DNA of 64,000 nt from Marsupella aquatica (lineage: Eukaryota > Plantae > Marchantiophyta): contig OZ316891.1 of assembly GCA_973895155.1 (NCBI GenBank), positions 15,997,037 through 16,061,036 on the forward strand, read 5' to 3'. Positions within the stretch are counted from its first letter, which is position 1. Each line of letters starts with the position of its first letter. Positions 1 through 64,000 of the stretch are shown here, one piece after another. The notes under the pieces were generated by a model. That model was not told the DNA's origin, made no database searches, and saw only the letters and a list, made by a program, of their open reading frames with translations. A program made the translations under genes and the position numbers.

Positions 1-141
1 AGCAGCGCTCATCAAAAGTCACTGACATAATCAAGCTGGTGGAGAGAAAATACAGAATGCCAATGGAAAATAACACCAGCGCCGGGCGCTAACCAAACTG
101 CACAAAAATCAAGAAATAAATGGACACCAACATCTGTGGCG

Positions 142-2367
142 CTAAACAAAAAGACACCTAAATATCCAAACTAGTGAAGGGAAATACGGAATGCCAATGA
201 AAAATAGAAGAATTTCACGTTTATTCCTGGATCTCGTTGATGGGCTGGTTACTCCAATGTCTACTTTTGCTTTCGCCCGGGGTTTTTGACTCCTGTCTAC
301 ATGCAAAACTTCTGTTTCGCAATGTTTCTGTAGCTCGCTCGCCGAGGCATCTACATCTTCCGATAAACCTTGTTTCATTTCAGAGAGAACTTTCCAAGGG
401 ACTAAAGACTTTGATAATTTCAGAAATGCATCCTTTTCAGCTTCATCGAAAGGGGTGTCCCACTTATCTGTGTCAAGATACCATGGATAGTGGGTTATCT
501 CCCACAATGAAATGTCACGTGGTGGAACGTCCCCTTCGGCAGGGTACATTGAGTAAACTTCGCTAAAAGCATCCCCCTCTAGAACGGACCATTTTTGGAA
601 TGCAGGAGGGTAAGCCCAAAAATACTCTGGAGAACTGGTCTCCATCGCCATGTAGAAGCGATACAGATATCTCTTGGCTCGCTTCTGGTTGCGAATGGTA
701 TAGTCTTCCTTGTCTCCGTACTTGGACTGCCAAATTGTGCTAAAAAACTTTGCCTTCACTGTTTCACCGTATGTCTTGAAATCATTGGTGATGTTCAAGA
801 CCAAAGCTTCAAACGTCTCCACTCCTCCTAGCGTCAGACGATCAGCAGGTAGGATCGACTGGACTTGCGAAAGAGATGTCTGTAACATTGAAATTGCAAT
901 TCCTTCCACCAAACTCCACATGTGCCATGTATGACACCACTGTTTAACAAGGTCATCATTCACACTCGGGGGATGGTAAAATTGTTTTCTGAGCTCGGGT
1001 GTACAGTGAGCAACAAGAAGAGTACAGCGCAGTTGTGGATCCAAGTAGGAGACAGCAGTGAATAGATGCGCGCGGTCCATTGTACATACTACAGAGTCCG
1101 ACTTCTTTTCTCGTTTGTTCCTCTCCGTAAGAATGTACATTTCTGCACAAGTTGACAGAAAATCACCAAACTCTGGGCTTATCAGGGGGTAATCTTGGAT
1201 GTCTTTATGCTCCACTCCTTCGTTGCCTCCTTCATCATGGCAGCATACCGCTTACCAGTCTCTTCAGATGACCACGGGCGACCTTGACTTGTCGCAGCAG
1301 CCAAGTCAAGCTTAAATTGAAGTGAATACGACTTAATCTTGTTTTCACACAAGATGTAAACCAATGCTTCCAATGGCATCTGCTTGGTATACCAAGACCC
1401 CTTTCTTGTTTTGGCACGAACAGTTTGAAATCGCTTGAAGCTTCCGGGGTCGATGATCGGCTTTGTAGGCCTCCAAGTCATGAGTTAAAATCCGATTGAT
1501 TCTATCAGCATCGAGAATCCACAATGGTTCCACCACAGCTTGCCCAAACCTGTAAGGTATAATGGCAAATATTAGTGCCTGGCCGTAACTAACTTTGCAA
1601 AAATCAAGCGCAATCGACCAAATTCAATAGCGTTTATGCAACTTGAGGAATACTTACTGGTTCACCATGTGCATAGCTGCTTCAAGCTCAACTAGAGAAC
1701 CCTGATCTCCCTTAAAAATAGTGCATTGAACACGCGGATGGTACTTGATATTGTCTGGATTCTCATTTGTTACTTGGGTCCACGAGTAGAGTCGATGATT
1801 CCCATCAAAAACACAGAACATCTTATCCTTTAGAATGTGGAAATCTGGATCAGTAGCACATTCTGCTTCAAACAAGTTGTTCTGGGCAACCCAAACAGCA
1901 TCCCATGTCTCCCGAATTTCAGGTGTGCAGAATTGAACGACTCCTTCTGAATCCGTGGGCTGGACGTAAAACCGCATCCCAATTGAAGAGTTGTATCCAG
2001 AGCTCCGAAACGAATCCTTGAGCTTATCGATAGATGCACTATTTTTTTGTAAAGTCCAAACGATTTCCATGTGAACAAGCCGACAAAGAGGGATACGCGG
2101 CGGCTCTTTCTTCTCCCCTCTGAAATCGACTCCAAATGACATTGCGTATTTCTCAATCACAGCATCCATGGACAGGACTCCCTTGCCACCGTCCTCCATC
2201 GCAAAATCTCCGTATGACTCCATGATGCCTCGTTTTGGCTTTGAAATCGACTGACTAATGTTTCGCAAAGAGTTCGACGCAGACGAACGAGTGACTCTCC
2301 GAGTATAAACTGATCCGGAGAATGAGGACTCAGATGTTTCAGAATGGCCAGGAGAATGATTCTCCAT
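142..2367 (-). pseudogene. ParB/Srx-like N-terminal domain protein, spliced and frameshifted
   Basis: Exon 2367-1658 has FCVFDGNHRLYSW (DGxHR-type ParB/Srx motif). A GT-AG intron at 1657-1550 joins it in frame to FGQAVVEPLW. The downstream ORFs 1345-1536, 1182-1481 and 142-1215 overlap in different frames, indicating frameshifts. Confidence 0.6.
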
Positions 2368-3600
2368 GTTTGTTTAAGATGCACACACGGGGAACCCGCA
2401 CCTCAACGTGCTTCTTGCGTGATGCAATGTTTCTTGTGGTGTTGTACCGATATGGACGAATGATTGACAACGATCCTAAATGTGCGCAGAGGTCGTTCTA
2501 ACGATCAAGGAAGACACTATCACAAGAAGATCTTATCTGATATACCCTGTGGCAGACCGACATGTATCACAAGTACACATCGAAAAGCATGAGCATCCAA
2601 AAGCAGACCTACTAAAGGTTGACACTTGTCACATTTTAACTAGTTTATAGGTACTCATGAATATATTTATCCAGGAATTCGTTATAAATTGTAACGATAA
2701 ACGGTCAAAGTTACCGTTTAAAAACACTGTTTATGTCAGTATTCTACTTCGATCTAATATTAGCGCCTGGCGCTATTATTATGCTAGACTAAAATATATC
2801 TTAAAATGAAGGATTTTAATAATAGCGCCTGGCGCTAGTAACATTGTACTAAAAAATCATGCGAATGATTGGACTGAAGCGAGAAAGATTTTGTAATAAA
2901 CGGCTTCTATTTCTATAAAGAATATGAAAGTGCCAGGCGCTATTTTTTTTTTAGTCTCAAATAGGGAAAAAATGTGTAGATTTCAATAATAGCGCCCGGC
3001 GCTAGTAACGAGACACCTCAAAATGGTAGATGTTTGGACACGAAATGTGTAAGTTTCTATAAATAATGTACGAGTACATCTTGACATTTTAAAGAAATTT
3101 TATGATAGCGCCTGGCGCTATTATTGTGATAGCTTCTACTCGATCTCAAATGGATCGATTTTAATATAAGTAGAGGGTAATATTGTCGTCTGACATAAAT
3201 AAGGGGCTATTTCCATGGAAACCCGATATATTTCCAAGGAAACCCGAAACCTGTCGTAGAATGTTAACCTGTGTCAGTAACCAAAATGGCCGATGATCTT
3301 TGCTTTTGTTGTTCATTTTTTGGGCTCTTTCAGATGTGGAAAACGCTAGCGCCTGGCGCTACTATATTACCCCTTTGGTTACAATGTCAAAACCATTAAT
3401 TCTCCAGTAACTATCCGCCAAATATATGGTTTTGTCGTTTCTTGAACGGTAAGAAAATCCGTACCCAACGGATCCTATAACCGCTCGATGGCTCTTTCCG
3501 TTTGAGACTTGGATTTAGAAGAAACCCTCAACCATCCAAACTAGTTTCATTTTACAATGTATCATTATTTTATGTAGTCGGTTATCTTTGGGGAGTTAGA

Positions 3601-6600
3601 ATGTCTCGCATTATTGGAATAATGTGTCCGAATATAGGTGACGTTGTGACGATCCCTGTGTCGATTTCCAAAACCAAGAAACGTGTTAGTCATAATTACC
3701 TGTGTGGAAGATTTGGGGTGACGAGAAAACATATTTTGAGTATCAGAACTTTGAACGATGGGCCCGCTCATTTTGATACTGAAGCGGAGGACGTTGTTTG
3801 GAATCTCGAATATGGCGTGGAGTACTTGATTTTCATTCAACTAAGGGACATCGTTTATGTCAAGGTGGAGACGCATCAGGTTGCTCACGATGTGATTGAC
3901 CTTACGTCCGACGCTAAATGCTCTGAGGGTTCTCCACCAATCTCAAAGGGCGGTGAGGTCAATAAGGAGGGCGAAAGTACCAGTTTGTTGACGCCCCAGG
4001 TACTCCCCGTATTGATTGCGTCAGAGAAGTCTGATGATGGAGACACTCTAACTCGTCCTGTTCTGGTTGTGTACAGAAGAAGCGCACTTGATGCCTTGTT
4101 GAAGTCAACTGGACAAAGTGAGTTATCGCGCTTTGTTAGGTCTGAGGCATTCATTCACAAACAGGTTGAATGCTTACCTATAGAGTACAATGGGAATACC
4201 ATATTTGAGCTTCCACTTGTTGAAGGTGTTGGCTCGAAAGGGGATCGTCTACGAAACATGGATCGATGCAAGGACTGCTACCTCTAGACTAGAATCCTTC
4301 CTACTTCTGCTAATGTCGTTCCAAAGAAGATGTGGGAGTTTGGGAAAGTAAGCTGTAGTGGTTCTCTTGAATGCCGAAATAGAGCATGTGAGTTTTACAC
4401 CAGGACTCAAGTCAGAAACTGTAATGGATGGGATGGGACCCCCAAGCTCTCTGGTCAGCATTGTCCTGGGAGGTTTATCGATGCTGGAGGAATTGTTTGT
4501 CGCTATTGCCTTCAAGTTCCATTTTGTGTTGAGTCTTGTCCAGCAAAACTGTTTTATATGTACCCGCAAGTTTTGATCGAAAATGACACTGCAAAACACA
4601 TGTCACGACTTGCAATCCATATGGGAGTGCACAACCATCCATGTCGGAAGGTCTGGTCTAGAAGTGCTAAGAAAACAGCAATAGAAGAAATACGGAGACA
4701 ACATGAGAAGTCTCCTTCTACACCGTGCGTTTTGAAAAATGAGATCACTGGATCTTTAATGGATGCCGTAGGTGAGTCTATGGATGACATTTCAAAGCTA
4801 GAAGAATCAGAAATCTGGAAATCACTTATGCTCATTTCAACGCCTCAGAAGTTTTCTGCGTTATTTAAGAGCATTCGCAAAGATCAGGTTGGTCGAGGTG
4901 ATTTGGAATATCTGGTTTGCATGCAGAAGAATGTTACGTTTCCTTTTCTCCAAAGATATCTTCTTCCTGGGCAGGGCTGTAAAGGTGATAGAGCGCATAT
5001 TTTCAAAATGACTATCAAAGGTCATGGATCAGGAGTAGATTTACTGCGTCAGATGAAGAAAGGGGGGCCTCTAGAAGGAGCATGGGTGAGCTTTGACGTG
5101 ATGAAAAGGATGTCGAAAGAATGGAGTACTTTTAGTGCACATGTGTATGACCATAACTATCGAGCTTTGTGCACAATATTTACTTGTGAACTCAAAGCAG
5201 AGGACACTGCATCGCTTGAGAAAGCTTGGAGGTTGATGATCGAAGTCGCTTTGGAGAACGGTTTAAACGGTGTGGAAATCCATGGTTTCATGGCGGATAA
5301 CGCTCAGGCGGGATGGATAGCGGTTAGGAATGTCTTCTTTGACGGCCATCCAAACCCGGAGAGAGAGCGATCGGATGCATTCCACTTTTATCAGTCTTTG
5401 CATCGGCACTCTATCGAAGGAGTACTTGACAAAAAACGTGTTGAACATCGAATCCTTTGGGACAAACTGTTGCGGAATGCCGCTTCATTTGTGGAAGCCT
5501 ACAGGGTATCACGAGAGATTGATTCATGGTGGAGATCTGGAAATTGTATTCCTGGGAAACTTAGAATGTTGCAAGGATGGATCGCTTGGTGGGTTGTGAG
5601 GTGGCGTCAGTGGGGAAATTTCATACGTTTGGTGAGTCAATGTATACTAGCGCCTGGCGCTAGTATTAATATCCCTTTTCTAATTGTGATATTTACTGAT
5701 GTTTTTGCCAGCGTCTGGCGCTAACGTACGAATAGCTTGATAGCTTCTTCAATCTTCACAATAATCATGAAAACATTCATACCTTTCGTCCGCCCATTTT
5801 GAAGTTCCGCTTTATTTTTTATTCGCTATATTGTACTGAATTTGACAAAACTCTTTTTCAGAGCAAAAGTGCACTTGAAGGGGGGATGATTCCCAATTGC
5901 ACTGGTTCTGAAGCTGTTCACGGAATCATGAAAGCATGGCAGGGAAAGAAAACAGTTGGTTTGTTCGAAGGATGTAAGACCGATCACAACAGAGCAATCT
6001 CACAAATAGCAGCCTATACAGCATATCGTGAAGGGCTCCATCGGGGTACCGGTCCAACAGTGTTTGAATTGGCTTTTCGTTTGGCTGACCAAGCAGGGTC
6101 CCCGAAACTCTTCGAAGAAGCCTCTAATATGTTACTCGCAAATGCAGCAAAATTTGATTTGGAGAGGGATTCTCCATTGAATGGGGATTTTGTGACGAAG
6201 TCTATGAAAAGAAAAGGTCCGGCGACCAGGAATGTCTCTCCACAAGACTCCCATCGACATGACACGGTTCTCATAACTACGCCAAACACCCGAGGTTGCA
6301 AGAGGAGAAATTTGACCTCAGCCGAGTTTGAGCACATTCTGATACTTAGAACTCCTCCTTCGAATCCAGCTATCGATTTGTCTGAAAGTGGCTCTCCAGT
6401 TTCCCATCATGTCACTCAATCTTCCGAAGTTCCAGAAAGTGTTCCAAACACCACTCCATTCATTCCTGTAGACACTTCGCTTTTTGAAGTGGATGTTGTA
6501 CCCGGGTCGTGGCATTTGCGGAGAGTTTCCAGACACGGTGCTGGACCTCAGTGTAATGGGACGTTGTTTGGAAGTTGTGATCAAGATGAGTGTTGTAATC

Positions 6601-7355
6601 GAATTAAGAAGGTCGGATATCCTTCAAATGCAGGGGTTGTCGGAATAGTCGTCAAAGGTTACCGCTTATTTAGAGGTGAACACCATCCAGAGCTTGTCTG
6701 GTTCTGCCCCACTCGTGATTGCTGGAAGAGCCGCCCTCGTCAAGGTATTGTGAACCTCCCTACTTGCCCAGACTTTTTGCCAGTACAGAAAGGCACTCGT
6801 CTTTCAAGTCTGGAGTTGAATTTCCTTCACGAGCAGGGAATTGAAGTCTCGAGAGGAGGTGCTATTTCACGTTGTCCTTCTCCATTTGAACTGAGAATCA
6901 ACATTGACGTTTTCCCTGAAAAGATCGATCTTGCACAAGTCAACATCCATTTTCAAACAAGAAACGGGCGTGCGATGATCTCCAGATCAAATCTCACTCA
7001 GGAATATCATAAAAGGATTGAATCAGCAACGAAAAAAACAATGACTTTGATCAAAACTATGGAAGTTTCATCAGGAAATTCATACGGAAAACAATTCCAG
7101 ATACGCACACATGCACATTTACGAACTGCAAATACTTATTCGGTGCAGATTTGCATTTTCCCTTGTTGCTCTTGTGAAGATTTCTTTCGTCGACATTCTC
7201 GAGGGAAACCTTTCATGCCATGTAAACACTTGTACTGGGTTTACAAAGTTATCTGCAAGCTTGATCCTGTGGACAATATCCTCCCAAGCCAACCGATTCT
7301 TACCATTGCGGAACTGCGTTATATTCTAGCGAGGCAGAATGCTGATGGTTTATAG
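3601..7355 (+). pseudogene. MULE-type DDE transposase with N-terminal WRKY/GCM-like Zn domain and C-terminal SWIM finger; 2 exons, one premature stop
   Basis: ORFs 3502-4287 and 4330-5724 are in one frame across a TAG at 4285. A phase-0 GT-AG intron at 5632-5861 joins the 5799-7355 frame. Motifs: C-rich...GVHNHP, WVSFD, FMADNA, DAFH, TGSEAVHG, and CSCEDF-x-CKHL (SWIM). Confidence 0.8.
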
Positions 7356-8168
7356 GAAGGCTTAGTATTCTTGTTTACGTTCAACGGGTATGTTGGACTT
7401 GTCGTTTTGTAACGGTAACCTTGTTTTGGTTAGCGCCCGGTGCTAGTAAACAACATTTGGTTTCTTTTCAACACGGCTCAATGTTTTGTGGGTTGCACAA
7501 AAAACTAAATTTGTTTTTACAATTTTACGGATGTGTAAATTTCATTGTACGGGTCACTTGGACTTCAATTTTGTCACTTGGACTTCAGTTTTGTTAGCGC
7601 CCGGCGCTAGACTTCATTTCCTTACTTGGTTTCAGTTTGTAGTTTCCAGGTCTGAACGTGTGGATTTCTTTCGCATGCATTTTCGAGGATGACCTTTTCT
7701 TGCCTTAGAAACCGTTATCCTCTGATCATTCCGGTAGATGTTGAGCGGGTATTTTGTTAATGATATTTTGTAACGGTATCGAACGCTTGGTTAGGACTAA
7801 GCGCTAGTAAAGGCATCTTCCGATAATTGTCGTTTTCCCCATCTTTTTGAGTTGATGTTGAATTTGACCTCTTTGGTTTGGGTCAAAATTAAGCCGTTTT
7901 TTGTCAATGATAGTACAAATTCTCTTGTTTTGTTCAACTATTTTTCCTGTTATGATCATCACTGTTTCCTGTTTCTTGTCACGGAGGTCGGGCCCTCCTA
8001 AAACTAGAAGTTGACGCGACCTCCTCCACTTAGACACCTGTAAATGAACAATTCGATTCTCATATTATGCAATTGCAAACAACCACGCGACCGGGCGCGT
8101 CACTCCCAAAATATAAAGTTCAATTTCAATCAATTTATAAATAATAATTGATAATAAACAATAAACGT

Positions 8169-8939
8169 TTACTTATTGGACTTATCCCGGGCTTCTATAG
8201 CACGGTCTTTTTCGGCAAATAAGTATTTCATAAATTCGTCAAACTTTTCTAAATGGTCTTTATTCCCCTGATTACGAATGATCACATTTCTCCTCCAATG
8301 ATTCATCTTATCAATATAATCTCTCTCAAGATTTTCTTGAGAGAACGTTGGAATCCCATATCCACTAAGGAGCTCGTGGAATGTCAACTTGTCAATTGAC
8401 ATGTCGCATAGATATGGATATAGTTTCTTTCTAAAAAATAGGTCATCATCGAGCCCAGAATATGCATCGGGATACAACGATGAATAGAAGTCATTAAGGC
8501 TCGTCTTATACGCAGCATCATCGATAAGAATGACATTCTCGATGTTGTAATCTTTAATATCGGCGGCAATGTTGGAGAGACATTTGACAAATAAGGGGAT
8601 GTCATTATTATTCTTTCCAATAAGTTGAGTTGATTCTTGTCCCCATATAAATTTAATACGTTTCAAAACTTCGGGTCGAAGTATCAGCCTTACACAAGAT
8701 AGAATATTCCGTTTGAACATGCACGACCAGATCGCAATATCGTATAGATCTGCCACCTTCTCAAGAAATTCCATGAAATCAGGCCTTGGATAGATAACCT
8801 TGTGCATCTGTCTCACACCCCATGACCGAATGGGCATCCCAGGGCTGATCTTCTCTGACCAGATAAGTACCCGATTCAGATTGAAAATTACAAGTCTCTT
8901 TTGAACCGGTGACTTCTTTGCCGATGGATCAGGCGCCAT
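8169..8939 (-). CDS. FCP1/NIF-family HAD phosphatase-like domain (C-terminal part of the giant gene)
   Basis: KRLVIFNLNRVL (degenerate DxDxT/DLNG motif I), YPRPDFMEFL, YDIAIWS, FIWGQE, FVKCL, NVILIDDA. Confidence 0.8.
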   Translation of the reverse strand: MAPDPSAKKSPVQKRLVIFNLNRVLIWSEKISPGMPIRSWGVRQMHKVIYPRPDFMEFLEKVADLYDIAIWSCMFKRNILSCVRLILRPEVLKRIKFIWGQESTQLIGKNNNDIPLFVKCLSNIAADIKDYNIENVILIDDAAYKTSLNDFYSSLYPDAYSGLDDDLFFRKKLYPYLCDMSIDKLTFHELLSGYGIPTFSQENLERDYIDKMNHWRRNVIIRNQGNKDHLEKFDEFMKYLFAEKDRAIEARDKSNK

Positions 8940-9160
8940 CTATACCTGTGATGTTTGTGCCGCAGGGTTTGGAGAACATACTAGAACGATCTGTTTGTTT
9001 CCCACCTCCGAACGGTCACCGGACTTCCGGACTGGTGCCTTCGATACTCGATCAGGGGGTTTCAGGATAGGCTTCTGTAAAACATTAAGAAATGAAAATA
9101 AGTTTATAACGCGAACAGTCACGTGACTACAAAGAGAGACACTGAAATGAAGTGTATTAC

Positions 9161-9949
9161 CTGTACAAGACGGTTATTTAGTGTTGGAATTCTGCCAGAA
9201 ATGTCAATCATAGCAGCACGGATCCCGGTAACTAGGTTACTTAGGGACGTCGGCTTGCGGAAGTCCATGTCAAATAACGACAAGACTATCTCCCTACGGA
9301 ATTTCTCAATTTGATCCGCGGCAAAATTAATTTTGTTTCCTTGACACAAGCACTTGGCGTATCTCAAGATAAACACACCACAACTGTGGCCGTCACTCTG
9401 GTGAGGAATATCATTCCGATATATCCGTTCCCAACCTAAGAGATCCAAGTTGACACCAGTTCTCCAGCCAATTTCGTCGGCGTAGTACTTCCCAACAATA
9501 TCTAACACCCCAGGATTTTGTTGATTATGAACTAGAGAATCTAGGTACTCGAGCCGTTTCTCCTTCGGATACACAACTACCAATGACCAATGTTCTTTCA
9601 CAGCATTGTGTACTGGAAAGACCAGTTTGTCGTATTCACTGATTTTTAGCGGAAACTCCTTTGTCCAAGCTGCTCTCTCCTCATCGAAAATGGTAGGATC
9701 CATGGAGAGAAGCTCAAAATGGTGTGTTTGGAAGAATTTGACAAGGTCTGACTTTCCAACTCTATCGAGAATCAGTTCGAGAAAACTCAAATAAGCGTTA
9801 ATTATATCATCGGTGAGCAACTCGCGCTGTCTCAGACACATCATATGTTTCCTCTTGATCGAGTGTTGTAAGAACTTGGTCAATAGCTCTTCCATATCCT
9901 TAGAAGGATCAAGGCATTGATCTATTCGACTAGCCAAATTTTCAAAAAA
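9161..9949 (-). CDS. ULP1/SENP SUMO-protease (peptidase C48) domain exon
   Basis: LTDDIINAYL, VFPVH...EHWSLVV, YLDSL, PHQSDGHSCGVF; the His-Asp-Cys triad and oxyanion Gln are intact. Confidence 0.92.
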
Positions 9950-10974
9950 CTGCAAAAAACAGAGATTTCAGTACGCCTTCAAATAACGTACTGAGGTTGT
10001 AGCCTAAGGGTTCTACCTCAGAAAACAGAAACAATAACAAATCAATAATAAAATAATGACGTCTATAATAGAAACTTTAAGCTTATAGCTTGCAAATGAC
10101 CTTTGGATTGGGTGGATCCGGCCTTTTCGCAGCTGATCTCTTGGGTGCCTCAATCGCAACAACATCCTTCAGCCCTCCTCGAGACCACAGTGATCGCTCC
10201 ACCGGACCAGTTTGTGAAGTTTGGAGCGATGAGGCGGGAAGACCTTCAAATGGTTGTGGCATTTGATTCAAATATTCCACAATCTGGGAATCCGATTCCA
10301 AAATATCCGGTGCCACAATTTCTGCGTGAGTGACCTCTGCAATATATCGGGGTCGAGACCACAAACCCGGTCGCGTCAAGTCAGCTATTAGTCTCTTAAC
10401 GACTTGAGCCGAGTCTGGTGCCAAAGACGTTCCCAGGTCTTGCACTCGATTCTCGGAAAAGCGAACATTATTGATGATTGTCTCCATTCTGGATGCAATG
10501 GCAGTCTTCTCCTCGGTAATCAAAAGACCCTTCCAATATTGCAAAGCAAGGACTGCTTGGACTCGGAGCTGCTCCGGTGAATATTTATTCCAATCATCCA
10601 ACAAGACCATACTTAAGGGTGGATCGTTAAATTCAAACTCCGGGCGAAGAAAATAGTCTAATATTTTCTTCTTAACTACAACTGAGGGTGAAGGAAGAAG
10701 GCTTCTTCAAATTCAGCTTTGTTTTCGATAGACGTTGTGCCTCAGGAATAAGCAAAAGATCCTTGGCCCTCTCGGCCTCCTTCCTCGTTGCCTCCAGTCT
10801 TGCGGCTTCTTCTCTCTCCAGTCTTGCGGAATTGACCTTTTCCGCCTCCAACTTCTCCGCCTCCACCCTCTCCGGTCTTGCGGTCTCGTCCGCCATCCTC
10901 TCGGCCAGTAGCCTCTCAGCCGCCACACTCTCCGCCTTGGCCCTATTTGCCTGTCGCTAAAAGGACTCTCGCAG

Positions 10975-11440
10975 CCTCCACTTTCTCAGCCTGGGCTTTC
11001 TCAGCCTCCGCGTTCTCAGCCTTCGCTTTCTTGGCCTCCGCTTCCTCCGCCTCCGCTTTCTCAGCCTGGGCTTTCTCCGCCTCCGCTTTCTCAGCTTGGG
11101 CTTTCTCAGCCTCGGCTTTCTCAGTCTGGGCTTTCTCAGCCTCCGCTTTCTCAGCCTCGGCTTTCTCCACCTCCGCTTTCTCATCCTGGGCTTTCTCAGC
11201 CTTGGCTTTCTCCGCCTGGGCTTTCTCACCCTAGGCTTTCTCAGCCTGCGCTTTCTCAGCCTCGGCTTTCTCAGCCTCGGCTTTCTCAGCCTCGGCTTTC
11301 TCAGCCTCGGCTTTCTCCGCCTGGGCTTTCTCACCCTGGGCTTTCTCAGCCTGCGCTTTCTCAGCCTGGGCATTCTCAGCCTGGGATTTCTCAGCCTCGG
11401 CTTTCTCAGTCTAGGCTTTCTCAGCCTCGGCTTTCTCCTT
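10975..11440 (-). repeat. 15-bp coding tandem repeat (AEKAE/AEKAQ)n, coiled coil
   Basis: About 30 units of GCTTTCTCAGCCT(C/G)G on the + strand, adjacent to QEEAAR repeats and a D/E-rich tract. Confidence 0.9.
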
Positions 11441-12420
11441 CTTCTTTGCGGCAGTTGCTTTTCTAGCTGCCGCCTTTTTCTTCTTAGCCTCCTTCTTTTG
11501 AAGCTCCTCTTGCCGGGCCGCCTCTTGTCGGGATGCCTCCTCCTGCCGGGCCGCCTCCTTCTTTTGAAGCTCCTCTTGCCGGGCCGCCTCCTGCTGGGCC
11601 TCCTCCATCCGGGCCTCCTCCTGCCGGGCCGCCTCCTCTCTGGCCTCCTCCTGCCGGGCCACCTCCTCTTGGTCCACCTCATGTTGAGGCTCCTGTGTGG
11701 CCTCTTCATCAGAGTCCTCAGCGTCCTCAGAACCCTCCATCTCCTCGTCCTCTTCATCAGCGTCCTCAGCGTCCTTCATCTCCTCTTCGTCACTCTCTTC
11801 ATCTCCTCTATTGTCGGAATCTTCAACGTTGTTCTACGTATCGGTCATCCACTCTAGATCTTGGTCATTGACATCCCCATCCACGTCACCTTCCGCGTCA
11901 CCTTCCCCCTCACCATCCGCATCACCATTGCTCCCTGCATCCTCAACATCGAAGCCGCAGTCAACTTGATCTGAATAAAATCAGATCATTTGATAAGAAT
12001 GACTCACGCGCATATTCGCGTGAAAAGAAATGTTAAGAATGTCCACGCGCATGTTTGCGTGACGCAATAAAAAGTAAGAGGTTTCAAAAGTAACCTACCT
12101 TGGATTGGCCCACTAGGGTACTCCGTTGGTTGAATGTACAATCGATCAGAATCTTTAGAGAGTGCATACTCTTGCAATAATTGATTACAAATATTATCAG
12201 GGATATGTTATTCGCGGAGGACATCCAAAACATCAGCCCTGAGAGCAGTTACGGATGGACGGTACTTCATTAATTTATCTATACATTTTTCTATACTAGC
12301 CCGTACTGGGTCAATCAATGACAGCGTTGTATCAATTGTCGTCGTGGTATGTTGCAAGAAACAAGACAACTCCCTATGCGTTGTCACAGGGCAATAATAT
12401 TTTACATTGGATCCAGCATC

Positions 12421-13060
12421 CTGTAAAAAAAGCCGAAATTAGTTCACAATATTAATTGAGAATATAATAATCTAAATAATCTTAAAATCGAAACCCCAAA
12501 ATATAAATCTCAAAACTTACCATTAAGCACTGGATCAAGTTCGTTCCCTCACCAAAGCATATAGCCCATTCCCCACATTGGACAAATTGACTAACAATAC
12601 TTTCAAAGAATGGAAGTATCTTTTCTGGGGAAGGTGTCGTGAACTCGCCGCTCTCTTCAAAATTGGCTATCTTCTCAATCCGATATTTGGAGACCAATTG
12701 GAACTCGAGGGCTTGTGGATCGCCCATTGTGCTGAAGGCCAAGCTGTGAAAAGCGTAGGTTACAATAAGCTTCTTCTCCTTCGGCCGCTTCTGAATATAA
12801 TGGCTATCGACAGCAACGTAGTGTGTGTACTTCCCTAATTCCCGTTTGATTAAGTAAGACTCAATGGGAGAGGCTACAATAATAACCACATGGTGTGGTT
12901 TTGCCCCTATCTCGCTAGTAGCACGAAATAACCCCTCATAGAATGAGCAATTTGGCGGACGCAAATCTTCCATTGATGAGGGATCAAAATAAATCAAGCT
13001 TGCAAGGTTCTTGTCTTCACGTATGATACAGTCTGCAAACCCAGCATTTTGTATATCCTA
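12421..13060 (-). CDS. Degenerate beta-class N4C/N6A DNA methyltransferase-like domain (part of the giant gene)
   Basis: ASLIYFDPSS (compare DLIxTDPPY), GAKPHHVVII (compare LKPGGxxxI), and EKILPFFESIVSQFVQCGEWAICFGEGTNLIQCLM|DAGSNV (compare EKPxxLxxxxIxxxSxxGDxVLDPFxGSGTTxxAAxxLGR), in the beta-class motif order. Confidence 0.45.
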
Positions 13061-15285
13061 CAGGGATCGCAATTTCAGCCTCTCACCGACCGGCCGCACT
13101 AGTTGGTTTCCTTGACTATCAACTGATTTCTGTATTCCTTCCACCAACCTGTAGAATATCGGGTCGATCTCTTTCAACAAATTATCATTACTAATATTTA
13201 TATTTAAGCACTTCTTCAGATAACCACTCAACGCATCTCTCAACTGCTTCAGCACCATCTTGTCAAGCTTAAAGCGATCAATCATTCCTTTGACCCGCAA
13301 TTTCCGTGCTGAATCTGTCAGACTTTTCAGCTCCGTTCGGGTGGATGTATCCCCGTTGAGTTTACTCAATAATAAAATCTCAAACTCAACTTTCATCTTC
13401 TTCTTTATACAGAATTGCTCCAAACTCATGCTGGTCGTTGACAACACTGGAGCCTCAGAGGACTTCCTCGCCTTCCCAGATTTCACTTTGATGCTTTGGT
13501 TTTTGAGTATAGACAGTCTTCCGCTCAACATATATTCCGCTGCCTTTCGAAGAACCGAGTCTGAGCACCCTTGACAAGAACGGAACGTCTTCTTCAAAAG
13601 ATGATAAGCACATGGATTATCCACAATTTTGACGGCGCCCCTCTGTAAAATTCCGTTGTAAATTACAAGCTCTCCTATCCTTGATAGTACGTAGACCTCC
13701 ATCCACTTCTTGAATGTTTCGTCCTCCATTGTAAAGAGAAACGGAGCCAATTCTCCAAATTTCATCATTTCGTTCTTCCCCATTTGAGCCCATGGGCAAA
13801 CAAAACTCGTAGCTCTCATAAATACCTGAAAAACAATGGAAACATGACAATTCTAAGATTGACGCGACCGTTCGCGTGAGAAAAATTATAAGCTTGACGC
13901 GATCGTTCGTGTGACAAAAGTTTAAACGATAATGTGATCGAAGAGGGTTATTTATATACCTTCCAATTTGGATGACGATAATGTGATCCAGGCCGCCCAA
14001 ATGAGTTCCAGATATTACGACACTGTCGTACAATGGTGAGAAACTGTCCTTCTTCCATTGATGTTTGATGACAGTGGTTCAGAGCTTTCGATAATCCCAT
14101 CAAATGAACATTATTGTCGTTGTTGAGCGTTGCCCAAAACATTACAGCTTCTACAGTACCGCAAGTGTCTCGTCCAACTTGGCTGACTTTGTCGTCCTCT
14201 TTCAGCAATTTGTACGCCATTATTGTGTGCTAGCCTCCGAGTATCCAAAAATGACTGGTCATAATGTCCTCCTCCTTTGGCGCCGAATCGTAGGGTGCCC
14301 CATTGTAGTCGGGATCTCTGTCGGCCTCCGACTGAACCCACTTCACAGGGACTAAAAAGCAGCATCGCTTTTCAAACTTTATAGCCGAATGAGAGAGGAG
14401 TGAATTCTTTAGCCTATCTGTGTAATCCTGGTTCCACTCTCGGCACTTGATGTGGTCCGGTGCAAGATGACAACGTGATGTCTCAACAAAAAATGACTTG
14501 CTGTTAAATATATTCACAACATTATATTCTTTGAGGAAAGAATCGAACAGAGCCCTGACATTCGCTGAGGTAATTACTTTCGGAAGATTCTCCACCGAGT
14601 ATACTTCAACCTTGGTCACTGGCGGGGCCTTTCCCAAGCGAAATCCCTGGTTGAAAGGAACTCTCTGGAACTCAAGTACATCAATAATGTATTGACAAAT
14701 CAAATCTCCCGTTGATCCCTCTGGATCGGAAGGGTATCCCACACTAGTAACCTTTTCCAAGGCGTGCCTTGCACCTAGAAGATCATCGATTCTGGGCTGA
14801 TTGAAGGTTACATATTGCGTTCGATCCAAACAAATGCTTATTTTGTCCTCCTACTGGTCGTCGCTGACTAGCAGAACCAATCCCTCTGTACACTCTTTAA
14901 CTTTCATGCTCTTCTCAAAGAAACACCCAAGAATTTGTGATCTCTCCAAAACTGTAGCTTTATCATTTTTTGCCACCACAAGACGGACAGCCCCATTGCG
15001 AACAACTATTCCAAAATTGGATATCTCAGTCGATTCAAAGAGATGGATACTCTTTGTCTCCGTTGTTCTCTCTTTGATTGACTTTCCTCGATATGCAAGT
15101 ATGGATGTCTCCGCGGGAGTCATTTTTGTCTTGGCTTTCTTACGAGAAGCAGCTTAAGACGAGTTTTTTTCCCGCTTTGAAGTTCCAGTAGGATCCATTC
15201 TGAAACAGACAAATATTGAAAGTTAAATGTTTATTATAAAATACTAACACACGCATGGTCGTGTCATGCCGAATTACATTTTAGG

Positions 15286-17297
15286 ATGGCAGTGGTGTTC
15301 CCCATGGATCAAAAAGCAGTACGATCCTTCTTGGGCTGTGTAGGGTATTACCGTCAGTTCATTAAAGATTTTGCTAAAATAGCTTTGCCCCTAACAGAGA
15401 TGATGAAAAAGGATGCGGTGATCGAGGAGACCCCAAGGAGACGGGTTGCTTTCGAAGAACTCCGTAAAAGACTCACCACCGCACCTATCATGGTCACTCC
15501 AGACTGGAACAAGGAGTTCCACGTGTATGTCGACGTGTCAGGGTTTTGTATCGGGTTTGTGCTTAGTCAGCTTGATACAGACGGACGCGATCACCCCATC
15601 TACTTCGCTAGCCGACAATTATTCACAGCCGAAAAAAATTATTCCCCCACGGATCGAGAGGCACTGGGCATAATCTACTCATGTAAGAAGTTCCGGCACT
15701 ACCTGCTTGGCTACAAGGTCATCTTCCACACGGATCACGATAGCTTGAAGTACATGGTCAACAAAGCAGACGTAACGGGACGGATAGCCCGTTGCTACTT
15801 CTCCAGGAATTTAACTACAAAGTTCGGGTTCGGCCAGGAAAGGCACACCTCAATGCCGACTTCTTTTCACGGCTGGACGGTGTACCAGTCGATCAGCCAA
15901 TTGATGATATTTTTCCGGATAAGGAGTTGTTCCACGTAGGGGAGGGGACACCAACATGGTATGGCTCGATAATCACCTTCCTTTTAACAGGCTGCATCCC
16001 TAACGACATCAATCAGGAGGCCGCCGCTGTGTTTCTACGGAAAGCCGGGCCTTACGTCATGGTACAGGGTCACCTACATAAGGAAGGAGTTAATGGGAAG
16101 TTACGACGCTGCTTGGAGTATAAGGAGACGCTTATCGTGATGCGGGCCTTGCATGAAGAAGAAGCTGGAGGCCATTTTGCGGCGGTCACGACAGCTCGAA
16201 AGATTCTGGACTCGGGGTATTGGTGGCCAACGTTGCATCGGGATGTACAACGCTTCATTAAGGGCTGTGACCTGTGTCAGCGGGCTGGGGCCCCGAGACG
16301 GGCTCATCATCACCCGCTCACATCTGTGCTCCCATTGGCACCCTTCAAAAAATGGGGAATTGATTATATCGGGCCATTTACTCCCGTTACCCAAAGGCGA
16401 AGATGCAGGTACATCCTACTAGCTATTGATTACTCCACCAAGTGGGTCGAAGCACGGGCTACGGTAAAGGACGATGCCGCAACCAGTGCCAGATTCTTAT
16501 ATGAACAGATTTTCACCCGATTCGGCCCGCCCTTAGAATTGGTAAGCGACCGTGGAACCCACTTCCTCAATGACACCGTAGCCCAGCTTACGGAGCATTA
16601 CCTAGTCAAGCACCGCAAGACTACCCTGTATCATCCTAAAGCCAACGGGATGGCGGAGAGGGCAAATGGTATCATTGGGAAGATCCTCAACAGAACTGTA
16701 GCTGCGCACAAAACGGATTGGGATGATAAGTTGTACGCAGTGGTGTACTCGTATAATCTCGCTTACAAAACTACTACGAGTCACAGCCTGTACTTTCTCG
16801 TGTTCGGCCAACATTCGTTAGTGCCCGTTGAGTTTGAAGTACACACTCCACGAGTCAGCATTCGGGGTCGCTTACCTGAATCTGAAAGTTCGTCAGACCG
16901 AGCTTATCAGATTGAAGCCTTGGAAGAAGCACGGCTACTAGCAGCTCGACATGCCGTGAAGAAACAGGCAACTTCGAAGAAGCAGCACGACAAAGGACTA
17001 CGGAGGGTCGACGTCGTGGCAGGCGATCTAGTCCTTCTGTACGATAGTAGGTACATGCAGTTTCTAGGGAAGCTTCATACCCGGTGGTTAGGGCCCTTCC
17101 TTGTCAATCAGATCTACCGTAACGGATCTTTGGAGCTTGCGACGTATGCCGGCAATTTACTCCCCACGCGAATCAGCTACGATCGTGTAAAAAAGTACCA
17201 CCATCAAGATGACGCCGCCGAGAGTGATGTTCGCGAGGACGCTTCACAATTAAGCGGGGAGCTATGTGACGCCGCCGGTACGGCGGTTAATGAGTGA
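15286..17297 (+). pseudogene. Gypsy pol fragment (RNase H + integrase), frameshift near 15795
   Basis: VRSFLG..GYYR, VYVDVS, YSPTDREALGI, HTDH; HHCC finger (H..GGH..CDLCQ), KWGIDYIGP, SDRGTHF, PKANGMAER, WLGPF. Confidence 0.93.
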
Positions 17298-17621
17298 TTC
17301 GGTCTAACTGCGCTTGGCACGCGCGTTAGGAGTGTCTTAGACCGCTATTATTAGCATAATGACAGTATTTAGGTAATCATTATGGGTAGGATATCATTAG
17401 GCAATAAGGGGGGATTCAGGTTCGGACTGGCGGTTGGTCGCTATTCGCACACCCGGGTTACGAGCGTGGAGGGGCCCCTCCCTCGGGCCCGTATAACGAA
17501 CTTAAGGAAGCGGCCACTGACACGCGCTGACTTAGACCGGCGGAGTGGCCGGCACACCACAAGCGTGAGCGGTTCAGCCTATGGGCGTCGAGGAGACGTC
17601 GGGGGATCGACAAGCCCTCAA

Positions 17622-17632
17622 GGTATAAAAGG
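17622..17632 (+). promoter_or_regulatory. LTR TATA box
   Basis: GGTATAAAAGG, conserved as GGATATAAAAGG near 31780 in copy 2, about 110 bp upstream of the conserved ATG. Confidence 0.55.
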
Positions 17633-17731
17633 GGAGCCAACCCTTTGTAGTGCACCAGTCCATCAGTCCACGCGCCAGCTTCGACCCCAGCTCTCTCGTT
17701 CGCTCTAAGTCGCCACTACTATCTCCCCTGA

Positions 17732-20367
17732 ATGTCGCACATGATCCTCTCCAGCTCGGCCATTCAATTATGGACGCAGTTCCTATCTACCGGAAGGCAC
17801 TTGGCCGACTCATTGAAACACGCCAACCCGCGCCGATACGAAATCGAACGCGAGTACGAGAGACCCATCCGCCTAGCAGGACGACACCACTACATCCTTA
17901 ACTTTGACTACCCGTCTCAGAGCGAGCTTTACCAACCTGCAGAGGTATCCGGGTACTTCTTCAACGGAGACAAATATATCGGGTTCTGGGAAGCATTGCT
18001 TCGGCTTCCGGATGAGGTCTTCAATATCCCGGGTACGATCGACTTGCAGCGACATCACTTCGACCACATCCCTGCTCAGGTTCGGGCTATCATCAACAGT
18101 GAGTCCAGCACTACCCGTTCGACAAGGTCGTCTGCACTCACTTCGGAGAACTTCTACCAGCACCTACAGAGTTTCATAGTAACTCGGCCAGCAACCAACA
18201 TGACCAACTCAGTCGTACCCGTACCCGTACCCATACAACCTCAGGCTCAGCTTCAGCTTCAGCCTCAGCCGCAGCCTAGCCAAACCCCACCACCGATCGC
18301 CCAGCCAGCACAAGTACGCTCCGTCATCAACGTTGTGGATCTTAGCGATGACGACGAGGCTACCCTACCCTTGACCAGGCGGCCCAGAGGAGCAAGCGCT
18401 TAGGGGGCCAACACTATATCGTCCCCACCCCCTGCTCTGACCCCAGGAGCGGCCCCGGCAGACAACATGGTGACCGTGGCCGACCCGGGCCCGTTACGAA
18501 CGGCAGTGGCACTACCCAGGCCCGATCGGGAGGATGGGGAGGTGTCACCTTCCCCGAGCCAGTCACGGGGGAAGAAGAGGAAGGAATCCGCCACTGCATC
18601 CGGGTTACCGTTGGCCACGGTAGCCTGGCCAAGGTGACGATGCACCGCATGGGGGAAAACGTTCACAAAAACATCCTCCATCCCAAGCATGCGGTGTACC
18701 TAAAGACTCAGGGATTCGAGCACCTCGCCTCCCTCCCCTGGAACACTTGCAGGTACTACAGGGAGGACATGACGGAGTTCGTCAGGAATTATGACGACAC
18801 GCGTCAACATACTCGGCTGCGGGGAAGGAGTATGTCCCTCACGGAAGAACGGCTCAGGATGATCTTCGGGTTACCCGAAGGTGACCATCGAGTTGAATCA
18901 CGGGCTCCCGTGGGCAAGGGAGCCAAGTACCAATCTTCAAGTTTTCCCTCAGAGGGAGCAGTGGACAACGGGTTCGTGATGAAGACCTGCCTCATCCCCG
19001 AGATAGCTGAGCGACTGCAGTTCCAGAGGTACGCCCTCCACATGATGGAACCCCGGGGAGAGATCTCCGCCGCCCAGGTTATCCAGGTCGAGAACTATCG
19101 ACCTAGGAGGTGGGCGTCGTACTTCGCTAAGAAATTCCATGAAGAGATGGAGCGGCGAAGGAAGACGCTGTACATTGGCAGGAAGGCGTATTTTGCTAGC
19201 CACATCGAGATCATTCTTGAGTGGTATGCCCGGTTTGATCGACGAACCCTTCCCCGTGTCAACGTTACAAAACTGGTCCCAGCTAGGTGGGTTTTCCCGG
19301 CCTTGGAGAGGCGGCCCCAACCCGAGGCCCGAAGTCCAGCGAACACGCCAGCTTCACTCACCCCACCTCCACAAGTAGCTGTAGTTGTAACCGAGGAGGT
19401 ACCGGATGGGTCGGGCGTCGCAACCGTTGATGCGACCCCACAGGCCGGGCTAAGTACCGAAGTCGGTACGGTGGAGGTCTTACCCGAACCCGGTTCTCCT
19501 AAAGACCCACCGGTGGCTATTCCCGAGAACCGGACATTGCTACAGGAGGACGCTCCAGCCCCTTCCAACATTACGTCCCCAGGGCTGGACGTCACTGCCC
19601 CAGCCCCCGCGCGTGTTGACGTCTGCCCATGCCCAACTCCGGACAGATACAACTTGGACCACCCGGAACTCTTCGTACCGGGTACATTTCTGAACGGGCT
19701 TCTGGGAGAATTCTCTCATCAGATTGCCCGGGATACCGGGGAGTTCATGGCCCGGAAGGTAGCCTATTTCTTCAATCAGGAGTTGGTTGCCGTAGTAAAG
19801 GCAGGTCGGGCCCAGTCAAAGGCCCTTCAGAGGATAGAGCGATACCGGGTGGAGTCCGTGTACCTAAAGAACAAAGTTGCGGCTCAAGAGGCTGAGCTTC
19901 GGCAACTACGACCCAAGGTTGCAGCCGCCGATGAGCTGTTAGCAAAGGTGCACGCTCTTACCGCCCTAGCCGAACAGGCCAAAGCTAGGAACGAGGCCGA
20001 GATTACACGACTCAGGAACCAGATTGATAGTTTGAAGAATCAAACTGTCACCTGGCAGAAAGACCTGGAGGAGGCCGAGGAACGGGCCCAATAGGACACG
20101 GCGGAGATAGCCACGCTGTAGGCCGAGGTGGCGCGGCTCCAAACCGAGGCCGAGAAGCAGGACCAGCTGGCGGGTAAATTGACAAGTGACGCCCAGCAGC
20201 TGGAGGAGGCTTGTCAGGAGGCAGCAGAGGAGACAGACGCGGCGAGGCAAGAGAACAAATCTCTGCTGAACCAGGTCCAGCTCCTCAAGGCGGACAATGA
20301 CAGGCTTCGAAGGCAGCGGGATGGCCGCTCCCATTCGGGCGGCTCTGGCAAGCGTGCTAGGCATTAG
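17732..20367 (+). pseudogene. LTR-embedded protein of about 870 aa: plant transposon protein/PMD-like domain, Pro-rich linker, C-terminal coiled coil
   Basis: One reading frame broken by TAG codons at 18401, 20092 and 20119 and a 1-nt deletion near 18624 (intact in copy 2). Motif GFEHLASLPW...EFVRNY...LRGRSMSLTEERLRMIFGLP. Confidence 0.75.
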
Positions 20368-21329
20368 CAGCAGAGTAGGAATAGATTAGGATTAGGACGG
20401 GCTTAGTCAGGCTCTTGGGACAGGCACCTGCCTTAGGTACAGCAGCGCTGCCGTGTTGTCCAGCCTGCGTAGATTAGGATCTTCTAATAAGACACAGCCG
20501 TTTTCCGGCCTGACTATCAGCTTAGTTAGGACCTTAGTCAGCGAATCTTCGGCGAGAGGACACCCCATCCCTCGTCCCTTAGTATTTAGTGCACCCCTCG
20601 GTAGAGGCCCACGGGGTTTTTAGTTGCAAAGTTGGGCGTCCGCGGTATGTGCGGGGAGTCCCGACCTCTAGGAATGAAAGAGTACCAAGGGGAGGGGGTA
20701 GGACTAAGCTCGCCGGGCGAGTGTGGAGCCGGGCTCCATTGTAGTGTGCACCATCGGCCTTGAACCTGTTCATTCCGGGGCTGTCGGGTCAACTAAGTGT
20801 ACGCATATGTTCCCTTTGCAGTAAAATCCTTTCCCATCATTTTCCTTTGTGTAAATCGAGATTGTATGCATGTGCGCATGTATGTGTGTGGGTTTCTCGT
20901 ATATGGGTGGCAGCGCCAGGCCGAACGCACTACCCGAGACGTGCACAGGGTGCAGCCTGCGGGTAAGTGGTTGCGAGCACGGGTTGAGGACCTGTATCAT
21001 CAAATCCGGATTGAAGGCGGATAGCACGAAGGCTTAGAAGCCCTTAAGCCAGGGTCGATCCTGTTATCAACTAAGATACGTTCCGGCGGCGGAACACAAA
21101 CCATACCTAGGAGGTGTCCATATTTAGCAGTATGCGCACTTAGCGCTAGTTTACGAGAGTAAGGTGCATTACGTGCTTCCCTTCCTGCCCGAACCACCAG
21201 ATTTACGAGGGATGTGACCGTCTAAGCTGAAGTCTGAGTTAAGGCCGCAGCCGATGACGTGACAATAAACAATTCTTTGAGAGACTGTGATTTTTTGGGG
21301 TCACAACGTGACAAATCATAAATGTTGCT

Positions 21330-21820
21330 TCGTCCTCTAATAGAACCAGTCAATTAAAGAGCTACCTCAAACGCGACTGGTCGCGTCAACTGATCCTAAA
21401 TGGAACGGTACCTCCTCTAACAAAACCAATCAATGAGAGATCTACCTCAGACGCGACTGGTCGCGTCAACTGATCCTAAATGAAACCTTACCTCCTCTAA
21501 CAGAACTAGTCAATGAGAGATCTACCTCAGACGTGACTAGTCGCGTTAACTGGTCCTAAAAGGAACCTTACCTCCTCTAACAGAACCAGTCAATGAGAGA
21601 GCTACCTCAAACGCGACTGGTCGCGTCAACTGAACCTAAACAACTATATCCACTGAACCTTCCTTGTGGAGATTTGGATATGGTACGCGCTTAGTAAATC
21701 TATCCAGTTTCCTTCTCACACGCGACTGGTCGCGTCAACTGGTCCTAAAAGGAACCTTACCTCCTCTAACAGAACCAGTCAGTGAGAGAGCTACCTCAGA
21801 CGCAACTGGTCGCGTCAACA
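21330..21820. repeat. 80-bp tandem repeat, each unit carrying palindrome B
   Basis: Palindrome recurs at 21371, 21451, 21531 and 21611 (period 80), then at 21720 and 21800. Confidence 0.92.
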
Positions 21821-22926
21821 GCTCAAACAACTTTTGGACACTAGGATAATACAGTGATACAACTGTGATTACTGACCCGAACGGACAAGGAAATCCGAGT
21901 AAGCATGATTTCATTCATTTGTATTCATTCATGAACTTTACAATAATTCAGATGTTTGAGCTCTGTCATTGTGAAACTATTATATATCAGAAGTTTAGAG
22001 AATGATTCAGCTAAGATGATTCAATTTAGCAGTCTACTGGTTGTATTCATCAATTAAAGGATTCAGTGTAATGAGATTCACATAACATGAGAGTTTATAT
22101 GATTAAATTCACAGCGTGCAAGTTTGTAATGACTTACTTAAGACGATTCAGGTTGTATTTTAATTAGTGAGTTTGTATGATTCAGACATATTTGAGTTTA
22201 TAGACAAACCGCATTATGAAAACTCAGCTTAACAATCAAGAGAAATTTTAGCAAACAACAATCAACACCAGCAGAAAATGTAGAAATTGCACCTGAATTC
22301 TGAAAAATTGATGTAATCGTCTGAGAGATTGACGTCCAAGCACTTGAAGACCTTGCTGCGGCATTCCAGAAAGTAAATATAAGATTGAAGATATTAATAT
22401 GCTAAGCAACAACAACACAACTTCTATACTTCTATACATAGAGCTTCGCTGCCACCAATTGAATAACATGTGCTTAATGCTAAGGAACTCATTATGTCGA
22501 GTTAGAAAGACTCTTTCAAAAGTACAATCAAAGCTGTCGATAGACAAACTGAGCATGAATAAAAGCGCACTAAACCTGAAGATTGAAAGAGGTGAAACAA
22601 ACCTGAATGATGAATGGAAGGAGCTTAAACAAGCTGCCAAAAAGTAGTTTGAGTTGCTGAAACACGTTGATCGAGCTGATATGAGCTTAAAATTGGCTGA
22701 CACGAGCTGATACGAGCACTCCCAAAAAACTAGCTGCAACGAACCCAACGGGCTCCTAAGAATCCCTTCGAGCAAACTAGAAGTGAATACGAGCTGTAAA
22801 TGCAAGCTGCAATGCGCCAACAAGCTCCTGGTCGAAACGATCGACAACTACTAAGAGCTGCAACGCGCCGACAAGCACCTGACCACAACGAACGAGCTGC
22901 AACAACAAAAATGAAATCCAGGGCAG

Positions 22927-23200
22927 GAGCGAGAGTGAGAGCGACAAGAGCGAGAGCGAGAGCGACAAGAGCGAGAGCGACAAGAGCGAGAGCGACAAGA
23001 GCGAGAGCGACAAGAGCGAGAGCGACAAGAGCGAGAGCGACAAGAGCGAGAGCGACAAGAGCGAGAGCGACAAGAGCGAGAGCGACAAGAGCGAGAGCGA
23101 CGAGAGCAAGAGTGAGAGTGACAAGAGCGAGAGCGACGAGAGCAAGAGTGAGAGTGACAAGAGCGAGAGTGATAAGAGCGAGAGCGAGAGCGACGAGAGC
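22927..23200. repeat. 15-bp tandem repeat (GCGACAAGAGCGAGA)n
   Basis: About 18 directly visible units. Confidence 0.93.
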
Positions 23201-23873
23201 AGGCGCACGAAAGTCTAGGGAGCGAGAAACAACAACAATGAACAGTGAACTCAAGACCGTGGGCGCCGACACTAAGGAAGGACTAATTAGGGTATTGTTT
23301 TAGCATAACCCTAATAACAGCCTAGCGACAGGAAGGTTCCAGATGATCTCCGTACACTCCACCATCGACTCAACAAACTATGCAATCATGAAAAAAAGAT
23401 TACCGGATTCCTTTTGATTTGCCGTACTAAAGGAGATTTCTATTTGATCGCCAATTTGAAATTTAAACCGGTAATTATGCAACTGCAAAAGATTGTTAGT
23501 GGGGGGATCCGGATCCGTATCTTCACTATATCTACCAATTCAAATCCAAAATGTGAACGAACGACAACTTTCTCACGATCGTTCCATCACGTAGTGGAGG
23601 CAAACTTCAAAATCATTCCATTTTGGTAGTGGAGACCGTCGGATCCGGATCCGTACTCCACTCTCTATCTTGCCAATTCAAACCCAAACTCTAAACAACG
23701 TAAAACGATTCTCACGGTTGGGGAGAACCGATATTCAAAATCAATCCTGTACAATGATTCTCACGACTGGAGACTCAACCAATTTTCAAAATCAAAATTG
23801 AGTCCAAATGAACACATCCTTCATGGAGTCAATAAATTGATCTCATTGCTCACGGATCATTCTTCATTTTCAG

Positions 23874-24245
23874 TTTCTCCTGACCAGGATACTAGCTGGG
23901 CTCTCAGCGGAGGCTGATCCAAGGCACATTTGAGGTGGAGCAGATTGGATCATTCGACTATTCCAGTCGGAGGCGGAGCTCATTCAAGCAATGTTGGCGC
24001 AGTTCTTGTTGTATCACCTTCAATCTTGGGGAGAGCACATCCGATCAAGCGAGAGAGTTGCGACGAAGCGAGACGACAAAGATTTAGAACCTCCATAGTC
24101 TGCCTCATTCATCGAAGCATTCTAGCGGACCAACAAAGAGTGGCTATTCTGAAATCACTGTCTGGTCGAGGATTTTGATCTTGATACGATCAACAAGTTG
24201 TCATTCTCTGGTGGTGGGATTCGGTCACGATACTCAAGGAAATTG
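23874..24245 (+). pseudogene. Decayed coding exon of unknown product, cut off by the chromovirus LTR
   Basis: After a TTTTCAG acceptor, the frame FLLTRILAGLSAEADPRHI*GGADWIIRLFQSEAELIQAMLAQFLLYHLQSWGEHIR... looks protein-like, and its four stops are all explicable as C>T changes. Confidence 0.35.
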
Positions 24246-24249
24246 GAGT

Positions 24250-25506
24250 TCTAGAACTCGCCAAGTCTAGCATCCTAACTCAAGCTCAACAAACGTTGGT
24301 AAATAGGTCAGCGATAGGTCCTCCCGCTGCCATAAGCCAGAACCAGAACCCACGCCCACTGTCCGTCCAGGACAGTTTCTTCTTTGGGCGCGGCCCGGGT
24401 TCCCCCTCTTACCTATCCATCACCAACTGACCGCCCTGACCCCAGGACATGCTCATGGCCCAAATAGGGTAGCTTGTCCTAAAGCTTGTCCCAAGCTTGT
24501 CCCAACACGCCGGGACCAGAATGGTCCCGACCCTAGAATCCACTCCCGGTTCACCTCAAAGATGGTCTAGGGCCAAACACTCTTGGGACTCAACCTCCAC
24601 ACCTACTTGGCCTTGCCTCCCCAACGCAAGTTCCCTTGGGAGACTGAACGCAGCTTGGCTGCTGTTCGGCAGGATTTGGCAAGCAGACGAGTTAACACCC
24701 ACAAACCCCAAGACCCCAAGGTACCTCCAGACCCAGCTGAGCTCAGGAGGGCATAGCCCTCCTCAAGAGATTTCCAACGCACCCAAGAAGTCCTCCAACG
24801 GACTCCCCGTCCCCGTTGGGAAGATATCGCCATTTTTGTTTGGCGGTTTCCCTTAGTGTCGCGACCGCCGCGGGTCACGACTTTGGCTCGCCCTTAGCCC
24901 CCAGGGAGACACCACTCCCCTCATATATGCTTCTGGAGACCTGCCACCCCCAGACCGGCTTTGGTCCATAAACATTTGGCCCCAACCCGGATCCCATCAC
25001 GCAACATGGGCACGCCACCAACTGGCAACGCCCATAACTTTCTTGATAGGCATCCGCCTTAGCCCGTTGTGATCGGGCCGACCCAGTGCCCATGCCTAGG
25101 CCCTCAGGTCTGATCGCCGCTCGGGGCCCCCGACCGGCCCAACCCGGATCGGGCCACAACTTGCGCCCCAAGTGTCCGTTGCCCATGGCATCAACTCCAT
25201 TGGCCTTGGGCCCAAGAGGAGCTCACACACAAGCCCTCACAACTCAAAGTCCATCCGGAGGTCCAGACGGCCGTCCTTGAGCCCGACCCATTTCCCCTTG
25301 ACCCGACCAACTATCCGCTAGTCCAAGTCCTTAGTGTGTGACCCCAGCTTGGCTCCTTGCCTCGCTAGTGCCACGTCTCATTGCCCACAAGTCTCCCAAT
25401 GCTAAGTCCTCCCCGGATGGCCTATCCAGGCCTGGACCATAAGGGAGCTCGGCGTCGGAGTCAACGACGCTAGAGCTAAGTGTTAAGGTAGTCGAGTTCC
25501 GCGACT
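24250..25506 (-). repeat. Chromovirus 3' LTR (distal end deleted)
   Basis: Near-identical to 50479-51632. Confidence 0.92.
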
Positions 25507-25944
25507 TGCACCCCCCCTTTAAAAATGGTCACGCCCGTGTGACCTCAATAAACATTCCAACACGCCTAGACCACTTTGGGCCTTAAAATTTTTATGAGGT
25601 AATAAATGGTTTGCCCATAAGGCTGATGCAAACCAGGTTGGTATGCGCATTCCAGACTTAGGAAATTCCAACCTATCCCACTTATCCAAGTAGGATGCCA
25701 GTCCAAACGGGAAGCTAACTCCAAACTCGTCGGACCCTTTGTTCTCCCCTTGGGGTACTCCCCTTTGGTTCAAACCATCCCGCCCACAGGTGTAAGGCGG
25801 GCACCATCAACTTCCACTCGCAAAAAGCAAATTGTCCGCCCAACAACCTCTAGCACCTACGCAATTTGACTTTATCCTTAAGAGGCCAAGAGGAGTGAAA
25901 CTATGATACAACTCACAAAGGGAGCTGCAGTTGCCTGTACCAGT

Positions 25945-26099
25945 TCACAACGGCGGTAGGCCACTTCGCGTACGATAGCTTCCAAGGATCTTTGAGGCAT
26001 TACCCAAATTTTCTTCCGGTTCCCAAGTACTCTCAGCCTGGTCGTAGCCAGCCCACTTCACCAAATACTCTAAGATTTGCCTTCCCAACTTGCGTTTGT
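25945..26099 (-). pseudogene. Chromodomain, C-terminal half (N-terminal half at 44664-44705)
   Basis: FEVEAILDHHYK | RKLGRQILEYLVKWAGYDQAESTWEPEENL is rejoined in frame when the Copia and one TSD are removed. Confidence 0.92.
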
Positions 26100-26268
26100 T
26101 GTTGAGCATAGACGACATTTGTAACAACAAGCCCATGAACCATCCAACATACAAGAGTCAACACAGAGAGATACGTGGTTCACCTCCACATGAGGCTACG
26201 TCCACAGGAACACACGAGAGTTTTACTATACTCTAGGTCGACAGGCCATACAAGGCATCCATAGCACA

Positions 26269-29200
26269 TGTAGTTTGTTATGAAGAACCAAAAACACACT
26301 TAAAGGTCTTCAAACTCGGTATTCATTCCCGTAAAGAACAAGATGGGGTTGGTTTGATAGATTTAAACAATAATAAAGAACTAAAGATATTTTCCACACA
26401 TAGTAATCAAGTTTGATTACTTCATTAAGGTATTTTGAAGATCGCTCCACAGCGGTGAGTAGTTTTCAATGATAACTCAGCATCATGTAAACATAAATTA
26501 ATGAAAAGGGAATGATTAACAAAATACACCAAAAATATCTTAAAGTATGCTAAGGGAGTCTGGAATTGACCAAGGTTGCTCCTTAGACATAAGTCAAAAT
26601 GAAATGACTTAAGGATTCAAATCCATATTGCTTTTCAGGTCTAAAATGCTTACTAGAGTACCTTTTAAAATACCGTCAACATGTCTTATCCTTTCTTTCT
26701 AAGTGGTACTCAGATAAAATCTAAAAGGTAGCTACTTCAACATTTAGATGGTACTAAGCAACACGAAAGAAAATCCATCAATTTCAATGAGACTTAAACT
26801 CAATGAGTTAACTTTAAGAACTCAAGAGATTGCAATGAGTCACCAACAAGGAATCTATCATTACAACTCAAAAGATTTGCACAAAAGGAATTTTACTTCC
26901 TGTGTTTATAATCATAGGTAAAAACACAAGAAGGAGGTAAGTCTCTCCAAATGTTAAACCTGATCTCGAACTCATAGATTCATGATCAACTAGTTTAACA
27001 CAAGGAAAAGGCAAAAATGCATAACTTAACCATAAACTACACTAGTGGTGGAGAGGTCTTATAGTAAAAACCTATAGGGTAAGAGGTTATAGGGTCGAAG
27101 AGACATGCCTCTTCATACTCCTCAAAAAGTCAAAACAGCGATTCAGTAAGTGAAAAGCCGGAAAATGGCTAAGTAAGAACCCGTAAAAGCGTAAAGGCGT
27201 AAACTCGTAAAAGCATAAAAACATAAAGGCGTAATCCGTAATTGCGGTACAACTAAAAACTTATCAAATTCAACTATTTTTAACTTCTTAACTATAAGTC
27301 AAAAAACTCTGAGATTTTGCCAACAGATTTTCCTAGGTACAGACTATATACTAAAGAAGTATGACAGCTTTTAAAGCTCTAGAGCACATTTTGAAAAATA
27401 GGGAAATATGCACTATTCTTAAAACTAACTAAAAACACTTAGACTACTCAAGCTTGTTGTCGGATGTCTTCTGGTTCGAGTAGCTCCACTGCTTTAACAG
27501 TTCAATTTTATGTAACTTTCATCAGCTCAGCCTGGCGTGGGGATCCTCGAGAGTAGGGTAGGCATCTCAATTGCCTTTCAGGATATATCAAGGGCATTCT
27601 CTTCCTTAGATAACATATGTCTATTCGAAGAGCTTCTCTATACATCCCAATCACGTCATAATTATTGCAAGTAGCAGCATATACTTGGGGATAATGGTAT
27701 AGGAATTCATCAGAGTTCAGCATCCTGGAATAGAAAGGGTGAAGCCTCCATTTGACATCTTTGAAATATCGGTTGAAGTTGGCTAGAGTTTGAGAGGTGA
27801 CATTGTTCCAGATTCTCTATTTCTCAGCTAATGAACTGGTTGAAACAAGGGTAACCTTGGGCTCTCGAGGAAGGTAAGCGTTCTGGGGAGAAGTAGATTT
27901 CTTACTCTGCATGAGAAAAGAAACCACAAAATCTAGGGCATAAGCTGCCAAATTTCCAAAATATGCCAGAACTAAATCTGGATCCTCCACCTCCACATCT
28001 CCTTGAAGCAGCATCACAACAAGAATGGGTCGGAAGTAGAGAGAGTCAGTCCAGAACTCATCGAATTGTGCCATCTCTACTCTGGAAGTTCCAAAACACC
28101 TAAGGTCGAAGATATAACTGGCCTCTATCTTTTTGAGATAGTAGTATCTCCAAAACTCTCCAACCGATGGTCTGTTGGCCTGCATTATCTTACAGGTCTC
28201 CACATACCTGTGCACTTGGGACTCTGGATGTCTCGGGTATCTACTCTCAATGGTGGCATTCCGAGGTGTTTGAGTAGATGAGGTGACAACTGCTACTAAG
28301 TTTGGATTGGATCTTAAGGCAGTATCAACATCTTCAAATCCCTACCTTGGGGATGACTCAAGAGAATTATCATAAGATCTATAAGTTTCACCATCTGAGG
28401 GTGGATCAGAGTCTTCAAGCATATCCTCTCTGACGTAAGGGTGCTCATATTGTGACCGATTGTAGGTGGGTCCTTCAGTGGGTTCATAGTTGGAATCAGG
28501 GCTGTAATGTTGCGAACCTGGGCTAGGAGTGGGACTAGCAGTTGGACATTGTTGGATCAAGTTGCTGACCACGGATGCTATCTGTCGAGGTTCACACTGA
28601 AGTATTTCTAGCAAATCATCCACAATAGCTACACAACTGATACTATCTGCTACTGGAACAGGTTCACTTGTTTCTAGGGGAGGGGGTTGTACAGTGACAG
28701 GAGTACAGATCACAAACTCCATTGGTGCTGGTTCTCTTGGGGGAGAGGTCATTCTGACAGGACTTAGCTGATCATGAAATGGTGATCTCAAACTAACAGC
28801 CTCCATTCTCAAATTACTAACAACATCATATAGTCCATCATCACTACAAGTGAGGAGAGATGTCAACTTATCAATAAGCTGCTGATTCGACTCTGCTTTC
28901 GAAGGAGTGGGCCTGGTGGTCTCATGAGGAGTAGCATCAGTTGGTGTAGCAACATCGTCTTGTTGATGAATGCTCCTTACTTCTTCAGCTTCTAGTGGAT
29001 CTGCATCCATAGTCCGGCTAGGGGTATTCTCATTACTTATTGATTGGCAAACAATTTCCCTGCTATGCATAGGAGAATGTGTAGGAACTTCTAATGAAGC
29101 ATCCTCCATAGGAACATCAGCATTCTCCTCAACGTTCTGATCATTCAAATTCAATGGGGTAACATGTACAATGTCTTCCATGGGAATTTCTTCTTCAATA

Positions 29201-30284
29201 CCCAGGTCAATTAGGAGTAACCCCCTCTCTGTCTCTTCCTCAAGATGTAAACAGTCATGGGCATAATAGAGTTGAGAGAGATAATTCTGCAAGCAAGTGG
29301 TCCTCCCTGATTCCAAGCTCCTTACTTGATCCTTCATTACATTAAACAGAAGTAGGGCCCAATTTACTTTTATAGCTCCACTGTGAGCAGCTACAATGGT
29401 GTTAGCCAAGGCCACAGGGCAGAGGGTTGGCTTTTTCGGATGAAGAATGGGTACCAGAAATTCCATGAGCACTCTCAATTCAGGATAAGTACACTGGGAC
29501 AAGTTCCAGCCATTTTTGAGATTTCGAGTTCCTGAGAAGTATGGAGTAGATAAGTCTTGCTTCTTGGAATATAATGCCTCTCCTTCTGACGGGCATCCAA
29601 AGGCATAAGCAATTTGCTCAACAGTCCACAGGCTGGGGTGAGCTCGAATTGTTCGCTTGAATTCAATCGGGATGATAGTCCCCTTTACAAAATCTTTCAA
29701 GTAGGAGTCGAGCTCGACATTCCAGGGAATCTTGAGTAAGCGTTCCAATCCTAAGTGCTATAAAGAGTCTTGTAAATTAGAAAGACTATCAAGCGCTCGT
29801 GGTATACAAGCTGCCACTACTTTTGAGACTGCTAGAGCTTCAATTTGATATTGTTCCTTAGCACCCAGGTTCGCCATAGCTGCAACGATAATTTGCGTGC
29901 TGCAAAGATTACTTTTGAAGGGAAAGAGCAAGTGAATAGGGGTGGTGAAGAGATAAGAGTGAGCACCTGAACTCTGTGCTTGGTTCCTATCAAGGCATGA
30001 AGTCCCTGTTCCGTTGCTAAGTCCCGTTGCGAAGTTAGCCGTAGCGCCTTAACGTGAACTTTCCTTAAACGCGTAAGGCATAAACCATAATCCCATATCG
30101 GCGTAAACTCGTAACATCGTAAACCCGTAAACCCGTAACACTTATACGCATAAATGCGTAATCCCGTTATAAAGTATACCCGTAGTTTACACTTGGCACT
30201 TTAACAGCAACAGCAGGCTTAAACACTGTAAAAAGTTTAAATTTTTCAGTAATTTCAGGTTTTCGGTATTACCCAATACTCACA
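26269..30284 (-). mobile_element. Family B 4-kb solo-LTR-like element, copy 1, inserted in the Copia 3' LTR
   Basis: TG...CA ends; 5-bp TSD GCACA/ACACA; the empty site is visible in the other Copia LTR near 44483; homologous to 36808-40883. Confidence 0.88.
27448..29877 (-). pseudogene. Family B LTR-embedded protein (about 810 codons, several premature stops)
   Basis: ORFs 28342-29748, 27817-28215 and 27508-27723 are in one frame and colinear with 37260-39659. Confidence 0.8.
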
Positions 30285-30671
30285 ACACAAGCTCTCCCTA
30301 TCTCTCAACTAGCTCCATAACAATGAGCCTAAGTTCCACCAGGGTTTGGCATCAGCCCTGGCTATATACACAATAGCACTACCGCTAACAATAGCTAAGT
30401 CCTAACCCGAGTTAGCCTAACTATAGTTAGCTCATGAGTCACAAGACTAGAGCAATATCTAACAAAATCCCCCTTGACTCTTGTCCTGGGGACTGGACTA
30501 ATTGCTACCATATGGAATCCTCAACGGGAAGTTCTAGACAATCACCAAACCAGGTCTCCCCCTAAAAACCACAAGGGTTAACTAAGGGTTAACTAGAACT
30601 AAGCCGTAGCCAAACATGAATGAGTAATCCATATACAAATAGTCATACATTGCTAAATAACTCTACTTGCA

Positions 30672-31055
30672 CTACAACTGCAAAACCTGCAAAGTAGCAC
30701 GGTGTCTTGAGAAACTCTCCAAAGGAATTACTTTGGTAAAGGCATCAACGGGATTAAGCTTTCCATCAATCTTGACTAGCTCAAAAGTTTTATCAGATAC
30801 TACTTGCCTGATAAAATGGTACCTGATATCAATGTGCTTCACCCTGCTATCCATCACCTGGTTAGCAGCCAAGTGAAGAGCACTCTGACTATCACAATTT
30901 AGAGTCATTTTTCCATGCTCTAAACCCATCTCCGCGATCAACTTGTCCAACCAAATTGCTTCCTTTGCTGCTTCTGCTACTGTAACATACTCTGCTTCTG
31001 TAGTAGACTGAGATATACACTTCTGCAAGGTAGATTTCCAGCTGATAGTTCCTTT
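30672..31055 (-). pseudogene. Copia RNase H
   Basis: ISWKSTLQKCISQSTTEAEY, CDSQSA, KHIDIRYHFIR, NPVDAFTK. Confidence 0.95.
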
Positions 31056-34000
31056 GATAGGGCTTACCAGATTGAAGCCCTAGAAGAAGCTCGACTACTA
31101 GCAACCAGGCATGCGGGTAAGCAGCAGGCAGCTTCCAAGAAGCAGCACGATAAGGGACTACGGAAGGTCGACGTCATGACGGGCGATCTAGTCCTGTTTT
31201 ACGATAGTAGGTACATGAAATTTCCTGGGAAGCTTCATACCCAATGGTTAGGGCCTTTTCTAGTCAATCAGATCTACCCTAACGGATCTTTGGGACTCGT
31301 GACGTACGCCGGCGATTTACTCCCCACGCAAGTCAGTTACGATCGTGTGAAGAAGTATCACCATCAAGACGACGACACCGATAGTGATGTTCGCGAGGAC
31401 GCTTCACAATTAAGCGGGGAGCTATGTGACGCTGCCGGTACGGTGGGTAATAAGTGATTTGGCCTAACCATGCTTAGCACGCCTGTTAGGGGTATGTTAG
31501 GCCATAATTATTAGAGTAACGACAGTATTTAGGTAGCCATTATGAGTAAGAAATCATTAGTCAATAAGGGGCATTCGTGTTCGGGCCGGCGGCGGGTCGC
31601 CATTCGCACGCCCGGGTTGCGAGCGTGTAATGGGCCCCTTCCTTGGATCCGTATAACAAACTCCGGGAGGCGGCCACTGACACATGCTGACCCGGACTGG
31701 TGGAGTGGCCGATACACTGCAAGCATGAAAGGCTCGGCCCATAAGCAACAAGGAGGCGTTGGGCGACTGACGAGCTCTTAGGATATAAAAGGGGGCCGAT
31801 CCTTTGCAGTGCACCAGTTCTTCAGTCCACGCGCTAGCTACGATCCCAGTCCTCTCGACCATCCTTAGTCACCTTCTATCTCCCCTGAATGTCGCACACG
31901 ATCCATTCTAGTTTGGCCTTGCGATTCTGGACGCAATTCTTGTCTAGCGAGCTGCACTTGGCCGACTCATTAAAACACGCCAACCCGCGATGATACAAGA
32001 TCAAACGCGAGTACGAGAGAGCCATCCGCCTAGCAGGCCGCCATCACTATCTCCTTAACTTTGATTACCCATCCCAGAGCGAGCTTTACCGACCCAAAGA
32101 AATATCAGGGTACTTCTTTGATGGAGGCAAATACATCGGCTTTTGGGAGGCATTGCTTCAACTTCCGGACTCGGTCTTCACTATCCCGGGCACGATCGAC
32201 TTACAGTGGCACCACTTCGACCACATCCCCGCGCGGGTCCAGGCTATCATCAACAACAAGTTCAACACTACCCGGTCGACAAGGCCGTCTACACTTGCTT
32301 TGGAAAACCTCCATCGGCACCTGCAGAACTTCATGGCAACTATACCATCAACGACCGGTGCCGGCCCACCCGAGCCCACGCCCGTACTCACACCCACACC
32401 CCCTCGGCCTCAGCCAAGCCGATCCATGCCACCGGTCACACCACCTTTTTGAGTACAATCCGTGGTGAATCCAGTGAATATTAGCTCTGAGACGAGGAGG
32501 CTCACCCTCCTCTGAATCGACGGCCGCGAGGTACAACTCTACAGTCGCCAAACAACCTGGCACCACTCCAGCAAGCCCGAGGGGATAACACGGTGACTCT
32601 AGCGGCCCCGGCGCCAATACTCACAACGGTAGCACTACCGCCTCCAGATAGGGAGGATGGGGAATTGTCCCCCTCTTCGAGTCACCTCAAGAATCAGTCC
32701 CGGGGAAGGAAGAGGAAGGAACCCGCAGCTGTATCCGGCTTGCCTTTGGCCACGGTTGCGGTAGCCAAGCTGACCATGCATCGCATGGGGGAGAATGTTC
32801 ACAAGAACATCCTCCATCCCAAGCATGCATGCTATCTAAAGACCCAAGGGTTTGAGCACCTCGCCTCTCTCCATTGGAACGGAAGCAGGTACTATGGGCA
32901 GGATATGACGGAGTTCATTCAGAACTTCGACAAGGCCCGTCAACAAACCCGAGCGCACCAGAGAGTGATGTGTCTCAATGAGGCATGTTTGAAGATGATT
33001 TTTGGCCTACCCGAGTGGATAAACCGGGTAGAGTCACGGGCTCCTGGGGGTAAGGGAGCTAAATACCAGTCTTCTAGCTTTCTGACCAAGGGAGCAGTGG
33101 ACAACGGATTCTTGATGAGGACGTGCCTCATCCCAGAAGTGGCAGAATGCCTGGAGTTCCAGCGGTATGCCCTCCACATGATGGAACCCAGAGGCAAAAT
33201 ATTGGCCGCCCAGGTCATCCAGGTGGAGAACTATCGGCCCAGGAAGTGGGCGTCCTTCTTCGTCAAGAAGTTCCACGAGGAGATGGAGTGGAGAAGAAAG
33301 ACTTTATACCTTGGCGGAAAGGCGTACTTCGCTAGCCACATCAAAATCATCATCGAGTGGTACGCTCGTTTTGACCGCCGTAGCCTCCCACGTATCAACA
33401 AGCCCAAGCTAACCCCATCAAAGTGGGTGTTTCCAGCCCAGGTGAGGCAACCACAGCCCGAGGCCCAAAGTCTGGCAGCTGTAGGCCCTGCTACCCCGGC
33501 CCCGCAAACCGCTGCTGCCGCCCCGCCAAGCATACCCATGGACGTTATCGCGACCTTAGACGCGATCAATCGGGTCAACACAATCGAAGTCGGGCCAGAT
33601 GAAGCCATACTCGAACCCGATACCACGATAGCCGAGGAGATTCTGCCACCTCCCGCGGTTGTGCAGGAGAACCGCCCTGCTCCAGTGGAACCAGCCCCTT
33701 CGACCAACTTACCTCAAGGGCTGGATGTTTCCACTCCTACTCCCGCACGGGTTGGAGTCTGCCCGTGCCCGAATCCAGATGGACATAGTCTAGACCATCC
33801 AAAACTCTTTGCGTCGGGCACGTTTCTGAACGGGCTGTTGGGAGATTTCTCTCAACAGATCTCATGGGACACCGGGGAGTACATGGCCCAGAAGGTGGCC
33901 TACTTCTTCAACCAGGAGTTGGTTGCGGCTGTAAAGGTAGGACATGCGCAGGTGGAGACAACGTAGAGAATAGAGCAATACCGGGTTGAGTCTGCCTACC

Positions 34001-35393
34001 TAAAGGACGAAGTGGCAACCCTGGAGGCCGAACTCCAGCAACTACGGCCTCAGGTAGCGGCCACTGAGGATCAGGTTGCCGAGGCCAGGGCCCGAGCAGC
34101 TTTAGCAAAACTGGCCGGGCTTGGAAAGGACGCCGAGATTGCACGGCTCCGGACCAAGATCGATGGTTTGAAGGGACAAACCGTCATTTGGCAGAAGGAT
34201 TTGGAGGAAGCTGACTCTTGGTCTCAGCGGGACTTAGCCGAGATTGACACCCTAAAGACAGAGGTGGCGCGGCTTCAAGGAGAAGCCACAAAGCAGGCCC
34301 AGTTGGTGGATAAGCTGACGAGCGATGCCCAGCAACTGGAGGAGGCATGTCAGGAGGCCGCGGAAGAGGCGGATGCAGCAAAGCGGGAAAACAAATCTTT
34401 GCTGGACCAGGTCCAGCTACTCAAGCAGGATGCCAACAGGCTTAGGAGGCAACGGGATAGTCGCTCCCACTCAGGCGGCTCTAGCAAGCGTGCCAGGCAT
34501 TAGCGGCAGAGTAGGATTAAAATAAAGTTAGGAATAGCTAAAAGAGGCTACAGGGACAAGAGCTTGCCCTAGTTAAAGCGACATTGCCTGCGTAGATTAG
34601 GATCTTCTAATAAGACAAGTTGTTTTCCGGCCTAACAGTTAGCTTAGTTAGGATCTTAGTTAGCAAATCTTCGGGCACAAGGCCACTCCGGTCCTCGGCT
34701 CTTAGTATTTAGTGCACCCCTCGGTAGAGTACCAAGGGGGGGTTTTTTTTGTTAGTCTCAGAGTGGGGCATCCACGGTATGTGCGGGGAGTCCCAATCTC
34801 TGCGAGTGAAAGAGTACCAAGGGGAGGGGGTAGGACTAAGCTCATCGGGCAAGTGCGGAGCCGGGCTCCGTTGTAGTGTACACCCTCAGCCTTGGACCTG
34901 TTCATTCAAGAGCTTTCGGGTCAACTAAGTGTATGTGTATGTCCCCTATGTAGTAAAATCCTTTCCCATTATTTCCTTCGTGTAAATCGAGATTGTATGC
35001 TTGCGTGCGTGCATATGTGTGAATCTCGTGTATGGGTGCCAATGCTTGGCCAAACGCACTACCTGAGCCATGCACGGGGTGCATCTTGCTGGTAAGTGGT
35101 TGCGAGCCCAGGTTGAGTGACCATATCATCAAATCCGGATCAAAGGCGGAAAGCACGAAGGCTTAAAAGCCCGTAAGCCGGGGTCGATCTTGCTATCGAC
35201 TAAGGTACGTTTCGGCAGCGGAACACAAACCATACCTAGGAAGGGTCCGTAAATAATAGTAGACACACTTAGCGCTAGTTTACGTGAGTTAGGTGCATTT
35301 TGGGCTTCCCTCCTTGTCCGAACCCTCATATTTACAAAGGATGTGCCTGTCTAAGCCGAAGCCCGGTTTAAGGCCTAGGCTGACGACGTGACA
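31055..35393 (+). mobile_element. Family A Gypsy copy 2: integrase tail plus 4-kb LTR (31425-35393), inside Copia pol
   Basis: Colinear with about 16895-21264, with the same PPT and TGTGACG...CGTGACA ends. Its 5' part and the Copia RT/RNase H junction were removed together. Confidence 0.88.
31889..34503 (+). pseudogene. Family A LTR-embedded protein, copy 2
   Basis: ORFs 32153-32452, 32593-33966 and 34012-34503 are homologous to 17732-20367, with the same C-terminus RSHSGGSxKRARH. Confidence 0.75.
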
Positions 35394-36807
35394 GACATGA
35401 ATCTGCTAACCTTTCCCATCGCTAGGGCCAAGTCAGGCCTAGTACAAGTCATCAAATACATCAAACTGCCTACTGCCTTCTTATAAGGAATCTTAGCCAT
35501 CAGACCTTTCTCCACAGCATCCATAGGAGAGAAAGCCGATGATAACTTGAAATGTGAAGCTAAAGGAATACTCACTGGCTTACAGTTTTCCATGTTGAAT
35601 TGTGCAAGTACTTTCCTCGCATACTAGCCTTGACTCAAGCACACCTGTCCAGTATCAGAGTTCCTAAAAATCTCCATCCCTAAGATCCTCTTGGCCTTAC
35701 CAAGATCCTTCATCCTGAATTCAGCACTCAATTTTGCCTTGAGACAGTCAACCTCAGATTGATCTAAGCTATATGATACACCATCCTTGTAAAACCTTGA
35801 GCAAGCATGAAATCATCAAACCGCTTGTTCCACTGTCTAGGAGACTGCTTCAATCCATACAAGGACTTGAGCAATCTGCAAACTAAGTTCTCTTGGCCCT
35901 TCTTCATAAAGCCTAGTGGCTGTCTCATGAAGATCAACTCTTCCAAGTTGCCATAAAGAAAAGCAGTAACAACATCCATCTGATCCATCACCAAACCAAA
36001 AACACAACAAGCTGACACAAGATCCGAATTGTGGAATACTTAGTCACCGGTGAAAAGACCTCATTGTAATCCACTCCTTTCTCCTGAGTGAATCCCTTGG
36101 CAACAAGCCTTGCCTTGTAGATCTTATCTCCACCCTCTGAAGGAGTATCCTTCAACTTGTAAATCCACTTGCTGACCTCTTGGAAGCTCCACCAGCTCCC
36201 ATGTTTTGTTGCACTCAAAGATTGCAACTCCCTCTGCATTGCTGCATTCCACTCATGCTTCTGCTCTGAAGCACAAGCTTCACTATACAATGAAGGCTCT
36301 CCTTCTTCCAAGATCAAAGCCATATCATCATCATCAGGTGAAATGTCAATATCATATAGCTTAGATGAGTCTGCCCATTGACCATACCTGGTAGGAGCTC
36401 TAGTAGAACAACTGGAAGTTCTTCTAGTAGATGACTCAGGCTGATCTGCTGCTGCTGGCTGAATTTGAGGTACCCCAGCAACAATCTGCTCCTCTTGTTC
36501 CATCACAGGAACTAGCTCCAAGCCCGAAGCTTCTCCATCTCTCCTATCATGAACAGCATCATGACTAATCTCCCCTCAACCCGGTCCGGGATGGGAGATT
36601 TCCCCTTGTCAGTATGGGAGTCCTGAGAACTCTCCCCCTCCTTTGATGATCTGGATTCATTAAAGAACACATCTCTACTGACAATTAGTTTATAGGTTAC
36701 TGGATCCCATAACCTATAACCCTTCACACCTTTCTGATAGCCAAGGAAAATACACTTCTTCGACTTGGACTCCAGCTTGGATCAAAGTTGGGAAGGTGTA
36801 CGCACAT
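35394..36807 (-). pseudogene. Copia integrase tail and reverse transcriptase
   Basis: KCIFLGY, KGYRLWDP, YKARLVAKGFTQ, QMDVVTAFLYG, LLKSLYGLKQSPRQW, VGSLMYLMTCTRPDLA; frameshifts and a deletion of the YVDD region. Confidence 0.93.
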
Positions 36808-39800
36808 TGTAAGTAGTGGGTATTTCCAAAATCATGAAGAAACTGAAATTTTTTAAATTTTTTATGGGGTTTAACCTCTAATTGTTGATAACAGAATGGA
36901 GATAGCATTCTGTCTACAAGTTACGGTTCCCAAGTTTAAAGTAAGTTTACGAGTAAACTCCTGTTACTAGTTATGAGTTACTAGTTACGAGTTATGAGTT
37001 ACGGGGTTGCGACAGTATACTAGTTACGAGTATACTAGTTACGACTTACTAGTTAGGGCTTTACGAGTTGTGCCTTACGAGTTGGCGACCGATGATCGCG
37101 ACGTCTTACGGCTACTTCCAACGGGACTTAGCAACGGGATGGCGAACGCGAATTGAAGAAAAGGCAAATTAGACTTCGGGCGCTCACTCCTGACTTAATT
37201 CCTGCCACCTCTGTTGATTCTACCAGCTTCCCCACTCCTTAGCGCACTCAACATAACGGATGAGAGCTATGGCAAACCTCGGCATTGATGAACAGTACCG
37301 AGTTGACACTCTGGCAATTCCTAAGAGCATAGTCGCCCGAATTCCACCAGCGCCCGATAGCTATGCAAATTTACGGACTTCCTTACAGCAGCTAGGTTTG
37401 CAGCATCTACTTGTCATTCCTTGGGAAGTAGAGCTCGACACATATTTGCAGGATTTTGTAAAGGGGTCAGTGCTTGCTCCTGAATTTCGATGGACTATTC
37501 GAGCTCGACCCAGCTTATGGACTGTGGAACAAATTGCTTATGCCTTCCGCTATCCTTCAGAAGGAGAAGGATTGTATTCGAAGAAGAAAGATTTATCTAC
37601 ACCTTACTTCTCTGGGACTCGCAATCTCACCAATGGCTGGAATTTAACACAATGTATTTATCCAGATTTGAGAGTGCTTCTGGAATTTCTAGTACCCATT
37701 TTACACCCGAAGAAGCCAACCATCTGTCCAGTGGCTTTGGTGAATACAATTGTAGCCGCACACAGTGGATCTGTCCAGGTGAATTGGGCCCTGCTAATTT
37801 TCAATGTGATGAAGGATCAGGTGAGGACCATGAAGGCAGGTAGACCCACTCATTTGAAGATTTATTTGTCTCAACTCTATCATGCTTATGATTGTTTATA
37901 TCCAGAGGAGAAAACGGAAAGAGGGCTACTCCTGATTGAGTTAGGCATTGAAGAAGACCTAAGTATGGAAGAACCAGTGGATGCTGTTCCCCTGGATTCT
38001 CATGATCAGAATGTGGATGTTGAGATGGAATTAGATACGACACCTGCTCATAACTTAGAGTTGGTTCGACACCCTCTGCATAACGTGGTGTATTCACCAA
38101 GAGTTAATATGAGAGATCAACCTGGAGCTGGAGAAGACAGAGATTCTCCTGAGCAATCAGCCGACGTTGCTGAACTGGCTCTTGCAACTGTCAACCTAAG
38201 GACCAACTCCTCCACTCCTTCAAAGGCAGAGTCGAATCAGCAGCTTATTGATAAGTTGACATCTCTCCTCAGTTGCAATAGTGATGGACTATATGACGCT
38301 GTTAATAATTTGAGAATGGAGGCTGTTAGTTTGAGATCACCATTTCATGATCAGCTAAGTCCTGTCAGAATGACCTCTCCCCCAAGAGAACCAGCACCAA
38401 TGGAGTTTGTGATCTGTACTCCTGTCACTGTACAACCCCCTCCCCTAGAAACAAGTGAGCCTATTCCAGTAACAGATAGTATCAGCTGTGTGGCCATTGT
38501 GGATGACTTGTTAGAACTACTACAGTGTGAACCTCGACAGATAGCATCTATGGTCCGCAACTTGATCCAACAATGTCCAACTGCTAGTCCTACTCCTAGC
38601 CCAGGTTCGCAACCTTACAGCCCTGATTCCAACTACGAACCCACAGAAGGACCCACCTACAATCGGTCACAATATGAGCACCCTTTTGACAGAAAAGATC
38701 TACTTGAAGACTCTGATCCACCCTCAGATGGTGAAACTTATAGATCTTATGATAATTCTCTTGAGTCATCCCCAAGGCAGGGATTTGAAGATGTTGATAC
38801 TGCCTTAAGATCCAATCCAAACTTAGTAGCAGTTGTCACTTCATCTACTCAAACACCTCGGAATGCTACTATCGAAAGCAGGTACCCTAGACGTCCTGAG
38901 TTAGAAGTGCACAGGTATGCCACCACTTGCAAAATAATGCAGGCCAACAGACCACCGGTTGGAGAGTTCTAGAGATACTACTATCTAAAGAAGACTGAGG
39001 CAAGCTACATCTTCGATCTTAGGTGTCTTGGTACTTCTAGAGTGGAAATGGCACAATTTGATGAGTTCTGGATTGACTCAATATACTTTCGGCCTATTCT
39101 TGCTATGATGCTACTCCAAGGTGATGTAGAGGTAGAGGATTCAGACTTAGTTCTGGCATACTTTGGAAACTTTGCAGCCTATGCCTTGGATTTTGTGGTT
39201 TCCTTCCTAATGCAGAGCAAGAAGTCTACTGCTCTACAACACAATTACATACCACAAGGACCCAAGGTTACCCTTGTTTCAACCAGTACATTGGCTGAGA
39301 AACAGAGAATCTGGAATAATGTCACTTCTCAGACTCTAGCTGAATTCAACCGATACTTCAGAGATGTCAGATGGAGGCTTCAACCCTTCTATTCCAGGAT
39401 GATGAGTAGTGATGAGTTCTTGTTTCATTATTCTCAAGTGTATGCTGCTACCTGCAACAACTATGATGTGATCGGGATGTACAGAGATTCATGTTATTTG
39501 ATGAAGAGAATGCCTTTGATGTACCCTGAGAGACAACTGAGGTGCTTACCATACTCCAGAGGATCCCCACGCCAAGCTGAACTGATGGAGGTTACTCAGA
39601 ACCGAATTGTTACCCTTGTGGAGTTGCTGGAACCAGACGACATCCGACAGCAAGCTTGAAGAAGTCTTTATGTTCTTAGTTAGTTTTTAGAGTAGTGCAT
39701 CTTATCTGATTTTTAGAAATGTGTTCTAGAGCTTTGGAAGCTGTCATACTTCTTTAGTGTATAGTCTGTACCTAGGAAAACCTCTCGGAAAAATCTCAGA

Positions 39801-40883
39801 GTTTTCTGACTTATAGTTAGGAAGTTAAAAATAGTTGAATTCATCAAGTCTTTACTTTACCGCGATTACGAGTTACGACTTAGCTTTTACTAGTTTAAGA
39901 GTTACTAGTTTACGATTACGAGTTCCGATAGACAGCCGATTACGAGTTAATAGTTTACTAGTTACGAGTTCATACTTAGCCATTTTTCCGGCTTTTCACT
40001 TACTGAATCGCCATTTTAAAATTTTGAGGGGTATGAAGAGGCATGTCTCTTCGACCCTGTGACCTCTCACTCAGTAGATTTTGACTATAAGATAGCTCTA
40101 CCACTAGTGTAGATGATGGTAAAGTTTAGCAATTTTTGCCTTTCCTTGGTGTTCTGCTAGTTGATCATGAATGTTAAGAGTTCGAGATCAAGTTTGACAC
40201 CAAGAGAAGACTTTCCTCCTTCTTGTGGTTTAATCCTTTGAATAAATCATGGGAAGTAAAATTCCAATTGTGTAAATCTTATGGGATCTGATGACAGATT
40301 CCTTTTTGGTGATTCATTACAATCTCCTGAGTTCTTGGAGTTAACTCATTGCGTTTAAGTCTTATTTGAAATTGATGGATTTTCTTTCATGTTGCTTAGT
40401 ACCATCTAAATGTTGAAGTAGCTACCTTTTAGATCTTATCTGAGTACCACTTAGAAAGGATAAGACATGTTTACGGCATTTTAAAAGGTACTCTAGTAAG
40501 CATTTTAGATCTGAAAAGCAAACGTGGATTTGAATCCTTAAGTCTTTTCATTTTGACTTATGTCTAAGGAGTAACCTTGGTCTATTCCAGACTCCCTTAG
40601 CATACTTTAAGATATTTTTCCTTGTGTTTTGTTAATCATTTCCTTTTCATTAATTTATGGTTACATGATGTTGAGTTGTCATTAAAAAACACTCACCGCT
40701 GTGGAGCGATCTTCAAAATACCTTAGTAAAGTAATCAATCCTGATTACTATGTGTTAAAGAGAGTTCTTAAACTCTCATTTGTGTTTTTATGTATCAAAT
40801 CAACCCCATCTTGTTCTTTACGGGAACGAATACCGAGTTTGAAGACCTTTAAGTGTGTTTTTGGTTCTTCATAGCAAACTACA
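36808..40883 (+). mobile_element. Family B 4-kb solo-LTR-like element, copy 2, inserted in the Copia integrase
   Basis: TGTA...TACA ends; perfect 5-bp TSD CACAT (36803-36807 and 40884-40888). Confidence 0.92.
37260..39659 (+). pseudogene. Family B LTR-embedded protein (about 800 codons, one premature stop)
   Basis: ORFs 37260-38972 and 39042-39659 are in frame across a TAG that is TGG (GEFW) in copy 1. N-terminal domain GLQHLLVIPW...DFVKG...NGWNLTQC...VNWA. Confidence 0.82.
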
Positions 40884-40888
40884 CACAT

Positions 40889-42900
40889 AAACATCACATC
40901 CAAAAATCCCCAAATGTGAGTAATCTGCTAGACGCCTGCACCTCATTTCAAATGGCGTCTTGAATCCAATAGAACTGGATGGAGAAAAATTTACCAAATA
41001 AGCTGCAGTGTTGACAGCTTCAACCCAAAACTCATGTGGTAAGCATGATTGACTCAACATACTCCTCGAGCGGTCTAATAGTGTTTGGTTGAGTCTCTCA
41101 GAAACACCATTCTGCTGAGGAGTATAACTTGTTGTGAGATGGCGAGTAGTCCCCTGCTCCTTACAATACGTTCCAAATTCCTTGGAACTATATTCACCAC
41201 CGCTATCCGATCAAAGATATCTCACCTTATTACCAGTCTGATTCTCAACTTGGGCTTTCCACTCCTTAAAAGTGGCAAAAATATCAGACTTATTGTGTAG
41301 AAAGTATATCCACACATACCTTGAGTAATCGTCTATGAACGTGACATAGTATAACCGTCCAGAATGTGAGGGAGTAAGGGCTGGACCCCACACATCACTA
41401 TGTACATACTCAAGTACCTCCTTGCTGGTGTGAGTTTCAACTCCGAAGGGTTTTCTGTGCTGCTTCCCAAGCACACAGTGCTCACAAAATTCCAACTTAT
41501 AAGATTGCAAATTAGAAAGTAATCCTTTCTTCTGAAGAATAACCAAACCTTTTTCACTCATGTGGCCCAAACGGAAGTGCCACAGCTGGGCCGTCTCCTC
41601 ATGAGATAAGGTTACATTGGCTTCATCACAGACTACACTGCCCTCCAAAATGTATAGATTGTTGTCTCTTTCCCTTCAATACAACTTTAGTACTAGTTGA
41701 AACCTGAAGGACACCATTAGCAGAACTCCACTGATGGCCATTTGCTTCTAAAACTCCAAGTGAAATGAGATTTTTTCCTCATGCTAGGAATATATCTCAC
41801 ATTCCCCAACGTTCTTACTGCACCATCAAACATCTGAAATCTAACAGATCCAAGTCCAACTACTTGGCATGGGATTTCATTTCCCATCAACATTGACCCG
41901 GTTGAAACCGTGTAAGAACTCAAAAAATCTCTCCTAGAGAAAATGTGAAAAGTACATGCACTATCTAGAATCCAGTCATCACTACCAGGATTTGACACTA
42001 CGTTGAGAGCAAAACCTTGGCATCACAATATGTCATCATCATCGAGTAAATCTACCTCAGGTGCGCTCAAAACCGCGTTAGCTGATGCAGTAGGGTCCCT
42101 TACTCAACAGTCCCTTTTCAGGTGGCCAGGCTTGCCACAATTCCAACATGCAAGAGGCTTCCTCTCTTGCAATTTTCCTCTGGATTTAGATCTCCCCCGT
42201 GATGTAGATCTAAACCTGTTCTGTCCATTCGTGCGCTGCGCTGGTCTTTCACGGTTAACGTTCAGCGTAGTAGAAGAAGAAGATGTTGTTTATGCTTGAC
42301 CCAAATTCTTCTGTGCATCATCAGACAGTAATGAGCTCACCACCTCATCATGTGAAATGGACTTCAGATCTCTATACAAGAGCACCTGTTTTAAGCCCTG
42401 ATAAGATGGCGGTAAGGAGCTTAGCAAAAGCAAGGCCTTATCCTCATCTTTAACTCCCTTACCCAGGTTTGACAGATCCACCGCTAGATTGTTAAACTCA
42501 TCCAGGTGATCCTGTAACTTGCTCTCTTCCTTGAACCTGAGGCTCATCAAGAGAGACTTCTTGTACAGCCGATCTGATGCATCTTCTCGGTAGTACTTCT
42601 CTCTTAGAGCCTTGAACAGTGACGCGCAATCCGCATAATCATCTAACTTCTTGATGATGTGCGGCTTGAGATAAAGCATCACTACATTGACAGCAATCAC
42701 CTGCTCTTGTCTCCACTGCTTCTCTGAGATCTCCTCCTCTCCATCATACTGCTCTCGCGAAGAGAGCAGATGAGCTAAGCCCATTGCACGAAGAACACCC
42801 TTCACTTGCTTCTCCCACAACAAGTAATTAGTAGACCATCGTACTTCTCCATTTCAAACTTCATTCCTCTGAATCTAGCCATCTTCCTCTTCTTCCCCAC
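40889..42900 (-). pseudogene. Copia gag, zinc knuckle, protease and integrase
   Basis: KFEMEKYDG, DEDKALLLLSSLPPSY, CWNCGKPGHLKRDC, WILDSACTFH, LWHFRLGH..CEHC, VHSDVWGP, FIDDYSR. Confidence 0.93.
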
Positions 42901-43214
42901 TACCGACAGCTCTGGTAGTAGAACAACTTCCTCCACTGCACGTCTCACCGGTGATCGTACCGGTGATACTAGTTCCTCCTCAAATGGTAGCAGCTCCTCC
43001 TTAGACTCACCGTCTGACCGTCGCGATCCTAAAGCTCCACCAACACCAATTCTTCTAGTATCCTCCGAGTCACTCACATGAAACAATCACGAAAAAACAT
43101 TTTTTTTCAAAACTCCTCATAAAACTCAAAAACTCAACACCGCCGTGTAGCCCACAAAGCTAGGAGTCCAAACACTGAAAAAAAAAATCAAAACCAAAAT
43201 CCGTTGAGAGGCCA

Positions 43215-43550
43215 CAGGCCGTGGGTGGTGGGTGCAAGCCAAGCTTCCAAGATGATCCCGCACGGACCATGGGTCGTAGGCTATTCGCCCCCAAACTCAA
43301 TAATAATCAAGACCCCTCACAGACCGTGGGTCGTGGGTACATGCCTACCCAGACATACCCACATGACTCACGAACCGTGGGTTGTGGGATATCTTCTCAC
43401 TCAAATCAAAACCTCATGGACGGTGGGTCGTGAGCTCAATACTCACTCAAGCCAAGACCTCACCACCTGTGGGTCGTGAGCTCACTACTCACTCAAGCCA
43501 AGACCTCACCACCTGTGGGTTGTGAGCTCACTACTCACACAAGCCAAGCG
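43215..43550. repeat. Tandem repeats in the Copia 5' leader
   Basis: Recurring CC(G/A)TGGGTCGT core and 2-3 near-exact units of about 46 bp at 43420-43545. Confidence 0.75.
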
Positions 43551-44319
43551 CTAAATACGGCAGAAATTACGGACAAAGTACTATTTCTTAATTTGTCGTT
43601 TTCTCTGTGCCCTAAGTCACAGTTGCACCTCACATTTTTGCAATGCCAAATCGTCGTTTCCAACGAGAAAAGTGAACACCGCCGACCAGAAATGTTGCCG
43701 AATTGCACCGGCATAGTCTGCAGCTCCAGCAGAGTAAGAACTTCCACCGCGTCACCTTCACTTTGCGTCAAGTGCCAATCCTGGACTCAAAACGACCGCC
43801 TTGCCACAATCTCTCCGTTGAGCCCTAGCACTTTGCGTTTCTTCCTTTGAGTTGAACGTCACCACGAGTAACCCGGTTCAGGGAAAAACAAGCACCATAG
43901 CTTGTCAAAAAACCAGAACTCAACATCCACTCGTCACGTTTCACTCGGTATCAACTTGGCAGCAACCCAACTACTGAAATGACCAACTTGCTTCAACCTT
44001 CAACATGAGCTACAACATGCGACACCTCCGGCACCGCACAGCTCACACTGTTGAAAAATGCAAACTCTGGTCTCTCCCCCAAAAACCCGTCGAACACGAA
44101 TAAAACCTGAACAACGTAAACTTTGATTCCTCCGCACCACGGATACCGATAAGCAAGTTCTAACCACCATTAGAAAGCCCTCTCACTAACCTATCCGCTC
44201 AGCCACACACATTTGAGTTTCCTACGATGAAACTCCGAATGTACCACCGACAATGAACGCTGGAAAAACCCGTCACAAAAAAACCTCTCGTCACCTCCTA
44301 GGCATGCTCTGATACCACT

Positions 44320-44663
44320 TGTTGATCATAGACGACATTCGTAACAGCAAGCCCATGAACCATCCAACGTACAAGAGTCAACATAGAGAGATACGTGGTT
44401 CACCTCCATATGAGGCTACGTCCACGGGAACACACAAGAGCTTTACTGCACTCTAGGCCGACAGGCCATACAAGGCATCCACAGCACAAGCTCTCCCTAT
44501 CTCTCAACTAGCCCCGTAACAATGAGCCTAAGTTCCACCAAGGTCTGGCATCAGCCCTGGCTATATACACAACAGCACTACTGCTAACAATAGCTAAGTC
44601 CTAACCCGAGTTAGCCTAACTGTAGCTAGCTCATGAGTCATAATACTAGAGCAATATCTAACA
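44320..44663 (-). repeat. Copia 5' LTR (344 bp)
   Basis: Matches 26100-26268 plus 30290-30464 and lies next to the PBS. Confidence 0.95.
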
Positions 44664-47600
44664 TTTGTAATGGTGGTCCAGAATTGCCTCCACCTCAAAC
44701 TCCTCAGCGTCCTCCACTAGCATGGTATCCGAACGCAAGACCTAATCTCGGTTGGGATCATCGTCTTTGACAAACTTCTTGAGCCGGCTAACATGGTAGA
44801 TTTTGCCCATGCCTATTTCCTTGGGTGTCTCCAACACCACCAAAACCGGATTATCCTTGTGGGCCCATCGTATGACGCGATAGGGCCCCGCATATCTGGG
44901 AGCCAGCTTCCTACTTATGTTCCCGTGGTATTGCTCAGGTCTCAACTGCAACCAGACGCTCTCCCCAATTTCAAAGCTTGTAACCTGGCATCGATGTTTA
45001 TCCCCTTGCTCCTTGTACCAACTTTGGGCAAGGGTCATACCCTTGCTAGCCGCTTCCACAACTAGGTGCCGCTCTTAAATAAAATTGTCTGCAGAAGGAA
45101 CCTTGCTTTCCGTCCGCCAAGCTTCTGGATTTATAAACCAGGAGGGCGCCCTTGGCGTCCTCCGTGTGGCCAACACAAACGGCGCAAATCCCGTGACCGA
45201 ATGCTTGGTCAAGTTATATCTAAACTCGGCCATTGTTAAATGCTTTGCCCAATCCCTTTGATTGGCCGTCACAAAGTGATGCAAGTAGTCCTCCACGATA
45301 CCGTTAACCCGTTCCGTTTGGCCATCTGTTTCATGATGATACGCTGATCCCCTAATCAGGTCCGTTCCGGATAACCGGAATAACGCCAAAAATGGCCCGT
45401 GAACTTGGTATCGCGATCGGACAGGATATGCAATGGCAATCCCCACTGTCGGAAGACATTGTCAAACACTAGACCGGCAACCTCTCGGGCCGAAACCATC
45501 TTTGTGGTAGGCAAGAAATACGCCATCTTGGAAAAACGATCCACGATTGTTAAGATGGAGTTACTGTCGTGGGACTCAAGTAACCCAACAATGAAGTCCA
45601 TGGAGATAGACTCCCATGGAGCCGCAGCTACTGGTAAGGGTTGCAACAGTCCTCCTTTTGCCCTATAGACCGTTTGGTTCTTTTGGCACGAGTAACAACT
45701 TTGCACGTGTCAAAGGACCGATTGCTTCATGTCCGGCCAATACACATCTCGTGACATGCTGCGATATGTAGTGGCTTGTCCTCCATGCCCTCCCCAGGGC
45801 GAGTCGTGGTACTTTTGCAGAACCTCTAACCTTAGAGACTCTGGTATGTACACACGTCTCTGCTTGTATCGCCATAACTGAACATTATGCGTCGTATCCA
45901 ACCCCAACGATACGTGCCTTATCTTGCCTTGGCTACCCCCATTGCTTTGCCATTCCTTAGCTAACTTGTCATCCCCATATGCTGCAACCAGAACCTTTGG
46001 CCACTCGGATTTGAGCATCGTGATCCCATTGACACGATGTTGGTCCTTACGCAATAACGTGTCCGCTGCAGTGTTTGTCTTCCCAGGAACGTGACGGACT
46101 TTGAAATTGAAATCCGCCAAGAACATCTGCCAACGCATTTCCTTGGGGTTGAGTCTCAGCTTAGAATTGAAGTACCCGACCGGCGAGCTATCTGTGTGGA
46201 TTACCACTTTGGGACCGTTCTTAAGGTAAATCTCCCATTTCTTCAACGCATAGATCACAGCATACATTTCCCTTTCCGGTGTGATCCAATGATTTTCCAA
46301 CTTACATGACTCAAAGGCCACAGGACGCCCATCTTGGTGAAGACAGGCGCCAATGGCATAATCACTTGCGTCTGTCCAAATTTCAAACGGCTTCCCCATC
46401 TCAGGTAACTTTAGAACCGCCGGCGTTATCATTAACCGTTAAAGTTCTAGGAATGCTAACTCGCAATCCTGTGTCCACACAAACAATTTGTTTTTCAACG
46501 TTAGCGCATTTAGGGGCCTCGCAATCCTTGCATAGTCTTTCATGTATCTCCGATAGAACCCCATGAATCCTAAGAAGGCTCTGACTTGCCTTACATTGGA
46601 CGGGCGCTCCCATTCTTTGATCTCCTTAAGCTTGTCCTGACTAGGCGTAATCCCTCCTGGGGTAAAGGTATGGCTGAGGAACTGAATCTCGTTCATCACA
46701 AACTCGCACTTGCTAGGTTTAGCAAAGAGACGAGCCTTACGAAGGCGAGAGAACACTTCTCTAAGCAACTGCTCATGTTCCTCCAACGTTTTCGAGTAGA
46801 TTAGGATGTCGTCAATAAAGACGACCACTCCTTGGTCCAACAAGCCAGGAAAGATGGTATTCATCATCTTCATGAACGTTGCGGTTGCATGTACAACCCG
46901 AACAAGATAACCAAGAACTCATAGGATCCAAACCTTGTGCACATCGCGGTCTTATACTCGTCTCCTTTAGCCATGCGGATCTGGTAATACCCAGACTACA
47001 AGTCCACCTTTGAAAACTTCTTAGCCCCGGAGAGGCAATCGAAGAGGTCATCCATACGAGGTAACGGGTACTTGTTCTTTACTGTCTGCTTATTGAGGGC
47101 CCGATAATCTGTGCACAATCTCAAAGTACCATCCTTTTTGGACACAAACAGCGCGGGCGCCCCGTGAGGACTCTTACTAGGGCAAATGAACCCTTGGTCA
47201 ATCAACTCTTCCAAGGCGTTCTTCAACATCATTTGCTCATTCAGGTTCAAATGATAAGGAGCTTTAGCTTGTGGAGCCGAACCTGGCTCCAGCTCAACTT
47301 GGTGATCCACTTCTCTCTGCGGGGGTAAACCTTTAGGTAGCTTCTGCGAGAGCACGTCGTTGAATTCCTCTAAAATTTCAGGAATTCAACCGTAGTCGGG
47401 CCCGACCTTAGCTGACTTGACCTTTGGCTGCGAAGCAGCCTCCTTAGTTGGGTGGAGATGAAAGAAGAAACATTCATGTCCACCCTTGAAGTCTTTCCAC
47501 CATTGCTTTGCCGATACACACGGAGACAACCACGACACTTTACTTAGTTTGAGAAATCTTTCTTTATTTTTGGTAACTTCGTGTACAACAATGGGCTCAT

Positions 47601-49157
47601 CGCCCTTATTGGGAAAATGGAGCACCTCACCCCCCGGTTTCAAGGTAACATTGTGCTTTCTGAGATAACCTACTGACAAGATGAAGTCTATGGCTAGACC
47701 GTCTAGAACGTAGAACATCTCCTGAGTAACAAAATTTTGTTGCTCGCCTATGACCTCTACTCAAAGTCTATGTACCACTCTCGACACTATCCCCTTTGTG
47801 TCGTTGGCGAACTTGCATACTAACCGTTGTAGCAACTCTTGCACGTCCACCCCAAGACGTGTTGCCGCCTGCCCACTTATGAAGCAGACGGTCGCGCCTG
47901 TATCCACCAAAGCAACACCCAGATTACCATTAGAAGTGACATTTACAAAAATCAGTTTTTCAGGATCCATTGTCTTAACTTTAGGTATCTTCTCTCGCAA
48001 CAATACCCCCTCTCCGGCAGGAACATCCCCTACAGGGACCTTGTCAGCTACTAAGGGTTCGGTTAGAGTGATACTTACCTTAATGCTCTTCTGCCCTCCA
48101 CCATCTCTGTTTGGCTTGCCACCTTTCATGGAACAATCCTTACTTTGATGGCCCATGGCACCACATGTGAAGCACGAACCTTCAGCCCGCCTCTGCTCCA
48201 TGGTTTGCCTGCTTCTTTGCTTTCTGTGCCGATGAGGTTCCTTTCTTGAAGTTGTCGGCCTTCTGATTTTGCTTAGCTTCTCCATTCTGGGGCTGGGGAT
48301 CCGAACCACCGGCCCCCGCCCCCTCAGGTTTCTTACGCTTATTCCCCAAACCTTTCACTTTCCCAGCTTCCCCCTCGGATCCCTTGCCACCCACCTTTGC
48401 CAAGTCCGGTCGGTTATTCACCAACGTAGTGGCCTTGTCGAAGGCGTCAGAAAGCGTTTTGAACTCATGACGCTTTTCCTGCAACTTTTCCCTGAGCAAC
48501 GGCGGGAGCTTCATGATAAAGTTGTGAAGCTATGTATGTAGGGTCTCTTGTCCCGCCGGGATACACGCCAATTGATTCTGGTAATAAGTGATGAACTTTT
48601 GGATATCACCCCCTGGGCCCTCACTCTGTGTAAAAGAAGTGGACCCCCCTGCGATCAGGCCCTTTTCTTGTTTACCCCTTGTTATTTCCATTTTACTATT
48701 AAAAGCTCCCTTATTACCGGTAATAATTATAATTATTAGTTCAAAATGAATAAAAATTACCCTTCGAGCGTTCGCACGTCCTCCACGTATTAGTTAAGAC
48801 TGAGGGCCCAGGGATATCACCCCTGAAGCTCATCTCCGTTACACATTTCTGAGCGTGCCGCTCTGAGTACTTAGTGGTGACATGAGCACGGAGTCCCTCA
48901 ACCAGGTTTTCCCAAGTTAATGGCAAGGAGGAGTCCTCTCGCGACTTCTTCCATGACTTGTACCAAGTCAAGGCATAGTCCTTCAGGTAAGGAGCGGCTG
49001 CGGTAGCCCAAGTGGAACGCTCAACACACGCTTGGAGATGAATCTCCATCGTGGAGAGCCAACTCAGGAACTTTTGTCCACTTTGCTTGTAGGCCCCATC
49101 ATAAGTTGGAGGAGTCGGTAGCTGGTTCACTTGGAACATACTCCGTCCAACCACCAT
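44664..49157 (-). pseudogene. Chromovirus gag-pol (gag, CCHC, protease, RT, RNase H, integrase)
   Basis: [89 protein letters not shown]; several frameshifts and stops. Confidence 0.95.
48611..48813. mobile_element. MITE in chromovirus gag
   Basis: Perfect TIR CCCTGGGCCCTCA / TGAGGGCCCAGGG and TSD ATATCACC (8 bp, ambiguous up to 12). Removing it restores the gag frame SFRGDIQKFITYY. Confidence 0.9.
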
Positions 49158-49955
49158 TCCCCCCTCGGGACACGTCGCACTCTAACTACCCAGACTAAGT
49201 AAGTACTTAATCTGGGCCCCCTTGTTGTGCTCCAACTGCTCATAGATGAGTTGTTGGTCTTGAGTCAACGGCTGGGCCCTTGCGGGTTGTATGAGGACGG
49301 TCCTCCAACTATCTTTCCATTGCGGGCCGCCTGTCCTTAGGTTCTCTTGTGGATTTTGGTGACACCCCCGCGTCTTGCGAGCACCATGACCTCCCGGGGC
49401 TGAGGCATCACCCGCATCGCCCTGGGTTTCCTTGTTCAAATTATCCACGATGACGTCCGGCTTGACATCATCCTCTGGTTCCACGTTCAACCCTCTTCCT
49501 TTGTTTTGGCTCGACCCTCTTCCTCTGATTCGGCTTCAGCCTTGTCGTCGCTTCCTTCCGCGTTGGAGTCATCGTCATCCGATCCGTCCTCTGAAGGATC
49601 AACCACCTCCTTCCCTTTAAGTCAACGGCGCTTTGCACTTGACCTGTTCGCCGCAGCGGTTAATGGTTTGGCCGTTGCGTCTTCTTCATCCTGCTTGTAA
49701 CGTTTGTCTAGGGAAGTCGACCCGTCCTCCTTCTGTTCATCTTGAACTTGGGCTCTCCCCTTGGTGGGGGGAGCCTGTTTGCCACTCTTTGAACGAGTGT
49801 TTTTAGCCATGTTCCCAGCGACCGAATATGCCCGCAGTCGACCCGCCAGGCACGTTGAAGCACTAAGTCCCCGCAAAAATCCGTTAAGATTTTTGGATTC
49901 TGACTTAGCACAACCCCGGCCCGATGTCTATGCCAACAATCGCTCTGATACCACA

Positions 49956-51632
49956 AGTGGTGGACCTTGCCACCAAGCCTCGGGGGGTTAACTTAGTGTA
50001 TATTTTGGGGTACCACGTGCGATCCTAGCCTAATATAAACACACCTATTTTATAATGGGAATATTCTAAAAACATTCTCTATTTTCAATATTAATGACCT
50101 ATTTTACTTTATAAAAGGTATATATTAGAGAATATTTTGTAAATATTGGTCTATAATACCTTCTTTTGCTTCCTACACTTTTTAAAATTAGCTAATTTAT
50201 ATGAAAAATACCTATTTTGGATCGCACGTGGTTCCTAAGATTTTTGATAGTCAACCCCCCGAGCACCAAGCGCCCTCACCAATCCCAGCACTCACACCTA
50301 GGTGCCCTTGGTGCCCGAACGCCTCCACGGAATACCTCAAGCAAGCACCCTAGTGCCCCTTGCACCACCAGCGGCCCCTCCCATACGAAGCCGCACTTGC
50401 TCACCTACACAACCGCTACTCAACGGTCCTCACTGTCTGTACAAGCAACCAAGCACCTCGGTAGGTAACCCTTCTAGATCTAGAACTCGCCAAGTCTAGC
50501 ATCCTAACTCAAGCTCAACAAACGTTGGTAAATAGGTCAACGATAGGTCCTCCCGCTGCCATAAGCCAGAACCAGAACCCACGCCCACTGTCCGTCCAGG
50601 ACAGTTTCTTCTTTGGGCGCGGCCCGGGTTCCCCCTCTTACCTATCCATCACCAACTGACCGCCCTGACCCCAGGACATGCTCATGGCCCAAATAGGGTA
50701 GCTTGTCCTAAAGCTTGTCCCAACACGCCGGGACCAGAATGGTCCCGACCCTAGAATCCACTCCCGGTTCACCTCAAAGATGGTCTAGGGCCAAACACTC
50801 TTGGGACTCAACCTCCACACCTACTTGGCCTTGCCTCCCCAACGCAAGCTCCCTTGGGAGACTGAACGCGGCCTGGCTGCTGTTCGACAGGATTTGGCAA
50901 GCAGGCGAGTTAACACCCGCACGCAAACCCTGAGACCCCAAGGTACCTCTGCACCCAGCTGAGCTCAGAAGGGCATAGCCCTCATCAAGAGCTTTCCAAC
51001 GCACCCAAGAAGTCCTCCAACGGACTCCCCGTTGGGAAGATATCGTCATTTTTGTTTGGCGGTTTTCCTTAGTGTCGCGACCGCCGCGGCTCACGACTTC
51101 GGCTCACCCTTAGCCCCCAGGGAGACACCACTCCTCTCATATATGCTTCTGGAGACCTGCCACCCCCGGACCGGCTTTGGTACCTAAACATTTGGCCCCC
51201 AACCCGGATCCCATCGCGCAACATGGGCACGCCACCAACTGGCAACGCCCATAACTTTCTTGATAGGCATCCGCAAGCGGAGTGCCTTAGCCCGTTATGA
51301 TCGGGCCGACCCAGTGCCCATACCTAGGCCCTCAGGTCTGATCACCGCTCGGGGCCCCCGACCGACCCAACCCAGATCGGGCCACAACTTGCGCCCCAAG
51401 CGTCCGTTGCCCATGGCATCAACTCCATTGGCCTTGGACCTAAGAGGAGCTCACACTCAAGCCCTCAGAACTCAAAGTCCATACGGAGGTCCGGACGGCC
51501 GTCCTTGAGCCCGACCCATTTCCCCTTGACCTGATGAGCTATCCGCTAGTCCAAGTCCTTAGTGTGTGACCCCAGCTTGGCTCCTTGCCTCGCTAGTGCC
51601 GCTAAGTGTTAAGGTAGTCGAGTTCCGTGACT
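49956..51632 (-). repeat. Chromovirus 5' LTR with AGT...ACT termini
   Basis: Lies 2 nt from the PBS; homology to the 3' LTR stops at GACT (51632 and 25506). Confidence 0.88.
49979..50263. mobile_element. MITE in the chromovirus 5' LTR
   Basis: TIR CTCGGGGGGTTAACT / AGTCAACCCCCCGAG, internal inverted CCACGTGCGATCC, 8-bp TSD CACCAAGC, AT-rich core. Confidence 0.9.
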
Positions 51633-52039
51633 GGTCTTCTGTTTCCCACCCTTCAGTCGGCTAAGCTACTTGTTTTGTGACTAGAAGATCCAGTATTGTT
51701 TTTGTTGATCGGGACATGCCCATTCATATGTGTTGATGGATGGGATGACACCAATGGCATCAGACTCGCTAATCATTCACATTTTTTGATTTGGTTCATA
51801 TAGAGTAGATAGCGGATCTCGAAACTAGTTTTGTCAGCGCGTGGCGCTACCCTCTGGTTTTGGGGATAACCTAAAACCTGGATTTCATGTACAGTTCACA
51901 AATTTTTATGATACAAAATGCCTGGCGCTACTTTTAAGCTCAACCATTTTGCTTGGATTTGACACAAATCTAAGATATCTTGGTTCACCCCCCTCAAAAG
52001 TTTGACATAGGAGTTTGCGTTGGAGAGGCAAAGCAAAAT

Positions 52040-52626
52040 AGACATGGAGGTTGAGTTCCAAGTGCACTTGGCCCCTAGACTATCAGTTAAGGGGAAACCT
52101 TGGAGTTGGTTGCTAGAGTCAGGGCCAATATGATCTTGGCATTTTAGGACAAGCTTTGGGACAAGCTAGCTATGTGGGCAATGAGCATGTCCTGGGGGCA
52201 GGGCGTTCAGCCAATGACTGATAGAAAGTGGGGAAGCACAGACGGCACCCAAAGAGGGGTTATTCTGGACGAACAATGGGTGTCGGTTCTAGCTTTGGCT
52301 TTTGGCAAGGCTATGCAAGCCCGAGAGGTTCTATTCGTTGATCTACTTACCAATGTTTGTGAGCTTGAGTTGGGATACTAGTCTTGGAGTGCCTAGATTC
52401 TACAGGTTACTTACCAAGGTGTTTGGTTATTTGCACAGACAATGAGGACCGTTGAGCAACGGTGGTGGTAGGGAGCAAGTGTGGCTTTGTATGGGAGTTG
52501 TCGCTGGAGGTGCCAAAGGTACCAAGTTGCTTGCTCAAGGAGTTCCTAGTAGACGTTTGGTCACCAAGGGCACTTAGGCAAGAGTGCTCGAATTATTGAG
52601 GACATTGGGTGGCAAGGTCCACCACT
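52040..52626 (+). repeat. Old degenerate chromovirus LTR fragment in the opposite orientation
   Basis: Reverse-complement similarity to 49956 to about 50750 without the MITE; ends GGTCCACCACT. Confidence 0.75.
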
Positions 52627-54695
52627 TTTCATCATTGGGCTCATGACTTTGTCTATTTGACTTTTTGCTCACTCCTAGAATTCTATTGTCACCGTCGTTT
52701 CATGGTCTCTACAGATCCAGAGCAAATGTGATCAAGATGATGGGATGAAGTTTGGCTCTGTCTCAAATAATTGAGTTTTGGCAACCATTTAAGTTTAAAC
52801 AAATATTGACTTTTACATTTCTTTTTTTAATTTTAGAACTATTTATTTTATGTTTTCAACAATTTCAATAAGATAAATAAAATGATTATCAAGAAAAGTT
52901 TTACCTCATATCATTGTATTGCACTTTGTATGTCAGTTTCTTTTTAACTCTAAACCCTAAACATTTATGGCATGGCATCCCAATTTTTACGTGGAAGTTG
53001 CCACAAATACAAAAGCTACAGTTATTTTCATTCAGAAGAAAAGTCTATTCCTATTTGCCACAGGCGCTATGCTGAAGTGGTGTGCTGTAGAACCTTAAAT
53101 TTTGGAAAGAATGGGGTCCGTAAATAAGCATGAATAATCCGGGATTACTTGAAATTCTTAAATTGATTAAATATGTACCCAATATTGTTTTAGAGGTAGA
53201 ATATAGAATATAATATAAGTACTAGAGTACATGGATAATTATAAACAATAGTGGACTACCAAGTACTATGTCATATTTCGATTTCGCATTTGCAGATTAG
53301 CCCCCGTCTATACTACAAGTTGTACAGGATGTTCCCACTACTGGTGCAGCAGCCCCTTCCATAAATATCAGGCACAGCTGCAAATCATAAGGTGAGAGGT
53401 TCCAACAGCCTTCAAGCAAGAACAATGCATGAGAAGGGCAATGGTCTGACGATATGGATTGTCTGACAATACGGCCTTTCGCAAACCGAATGGCTGCTGC
53501 AGGATGAAAATTTTTACTCAGTGGGGAAGCCAAGTGATATGAACCTACTATGTCAAAGTTTAAGGCTCAGTCTACACCGCCAAATGTCAGGGGCAAAATT
53601 ACCTCCAATAAGCACTTTGGGTAATTCACACAATTCGCAGACAAGAACCCAAGTGAAATCAACGTCCTTGAACTCGCGATGATATAGCTAAATATCCATG
53701 AGAAGTGCTCAATAATTCACCTCCTTCAGAGGTCCAAGAACGAACTGCTGACACCACCAGTTCCATCCGTTTGACAAGAGAGCTTCATGAACCCATCTTC
53801 AATTTTAAAAACTAATCGGTCATTCAACGGGAATTTCGTTGGAAATAGTGGCAACAAACGTTCAAATGTTCTCAAGCAACCACACTACTATTTCTCCTAG
53901 GAATTTAATCAACTTGCCTCAGTTTGTCAGCGTAAGGACACCGTGGCGAATGATCTTCGGCTATGGACACTGATAACTCAGACTAAGAGCTACATGAAAC
54001 ACATCAATCTCTTGCAGGGTCCCTTATTTAGGGGAAGGGATTACGGGCTATCGCACCAGCTCGCATACAGTCGCAAAATATCATCCTTGACTACCACTTT
54101 TTCCTTTCGTCAACCACAATCAAACGAAGGTAGAGCAGAATGCAATCAACAAACGCAGATGACAGCAGCAGACCATCACGGCCCTCTTGAGTACATGACT
54201 TATAGACTGAACAAATCACAAGCCAAAATCATAGCCCCCACATGACCATAGCAAAACACCCACGCGCATCCCAACCTAACCTACGAAACAGGTAAGTCGG
54301 CCCAAACAGAGGGGCAAAATTCGTATGCCACTAGCAGCCCCAGTTATACAAAGGACCATTGACGACACTGATTGGTAAGAATAGAGTACCAAAATCGTCT
54401 TCAACCACAGAATACCTTTTTATATCATCAAGTACAAGGATCCGCAAGTAGAATGAAGCTTAAGCAAGAGGAGGAGAAAATAGTGCTCTTTTTCGTTTCT
54501 GAATAGCTAATCTACAATATTACAACCCCATGTCACACTGTGCCAACCCATGTGTTCACTCATCATTCAACGTTTTAACTCTTATAAACAAGCCACCGCT
54601 CTCTAACCTTGGGGTTGCCATCAGGCAAAATTCCAAGCTGACCATTAATAACATCCATCTCCCTAAAATATGGAAGATGAATCTTCTGCCTTCTA

Positions 54696-55773
54696 TTATT
54701 GACTTTTCGGTTTAAAAATCTTCACGTAGGGAAGCAATCCAACTACATAGCGAAGTTCAGGGTTCCAATTGAGCTGCTGTGCTCTGCAAAACTGCAAGAA
54801 AGTGTTCCCAAAATAGGCACTGAACCCCATGAAGATGTGCCACCATGCATGCCCTTGAGGGTTTGCTGGCAAAGAGCTCAATCGGTTGCAAAAGTTTCGA
54901 TCCACTAACCAACAGATACCTCCCAAAGAGATTGAGATAAGATACAAGTGACCTAATCGCCTCGCGGGGACCTCTGTAGTGTAAATGTAGTACTTGTACA
55001 TCCGAGGTATGCAGAGCAAACACAAGAAGATGAAATGTAGCTGATATACTAACACAAAATGGAACAGCCAGTGACAAATGGCATATGCAGTGCCGTAAAT
55101 GAAAAGAAAGGTAGGCATGGTGCTTGTATAATGCCAGTCAGGAGAGTAAAGAACGTAGATGTATAGAAGCATGAGCCACACCATGGGCGTTTCATCACTT
55201 TGCTGCTGACTGCACCATCCACCACACACAATTACACGTTATTATAAAAGAGCATTCTAAAGACCCATGACACCTAAAACCTCGCTCTTCAAGGTGCGAG
55301 AGAGCCGATGCAAATATTCCAGACTCAAAAGTGGTGAAGCCACAAACTGGCAGACCGTCAGAGCCTTCCTTCCAAGAAAGCTTTCTTAGACCCAGGACTC
55401 TTAATAAGTACACAGCAGGCCTGTGATCGAGCTTGCACGCATAGCTATCAGATAATTCAAAACCGTCAAGCGAGGAATGACTCCAATAGTGGAAGAGAAT
55501 GAGGGAACTTAGCCATGCAAGGAACACTCACCTATATTTTAAAGTAGCATGAAACAGGATGCTGCCGATGGCAATCGTGATGCTCGAAAGGTGTAGCACA
55601 CTGAACCTCTTCTCAAACCGTTGCCCCATGGTGCTCGAAAGGCCAATTATGGCCAGAACTAGCATAGGAACATTTGAGAGAGTGTTGAAAAACTCACCCA
55701 CATATGGCGATACTTCATAGTTTGCTTCACACCACTCAGTACTCGCTGTGACTGGCCCCCAGTAGCCAGCCAT
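54696..55773 (-). CDS. ACER: Alkaline ceramidase (ACER/phytoceramidase), 2 coding exons (55773-55532, 55209-54696), 251 aa
   Basis: YWGPVTASTEWCEANY, EFFNTLSN, GSILFHATLK, QQQSDETPM, PQGHAWWH. A GT-AG intron gives an intact 756-nt CDS. Confidence 0.95.
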
Positions 55774-58109
55774 TACCCAATTGGACAACCGCCCAAATCT
55801 GGAAGTCTAAGAGATTATAATCATATCGATGCTTGCCAATCCTCGAGCCAATTTCCTACAAAGCCGTGAACATTTCAAACCTGCAAGATGTGGGTGTCGT
55901 CAGTCAAGAACGCATCCGGTACGCGAGAAATAGAGAAGACATACTTGAAGGACAGATTCTGGAAGAAAACTTTGAACCTAAGCCTTGCAGCTTGCTCGTA
56001 AGAAACCAGTCGAAGCCGTGAAGGTTTGCAAATCACCATACAAACGGATCTCTCAAAATGGATGCCAACTTTGACGCGTCTGGACGAGAGATGTAGGAGC
56101 CAACTGTGTCCAGTGCTCAGGTCACCAAGTGAGCATAAGAATTTCGAAGGACTATTTACCTCGGAAACTTGCTAACTTTTGGCAGGGCTCATCTAACCCT
56201 AGATAAGTCACCAAATGAAAGGAGAGAAAACTGAAACAAGCGTCCAACTGCCTAGGTATTCTTACAGCAATTTTACCACGAATCAATGGGCCAGAGACAC
56301 CACTACCAGACCTCGACATCCACAACGTTCCTCCTCCCCCTCCGCTAGACCTCCTCCAGAATAGACCTACCCATCTCTTTGCCCCGTGAGCTTCGTCCAA
56401 TACGATCTCCACAACTCCATCCATCGACTGCTGCTTAAGATGTACGTGTAGCTTACCCTGTGGTGGTACCAACGCAGAAGCAGTGAGAAGGCCTCATAAT
56501 CAATTTCCCCCCATTTTCAATCGTTTCGCGTTTCCACCTGCGTCCATGACTTCTCCGCACATCCTCGACGTTCCACCGCACTACTGACCCTGCCGTGCGC
56601 CGACTCTCGATCGATACAACCTTTCTCTTCTCCTCCCCTGAGGATCGCCGCCCGCCAGAACCAATATTATTTCGACCACCACCCCAACCAAGCTCCGCGT
56701 CACGTCCTTTCCTTGAGTTTACTCCTGCATGCTCCTCCTCTCGCTAAAGCTACACAAGGCAGCCCAAAGCGAAAGCCTAGCCAAGCCAAGCACAGCCCAG
56801 CCAAGTACTGCACCAAACGTCAGTGGAACCAGTGACGGTCATTCGTTTTCTTTGGGCTCGCACTTGTCTCAAAGCCTCTCTTCTCGACTGTGAGCTTCCA
56901 TAGAATAAAATCGAGCAATAATAAAGCGGGCCTCGGCTGGCCGGGCAGATGGAAACGGCAACTCACTTCACTTTCGCTTGGAGGTGCTACTGGTTTTCTG
57001 GTGACGGTGTGCAGGAGGTGGATGCTCTAGATGTATCATGGAGACGCTAGTTGACATCGAGGTGCTATGTGCTGAGGGAAGATCATGTAGGGCAAGGCCT
57101 AAGCGGAAAGGTAATAATTTTGCATCCGTTTTTAAATACATTGCCACTAATGTCTGAACTGACAATAATGTTATTGTTTATTACAAATAAATATGTCACT
57201 AGTTTTGTATATAGTTCCCTTGTTAGGCAGTGAACCTTGTCATCCATATATGATAATGTGACATATTTCTAAATACAAAAAGATATAGCAATGTTTTCAA
57301 TTAGAACATCTTTAGTGGCAAAATAATTGAAAGTTATATTTTGCATTTCAATACATATCAATATGCATCAAAGGTTTTCCTGCTTTAAAGTTAAATAGAG
57401 TGTTATGTAGCAAGTATTAGCACTGACTAGACTTAGGATACATTTAGTTAAATTAGTTTTGCAATTCACTTCAAAACTTGTGGTCTTCCACTTGTCTTAA
57501 CTTTTTTCCAAATTCCACTCAATGTCAAAAGAATCTTCTAAGATAACTGGTCATCACATGTGTCTTGTTTGTTATGGCTGTAGGCGATCGACTCCCCTTA
57601 CAAGTAATATTTGAGAGCCCTAGAATGCTGACCTGCAAGTGAAGGTGCACATTGAATCCATAGTTGATGAGGACAATGATCCAGGACAGAGCACTAAGCT
57701 TGCAAGCATAAGTGGCTTTTGAGGATGATTGACATTTCCTATCAAAACATTTTATCATTTGGATGATTATCTCTACAACAACTTTAGATTGAATGTAGAA
57801 AATTGAATTATCCACAATATCTACTTTTCTCTCTTATGTGTTACAAAGCCCTTGAAAGCAAATGTTTTTTGACCCAAATATCACAGATTTTAATCTGTAC
57901 TTGATTGCGTGGTATCAAATTTTCCATCTTTTGCAAAAAGGCTGCTATATCAATAAATTTTGGTGAGACGTGGCCCTTGGAAGCATGTGTCTTTTGACAG
58001 AAAATCACAGATTTTGGTAAAGAATTGATTAAGCAATATCAGATCAAAACTTTCCATCTTTTGTAGAAATTTGTTGTCGGCTCTAACTCAACCAAGATTC
58101 TAAGGAAAA

Positions 58110-58448
58110 AAATCACTTGGACCTCAACACCCCTACTTTGCATTGCTTCCCCAACGCAAGCTCATGTGCGAAACTGAATGCACCTTGGTTGTTATTTTGG
58201 TAGGATTGGGAAGGGGGCAAGATAGCCCCAAAACCTCAAGGACCACAGGCACCTGCAGACCAAGAGAATATAGTACTCTTTGAGAGATTTCCAATGCACC
58301 CAAGAAATCCTCCAATGGACTTCCCATTGAGAAGTTGACGTTTCCACTTAGTAACCCGGTCGCCGTGCTTCACAACTTAGGCTTGACCTTGGGCCACTAG
58401 GAGACAAAAATCCCCTCATATATGCTTCTAGAGACCTACCACCCCCGG
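58110..58448 (-). repeat. Degenerate chromovirus LTR fragment
   Basis: Similar to about 50800-51168 (CCCCAACGCAAGCTC, GCACCCAAGAA.TCCTCCAA, CCCCTCATATATGCTTCT). Confidence 0.7.
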
Positions 58449-58479
58449 TGTCACGTGGACTTCAAGTAGGGGTCATCGT

Positions 58480-59010
58480 AAACGGATTGTTTCTAGCTAC
58501 GATAAGACAAGCAACAAACAATGGTTGGAGAAATGAAGTGGCCTATTTTGTAGGAGAAGTTTGTCAGAAGGAGTTTCTACTTGGTAGTATTTGAGCAACC
58601 TGACCACAGAGATGAAGCATCAGCATCGGCCCCATGGTTCATGGAGAGAATATTTGTTTACTAATTTGCTTGGGACCCATCGTTTGATGTTAAGAATGGG
58701 AGATTCGCAAAGCTACCGGTGTGGATTGAAAATTCCGTTTAGGGCATTGGCTTTGGAAGGCTGTCGCCGTAAGATAGCGAAATCTTTTGGACAAATTCTA
58801 TACTACATTCAAGGGGAAGAATACAATTCTTACCCACACGATCAAACATGTATACTATGGAATATTGAGAGAGAGATACCGGCCAGTGTTCAAATTTAGT
58901 TTAAGAGAAGACATTGTGATTGGCAACCAGTGATGTTCAAAAACATTCCTAACCACTGCTTCAAATGAAATCTAAAAGGGCACCTCACTTGTGACTATAA
59001 ACAAGGCTGG
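58480..59010 (+). pseudogene. LINE ORF1 relic
   Basis: KIPFRALALE..KIAKSFGQIL...WQPVMFKNIPNHCFK*NLKGHLTCD, a degenerate CX2CX4HX4C knuckle in the plant LINE ORF1 context. Confidence 0.6.
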
Positions 59011-62000
59011 TAGGATAATATATACTAGAGATCAAACTGGTGCGAGGAAGAGCGAGAGGAAGAGGCCCCTGCTAATCAGGTTGAGGGGATCACAAACATA
59101 AATCAAGAGCCCAAAAATTAAGAGCAAATGGCGGAGAGAGAAACTGTTCCTTCCCATAGTGGGGGAGCCACAAGAGTCAATGAGGAAGATATCGGAAGAT
59201 TGAAGATGAGTGTGAATGAGATAGCAATGGAGGCTAGAGGATCCAAGGGTGCAAGATTGGTTACCCCGGTGTCTTGGGAATAGTAAGCTCTCAAGAACAC
59301 GTCGGGTGTCTGGTTGCATGTGCTAATTATGATATAAACAACTTGTGAGAGACCTCATGCTTAGAACCAATTCCCTTGAGAGCCTTGTCCCCTCCCAACC
59401 ATTTCTCAAGTTTCTTGGGTTCCCCTGTGCCCTTTGTGGTTTTCTTCAGATAAACTGAGTGGAAAGGGCGTACCATTTTCCGCAAGGACTCCTAAGCACT
59501 TTTGGTACCAAGAGATATGTGTGATCTACTCCAAATATTGACAATGGGGGACAGGCCCACACTCCACAAATCTGTCCACCAAGTGATAATCTTCTCTACG
59601 TACTTCTTTGAATTCTTGGCTATGATCTCTCATCTATTACACTATTATAAAAACACTCACATCCTCATTTGTGCATTTATAGAGTATTAATAGATCCGAC
59701 GATGCGATAATTGTAATGTATCATTCTTCCCCAAACTTTTGTGTAAGAACTTGTCTAATATTTATCTTCCTCTTTACTATCAACTTGATGCTCACCACAG
59801 AACATAAATTCAGAAATGACGGACTCTCATTCAAATCAATATTGACATTCATACTTCTTATATGCTTTCTATCTAAGAGAGGTTCAACGGCAGAGTCGTC
59901 TCTATTTGATCACAAACTTGTAGACGTTATATCTATGGTATTGGCGGTATAGCCGCTCGGGGGGGTCACTTTTACGGAAGTGCCACATCACGAGCGACAA
60001 AGTATAGGGCCATTTAATTGGGTTTGGTGGAAGACTTCCAAAGTTTCATGGAAGAACAATAGGGCCCATTTTAATTGTTGGGCCGCTTTAAAGAACAATA
60101 GGCATTTTTAAAATGGAACACATTCCACGGAAGGTGTCCAACAAAGTAAGGGTAATTGGTACAAATATTATATGTGACACGCGTCATGTATGTACTGGTA
60201 CATGTGTCTCATTGTAATAGGGACACGTGTTTTTTTAGGTCATAAATATTCATATTTGCCATAATATGCATGTTAAAATTTTTGCCCAACTCTAACCAAA
60301 CTTCAATCTAAAAAATAGTTTATTGGGGGTGGGATCTAAAGCGGGTAGGGGGACCCATGATATCCAGTCAGGGTTTTCAAGGGCCACTAGGGCTTTAGAT
60401 CCAATGGCCAAATAGGGATCGGGTGGCGGCTGCAGGGACGGGGATGGAAGCTCAAGCGAGAATGGGCCTAGGGGTGGCCGACGAAGGAGGATTCGCAAAC
60501 GTTTAGTTTCAAACTCAATGTTTTCTTCGTGAGAGACAAGAGGATTGATGTGTAGCACTGCCAACCTTGGAGCTGTAGTCGACTGTGGAGGCCGGGAGCT
60601 GCATTGTTGGTGCGTTTGGAGATCCATCTTCTTTATGGGAAATTAGAGGATTGCTGTGTAGCGCTACCGCAACATTGGAGCTCTAGTTGATTGAGGAGGT
60701 TGGGAGGACTGTTTTTGGTGCGAGTTCAGAGGCTCTCCATTTTCTTTGTGAGAAATCAAAGGTTGATTGTTGTGCGCTGCTGCAAGCTGGAGCTGTAGTC
60801 AACTGTGGAGGCCGGGAGGATTGTTGTTGCCGCGGTTTTAGAGGTCCGTCCATTCTCTTTGAGACAACTGGGAGGACTGCTGTTGTCGCAAGTTTGGAGG
60901 GCGGAAGGACTATTGCTATGCAACTTTGGAGAGTAGGTAGACTGTGGAGGCTTGTGGAGGTTGACTGCTACTTAGTTTTAGACACTACTCTATAGAGCTC
61001 GGATCGGCGAAAAGAACTCAGGTGATACTCCTAGCTTCTATGGCCCCTTGGAGGTTGCTCCTCTTGCAAATGCTGTCGCACATTGATGTTGCTATTTTTT
61101 TGCTAGCATTTCCTCTCTGCCTGCGACATGGTCTTTCCTTTCATTGAAGAGGAGGGCGATGCTGGCTGGATGTCTGTTGTCTGGTTCTTTAGTTGCAGGG
61201 TTGAGCTGCGTGATATTGCTTGCAGACAGACGTGGACCCAAAAGGGATGCTTGGTGAGGGCAGAAGAGTGAAGGAAGTGTTTGATCTGCCAGTTAGAATC
61301 TATCACTCCTGTGAAGTTTGTAATTGGAAGTTTCCATACAAACAGAGTCTATGTTGTCACAGTCACAAGCCTGTGTGCTTGCATTGCCTTGAAAAGAGCC
61401 ACCCTAAAATCCAACTTGTTCAGATGTAGAAGCTTCTAAAAAGTTGCGCATCTGATCCCCACTTGCATTGGCAAGATTGTCCATTTTGGGTGAACTCAGC
61501 AAGGGACATTCTATTTGGTCCCATTGCTCGGTGGTTCTTGGTGATCGGTGCTTTCTTGGTCATTGGTGCTTGGTTGGTGATCGGTGCTTGATCTTTGTTG
61601 TGATCGGTGCTTGGTGCTCGCCATCCAAATCAGATCCAATCCAATCCTGCACTGACTGTGCTGTGAAGGTAAGAACATTGCTATTCATATAGCAACTCTT
61701 TTTGTGGGTTCCAAAGTGAATGAAATTGTTGTTTGGTTTTGTTTACTTGCAGCTTGGCTTAGCAGAATGCACATAGTTAGCAAAAAACTGATAGTCTCTC
61801 AGGGGGGGTCTATTATCAGAGTTGGAACATGTTAGTAGAAAACTGATAGTAGACAAACAGACCCTCGGAGTATCAAAGAAAGCTTGTTTGTCAATGTGAT
61901 AGAGAACCTGGTTTTTTTTAACCTGGCATTTTTGTTTTTCAAAGCATTTCTGGTGAGACTATAAAGAGTGTCACAGTGAGAGAGTTTGTGGTCCTCATTC

Positions 62001-62207
62001 ACTTTCACTGTACTAAGCTTTTGGTGTATGTTGAGACTATTGATGTTTTATTGAGCTTTTTGTTGTGTTTGGGACTTGTGCAGGGGTTTTGTATTGAATT
62101 ATCGATCATAGAGCAGCAATTCTAGGCATCTGTTTGAAGGATACAAGTAAGCTTCACTTTGTTGCAGAGCAGCAGACGGTTTCTTATAGTTTATGGTTTA
62201 GTGTACT

Positions 62208-62676
62208 ATGAGTCGTAGACAAGCCATTCCACAAAATGCCACACCTAGTTCAATATCAAACCCCATTTTCCAAGGCGTGAATGCCATCTTAGTTCAAAAT
62301 GGATTTTCTAAAGCTCGTTTTCAAGTCTTTCATAGAAAGCTGATAGAACGTCATGGTGGACAAATGTGATATTCTATCCACCAAGACCACTCACATTGTT
62401 GTCGATTCATGGAAAGCAGTCCTATCCACATGGTCCTGGTCTGATGTGAATCGCTTTGTTCAAAATCAGGCAATGAAAGTTGTCTCATTTGAATGGATGT
62501 GTGAATCCTTAAAGGTAGGGTTATGTCTGGAAGAAGGCCCTTTCAACTTAATGTTGACTGAGGTAGATTCTGAGGCTTACAATACCAAGAGGAAACTAGA
62601 AATGATTAAACAGGATGAGGCAAATGCCCTTTGGCAAAGTGTAAACTTGATCATACCAAAACGCAGGTGTATATAG
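62208..62676 (+). pseudogene. BRCT domain exon resembling the Pol-lambda N-terminus, frameshift near 62365
   Basis: IFQGVNAILVQNGFSKARFQVFHRKLIERHGG / STKTTHIVV...VVSFEWMCESLKVG. Confidence 0.7.
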
Positions 62677-63589
62677 GTTACGTTTTCCAAGTGTATCCCT
62701 GTGTTTGGTGCAGTTTACATAATAAAGACTTGCTTGTCTGATGCAAATGTTTGCATATAGGAGTCTGTCTATTTTTGGACACTATCTACTCTGTATTTTT
62801 GTTTGATACTTGTATGCATGAAATATAACTTCAACTGTCTCCCTTTCTTTCTTGCAGGGATCAATTGGTAGAAGTTGGGAATTGGGGAGGTTGTGTTTAG
62901 GCCCTTGCTAAGGTCAATCCCGATACCTTGTTTGTTGTGGCCTTGTTATTTTGTTGGAGTGGGCACAATCTTTGTCTGGTGCACTAAAGATGGTTGTCAC
63001 ACGTAGTGTATTGTCTGAGTACCATCGATAGAAGGGTGAGCGCTTTCGTGTGAAGATGATCCATTCTGTCATCGTGCCTACAGACTGTGTTGTGACCTGG
63101 GGCTATATATCCATCTGTGCCTTGCAACCATTACCAGAGGCTAAGTACATCCCCACCAGCCCCAAACAGTATCCATCTAGTTAAACAGACAGATGGGGTG
63201 TTGGATGAGGACCGTGTCTTCTTGGAGGCTTGTCTCCATTGTCACACCCAGACATGTGATCTTTGTAGGGGAGGTGACTCTAACATAGTGCAGACTTTTG
63301 CACAGTACATGGCAAGAATGTCATGGGATACGTGGTTGCCTGGTGTGGAACACCTGTCATTTCATCAATGATTGTGTCTATGGTGGGACACGTCCAGGTT
63401 CTGCCCATGATGGTGATGCACACTCAAGTTGTTGACTTCTGATTCTGCATTGCTCACATTGCAGGATGGATCAAAGGAGCCCACAAGGAAGTCATGCCCT
63501 TGGTGGTGCCCATTGGCTATGATTGCTGGTGGACTATCGCAGCTCCTTCTGGTACATCACATGCCTGCCCCTCTGCCTGCCCCTAATTT

Positions 63590-64000
63590 TTGAAGGTAAT
63601 TTTGCAGATCTTGTTCAACATGGCATACATTGCTCGTCAGTTGCTGGATCCAAGATTTGGGCACCTTTGTATGGATCCCCCTTGCTGTTTTGAATGTGAT
63701 GAGGGAGGAACTGTTTTGTTTTGTGATGGCCCTTGTGGTCGCCATTTTCACTATGTAGTTGATGGCCACAACCCCGATGAGGAAGATGGCCATGGACCTA
63801 CATGTCAGCGGATTGTCATTTCCAGAGGTCATGATTGGGCTGCAGCTTGGCTTTGTGAACTCTGTTAGCAAAATAGAGGAAGATGTTTTGGTTGTGGACT
63901 TCTTGGCAGAACCTTGAGACCCACCATAGACGATCCCCTTGTGATCCAGTGTTCTCATGATGACTGCAACTCATTTTACCATGTGGGTTGTCTCTGAACA
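63590..64000 (+). pseudogene. Tandem atypical PHD fingers of EDM2/NSD type, running off the window end
   Basis: CFECDEGGTVLFCDGPCGRHFH...C...WLCELC*QNRGRCFGCG...VIQCSHDDCNSFYHVGCL, with an in-frame stop at 63866. Confidence 0.72.

Follow-up and report, generated by a model that had tools for sequence, protein, structure and literature searches.

Nested transposons of the liverwort Marsupella aquatica with ParB-like genes and candidate family-specific recognition palindromes

Introduction

VANDAL elements are described as the one group of transposons for which binding to, and modification of, their own sequence is known (10.1101/2025.02.11.637652). The motifs of their VANC proteins are family-specific and lie in introns and intergenic DNA, and some VANC genes carry Ulp1 (PMC5735166, PMC13317346). 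A second, ParB-like class of self-binding proteins was put forward in 2025, as a hypothesis, for red and brown algal transposons. The accessory protein of Sola1-1_Ec32 in Ectocarpus, of about 1100-1200 amino acids, combines a ParB-like N-domain with an N4C/N6A methyltransferase domain, is transcribed opposite to the transposase, and has been suggested to bind, and to modify, the element that encodes it (PMC12477816). PAG3 of the Plavaka elements of Bostrychia has a ParB-like domain and adjacent inverted-repeat tandem arrays, for which self-binding was hypothesised and a comparison with VANDAL was drawn (10.1101/2025.02.11.637652). In bacteria, Shigella VirB is a ParB-type anti-silencer and offers a precedent for loading and sliding (PMC10770331).

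Here we describe a window of 64,000 nucleotides (the whole stretch analysed) from the liverwort Marsupella aquatica, in which two ParB-like genes are surrounded by different palindromes (Table 1). Neither a Mutator-borne, Ulp1-fused form in land plants nor the turnover of its motifs was found in print in our literature search.

Results

Table 1. Features of the two elements, with positions in the window
Feature	Position	Strand	Remarks
Element 1, Mutator-like DNA transposon	1..7995	.	left part past window edge; right terminus 7995, ends GGTCGGGCCC
Gene 1, exon 3 start	1-21	-	gene continues past left window edge
Gene 1, exon 2	~219-1549	-	helical region, frameshifted; splice sites predicted
Gene 1, exon 1	1658..2367	-	disordered N-terminus and ParB/Srx-like domain (IPLCRL..., FDGNHRLYSW, MHMVN)
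Transposase pseudogene	3601..7352	+	oriented divergently to gene 1, with a single intron at 5632-5861
Palindrome A, TAGCGCCNGGCGCTA	11 copies, 77-7609	.	element 1
A copies	77		gene 1 intron
A copies	2761, 2823, 2928, 2990, 3106, 3347		promoter region common to gene 1 and transposase
A copies	5648, 5709		transposase intron
A copies	7431, 7595		3' region
Element 2, second multicopy element	7996..21850	.	interrupted at 7996 by element 1
Gene 2, last exon	8169..9074	-	linker and NIF/FCP1-like phosphatase domain; PF03031 E 6.1e-10
Gene 2, Ulp1 (peptidase C48) domain	9161..9949	-	PF02902 E 6.6e-20
Gene 2, acidic and AEKA-repeat region	10085..11969	-	frameshifted
Gene 2, helical and N4C/N6A methyltransferase-like region	12099..13825	-	latter ~12524-13057; IYFDPSS, CFGEGTN
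Gene 2, first coding exon	13958..15199	-	ParB/DUF3723-like domain (RCHLAP..CR, FWILGG*HTIMAY)
Palindrome B, ACGCGACNNGTCGCGT	13 non-coding copies, 8085-21829	.	element 2
Dispersed B copies, 7	within 8085..15264		8085, 3' of gene 2; 9109, 12006, 12045, 13862, 13897, introns; 15249, 5' intron
80-bp tandem array, six B copies	21333..21829	.	inferred 5' region of gene 2
Ty3/gypsy fragment, 5'-truncated, ~6 kb	15282..21263	+	RT_RNaseH E 1e-31, rve E 4e-10; borders by eye

Two different, decayed DNA transposons are present, and we place the insertion of element 1 into element 2 at 7995/7996 with high confidence. In contigs from public runs (X1, X2, X4 and X5), the loose contig ends past 7995 vary (agreement 0.55 in four X1 contigs and 0.68 in two X4 contigs), whereas left of 7996 the loose letters are identical in all four runs, with an agreement of 0.97-1.0. 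The summed contig depth, not read as copy number, climbs across about 7915-7995, the pattern to be expected if more copies share a terminal repeat. The initial annotation had described one transposon with two ParB-like genes and two palindrome territories. One X4 contig (7953-8030) does bridge this window's junction and genes 1 and 2 are adjacent in the window, but the varied flanks behind 7995, the single different sequence that precedes 7996 in four runs, and 80 gene 1-family loci without any gene 2, Ulp1 or NIF match make such a structure very improbable, and we have abandoned it. The palindrome territories are separate because the elements are two and nested. The Ty3/gypsy fragment, which has a related copy at 31042-35315, is an insertion between gene 2 and the B array and is outside the system; it was absent from the initial annotation, as were the methyltransferase-like, Ulp1 and NIF/FCP1 domains described below.

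The transposase of element 1 has a Cys/His-rich GCM-like N-domain, a D..D..(C/D)xFH..W..E core and a C-terminal SWIM-like finger. It gave no Pfam match at E<=10, and its Mutator label is based on motifs found by eye and on the hallmarks of that group (DDE core, C(2)H, W signature and SWIM finger). Transposase homologs lie upstream of, and divergent from, a ParB-like gene at 6 of 80 related loci, as in element 1, and share FD, FMAD, CLFHW/DAFHF, E and CSC..PCKH, again by eye.

Genes 1 and 2 are both present and both pseudogenised. Exon 1 of gene 1 has 208 homologs at E<=0.001 (HMMER), while a word-index homolog search with this exon gave no match among longer proteins; Riccia proteins P0023, P0028, P0032 and P0153 match positions 217-1463 (tblastn). 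The N-domain was modelled with a pLDDT of 92.6, and its structural matches include KorB (Z 7.5, rmsd 2.6 over 91 residues), PadC (7.1) and sulfiredoxin (6.4), the best Z being middling on the tool's own scale. Twelve of the 13 matches at Z>=2 are of ParB/Srx type, as judged by their titles and family membership. The top Foldseek rows are nearly all Noc, ParB, KorB and sulfiredoxin, with probabilities of up to 0.97 and E-values of 0.07 or worse throughout. A ParB/Srx fold for this domain is thus supported by the predicted model, and in this respect the original reading of gene 1 as ParB-like was borne out.

The nucleotide pocket of ParB/Srx proteins is formed by R, GxxR and N. At these positions G141, N142 and H143 are conserved in at least 90% of 111 sequences, R144 in 92 of 108, R56 in 82 of 97 and N188 in 76 of 89, with W at position 56 in gene 1 of this window, and a conserved pocket (R, GNHR or GQH, N) is predicted. 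Canonical ParB box II reads GERRxRA, whereas the gene 1 family has DGNHR and the gene 2 family GGQHT. The nucleotide domain is followed by a conserved helical block, in which no helix-turn-helix was identified; a PDB profile search gave no match, and PDB sequence searches returned chance matches only. Pfam, NCBIfam and PADLOC gave no name for either ParB-like domain, the weak database hints being DGQHR (E 0.15) and a ParB-like PHROG (E 0.047). Relatives of gene 1 were found in 0 of 56 candidate stretches in viral contigs and 0 of 34 in prokaryote genomes, and no ParA ATPase was seen among the scanned segments of the window, in which both elements are incomplete.

The part of gene 1 that lies off the edge of the window bears a methyltransferase-like domain in relatives: those from Riccia and from ferns have an N4C/N6A methyltransferase-like domain at their end, without DPPY. 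In P0153 this domain matches PF01555 at E 5.2e-5, with 23.7 bits against a curated cut-off of 26.7, and gene 1 relatives also match a PHROG DNA methyltransferase (E 8.7e-7) and PADLOC MTase_II (E 1e-4). The catalytic motif IV of beta-class N4C/N6A methyltransferases is (D/N/S)PP(Y/F/W). The exon of this motif was found 38 times in 80 loci, duplicates and split frames included, and reads DLPT, DMPS, DVPS, DIPE or DFPI (D-[VILMF]-P-x), with no DPPY among the matches listed; motif I is partly retained (DFAGGWG, DWNASTG). The canonical motif IV was seen neither in the listed matches of the relatives, of which most loci are decayed copies, nor in gene 2, and the methyltransferase fold probably has an altered catalysis.

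The predicted product of gene 2 joins ParB-like, methyltransferase-like, repeat, Ulp1 protease and FCP1-like parts. The codon at 14232, a stop in this window, reads as sense in other copies, which also differ at 14853, and the homologs P0156 and P0162-P0164 read GGQHT. The nearest named Atlas clusters for the first domain are the fungal DUF3723 (PF12520; 0.95) and ParB_N (0.92). No Pfam match to DUF3723 was obtained, and our literature search found no paper with both DUF3723 and ParB. Alignment with the gene 1 family by hhalign put the motifs in register at E 0.026-0.042, with a probability of 1-2%, and a single-sequence model of P0156 reached a pLDDT of 35.3. A ParB/Srx fold for gene 2 is therefore more weakly supported than for gene 1: the Atlas match and the register of the motifs speak for it, and the weak profile matches against it.

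For the methyltransferase-like region of gene 2, all Atlas matches were N6_N4_Mtase, with a score of 0.85 that serves as a lead only. Motif I aligns with that of the gene 1 family (E 0.026) and motif IV reads DPSS in this copy; the region gave no Pfam, NCBIfam, PADLOC or PHROG match, BLASTP against P0153 was negative, and the motif IV profile of the gene 1 family found no match in gene 2. The Ulp1 domain, predicted from splice signals to be fused to the upstream exons, has the His, Asp and Gln-x5-Cys residues, and the NIF/FCP1-like domain reads NLNRVL, not DxDxT. Both of the ParB-like genes first reported exist, but as predicted ParB-methyltransferase-type fusions and not as plain ParB.

Motif A has 11 matches with at most 2 mismatches in 77-7609 and another at 51835, giving 12 in the whole window, compared with a mean of 0.04 and a maximum of 1 in 100 shuffles; weaker copies lie at 1573 and 7792. 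Motif B has 9 matches at this threshold in the window (shuffles: mean 0.02, maximum 1); when up to 4 mismatches are allowed, 13 copies lie in non-coding DNA, 7 dispersed and 6 in the array. The array probably belongs to gene 2, given the motif that they have in common in this window's copy. These counts agree with the initial annotation (about 12 copies of A and 13 of B, the latter in 8085-21815), and on recount its two sets again did not interleave. Its placement of all motifs in introns or intergenic DNA largely stood: with exon borders predicted from splice signals, none of the 11 A copies and none of the 7 dispersed copies of B overlaps an exon, for which the non-coding share gives chance values of about 2e-6 and 3e-7, the exception being a B half-site with 4 mismatches at 10361 inside a gene 2 exon. 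The copies have conserved cores and variable flanks and are rich in CG and CCNGG. Across the 80 gene 1-family loci (717,607 bases), motifs A and B had 0 matches at 2 mismatches.

These 80 related loci, from metagenome contigs, were reduced to 51 sequence clusters. Most decayed loci escaped a strict palindrome scan and were recovered by a deamination-tolerant scan of 36 loci of at least 2.5 kb (L035 and L039 being one cluster). With palindrome clusters defined as at least 4 copies per 2.5 kb, and 35 loci in the count with a distal control, clusters occurred in 15/31 upstream windows (16/31 had none), 8/21 downstream, 1/48 distal and 0/16 window controls; the positives include 25-bp tandem arrays at L013, L028, L040 and L043. 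In old related copies the palindromes bear many C-to-T and G-to-A changes, a 5mC-type decay, and were therefore methylated at some stage. Across the family, the sequence differs but a palindromic form recurs. On the protein tree, 11 motif types on 23 rows required 10 changes, compared with 12-15 in 1000 shuffles; 20 of the 43 tree rows, without a motif label, were left out, and the figure of 10 belongs to the labelling used before L052, L059 and L077 were regrouped. The idea of one palindrome per ParB-like gene is thus strengthened, since different palindromes cluster at related genes and fit the protein tree. Simple descent predicts the same fit, which does not show co-evolution.

Discussion

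Our analysis places this locus beside the algal and flowering-plant systems. With Sola1-1_Ec32 it shares, in layout, the ParB-like N-domain and the C-terminal methyltransferase domain found in gene 1 relatives, as well as a ParB-like gene opposite to the transposase in element 1 and 6/80 loci. It differs in its land-plant host, Mutator-like transposase and motif IV other than DPPY, and gene 2 adds Ulp1 and FCP1-like domains; the accessible part of the Ectocarpus report mentions no palindromes (PMC12477816). PAG3 likewise has a ParB-like domain with nearby palindromic repeats, but is fused to a 2OG oxygenase, with the methylase in a separate gene (PAG2) and an EnSpm/CACTA host, and a comparison of motif with protein, made here, is absent from the accessible part of that report (10.1101/2025.02.11.637652). 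The likeness to VANDAL/VANC and KAONASHI lies in the Mutator-type host, tandem-amplified family-specific motifs, repeat-rich protein regions and Ulp1 in a subset. In contrast to the 15-24 bp palindromes and predicted ParB-fold protein seen here, VANC motifs are 9 bp long and in one orientation, and anti-silencing, which has been shown for VANC, is a proposal for the locus here. The Pfam scan of window segments found no VANC-type domain. Bacterial ParB/parS, KorB, Noc and VirB resemble the locus in the predicted fold of the N-domain and in having palindromic sites, about 16 bp long, that cluster close to the gene; they differ from the proteins here, which have a DGNHR/GGQHT box, a 30-residue helical insert, introns and a C-terminal methyltransferase-like domain, with no helix-turn-helix identified and no ParA seen.

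On balance we favour the explanation that these are nested elements, each with a gene for a predicted ParB-type and likely methyltransferase-like protein that likely binds its own palindrome, perhaps against silencing. That each protein binds its own palindrome is likely; anti-silencing as the purpose is a tentative reading, about which we are nearly undecided. Several results weigh the other way: the modest Foldseek E-values and Z scores, the weak profile matches of gene 2, a box II other than GERRxRA, the 5mC-type decay of palindromes in old copies, the upstream windows free of clusters (16/31) and the small number of loci with a transposase (6/80). A dimer would load at palindromes in the promoter and introns, and the clamp would perhaps close on nucleotide and then spread, by analogy with ParB, KorB and VirB. 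The C-terminal domains, including a methyltransferase fold with probably altered catalysis, would be delivered to the element's chromatin, together with a SUMO protease and FCP1-like domain in element 2. Family-specific palindromes may restrict this effect to members of one family, in the manner of VANC motifs in VANDAL. In the fullest version, seed-free land-plant transposons would have a bacterial-type sliding clamp that is gated by nucleotide and uses a palindrome code private to each family. The clamp would spread along the element and undo silencing by bringing in a methyltransferase fold that flips bases, together with a SUMO protease and an FCP1-like domain; as a whole, this is rather unlikely to hold.

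ParB proteins bridge and condense DNA, and the ParB-like protein could be an architectural transposition factor that compacts a long element and joins its ends, leaving silencing unaffected. Such elements are long, and within the visible part motif A lies on each arm of element 1, but the concentration of clusters at the ParB-like gene, in its promoter and introns, and the Ulp1, FCP1-like and methyltransferase-like fusions, which point to chromatin or transcription, make this quite improbable. We also find it unlikely that the palindromes are sites of the transposase, which would recognise them through its GCM-like N-domain to regulate itself or to pair the ends, with the ParB-like gene as linked cargo. 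Motif A does occur in the promoter region of the transposase, in its intron and in the 3' region, and an Arabidopsis Mutator transposase is reported to activate cognate copies sequence-specifically (10.64898/2026.08.24.746577). However, no strict A copy lies in the final 385 bp ahead of the terminus at 7995, the introns of gene 2 are full of motif B with no transposase in view, and at L060 the transposase is 5.3-6.6 kb upstream of the ParB-like domain, whereas the palindrome clusters are at -1450 to -760 and +2490 to +2640.

An active methyltransferase guided to the palindromes might deposit 4mC or 6mA on the element that encodes it, either to keep host 5mC off or to label the element as self, as already hypothesised for the Ectocarpus protein (PMC12477816). 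The N6_N4_Mtase matches of relatives, the partly kept motif I and the richness of the motifs in CG and CCNGG are in keeping with this; the altered motif IV (including DPSS in gene 2) and Pfam scores below the curated cut-off argue against it, and we give it a low probability. Functionless palindromes multiplied by tandem duplication would account for the six B copies and many relatives' copies in tandem units, but are extremely improbable, given dispersed copies that conserve only the core and avoid exons, and the return of a palindromic form, in different sequence, throughout the family.

In conclusion, the algal ParB accessory proteins are a candidate second self-binding system beside VANDAL, and the locus described here, together with its relatives, widens that candidacy to land plants with strong 5mC silencing and offers about ten types of motif linked to protein clades. 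Palindromes A and B form a natural specificity pair in one genome; together with the motif types, they make the self-recognition hypothesis directly testable by swaps. Orthogonal ParB-like protein/site pairs working in plant chromatin would be possible targeting tools. If the fullest version given above is true, a nested element would still be read by its own protein, and these elements would have a eukaryotic VirB, convergent with VANC and KAONASHI of flowering plants.

Nested elements and their palindromes

We identified two nested, decayed transposons in the window, both of which carry a ParB-like accessory gene and a palindrome family of their own. In contigs from public sequencing runs over positions 7300-8500, the sequence behind 7995 varies (agreement 0.55 among four X1 contigs and 0.68 among two X4 contigs), and the loose sequence before 7996 is one shared sequence in runs X1, X2, X4 and X5 (agreement 0.97-1.0). 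Varied flanks on one side and a single shared sequence on the other are expected where an element with its terminus at 7995 is nested in another. One X4 contig bridges the junction 7995/7996. Element 1 therefore ends at 7995, occupies many insertion sites, and in the window is inserted into element 2. In addition, gene 2, Ulp1 and NIF matched none of 80 metagenome-contig loci of the gene 1 family. The initial annotation had described one transposon carrying two ParB-like genes, which is contradicted by both the contig flanks and these loci; the feature is real but was partly misread, and its palindrome "territories" are the two elements.

The four public runs gave many variant contigs across 1-15300, so both element parts are multicopy, and every gene in the window copy has stops or frameshifts. 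The window takes in element 1 without its left end and element 2 without its ends and transposase. A 5'-truncated gypsy fragment separates gene 2 from the motif B array, and the link between the two is thus a putative one.

Positions of features in the window
Feature	Position (strand)	Remarks
Element 1	1-7995	Gene 1, transposase pseudogene, motif A
Motif A	77-7609	11 copies
Subterminal stretch	7921-7984	Common to other contigs, which end in different sequence; suggests related subfamilies or the other terminal repeat
Element 2	7996-21850	Gene 2, motif B
Motif B	8085-21815	
Methyltransferase-like region	12524-13057	Atlas clusters all N6_N4_Mtase, score 0.85; a lead
Motif B array	21333-21829	80-bp array, six copies
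15-bp tandem repeat	22872-23247	+ strand open as SESDK repeats
Two long inverted copies	26269-29881 / 37265-40883	73-98% complementary, at most 1287 nt per arm; long ORFs without Pfam matches; nested copia and gypsy pieces enclosed
Inverted-repeat structure	50264-52611	Two motif-A-like copies in the middle (51835-51930); no blastn similarity to 1-8100
Intronless ceramidase-family ORF	54699-55238 (-)	180 codons, PF05875 E 2e-28; probably a host gene

The two palindrome families proved to be real and do not interleave. At up to two mismatches, motif A had 12 matches in the window, all but one within its range, and motif B had nine, all within its range; shuffles gave at most one match for either. 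Relaxing the limit to four mismatches gave 13 non-coding copies of motif B, including those of the array. The cores of motif A are kept in 10-11 of 11 copies at most positions, and the flanks are not conserved. The proposed confinement to introns and intergenic DNA held for motif A (0/11 copies overlapping a predicted exon) and for the dispersed copies of motif B (0/7), the exception being a B half-site with four mismatches at 10361 that overlaps a predicted exon.

ParB-like proteins and transposase

A HMMER search found 208 homologs of gene 1, the named ones coming from Riccia sorocarpa and Adiantum species, which points to a seed-free land plant as the host. The ParB/Srx fold that had been suggested for gene 1 was supported by a model of its N-terminal domain (111-sequence alignment, pLDDT 92.6). 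The top Foldseek rows were Noc, ParB, KorB and sulfiredoxin, with no match at E<=0.001, and a wide VIA structure search returned 13 chains at Z>=2, 12 of them of ParB/Srx type and none reaching Z 8; the best match, KorB, scored Z 7.5 with an rmsd of 2.6 across 91 residues. The family conserves R56, GNHR and N188, which we take to be nucleotide-pocket positions, and the canonical GERR is absent from the family at that box.

In full-length Riccia relatives, a helical region matching window positions 217-1463 is followed by a domain resembling N6_N4 methyltransferases (PF01555 at E 5.2e-5, below the Pfam cut-off). This domain is known from relatives, as gene 1 runs off the window before it. Gene 1 family loci yielded 38 instances of the motif IV exon, in which D-[VILMF]-P-x stands in place of DPPY. 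Three Riccia proteins (P0151, P0153 and P0154) bear the UniRef name trimethylguanosine synthase but match N6_N4_Mtase, and the name is likely a mislabel. An Adiantum protein of 658 aa (P0127) has a Ty3 gag domain and then a ParB-like domain in one gene model, which may join two elements.

The transposase of element 1 has a SWIM-like C-terminus and the motifs D, D, (C/D)xFH, W and E, all shared with its homologs. Pfam named no family for it; its motifs suggest the labels Mutator and GCM. Transposase homologs lie upstream of and divergent from the ParB-like gene in 6/80 loci.

Four homologs of gene 2 read FWILGGQHTIMAY, and the stop in the window copy is a sense codon in other copies. As to a possible ParB/Srx assignment of gene 2, its profile matched that of the gene 1 family weakly, with motifs in register, and the neighbours of the domain in Atlas were DUF3723 (0.95) and phage ParB_N (0.92). 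The firm Pfam domains of gene 2 are Ulp1 (E 6.6e-20) and NIF (E 6.1e-10), and predicted splice signals would allow a single gene of about 2150 codons.

Palindromes around related genes

The 80 gene 1 family loci were reduced to 51 by merging duplicates. In one locus (L006), a GGTGCC-N-GGCACC palindrome occurs 16 times, both upstream and in a downstream intron, and another (L023) has the palindrome TTCGGCGCCGAA; most other loci hold copies that are AT-rich and decayed. When C-to-T decay was allowed for in the scan, palindrome clusters emerged immediately upstream and some 2.3-2.8 kb downstream; their patterns include AACTTTcggcgccgAAAGTT, CATATGcgTcgAcgCATATG and gGCCAAgcTcgAgcTTGGCc. Clusters of at least four copies per 2.5 kb occurred in 15/31 upstream, 8/21 downstream and 1/48 distal windows, and in 0/16 control windows of the studied sequence. 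Neither motif A nor motif B is present in these loci. We also found 25-bp tandem arrays of up to 34 palindromic units in the downstream intron zone of L013, L040, L043 and L028, in the last of which they span +2100 to +3470 relative to the ParB-like match.

Motif types are grouped by clade when placed on a tree of ParB-like domains: the 11 types need 10 changes, and 1000 shuffles gave 12-15. Since kin share motif labels, the fit does not show co-evolution as such; it shows that the palindrome sequence turns over while its form and position persist. Judged from sequence, the decay pattern shows that palindromes in old copies were methylated, which argues against lasting protection.

Possible function and known systems

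Most likely, each ParB-like protein would bind the palindrome of its own element as a dimer and act on that element. By analogy with ParB, KorB and VirB (for VirB, PMC10770331), it may load at the palindromes and then slide. Anti-silencing of its own element may be proposed from the parallel with VANDAL, since PMC5735166 and PMC13317346 describe motifs in introns and intergenic DNA, tandem amplification, repeat-rich proteins and Ulp1 fusions. No helix-turn-helix was identified in the ParB-like protein, the PDB profile search included.

Less likely, the palindromes could be binding sites of the transposase, a reading favoured by the sequence-specific activation of cognate copies reported for an Arabidopsis Mutator transposase (10.64898/2026.08.24.746577). 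The methyltransferase-like protein could instead actively methylate its own element, or the ParB-like protein could have an architectural role.

The idea of self-binding has algal precedents. A Bostrychia preprint (10.1101/2025.02.11.637652) describes a ParB-like accessory gene with adjoining inverted-repeat arrays and proposes self-binding, and an Ectocarpus paper (PMC12477816) describes a 1104-aa protein with ParB-like and N4C/N6A methyltransferase domains opposite a transposase, terms it a possible novel class and cites Iyer et al. 2011. Algal methyltransferases fused to a ParB-type HTH, described in PMC4738411, differ in architecture from the window proteins, and 10.64898/2026.05.21.726589 does not mention ParB. 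We found no literature on such ParB-like genes in land plants, in a search mainly of openly available papers. Identity with ParABS or VANDAL was rejected: the system in M. aquatica would work like the self-recognition system proposed in algae, and resembles VANDAL in logic only.

Follow-up and report, generated by a model that had tools for sequence, protein, structure and literature searches.

A decayed gene of a repeated family in the liverwort Marsupella aquatica: predicted methyltransferase-fold, SUMO protease and NIF domains, and a palindrome in three of the introns

The gene we describe here, which lies in a 64,000-nucleotide stretch of Marsupella aquatica DNA (the window), belongs to a repeated family, of which it is a decayed member. 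It combines a spliced reading frame of about 2,100 codons, in which a modelled methyltransferase fold precedes predicted SUMO protease and NIF domains, with a CG-rich palindrome that recurs in the introns and around the gene. The association of intronic palindromes with a ULP1 domain and a methylase fold may be the way in which a mobile element recognises itself and evades silencing. Relative to the first-pass annotation of this DNA, which had proposed a hidden gene of about 2,100 codons with five canonical introns, two points are new: the palindromes in the introns and a possible PH-like domain. The predicted gene, obtained by ORF joining, has six exons on the minus strand (6,431 nt within 8169-15198) and is laid out as follows.

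Tandem array, 21333..21819, no strand: 80-nt unit, six palindrome copies
5' flank, 15199..15265, no strand: palindrome copy at 15248; acceptor-like TTTCAG just before the ATG
Exon 1, 13960..15198, minus strand: 413 codons; possible PH-like fold, then the region with a ParB-like motif
Intron 1, 13826..13959, minus strand: palindrome copies at 13861 and 13896
Exon 2, 12521..13825, minus strand: 435 codons; helical part, then the modelled beta-class amino-methyltransferase fold
Intron 2, 12421..12520, minus strand: without palindrome
Exon 3, 12099..12420, minus strand: 107 codons; without family match
Intron 3, 11971..12098, minus strand: palindrome copies at 12005 and 12044
Exon 4, 10101..11970, minus strand: acidic tract, EAARQ and AEKAE repeats, two frameshifts, globular region
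Intron 4, 9950..10100, minus strand: weak donor; sole link of the front half to the ULP1-NIF part
Exon 5, 9161..9949, minus strand: predicted ULP1/C48 protease; 0 stops
Intron 5, 9075..9160, minus strand: one palindrome copy, at 9108
Exon 6, 8169..9074, minus strand: linker with stop 8942, then the NIF/HAD domain
3' flank, 7996..8168, no strand: palindrome copy at 8084

The spliced reading frame is confirmed: the joined frame contains 9 stops in 2,140 codons, versus 63-162 in each of the remaining five frames, and the family frame comes to 2,142 aa once both indels are mended. As first proposed, the five introns are all GT..AG and phase-compatible; their AT content exceeds that of the exons, none has a length divisible by three, and unspliced read-through meets one or two stops in each. 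Four of the five donors are strong, that of intron 4 (GTCATT, 10100) being weak. Intron 1 is supported by homolog P0034, which stops just beyond its donor, and by the Calypogeia gene models P0010, P0012 and P0016, which splice the end of exon 1 onto exon 2. At intron 2, all seven homolog ORFs that reach the donor read on with V-S or V-R, a continuation expected of a phase-0 donor translated in frame. We infer that exons 1-6 belong to one transcript across intron 4: exon 4 remains open as far as its donor, the frame is open again from the acceptor of exon 5, and the phases match. These features argue against a division into two or three genes, namely an exons 1-4 gene followed by a ULP1-NIF gene, or a NIF gene starting from the ATG directly after stop 8942. 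Such a division, which we regard as unlikely, would fit the weak intron-4 donor and the protein-library searches, which found no homolog bridging intron 4 or intron 5; it would have to fit a terminator and a promoter into the 151 nt that part exon 4 from exon 5, a tight space for both, and to account for the 44 open exon-6 codons before stop 8942, which is a TAG, as are the four that read as Gln elsewhere.

The nine internal stops (15156, 14853, 14232, 13060, 12210, 11836, 11413, 11233 and 8942) comprise 7 TAG, 2 TAA and 0 TGA. Other copies were sampled as contigs from four public runs, in which 883-2,855 contigs per run align over the whole gene. Alignment of these copies, proposed earlier as a way to rebuild a stop-free consensus, restores Gln codons at 14853, 14232, 12210 and 11836 in nearly all the depth of the four runs, among the 40 of 634 differences listed. 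Stop 13060 is read through by 9 of 13 homolog ORFs, and stop 15156 is crossed by homologs P0034 and P0035, in a place where the alignment is poor. The stop pattern looks like decay by cytosine deamination, and the earlier description of single C>T-type stops is borne out at the four Gln positions. Two frameshifts had also been claimed, and both lie in exon 4. The one near 10690 holds, its 4 nt being missing from most of the depth in all four runs, whereas the 2 extra nt at 10950, within a repeat region, appear in about 8-36% of the depth, a minority. Since four of the nine stops are Gln and the 4-nt frameshift is absent elsewhere, the window gene is one decayed member of a repeated family, whose flanking non-coding DNA is repeated along with the gene.

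Relatives are scarce and of scattered occurrence, with 22 representatives found among 1.84 billion sequences, and the five that are named all come from the liverwort Calypogeia fissa. Exon 1 is 48% identical to homolog P0034; P0029 (22% identity, repetitive) was dropped as unrelated, as was an apparent resemblance, seen by eye, between exon 3 and the Calypogeia protein P0026, for which BLASTP gave no support. No long fused relatives of exon 1 (724-2,065 aa) and no relatives of exon 6 (165-527 aa) were found, both weak negatives. Metagenome, viral and prokaryotic contigs held no related locus, phage tblastn gave no useful match, ESM Atlas no usable match for two stop-free segments, and Rfam no family over 7000-25000. 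The scanned segments of exons 1-4 match no Pfam family at E < 0.2, and so none of the VANC-type domains, which we take to be DUF1985/DUF287.

Across relatives 28-54% identical, the methylase-fold region stays open. The amino-methyltransferase fold begins at about aa 240 of exon 2, after a helical region, and is seen in the model of homolog P0007 (53-54% identical to the window; pLDDT 79), which superposes on M.MboIIA via structure comparison with Z 12.9 and rmsd 3.3 over 171 aligned residues. The best 19 structure matches are all beta-class or MT-A70 methyltransferases; CcrM, PvuII and rotifer N4CMT are among the matches, and Foldseek retrieves CcrM at E 4e-6. The MTase-like module of the first-pass annotation is thereby upheld on this homolog. 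The modelled fold is a permuted Rossmann fold with motif IV before motif I, the order found in the beta-class DNA amino-methyltransferases (CcrM, M.MboIIA, M.RsrI, M.PvuII) and their MT-A70 relatives, from which the window gene differs by the lack of DPPY. Motif IV is degenerate (FDPSS, 12988-12974) and a motif I-like CFGEG lies at 12559-12545. Ten of the 20 alignment rows cover the catalytic site: none holds (D/N/S)PP(Y/F), the Asp of motif IV is conserved in 10/10, and PP[YF] follows it in 0/10, those positions varying freely. The SAM-binding loop keeps G-x-G in 7/9 rows and its last Gly in 9/9, with no preceding acidic residue evident by eye. Exon 2 is thus modelled as a beta-class DNA amino-methyltransferase fold without the catalytic motif. 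That it should write 6mA or 4mC on the element's palindromes, as an active enzyme whose motif is unusual, is in our view very improbable: the fold fits CcrM, PvuII and rotifer N4CMT, and the motif IV Asp and G-x-G are retained, but PP[YF] is lost at freely varying positions, exon 2 has no PF01555 match, and DIRS1 elements and METTL14 offer known examples of methylase domains without activity (PMC4738411, in its available text).

The front of the protein is less clear. Nearly all of the 50 structure matches listed for exon 1 (aa ~45-175, Z 4.0-4.9, from a low-confidence model) are PH folds, which points to a possible PH-like N-terminal domain. The putative ParB-like domain announced by the first-pass annotation is marked by a single motif, GG[Q]H at 14238-14227, and scans of Pfam, PHROG, NCBIfam and PDB gave it no match. 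The best hhalign score was 3.8%, for the GGQH motif against DGQHR, in a comparison where the methylase seen by structure goes undetected too. The exon-1 model (pLDDT 38.8 from 3 sequences, below 50 over the ParB-like region) gave no Foldseek match, and a ParB fold has no place among the 50 structure matches listed for this poor model. Home-made ParB, DGQHR, ParB-methylase and methylase profiles matched neither exon 1, exon 2 nor the gene of the left neighbour element significantly. The ParB-like motif lies upstream of the methylase fold, in the order shown by 19 bacterial ORFs chosen for having matches to both ParB_N and N6_N4_Mtase; the window gene differs from such prokaryotic ParB-methylase fusions in showing no profile similarity, in being spliced and eukaryotic, and in carrying ULP1 and NIF.

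After its acidic tract, exon 4 contains EAARQ and AEKAE 15-nt tandem repeats that likely form a coiled coil, in agreement with the coiled-coil part first noted. Exon 5 is a predicted SUMO protease domain with an intact triad, as had been claimed: it matches Pfam C48 at 72.6 bits (gathering 20.7; E 5e-20) and SENP2/SENP1 at E 3e-19, with His in EHWS (9595), Asp in YLDS (9547) and Cys in HSCG (9388); the oxyanion Gln aligns with SENP2/SENP1 in Q..G.SCG, and the Trp before the first helix is a Leu. Exon 6 matches Pfam NIF at 38.8 bits (gathering 21.8; E 1e-9), which sustains the phosphatase-family part of the earlier CTD-phosphatase-like label. The CTD part fares less well, for the domain appears to lie nearer UBLCP1/HAD-IIID than FCP1, by subfamily scores (HAD-IIID E 0.002, Dullard-like 0.006, FCP1 0.035) all far below cut-offs and a sole PDB lead, UBLCP1 (E 0.013). 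Motif I reads NLNRV in the window and DLNRV with the letter of other copies at 8882; it is thus DxN, the second Asp of DxDx(T/V) being absent among the differences listed. Compared with NIF/FCP1-family HAD phosphatases, the gene shares the first Asp (in other copies) and the DD motif, has Asn for the second Asp, and has no BRCT or UBL match. With a methyltransferase fold that lacks DPPY in 10/10 sequences and a NIF motif that is DxN even in other copies, the "multi-enzyme" effector first imagined is not supported.

The palindrome, ACGCG-N6-CGCGT, is spaced, and its copies occupy both flanks, the nearby tandem array and three introns (1, 3 and 5); introns 2 and 4 have none. It has 17 hits versus 1.9 expected (0/100 shuffles), P values that are optimistic because the pattern was drawn from the same sites. 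Within 7996-15265, 7 of 8 hits fall in the 839 non-coding nt (of 7,270); at 13910 and 15251 other copies fit the consensus and the window copy deviates. The array, which a 5'-truncated Gypsy-type insertion (about 15270-21264) separates from the 5' flank, is probably upstream DNA of the same element. On the other side a different inserted element cuts the sequence at 7995/7996, past which other copies continue with fixed sequence. This left neighbour has its own palindrome (11 of 12 hits within 1-7995), none of the window gene's at up to 1 mismatch, and, over the stretches scanned, nothing that matches a methylase-like, ULP1 or NIF domain; its transposase-like ORFs have no Pfam or convincing PDB match, so that the MULE/GCM/SWIM type, which we presume by eye, is a label of ours. 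The neighbourhood consists of nested mobile elements, and a host ceramidase exon lies 40 kb from the gene. For the gene's own element, which is cut on both sides by insertions, we found in the window neither a transposase nor terminal repeats nor a target-site duplication, and the MULE origin implied earlier is conjectural. This absence, with the ceramidase exon, would suit a host family amplified by segmental or tandem duplication, the window copy being a pseudogene; we judge this improbable, given the scarcity and scatter of the relatives (22 in 1.84 billion), the flanks that repeat with the gene, the nested mobile elements and the deamination-like stops.

The explanation we favour, plausible yet tentative, makes this an accessory gene, separate from the transposase gene, of a large DNA transposon; its product would bind the element's palindromes, bring a SUMO protease to them and loosen silencing. 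The dead methyltransferase fold, maybe with the ParB-like region, would read the sequence, the palindrome being suited to a dimer of this putative reader; the charged repeats would serve as a spacer; at the element, ULP1 would take SUMO off proteins of silencing or repair; and the NIF domain would be a weak phosphatase or a phosphopeptide-binding module. The outcome would be a family-specific protection of the element, like that of VANC/KIU for VANDAL, via unrelated domains. Against this explanation stand the missing transposase, ends and target-site duplication, the lack of homologs across introns 4 and 5, the two introns without palindrome, the optimistic P values, the neighbour that has its own palindrome yet no such domains in the parts scanned, and a fold modelled on a homolog rather than on the window sequence. 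Transposases can themselves bind family motifs and lift silencing, and TnpA too binds its cognate motifs (10.64898/2026.08.24.746577, in its accessible part), so that binding may fall to the element's own transposase, not seen here. The gene would then be transposon-borne cargo, its palindromes bound by the transposase or a host factor, and its protein would aid transposition or repair unspecifically via deSUMOylation. This alternative, which we find somewhat doubtful, agrees with the frequent Ulp1 cargo of Mutator and Ginger elements, for which a role in transposition or repair was proposed (PMC2836005, available text), and with the left element, which by eye pairs a palindrome with a transposase-like gene. 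It fits less well with a methylase fold kept open across relatives 28-54% identical, or with a motif inside introns far from known ends, as for VANC (PMC5735166), in contrast to the effects of TnpA and AtMu1, which the accessible part of 10.64898/2026.08.24.746577 places at termini.

The closest described systems are the VANDAL VANC/KIU (Kaonashi) genes of Arabidopsis non-TIR MULEs, which share with the window gene a non-transposase nature, a repeated element and a C-terminal-side Ulp1 (PMC5735166, PMC13317346, PMC10398659, in their available parts). The motifs bound by VANC are specific to each family and occur in introns, tandem repeats and intergenic DNA (PMC5735166), and KIU genes are VANC fused to Ulp1 (PMC13317346); the earlier statement that Ulp1 is known cargo thus holds for KIU/VANC genes, VANB not being tied to it in these parts. 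In both cases a short family-specific motif occupies introns, flanks and a tandem array, and a neighbouring family has another motif. The differences are a front half with a methyltransferase fold, NIF after ULP1, an 18-20 bp spaced palindrome instead of an 8-9 bp asymmetric word, and a liverwort in place of Arabidopsis as host. Ulp1-bearing Mutator and Ginger1 elements share the intact-triad C48 in a repeated element; their Ulp1 is tied to a transposase or KIU, and the available text of PMC2836005 mentions no methylase-fold or NIF partner.

Even without the mechanism, the domain combination is one that we did not find in the protein libraries or literature searched (mostly open main texts), in line with the earlier remark that it is not recognised from described elements. 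Sequence-specific anti-silencing is described in flowering plants (VANC/KIU, TnpA), and our searches found no bryophyte report. Could liverwort DNA transposons have their own anti-silencing, independent of VANC/TnpA, in which a bacterial restriction-modification-type methyltransferase, now a catalytically dead reader and perhaps paired with a ParB-like domain, recognises a family-private CG palindrome set in the element's introns and recruits to it a SUMO protease along with a phosphatase-like module? We consider this rather unlikely. If so, it would be a convergence on the same layout, a private motif in introns together with Ulp1. Since motif and binder have both been predicted, the test is simple, and it would bear directly on why transposons capture Ulp1 repeatedly, a reason called unknown in the accessible part of PMC13317346.

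The feature at 15198-8169 is real. Six-frame translation and junction mapping give six minus-strand exons (15198-13960, 13825-12521, 12420-12099, 11970-10101, 9949-9161 and 9074-8169), which run from an ATG at 15198 to a TAA at 8169 and are separated by five introns, each 86-151 nt long with GT-AG ends, that are phase-compatible, have lengths other than multiples of three and contain stops when unspliced. The model frame holds 9 stops per 2,140 codons versus 63-162 in the other five frames, and these exons, introns and few stops bear out the one long spliced frame proposed in the first-pass annotation. The nine internal stops are all TAG or TAA, which is the expected result of the C-to-T decay of Gln codons, and both frameshifts fall within exon 4. 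The model is weakest at the intron-4 donor, GTCATT, the front half (exons 1-4) being joined to the ULP1-NIF part (exons 5-6) by intron 4 only.

Exon 2 found 23 matches in a full HMMER scan, one of which was discarded as repetitive; the named relatives, five among the 20 matches checked, are all from the leafy liverwort Calypogeia fissa, which makes a liverwort host probable. The stop at 13060 is read through in 9 of 13 aligned homologs, and the seven homologs long enough to pass the exon-2 end all go on with V-S or V-R, consistent with conservation of a phase-0 donor. An exon-1 homolog (48%) has Gln at two of the stop positions and terminates slightly beyond the intron-1 donor, while three Calypogeia gene models connect exon-1-end-like sequence to exon 2. 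The relative searches found no homolog bridging introns 2-5.

In four public sequencing runs, 40-46% of the sampled words were found and the whole gene is covered, at 80% likeness, by 883-2,855 contigs per run. Codons of other copies were read among 40 of 634 difference rows, the stops at 8942, 11413 and 11233 falling outside them. Among the rows listed, Gln codons occupy 14853, 14232, 12210 and 11836, so the alignment does not find the stops seen there conserved in every copy, and the hidden gene annotated earlier is not refuted at these positions. Four nucleotides at 10690 are absent from most of the contig depth in all four runs, two additional nucleotides at 10950, in a repeat region, occur in a minority of the depth only, and the application of both indels gives a family frame of 2,142 aa.

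Exon 5 encodes a C48/ULP1 protease whose His-Asp-Cys triad is intact, as is the oxyanion Gln. Exon 6 encodes a NIF-family domain whose motif I reads NLNRV in the window copy and DLNRV in other copies, which thus retain the nucleophile and not the second Asp. Weak matches lean to HAD-IIID/UBLCP1 rather than FCP1, and the evidence does not support reading the domain as a Pol II CTD phosphatase. Profile searches with exon 2 gave no match. Residues 242-448 of the AlphaFold model (pLDDT 79) of P0007, an exon-2 homolog (53-54% identical), resemble beta-class DNA amino-methyltransferases (CcrM, E 4e-6; M.MboIIA, Z 12.9, rmsd 3.3, 171 aligned), and the top 19 rows of the structure comparison are entirely beta-class or MT-A70 enzymes. 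The G-x-G loop is found in 7 of 9 rows, and motif IV has its Asp in 10 of 10 covering rows and PP[YF] in none of the ten. The methyltransferase-like label holds for the fold, as modelled in the homolog, and not for the catalytic motif; judged from sequence, the domain is most likely a pseudo-enzyme. The fold prediction of exon 1 was poor; its N-terminal part (15066-14676, aa ~45-175) matches PH-fold domains weakly in a low-confidence homolog model (Z 4.0-4.9), and a PH-like fold is possible there. The ParB-like label of exon 1 derives from a single GGQH motif; profile tests, which are insensitive here, gave no significant match. Exon 4 carries an acidic tract and charged 15-nt repeats.

At the junction 7995/7996, the contig loose ends of other copies show fixed sequence before 7996 and mixed sequences after 7995, which shows a different element (1-7995) to be inserted in the 3' flank of the gene. 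This left element carries two divergent genes:

about 2373-142, minus strand: spliced gene carrying the ParB-like motif DGNHR and weakly matching a ParB-like PHROG (E 0.043)
3481-7355, plus strand: transposase-like gene, judged by eye to be MULE-type with a SWIM-like finger at its end

Library searches with the transposase-like gene gave no match.

The palindrome SACGCG-N6-CGCGTS has 17 matches versus 1.9 expected (up to 2 mismatches). Within 7996-15265, seven of its eight matches fall in the 839 non-coding nt (introns 1 and 3 hold two each, intron 5 and the two flanks one each, and introns 2 and 4 lack it), and at 13910 and 15251, where the window copy deviates, other copies fit the consensus. 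The left element is a second, simpler case of this layout of palindromes in non-coding DNA: its own palindrome, TAGCGCC-N-GGCGCTA, has 12 matches versus 0.04 expected, 11 of them inside 1-7995, in introns, intergenic DNA and 3' flanks. Because the patterns were derived from these very sites, the P values err on the optimistic side, but with up to 1 mismatch allowed the two palindromes keep to separate territories. A lone ACGCG-N6-CGCGT with 1 mismatch at 33559-33576, in a second Gypsy-type copy, is probably due to chance.

Upstream of the gene, a 5'-truncated Gypsy-type element occupies about 15270-21264, and an 80-nt array beyond it (21333-21819) holds six more SACGCG-N6-CGCGTS copies. The contig depth in X3, one of the four runs, is 374-494 over 21265-24246 versus 402-481 over the gene, and one contig class links a palindrome copy, across 15 intervening letters, to 21265; depth and contig class are hints, not proof, that 21265-24246 belongs to the element of the gene. 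No transposase was seen in this region. A decayed coiled-coil-like ORF on the plus strand (22400-23250), closed by a tandem array of 15-nt ERERQ-type units and repeated at a contig depth similar to that of the gene, is possibly a second, divergent gene of the element.

The Gypsy-type copies at 15270-21264 and 31042-35393 are 75% alike; both have RNase H and integrase and, after pol, additional ORFs. LTR-like repeats at 24247-25372 and 50476-51600 are 93% identical, and a chromodomain-like peptide near 26100 (minus strand, labelled by eye) suggests a chromovirus-type element. A 3.6-kb unit occurs twice in inverted orientation (81%), at 26269-29881 and 37265-40883, its long ORF having no Pfam match, and a host-type ceramidase exon lies at 54699-55238 on the minus strand (Pfam E 2e-28).

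Ulp1 cargo, inactive DIRS1 methylase domains and prokaryotic ParB-methylase loci are already known (PMC4738411). The full-text literature, subscription papers and supplements lying outside its scope, yielded no element combining these domains and no bryophyte anti-silencing system. According to PMC5735166 and PMC10398659, VANC lifts the methylation of VANDAL elements and binds family-specific motifs in their introns, intergenic DNA and tandem repeats; the KIU genes join VANC to Ulp1, a fusion partner whose role PMC13317346 gives as unknown. The window shows the same motif layout, built from other domains. The main rival explanation, which we hold to be rather unlikely, is that an unseen transposase binds the palindrome and the protein is general cargo: motif binding is within reach of transposases and TnpA (10.64898/2026.08.24.746577), and Ulp1 has been captured as cargo elsewhere too (PMC2836005). 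Split genes appear improbable, and an active methylase or a host gene family very unlikely. We lean, tentatively, towards an accessory protein whose dead methylase fold would recognise the palindrome of its own element, and which would thereby bring the SUMO protease to the DNA bearing it. By domain content the gene is no member of the VANC/KIU group; by analogy, it may work alike.

Follow-up and report, generated by a model that had tools for sequence, protein, structure and literature searches.

The 64-kb window, by which we mean the whole stretch of DNA that was analysed, contains two families of 4-kb TG...CA units, each enclosing a gene of ~800-880 codons and each with a short motif of its own that clusters to either side of that gene (TTAG in family 1 and TTACG in family 2). 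The family 1 unit, which follows an integrase gene, is likely the gene-bearing LTR of a non-chromovirus Ty3/Gypsy retrotransposon. The fuller reading, in which the gene encodes a protein with a predicted VANC/PMD fold that would bind the motifs of its own LTR to counter silencing, draws on structural modelling and appears to us evenly balanced between being right and wrong. All four unit genes in the window are broken.

Structure and boundaries of the family 1 units

Copy 1 of family 1 begins with a 5'-truncated Ty3/Gypsy pol region (15285..17297, + strand) that retains the tail of the RT, RNase H and integrase (Pfam RT_RNaseH at 1e-31, Integrase_H2C2 and rve). As in Ty3/Gypsy, RNase H precedes the integrase, and Pfam finds no chromodomain after the family 1 integrase, which sets the element apart from the chromoviruses. 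There is also no extra RNase H in copy 1, either between RNase H and integrase or after integrase; this absence is not decisive for an Athila/Tat affiliation, because liverwort Tat elements are likewise described, in the excerpted text of PMC13468544, as being without one. The RT is missing from both family 1 copies, and loose contig ends at 15284 show that other copies extend further upstream than copy 1. The integrase frame crosses AAGCGGGGAG (17252-17261), continues through 3 nt into TGTGACG at 17265 and ends 11 codons inside the unit. This tract (17252..17261, + strand), which has one pyrimidine and a 3-nt spacer to TG, is a candidate polypurine tract (PPT) and is identical in copy 2 at 31412-31421. 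The unit that it precedes in copy 1 (17265..21264, + strand; 4000 bp, TG...CA, ending in CGTGACA) is a likely 3' LTR. Copy 2 (31425..35393, + strand; 3969 bp, TG...CA) follows an integrase tail (31042..31457, + strand); the loss of the tail's 5' part also took away about 200 bp of the Copia element that hosts the copy. The right end of copy 2 abuts Copia RT sequence. The initial annotation had placed the PPT and TGTGACG directly after the integrase and had recognized a second copy with the same layout and ends, and both observations have been borne out.

The two copies are 75% identical and diverge directly after TGACA into unrelated flank, with identities of 85% in the integrase tail, 79, 72 and 82% in the upstream, coding and distal parts of the unit, and 54% in the flank (46 aligned bases). 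TG...CA ends occur in 4/4 units of the window; the inverted match between them is 7/10 in family 1, a modest value that other TG positions tie or beat, and about 4-5 nt in family 2. Because both family 1 copies are without their 5' part, no full-length element, PBS, second LTR or TSD is visible for this family in the window, and it is from these truncated copies that we infer the LTR identity of the unit.

Provided that 17252 is the PPT in use, pol runs up to the PPT and leaves no room for an internal ORF of the kind that Athila/Tat elements carry there. A different choice of PPT would make this an ordinary Athila/Tat-like element: a 12-nt purine run at 20687..20698 (+ strand), a possible relic or rival PPT, would then prime an LTR consisting of the last ~570 bp (TA...CA), the gene would be an internal 3' accessory ORF present once, and the 17252 tract would be a relic or a central PPT. 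The purine run is perfect and does not differ between the copies, the block around it being 90% identical, whereas the tract at 17252 is imperfect, and accessory ORFs usually sit between pol and the 3' LTR. Nevertheless, we consider this arrangement quite improbable, since the run is followed by TA rather than TG, with no match to the right end, contig depth shows no step at 20699, one contig has a free start at 17265, and family 2 units that are bounded by TG...CA and TSDs carry the homologous gene. Beyond the gene, no TG combines a purine tract with a terminal match in both copies, and the unit holds no internal direct repeat that could serve as a short LTR pair.

Summed contig depth, obtained in four runs from two studies (one run possibly being the source sample), lends weak support to a gene-bearing LTR. 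The gene reaches 4.2-5.7 times the depth of pol, although these are sums over contigs rather than copy numbers and cannot rank parts of the gene, and pol-less derivatives would yield the same ratio. In 4/4 runs every one of the 17 unit bins is deeper than all 7 pol bins; depth at the distal end is not doubled (distal/gene 0.48-1.27). The start of the unit is joined to non-PPT sequence in one contig, which is the single contig to show a free left end, and the right-hand flank occurs without the element in contigs of two runs. The exact integrase-unit junction pattern was found in none of the metagenome contigs, and searches for related loci gave 74 pattern matches in metagenomes (P0051), 3 in viral sequences and 27 in prokaryote genome contigs, none of them confirmed.

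Stand-alone units of the second family

Family 2 shares the layout of family 1 and shows no DNA similarity to it. Unit B (36808..40883, + strand; 4076 bp, TG...CA) stands alone inside a Copia coding frame, with a perfect 5-bp TSD (CACAT), and is a likely solo LTR. Unit A (26269..30284, - strand; 4016 bp, TG...CA) stands alone inside a Copia LTR with a TSD matching at 4/5 positions, and its target is present as a single copy in the other LTR of that Copia element, which supplies empty-site support. The unit B gene (37269..39659, + strand) has 797 codons and one internal stop and the unit A gene (29877-27448) at least four internal stops; there is also an intact 808-aa relative, P0057.

Since family 2 is seen only alone in the window, with no gag or pol linked to it, and since VANC itself is a DNA-transposon gene, the 4-kb units might be taken for non-autonomous TG...CA DNA transposons or helper cassettes with a VANC-like gene, the Gypsy integrase lying beside family 1 by chance. 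We regard this as very improbable. The exact integrase-PPT-TG junction is common to two family 1 copies that are 25% diverged, with no further LTR after the CA, and solo LTRs are typically recognized by TG...CA ends together with a 5-bp TSD and next to no TIR. On these features the family 2 units are likely solo LTRs; PMC6317226 gives TSDs of 4-5 bp. A TSD of 4-6 bp accompanies solo units in family 2 only, and the case for solo copies in family 1 consists of depth and the one joint. The earlier proposal that the gene lies inside a 4-kb LTR and is kept by solo LTRs thus gains from the shared ends, from the lack of a conserved downstream PPT and TG, weakly from depth, and from two family 2 units with 5-bp TSDs; the solo copies with TSDs whose search it recommended turned up in family 2, and the full element that it envisaged was not seen.

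The accessory genes and the predicted fold of their core domain

The family 1 gene of copy 1 (17732..20367, + strand) runs for ~879 codons from ATG at 17732 to TAG at 20367 and is interrupted by three stops (18401, 20092 and 20119) and, near 18625, by a frameshift; three of these four breaks are among the matches listed, and there they are not common to most or many related-copy contigs. The copy 2 gene (31889-34503, ~871 codons) has stops and a frame change. Thus the size of about 870 codons that had been assigned to the gene holds for both copies, while its description as whole holds for neither. An intact 906-aa homologue (P0044) is collinear with the gene (tblastn 1e-69 and 3e-12). The comparison of dN/dS between family 1 copies that had been suggested gives 0.08-0.20 in the three domains, similar to the 0.13 of the integrase and in contrast to 1.0-2.1 in their other frames, and the family 1 gene has evolved under purifying selection. 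For the family 2 gene dN/dS is 0.11 in the core and 0.08 in the C-terminal region.

The family 1 protein begins with a helical domain (17732..18163, + strand; dN/dS 0.20) for which no fold match was found (best Z 4.5, model pLDDT 72), and ends with a helical, coiled-coil region (19621..20364, + strand; dN/dS 0.14), whose Pfam matches, on the copy 2 equivalent, are to coiled coils and sub-threshold. Between them lies the core domain (18634..19311, + strand; pLDDT 90.9), whose predicted fold is that of VANC21, an anti-silencing protein. The match is moderate, and borderline on its own scale (VIA Z 8.1, rmsd 4.3, 210 aligned, 10% identity; next match 2.2); Foldseek against 9LNJ gives a probability of 0.87, TM 0.53 and E 0.16. 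The family 2 core is a distant homologue of the family 1 core (hhalign 94.5%, E 7.6e-8, 172 columns). Neither this VANC/PMD-like fold nor the motif clusters described below figured in the initial annotation.

Among 38 members, hmmscan gives no Pfam match to PMD or DUF1985 and a single one to Transposase_32 (E 0.059); profiles against PDB sequences return coiled coils at E of at least 0.19 and no VANC, and a BFVD fold search has no match at E<=0.001. Word-based protein searches yield 0/7995 candidates for family 1 and 1/653 and 1/7994 for family 2. The leads from the Atlas language model are PMD and DUF1985 (0.85-0.86) for family 1 and Transposase_32 and ATHILA (0.92) for family 2.

These leads recall the accessory ORFs of OTA elements (Ogre PMD/PF10536, Athila ORF-1/PF03078 and PF20167), which are also extra genes on the sense strand of non-chromovirus Ty3/Gypsy elements. 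No Pfam match to these families reaches threshold, and published accounts place such ORFs before or after gag-pol within the internal part of the element, whereas the gene described here lies downstream of the PPT. Retrosat2, RIRE3 and RIRE8 of rice likewise combine LTRs of >3 kb with an extra ORF, but in the portion of PMC3485330 concerned their ORF0 is placed upstream of gag-pol and treated apart from the LTR. An accessory gene inside a lengthened LTR is known from MMTV sag (as outlined in part of PMC3026287), though MMTV is a retrovirus with a 1.3-kb LTR and an unrelated protein and its spliced RNAs are described as starting outside the gene's LTR copy; the unit here is 4 kb and has a candidate promoter within it.

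The likeness to VANC21 of VANDAL21, an Arabidopsis Mutator-like element, lies in the predicted core fold and in short motifs that are specific to the element and cluster outside its coding parts. In addition, a coiled-coil segment, with a predicted dimer, is attributed to VANC21 in the excerpt of PMC13547354, and the family 1 protein has a coiled coil as well. VANDAL21, however, is a DNA transposon, whereas the host here is a retrotransposon with gene and motifs in one LTR-like unit and a protein at 10% identity. There is no sign of Mutator-like encoding, as family 1 adjoins a Gypsy pol and family 2 has 5-bp TSDs, and while VANC is called dicot-specific in the excerpted literature, the named homologues here come from a liverwort. 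The PMD-C proteins MAIN/MAIL are, from the part of the preprint at bioRxiv 10.1101/2024.09.27.615353 that treats them, structurally related to VANC, associate with motifs in promoters and counteract silencing by Polycomb; they are angiosperm host genes and, unlike the unit genes, not element-borne.

Motif clusters, promoters and a proposed anti-silencing system

VANC proteins bind short motifs that have accumulated in the non-coding parts of their own elements (PMC5735166). In copy 1 of family 1, TTAG clusters lie upstream (17326..17400, + strand) and downstream (20364..20623, + strand) of the gene; in unit B of family 2, nine copies of TTACG lie upstream (36921..37106, + strand) and six downstream (39866..39962, + strand), followed by TATAAGA at 40086. 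The family 1 copies have 20 TTAG each as against 8.2 and 7.8 expected, with 7 and 0 of 400 shuffles reaching the top score, and the family 2 units 17 and 14 TTACG as against 2.1 and 2.0 expected, with 0/400 shuffles each and no copies on the opposite strand; these counts are descriptive, and within each family the two are not independent, because the copies are related. TTAG is a short word, and when it is extended to a 5-mer the result for copy 2 does not reach significance (140/400). A further word, AGTATTTAG, resembles the VANC21 motif and occurs once per family 1 cluster; it was not counted, as chance alone would produce a few repeated 9-mers at such length.

The TATA box that had been noted upstream of the gene is confirmed as TATAAAA (17624..17630, + strand) at unit position 360 in both copies, and it is the only canonical TATA of family 1. 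Downstream of the gene both families have TATA-like words along with their second motif cluster, so that the gene may be part of U3 and have a promoter to itself. A TGTA/GT-rich stretch (20740..20882, + strand; 5 TGTA, the corresponding stretch of copy 2 having 8) is a candidate poly(A) signal region. If instead the TATA at +360 drove the genomic RNA as a single promoter, the gene would be in R or U5, ahead of gag as the initial annotation had it, and short transcripts that end in the 5' LTR would be the accessory mRNA. As the sole canonical family 1 TATA is at +360, and as Ogre and Retrosat2 have ORFs upstream of gag, such an arrangement has some appeal, but it requires a 3.6-kb strong-stop DNA or a 3-kb R, as well as read-through of a complete poly(A) signal, and the only conserved TATA-like word of family 2 lies downstream of the gene; we hold it to be rather unlikely. 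A U3 position fits at least as well, and we lean slightly towards placing the gene in U3, where it would be transcribed from its own promoter at +360 while the genomic RNA would start from another promoter beyond the downstream cluster.

On reverse transcription, everything between the PPT and the right end would be copied into each of the two LTRs, and full elements would therefore carry the gene twice; LTR-LTR recombination would then leave solo copies in which the gene keeps its promoter, motifs and poly(A) signal. We have considerable confidence that the gene would be both copied into the two LTRs and retained in solo copies. It may have entered the LTR when a new PPT beside pol replaced an older one downstream. 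Given this architecture, the balance tips modestly towards a protein that would bind the motif of its own family (one that contains TTAG in family 1, and TTACG in family 2) and act in trans on all copies of the family, probably binding as an oligomer through the coiled coil in family 1. The LTR could also hold a gene whose protein does another job, as a Tas/Tat-like transcriptional activator of the LTR, in integration tethering or as an RNA or particle chaperone, for which Athila-type accessory ORFs have been proposed, or in self-repression. Fold alone gives no function; the family 2 core resembles Transposase_32/ATHILA clusters of unknown role; chaperone and movement roles have been proposed for such ORFs (in part of PMC7264820); and in MAIN/MAIL1, which share the fold, the role first described is in silencing rather than anti-silencing (PMC5418596). 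Such other jobs seem somewhat unlikely to us, given that family-specific, strand-biased clusters flank the gene in two families, as fits a cognate DNA-binding protein, and that the only solved fold match of the core is a DNA-bound anti-silencing factor.

More tentatively still, and with a probability that we put somewhat short of even, a bryophyte Ty3/Gypsy group may have packed promoter, VANC-fold gene, motif arrays and poly(A) signal into its LTR as a sequence-specific anti-silencing system. The formation of solo LTRs, a step that usually disarms an element, would multiply the anti-silencing genes, which would outnumber full elements several-fold and act in trans, each family would have a distinct motif-protein pair, and retroelements of non-seed plants would have made use of the VANC/PMD fold earlier than the dicot VANDALs or without any link to them. 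LTR recombination is regarded as a route by which plant genomes strip retrotransposons of coding capacity, an outcome that gene-bearing LTRs would reverse. The units touch on the long-standing question of what PMD/Athila-type accessory ORFs do in plant retrotransposons and on a possible retroelement origin of the VANC/MAIN fold, and the presence in a single genome of two families whose proteins are homologous but whose motifs differ offers a direct swap test of protein-motif specificity. Genes in solo LTRs would be annotated as 'unnamed proteins' of the host, as several of the homologues are.

A 4-kb unit in the position of a 3' LTR

In this plant-type transposon nest, a Ty3/Gypsy pol terminus with RNase H followed by integrase (15285-17297, plus strand, by domain scan) is joined to a 4-kb unit, family 1, whose copy 1 runs from TGTGACG at 17265 to CGTGACA ending at 21264. 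The initial annotation had placed a PPT-like tract and TGTGACG directly after the integrase, and the integrase frame itself reads through the purine tract AAGCGGGGAG (17252-17261) into the unit. Its second copy with matching layout and ends (31425-35393) is borne out as well: from 31042 to 35393 the two align at 75% identity over 4437 alignment columns (integrase tail 85%, upstream of the gene 79%, gene 72%, distal part 82%), and the alignment stops straight after TGACA, beyond which flank identity is 54% over 46 aligned bases and copy 2 adjoins Copia RT sequence. Each copy is truncated on its 5' side, which leaves gag, PBS, 5' LTR and TSD out of view. Copy 1 is inserted beside an 80-bp tandem repeat family (21333-21832) that is very abundant in public runs.

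One alternative to an LTR that encloses the gene is a short one beginning behind it. The terminal match at 17265 is only 7/10; of the 185 and 211 TG positions tested in the two units, none behind the gene pairs a purine tract with a terminal match in copy 1 as well as in copy 2. At 20687 the copies share a perfect 12-nt purine run, but TA follows it; it could be an older PPT. In contigs of four public runs from two studies, one of which may be the source sample, summed depth of the gene exceeds that of pol 4.2- to 5.7-fold, and in all four the lowest of 17 unit bins lies above the highest of 7 pol bins (6 of the 30 bins were left out: three in the flank, the one at the junction and two where the copy is truncated). 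Distal depth divided by gene depth comes to 0.48-1.27; with a short LTR one would expect at least 2. Since summed contig depth is not copy number and is unfit for ranking parts of a gene, this profile lends weak support to a gene-bearing LTR. One contig joins the start of the family-1 unit to non-PPT sequence, and contigs of two runs contain the right-hand flank without the element.

A stronger argument than these alternative-TG, depth and contig-joint data comes from family 2, whose TG...CA units A (26269-30284, minus strand, 4016 bp) and B (36808-40883, plus strand, 4076 bp) are 81% identical and each stand alone within a Copia element. The target duplication is perfect (5 bp) around unit B, which interrupts a Copia reading frame, and 4/5 around unit A, for which the other LTR of the same Copia has a single target copy. 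The solo copies with TSDs that had been proposed as a check were found here, in family 2 only. The 3'-LTR position is seen in family 1 and the solo-LTR signature, on a unit of the same shape, in family 2; no family has both, and we consider a gene-bearing 4-kb LTR quite likely. Plus-strand priming at the PPT beside pol would make the entire 4 kb LTR, and full elements would therefore hold the gene twice and solos once.

Published accounts put the extra ORFs of plant retrotransposons in the internal region (PMC7264820; PMC6317226). Retrosat2 has long LTRs and an ORF0 that is separate from them, and MMTV encodes sag within a 1.3-kb LTR. Searches of mainly open-access literature, PMC12844716, PMC7466625, PMC12885004 and PMC13468544 among it, turned up no plant retrotransposon whose LTR encloses a gene, nor any retrotransposon VANC-fold gene with motif arrays; ORFs of this kind might be listed in the additional files of REXdb.

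The enclosed gene and its protein

The gene, earlier described as whole, has on reading of the sequence a disrupted frame in both copies (17732-20367, about 879 codons, and 31889-34503). In the rows displayed, three of the four copy-1 breaks are absent from the majority, or from many, of the contigs that stem from related copies; the fourth fell outside those rows. The suggested dN/dS comparison between copies, counted with gapped or stop-containing codons skipped, gave 0.08-0.20 in three segments: 0.20 in the N-domain (17732-18163), 0.08 in the core (18634-19311; dS 1.8, near saturation) and 0.14 in the C-terminal part (19621-20364). The integrase tail is comparable at 0.13, the two linkers reach 0.54 and 0.39, and the other two frames of the same segments 1.0-2.1.

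The family-2 genes, of about 800 codons, start 410-460 bp into each unit, with dN/dS of 0.11 (core), 0.28 (middle) and 0.08 (C-terminal); an intact relative has 808 aa. No DNA similarity was found between the families. Homologues of the family-1 core also match 29859-29266 and 37431-37910 (tblastn, E down to 2e-6; HMM, E 2e-6 and 2e-4), and profile comparison of the two cores gave 94.5% (E 7.6e-8, 172 columns) with a family-2 profile of only 3 sequences. Searched against 1.84 billion representatives, the core had 42 matches at E<=0.001; among ten matching clusters looked up, four were named Calypogeia fissa, one only "hypothetical protein" and five were nameless, which makes a liverwort the probable host. 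The database homologue P0044 (906 aa) spans N-domain, core and coiled coil in a single frame. The Calypogeia homologues P0012 and P0054-P0056 form two near-identical split gene pairs, in reversed order and about 10 accession numbers apart, on a contig of equal length.

Divergence between the family-1 copies is uneven: dS is about 0.6 across the stretch from integrase tail to N-domain (16887-18163) but reaches 1.3-1.8 across the core plus the C-terminal part (18634-20364). The family-2 units share a 95%-identical middle block amid more diverged parts. Recombination between subfamilies may possibly have produced both patterns.

A structure model of the core (pLDDT 90.9 from 38 sequences) had as its best Foldseek match DNA-bound VANC21, the anti-silencing protein of VANDAL21 (prob 0.87, TM 0.53, E 0.16). 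VANC21 alone among 48,161 chains reached Z>=5, scoring 8.1 (rmsd 4.3, 210 aligned, 10% identity) against 2.2 for the runner-up. The N-domain gave no match in the fold search, and the Pfam scan placed no domain at threshold in the accessory proteins. Atlas leads were PMD and DUF1985 clusters for family 1 (score <0.9) and Transposase_32 (23/30 matches) and ATHILA clusters for family 2 (0.92). VANC, MAIN and PMD are reported as structural kin (PMC13547354; 10.1101/2024.09.27.615353), and PMD-A clades as encoded by Gypsy elements (PMC5418596). We do not class the protein as a VANC, because its host element differs and the domain scan did not show the sequence domain, nor do we assign the element to Athila or Tat; by inference the protein's action would be VANC-like.

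Motif arrays and promoter placement

Each family-1 copy has 20 TTAG words in its non-coding parts where about 8 would be expected (the top score over all 4-mers is attained by 7 and 0 of 400 dinucleotide shuffles), compared with 7 and 8 on the opposite strand. The family-2 non-coding parts contain 17 and 14 TTACG words against 2 expected (0/400 shuffles each), with none on the opposite strand. All four units have one cluster within the first ~300 bp and another right behind the stop codon. At the level of description, this arrangement parallels that of VANC21 and VANC6, each of which binds a different short motif that has accumulated in the non-coding DNA of its own element (PMC5735166). The protein would bind its family's motif in both clusters and keep silencing away, acting in trans on any copy; we hold such self-protection, overall, to be about as probable as its opposite.

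Family 1 has a TATA at +360, and the initial annotation put the gene downstream of it and expected it ahead of gag on the genomic RNA; a single-promoter model with the gene in R/U5 is the less probable alternative. Further TATA-like words follow the second cluster, namely TATTTAG in family 1 and TATAAGA in each family-2 unit, and TGTA is frequent near +3480-3620. Together with the two clusters and the TATA at +360, these fit the placement that we prefer, in which the gene lies in U3 under its own promoter and is followed by a short R and a U5 of ~350 bp; on the genomic RNA it would then be present a single time, in the 3' end region.

Neighboring elements

A Gypsy element with 1.1-kb LTRs (24247-25372 and 50476-51600, 93% identical) is outermost in the nest at 24247-51600, and near 26000 contains a frame that, by its motif, looks chromodomain-like. 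Inside it lies the Copia (about 26099-44663, minus strand) that houses unit A, family-1 copy 2 and unit B. CpG observed/expected is 0.83-1.07 in family 1 (17265-21264), 1.18 in the family-2 upstream region (36808-37268), as against 0.65 for the Copia and 0.35 for the gene of family 2; that the first two are hardly depleted could reflect low methylation or composition.

Long broken frames at 3481-7355 (plus strand), transposase-like with no Pfam matches, end in what is presumably a SWIM-type zinc finger (CxC...CKH). The minus-strand run at 142-14850, probably cargo of a large DNA transposon, includes NIF phosphatase (8169-8939) and Ulp1 protease (9119-9967) frames; it also has a coding tandem repeat with a 15-bp unit (10876-11682) and, at 1654-2373, a DGNHR motif that we assume to be ParB-like. 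A Ceramidase domain (PF05875, 2e-28) at 54696-55238 (plus strand) probably marks a host gene.
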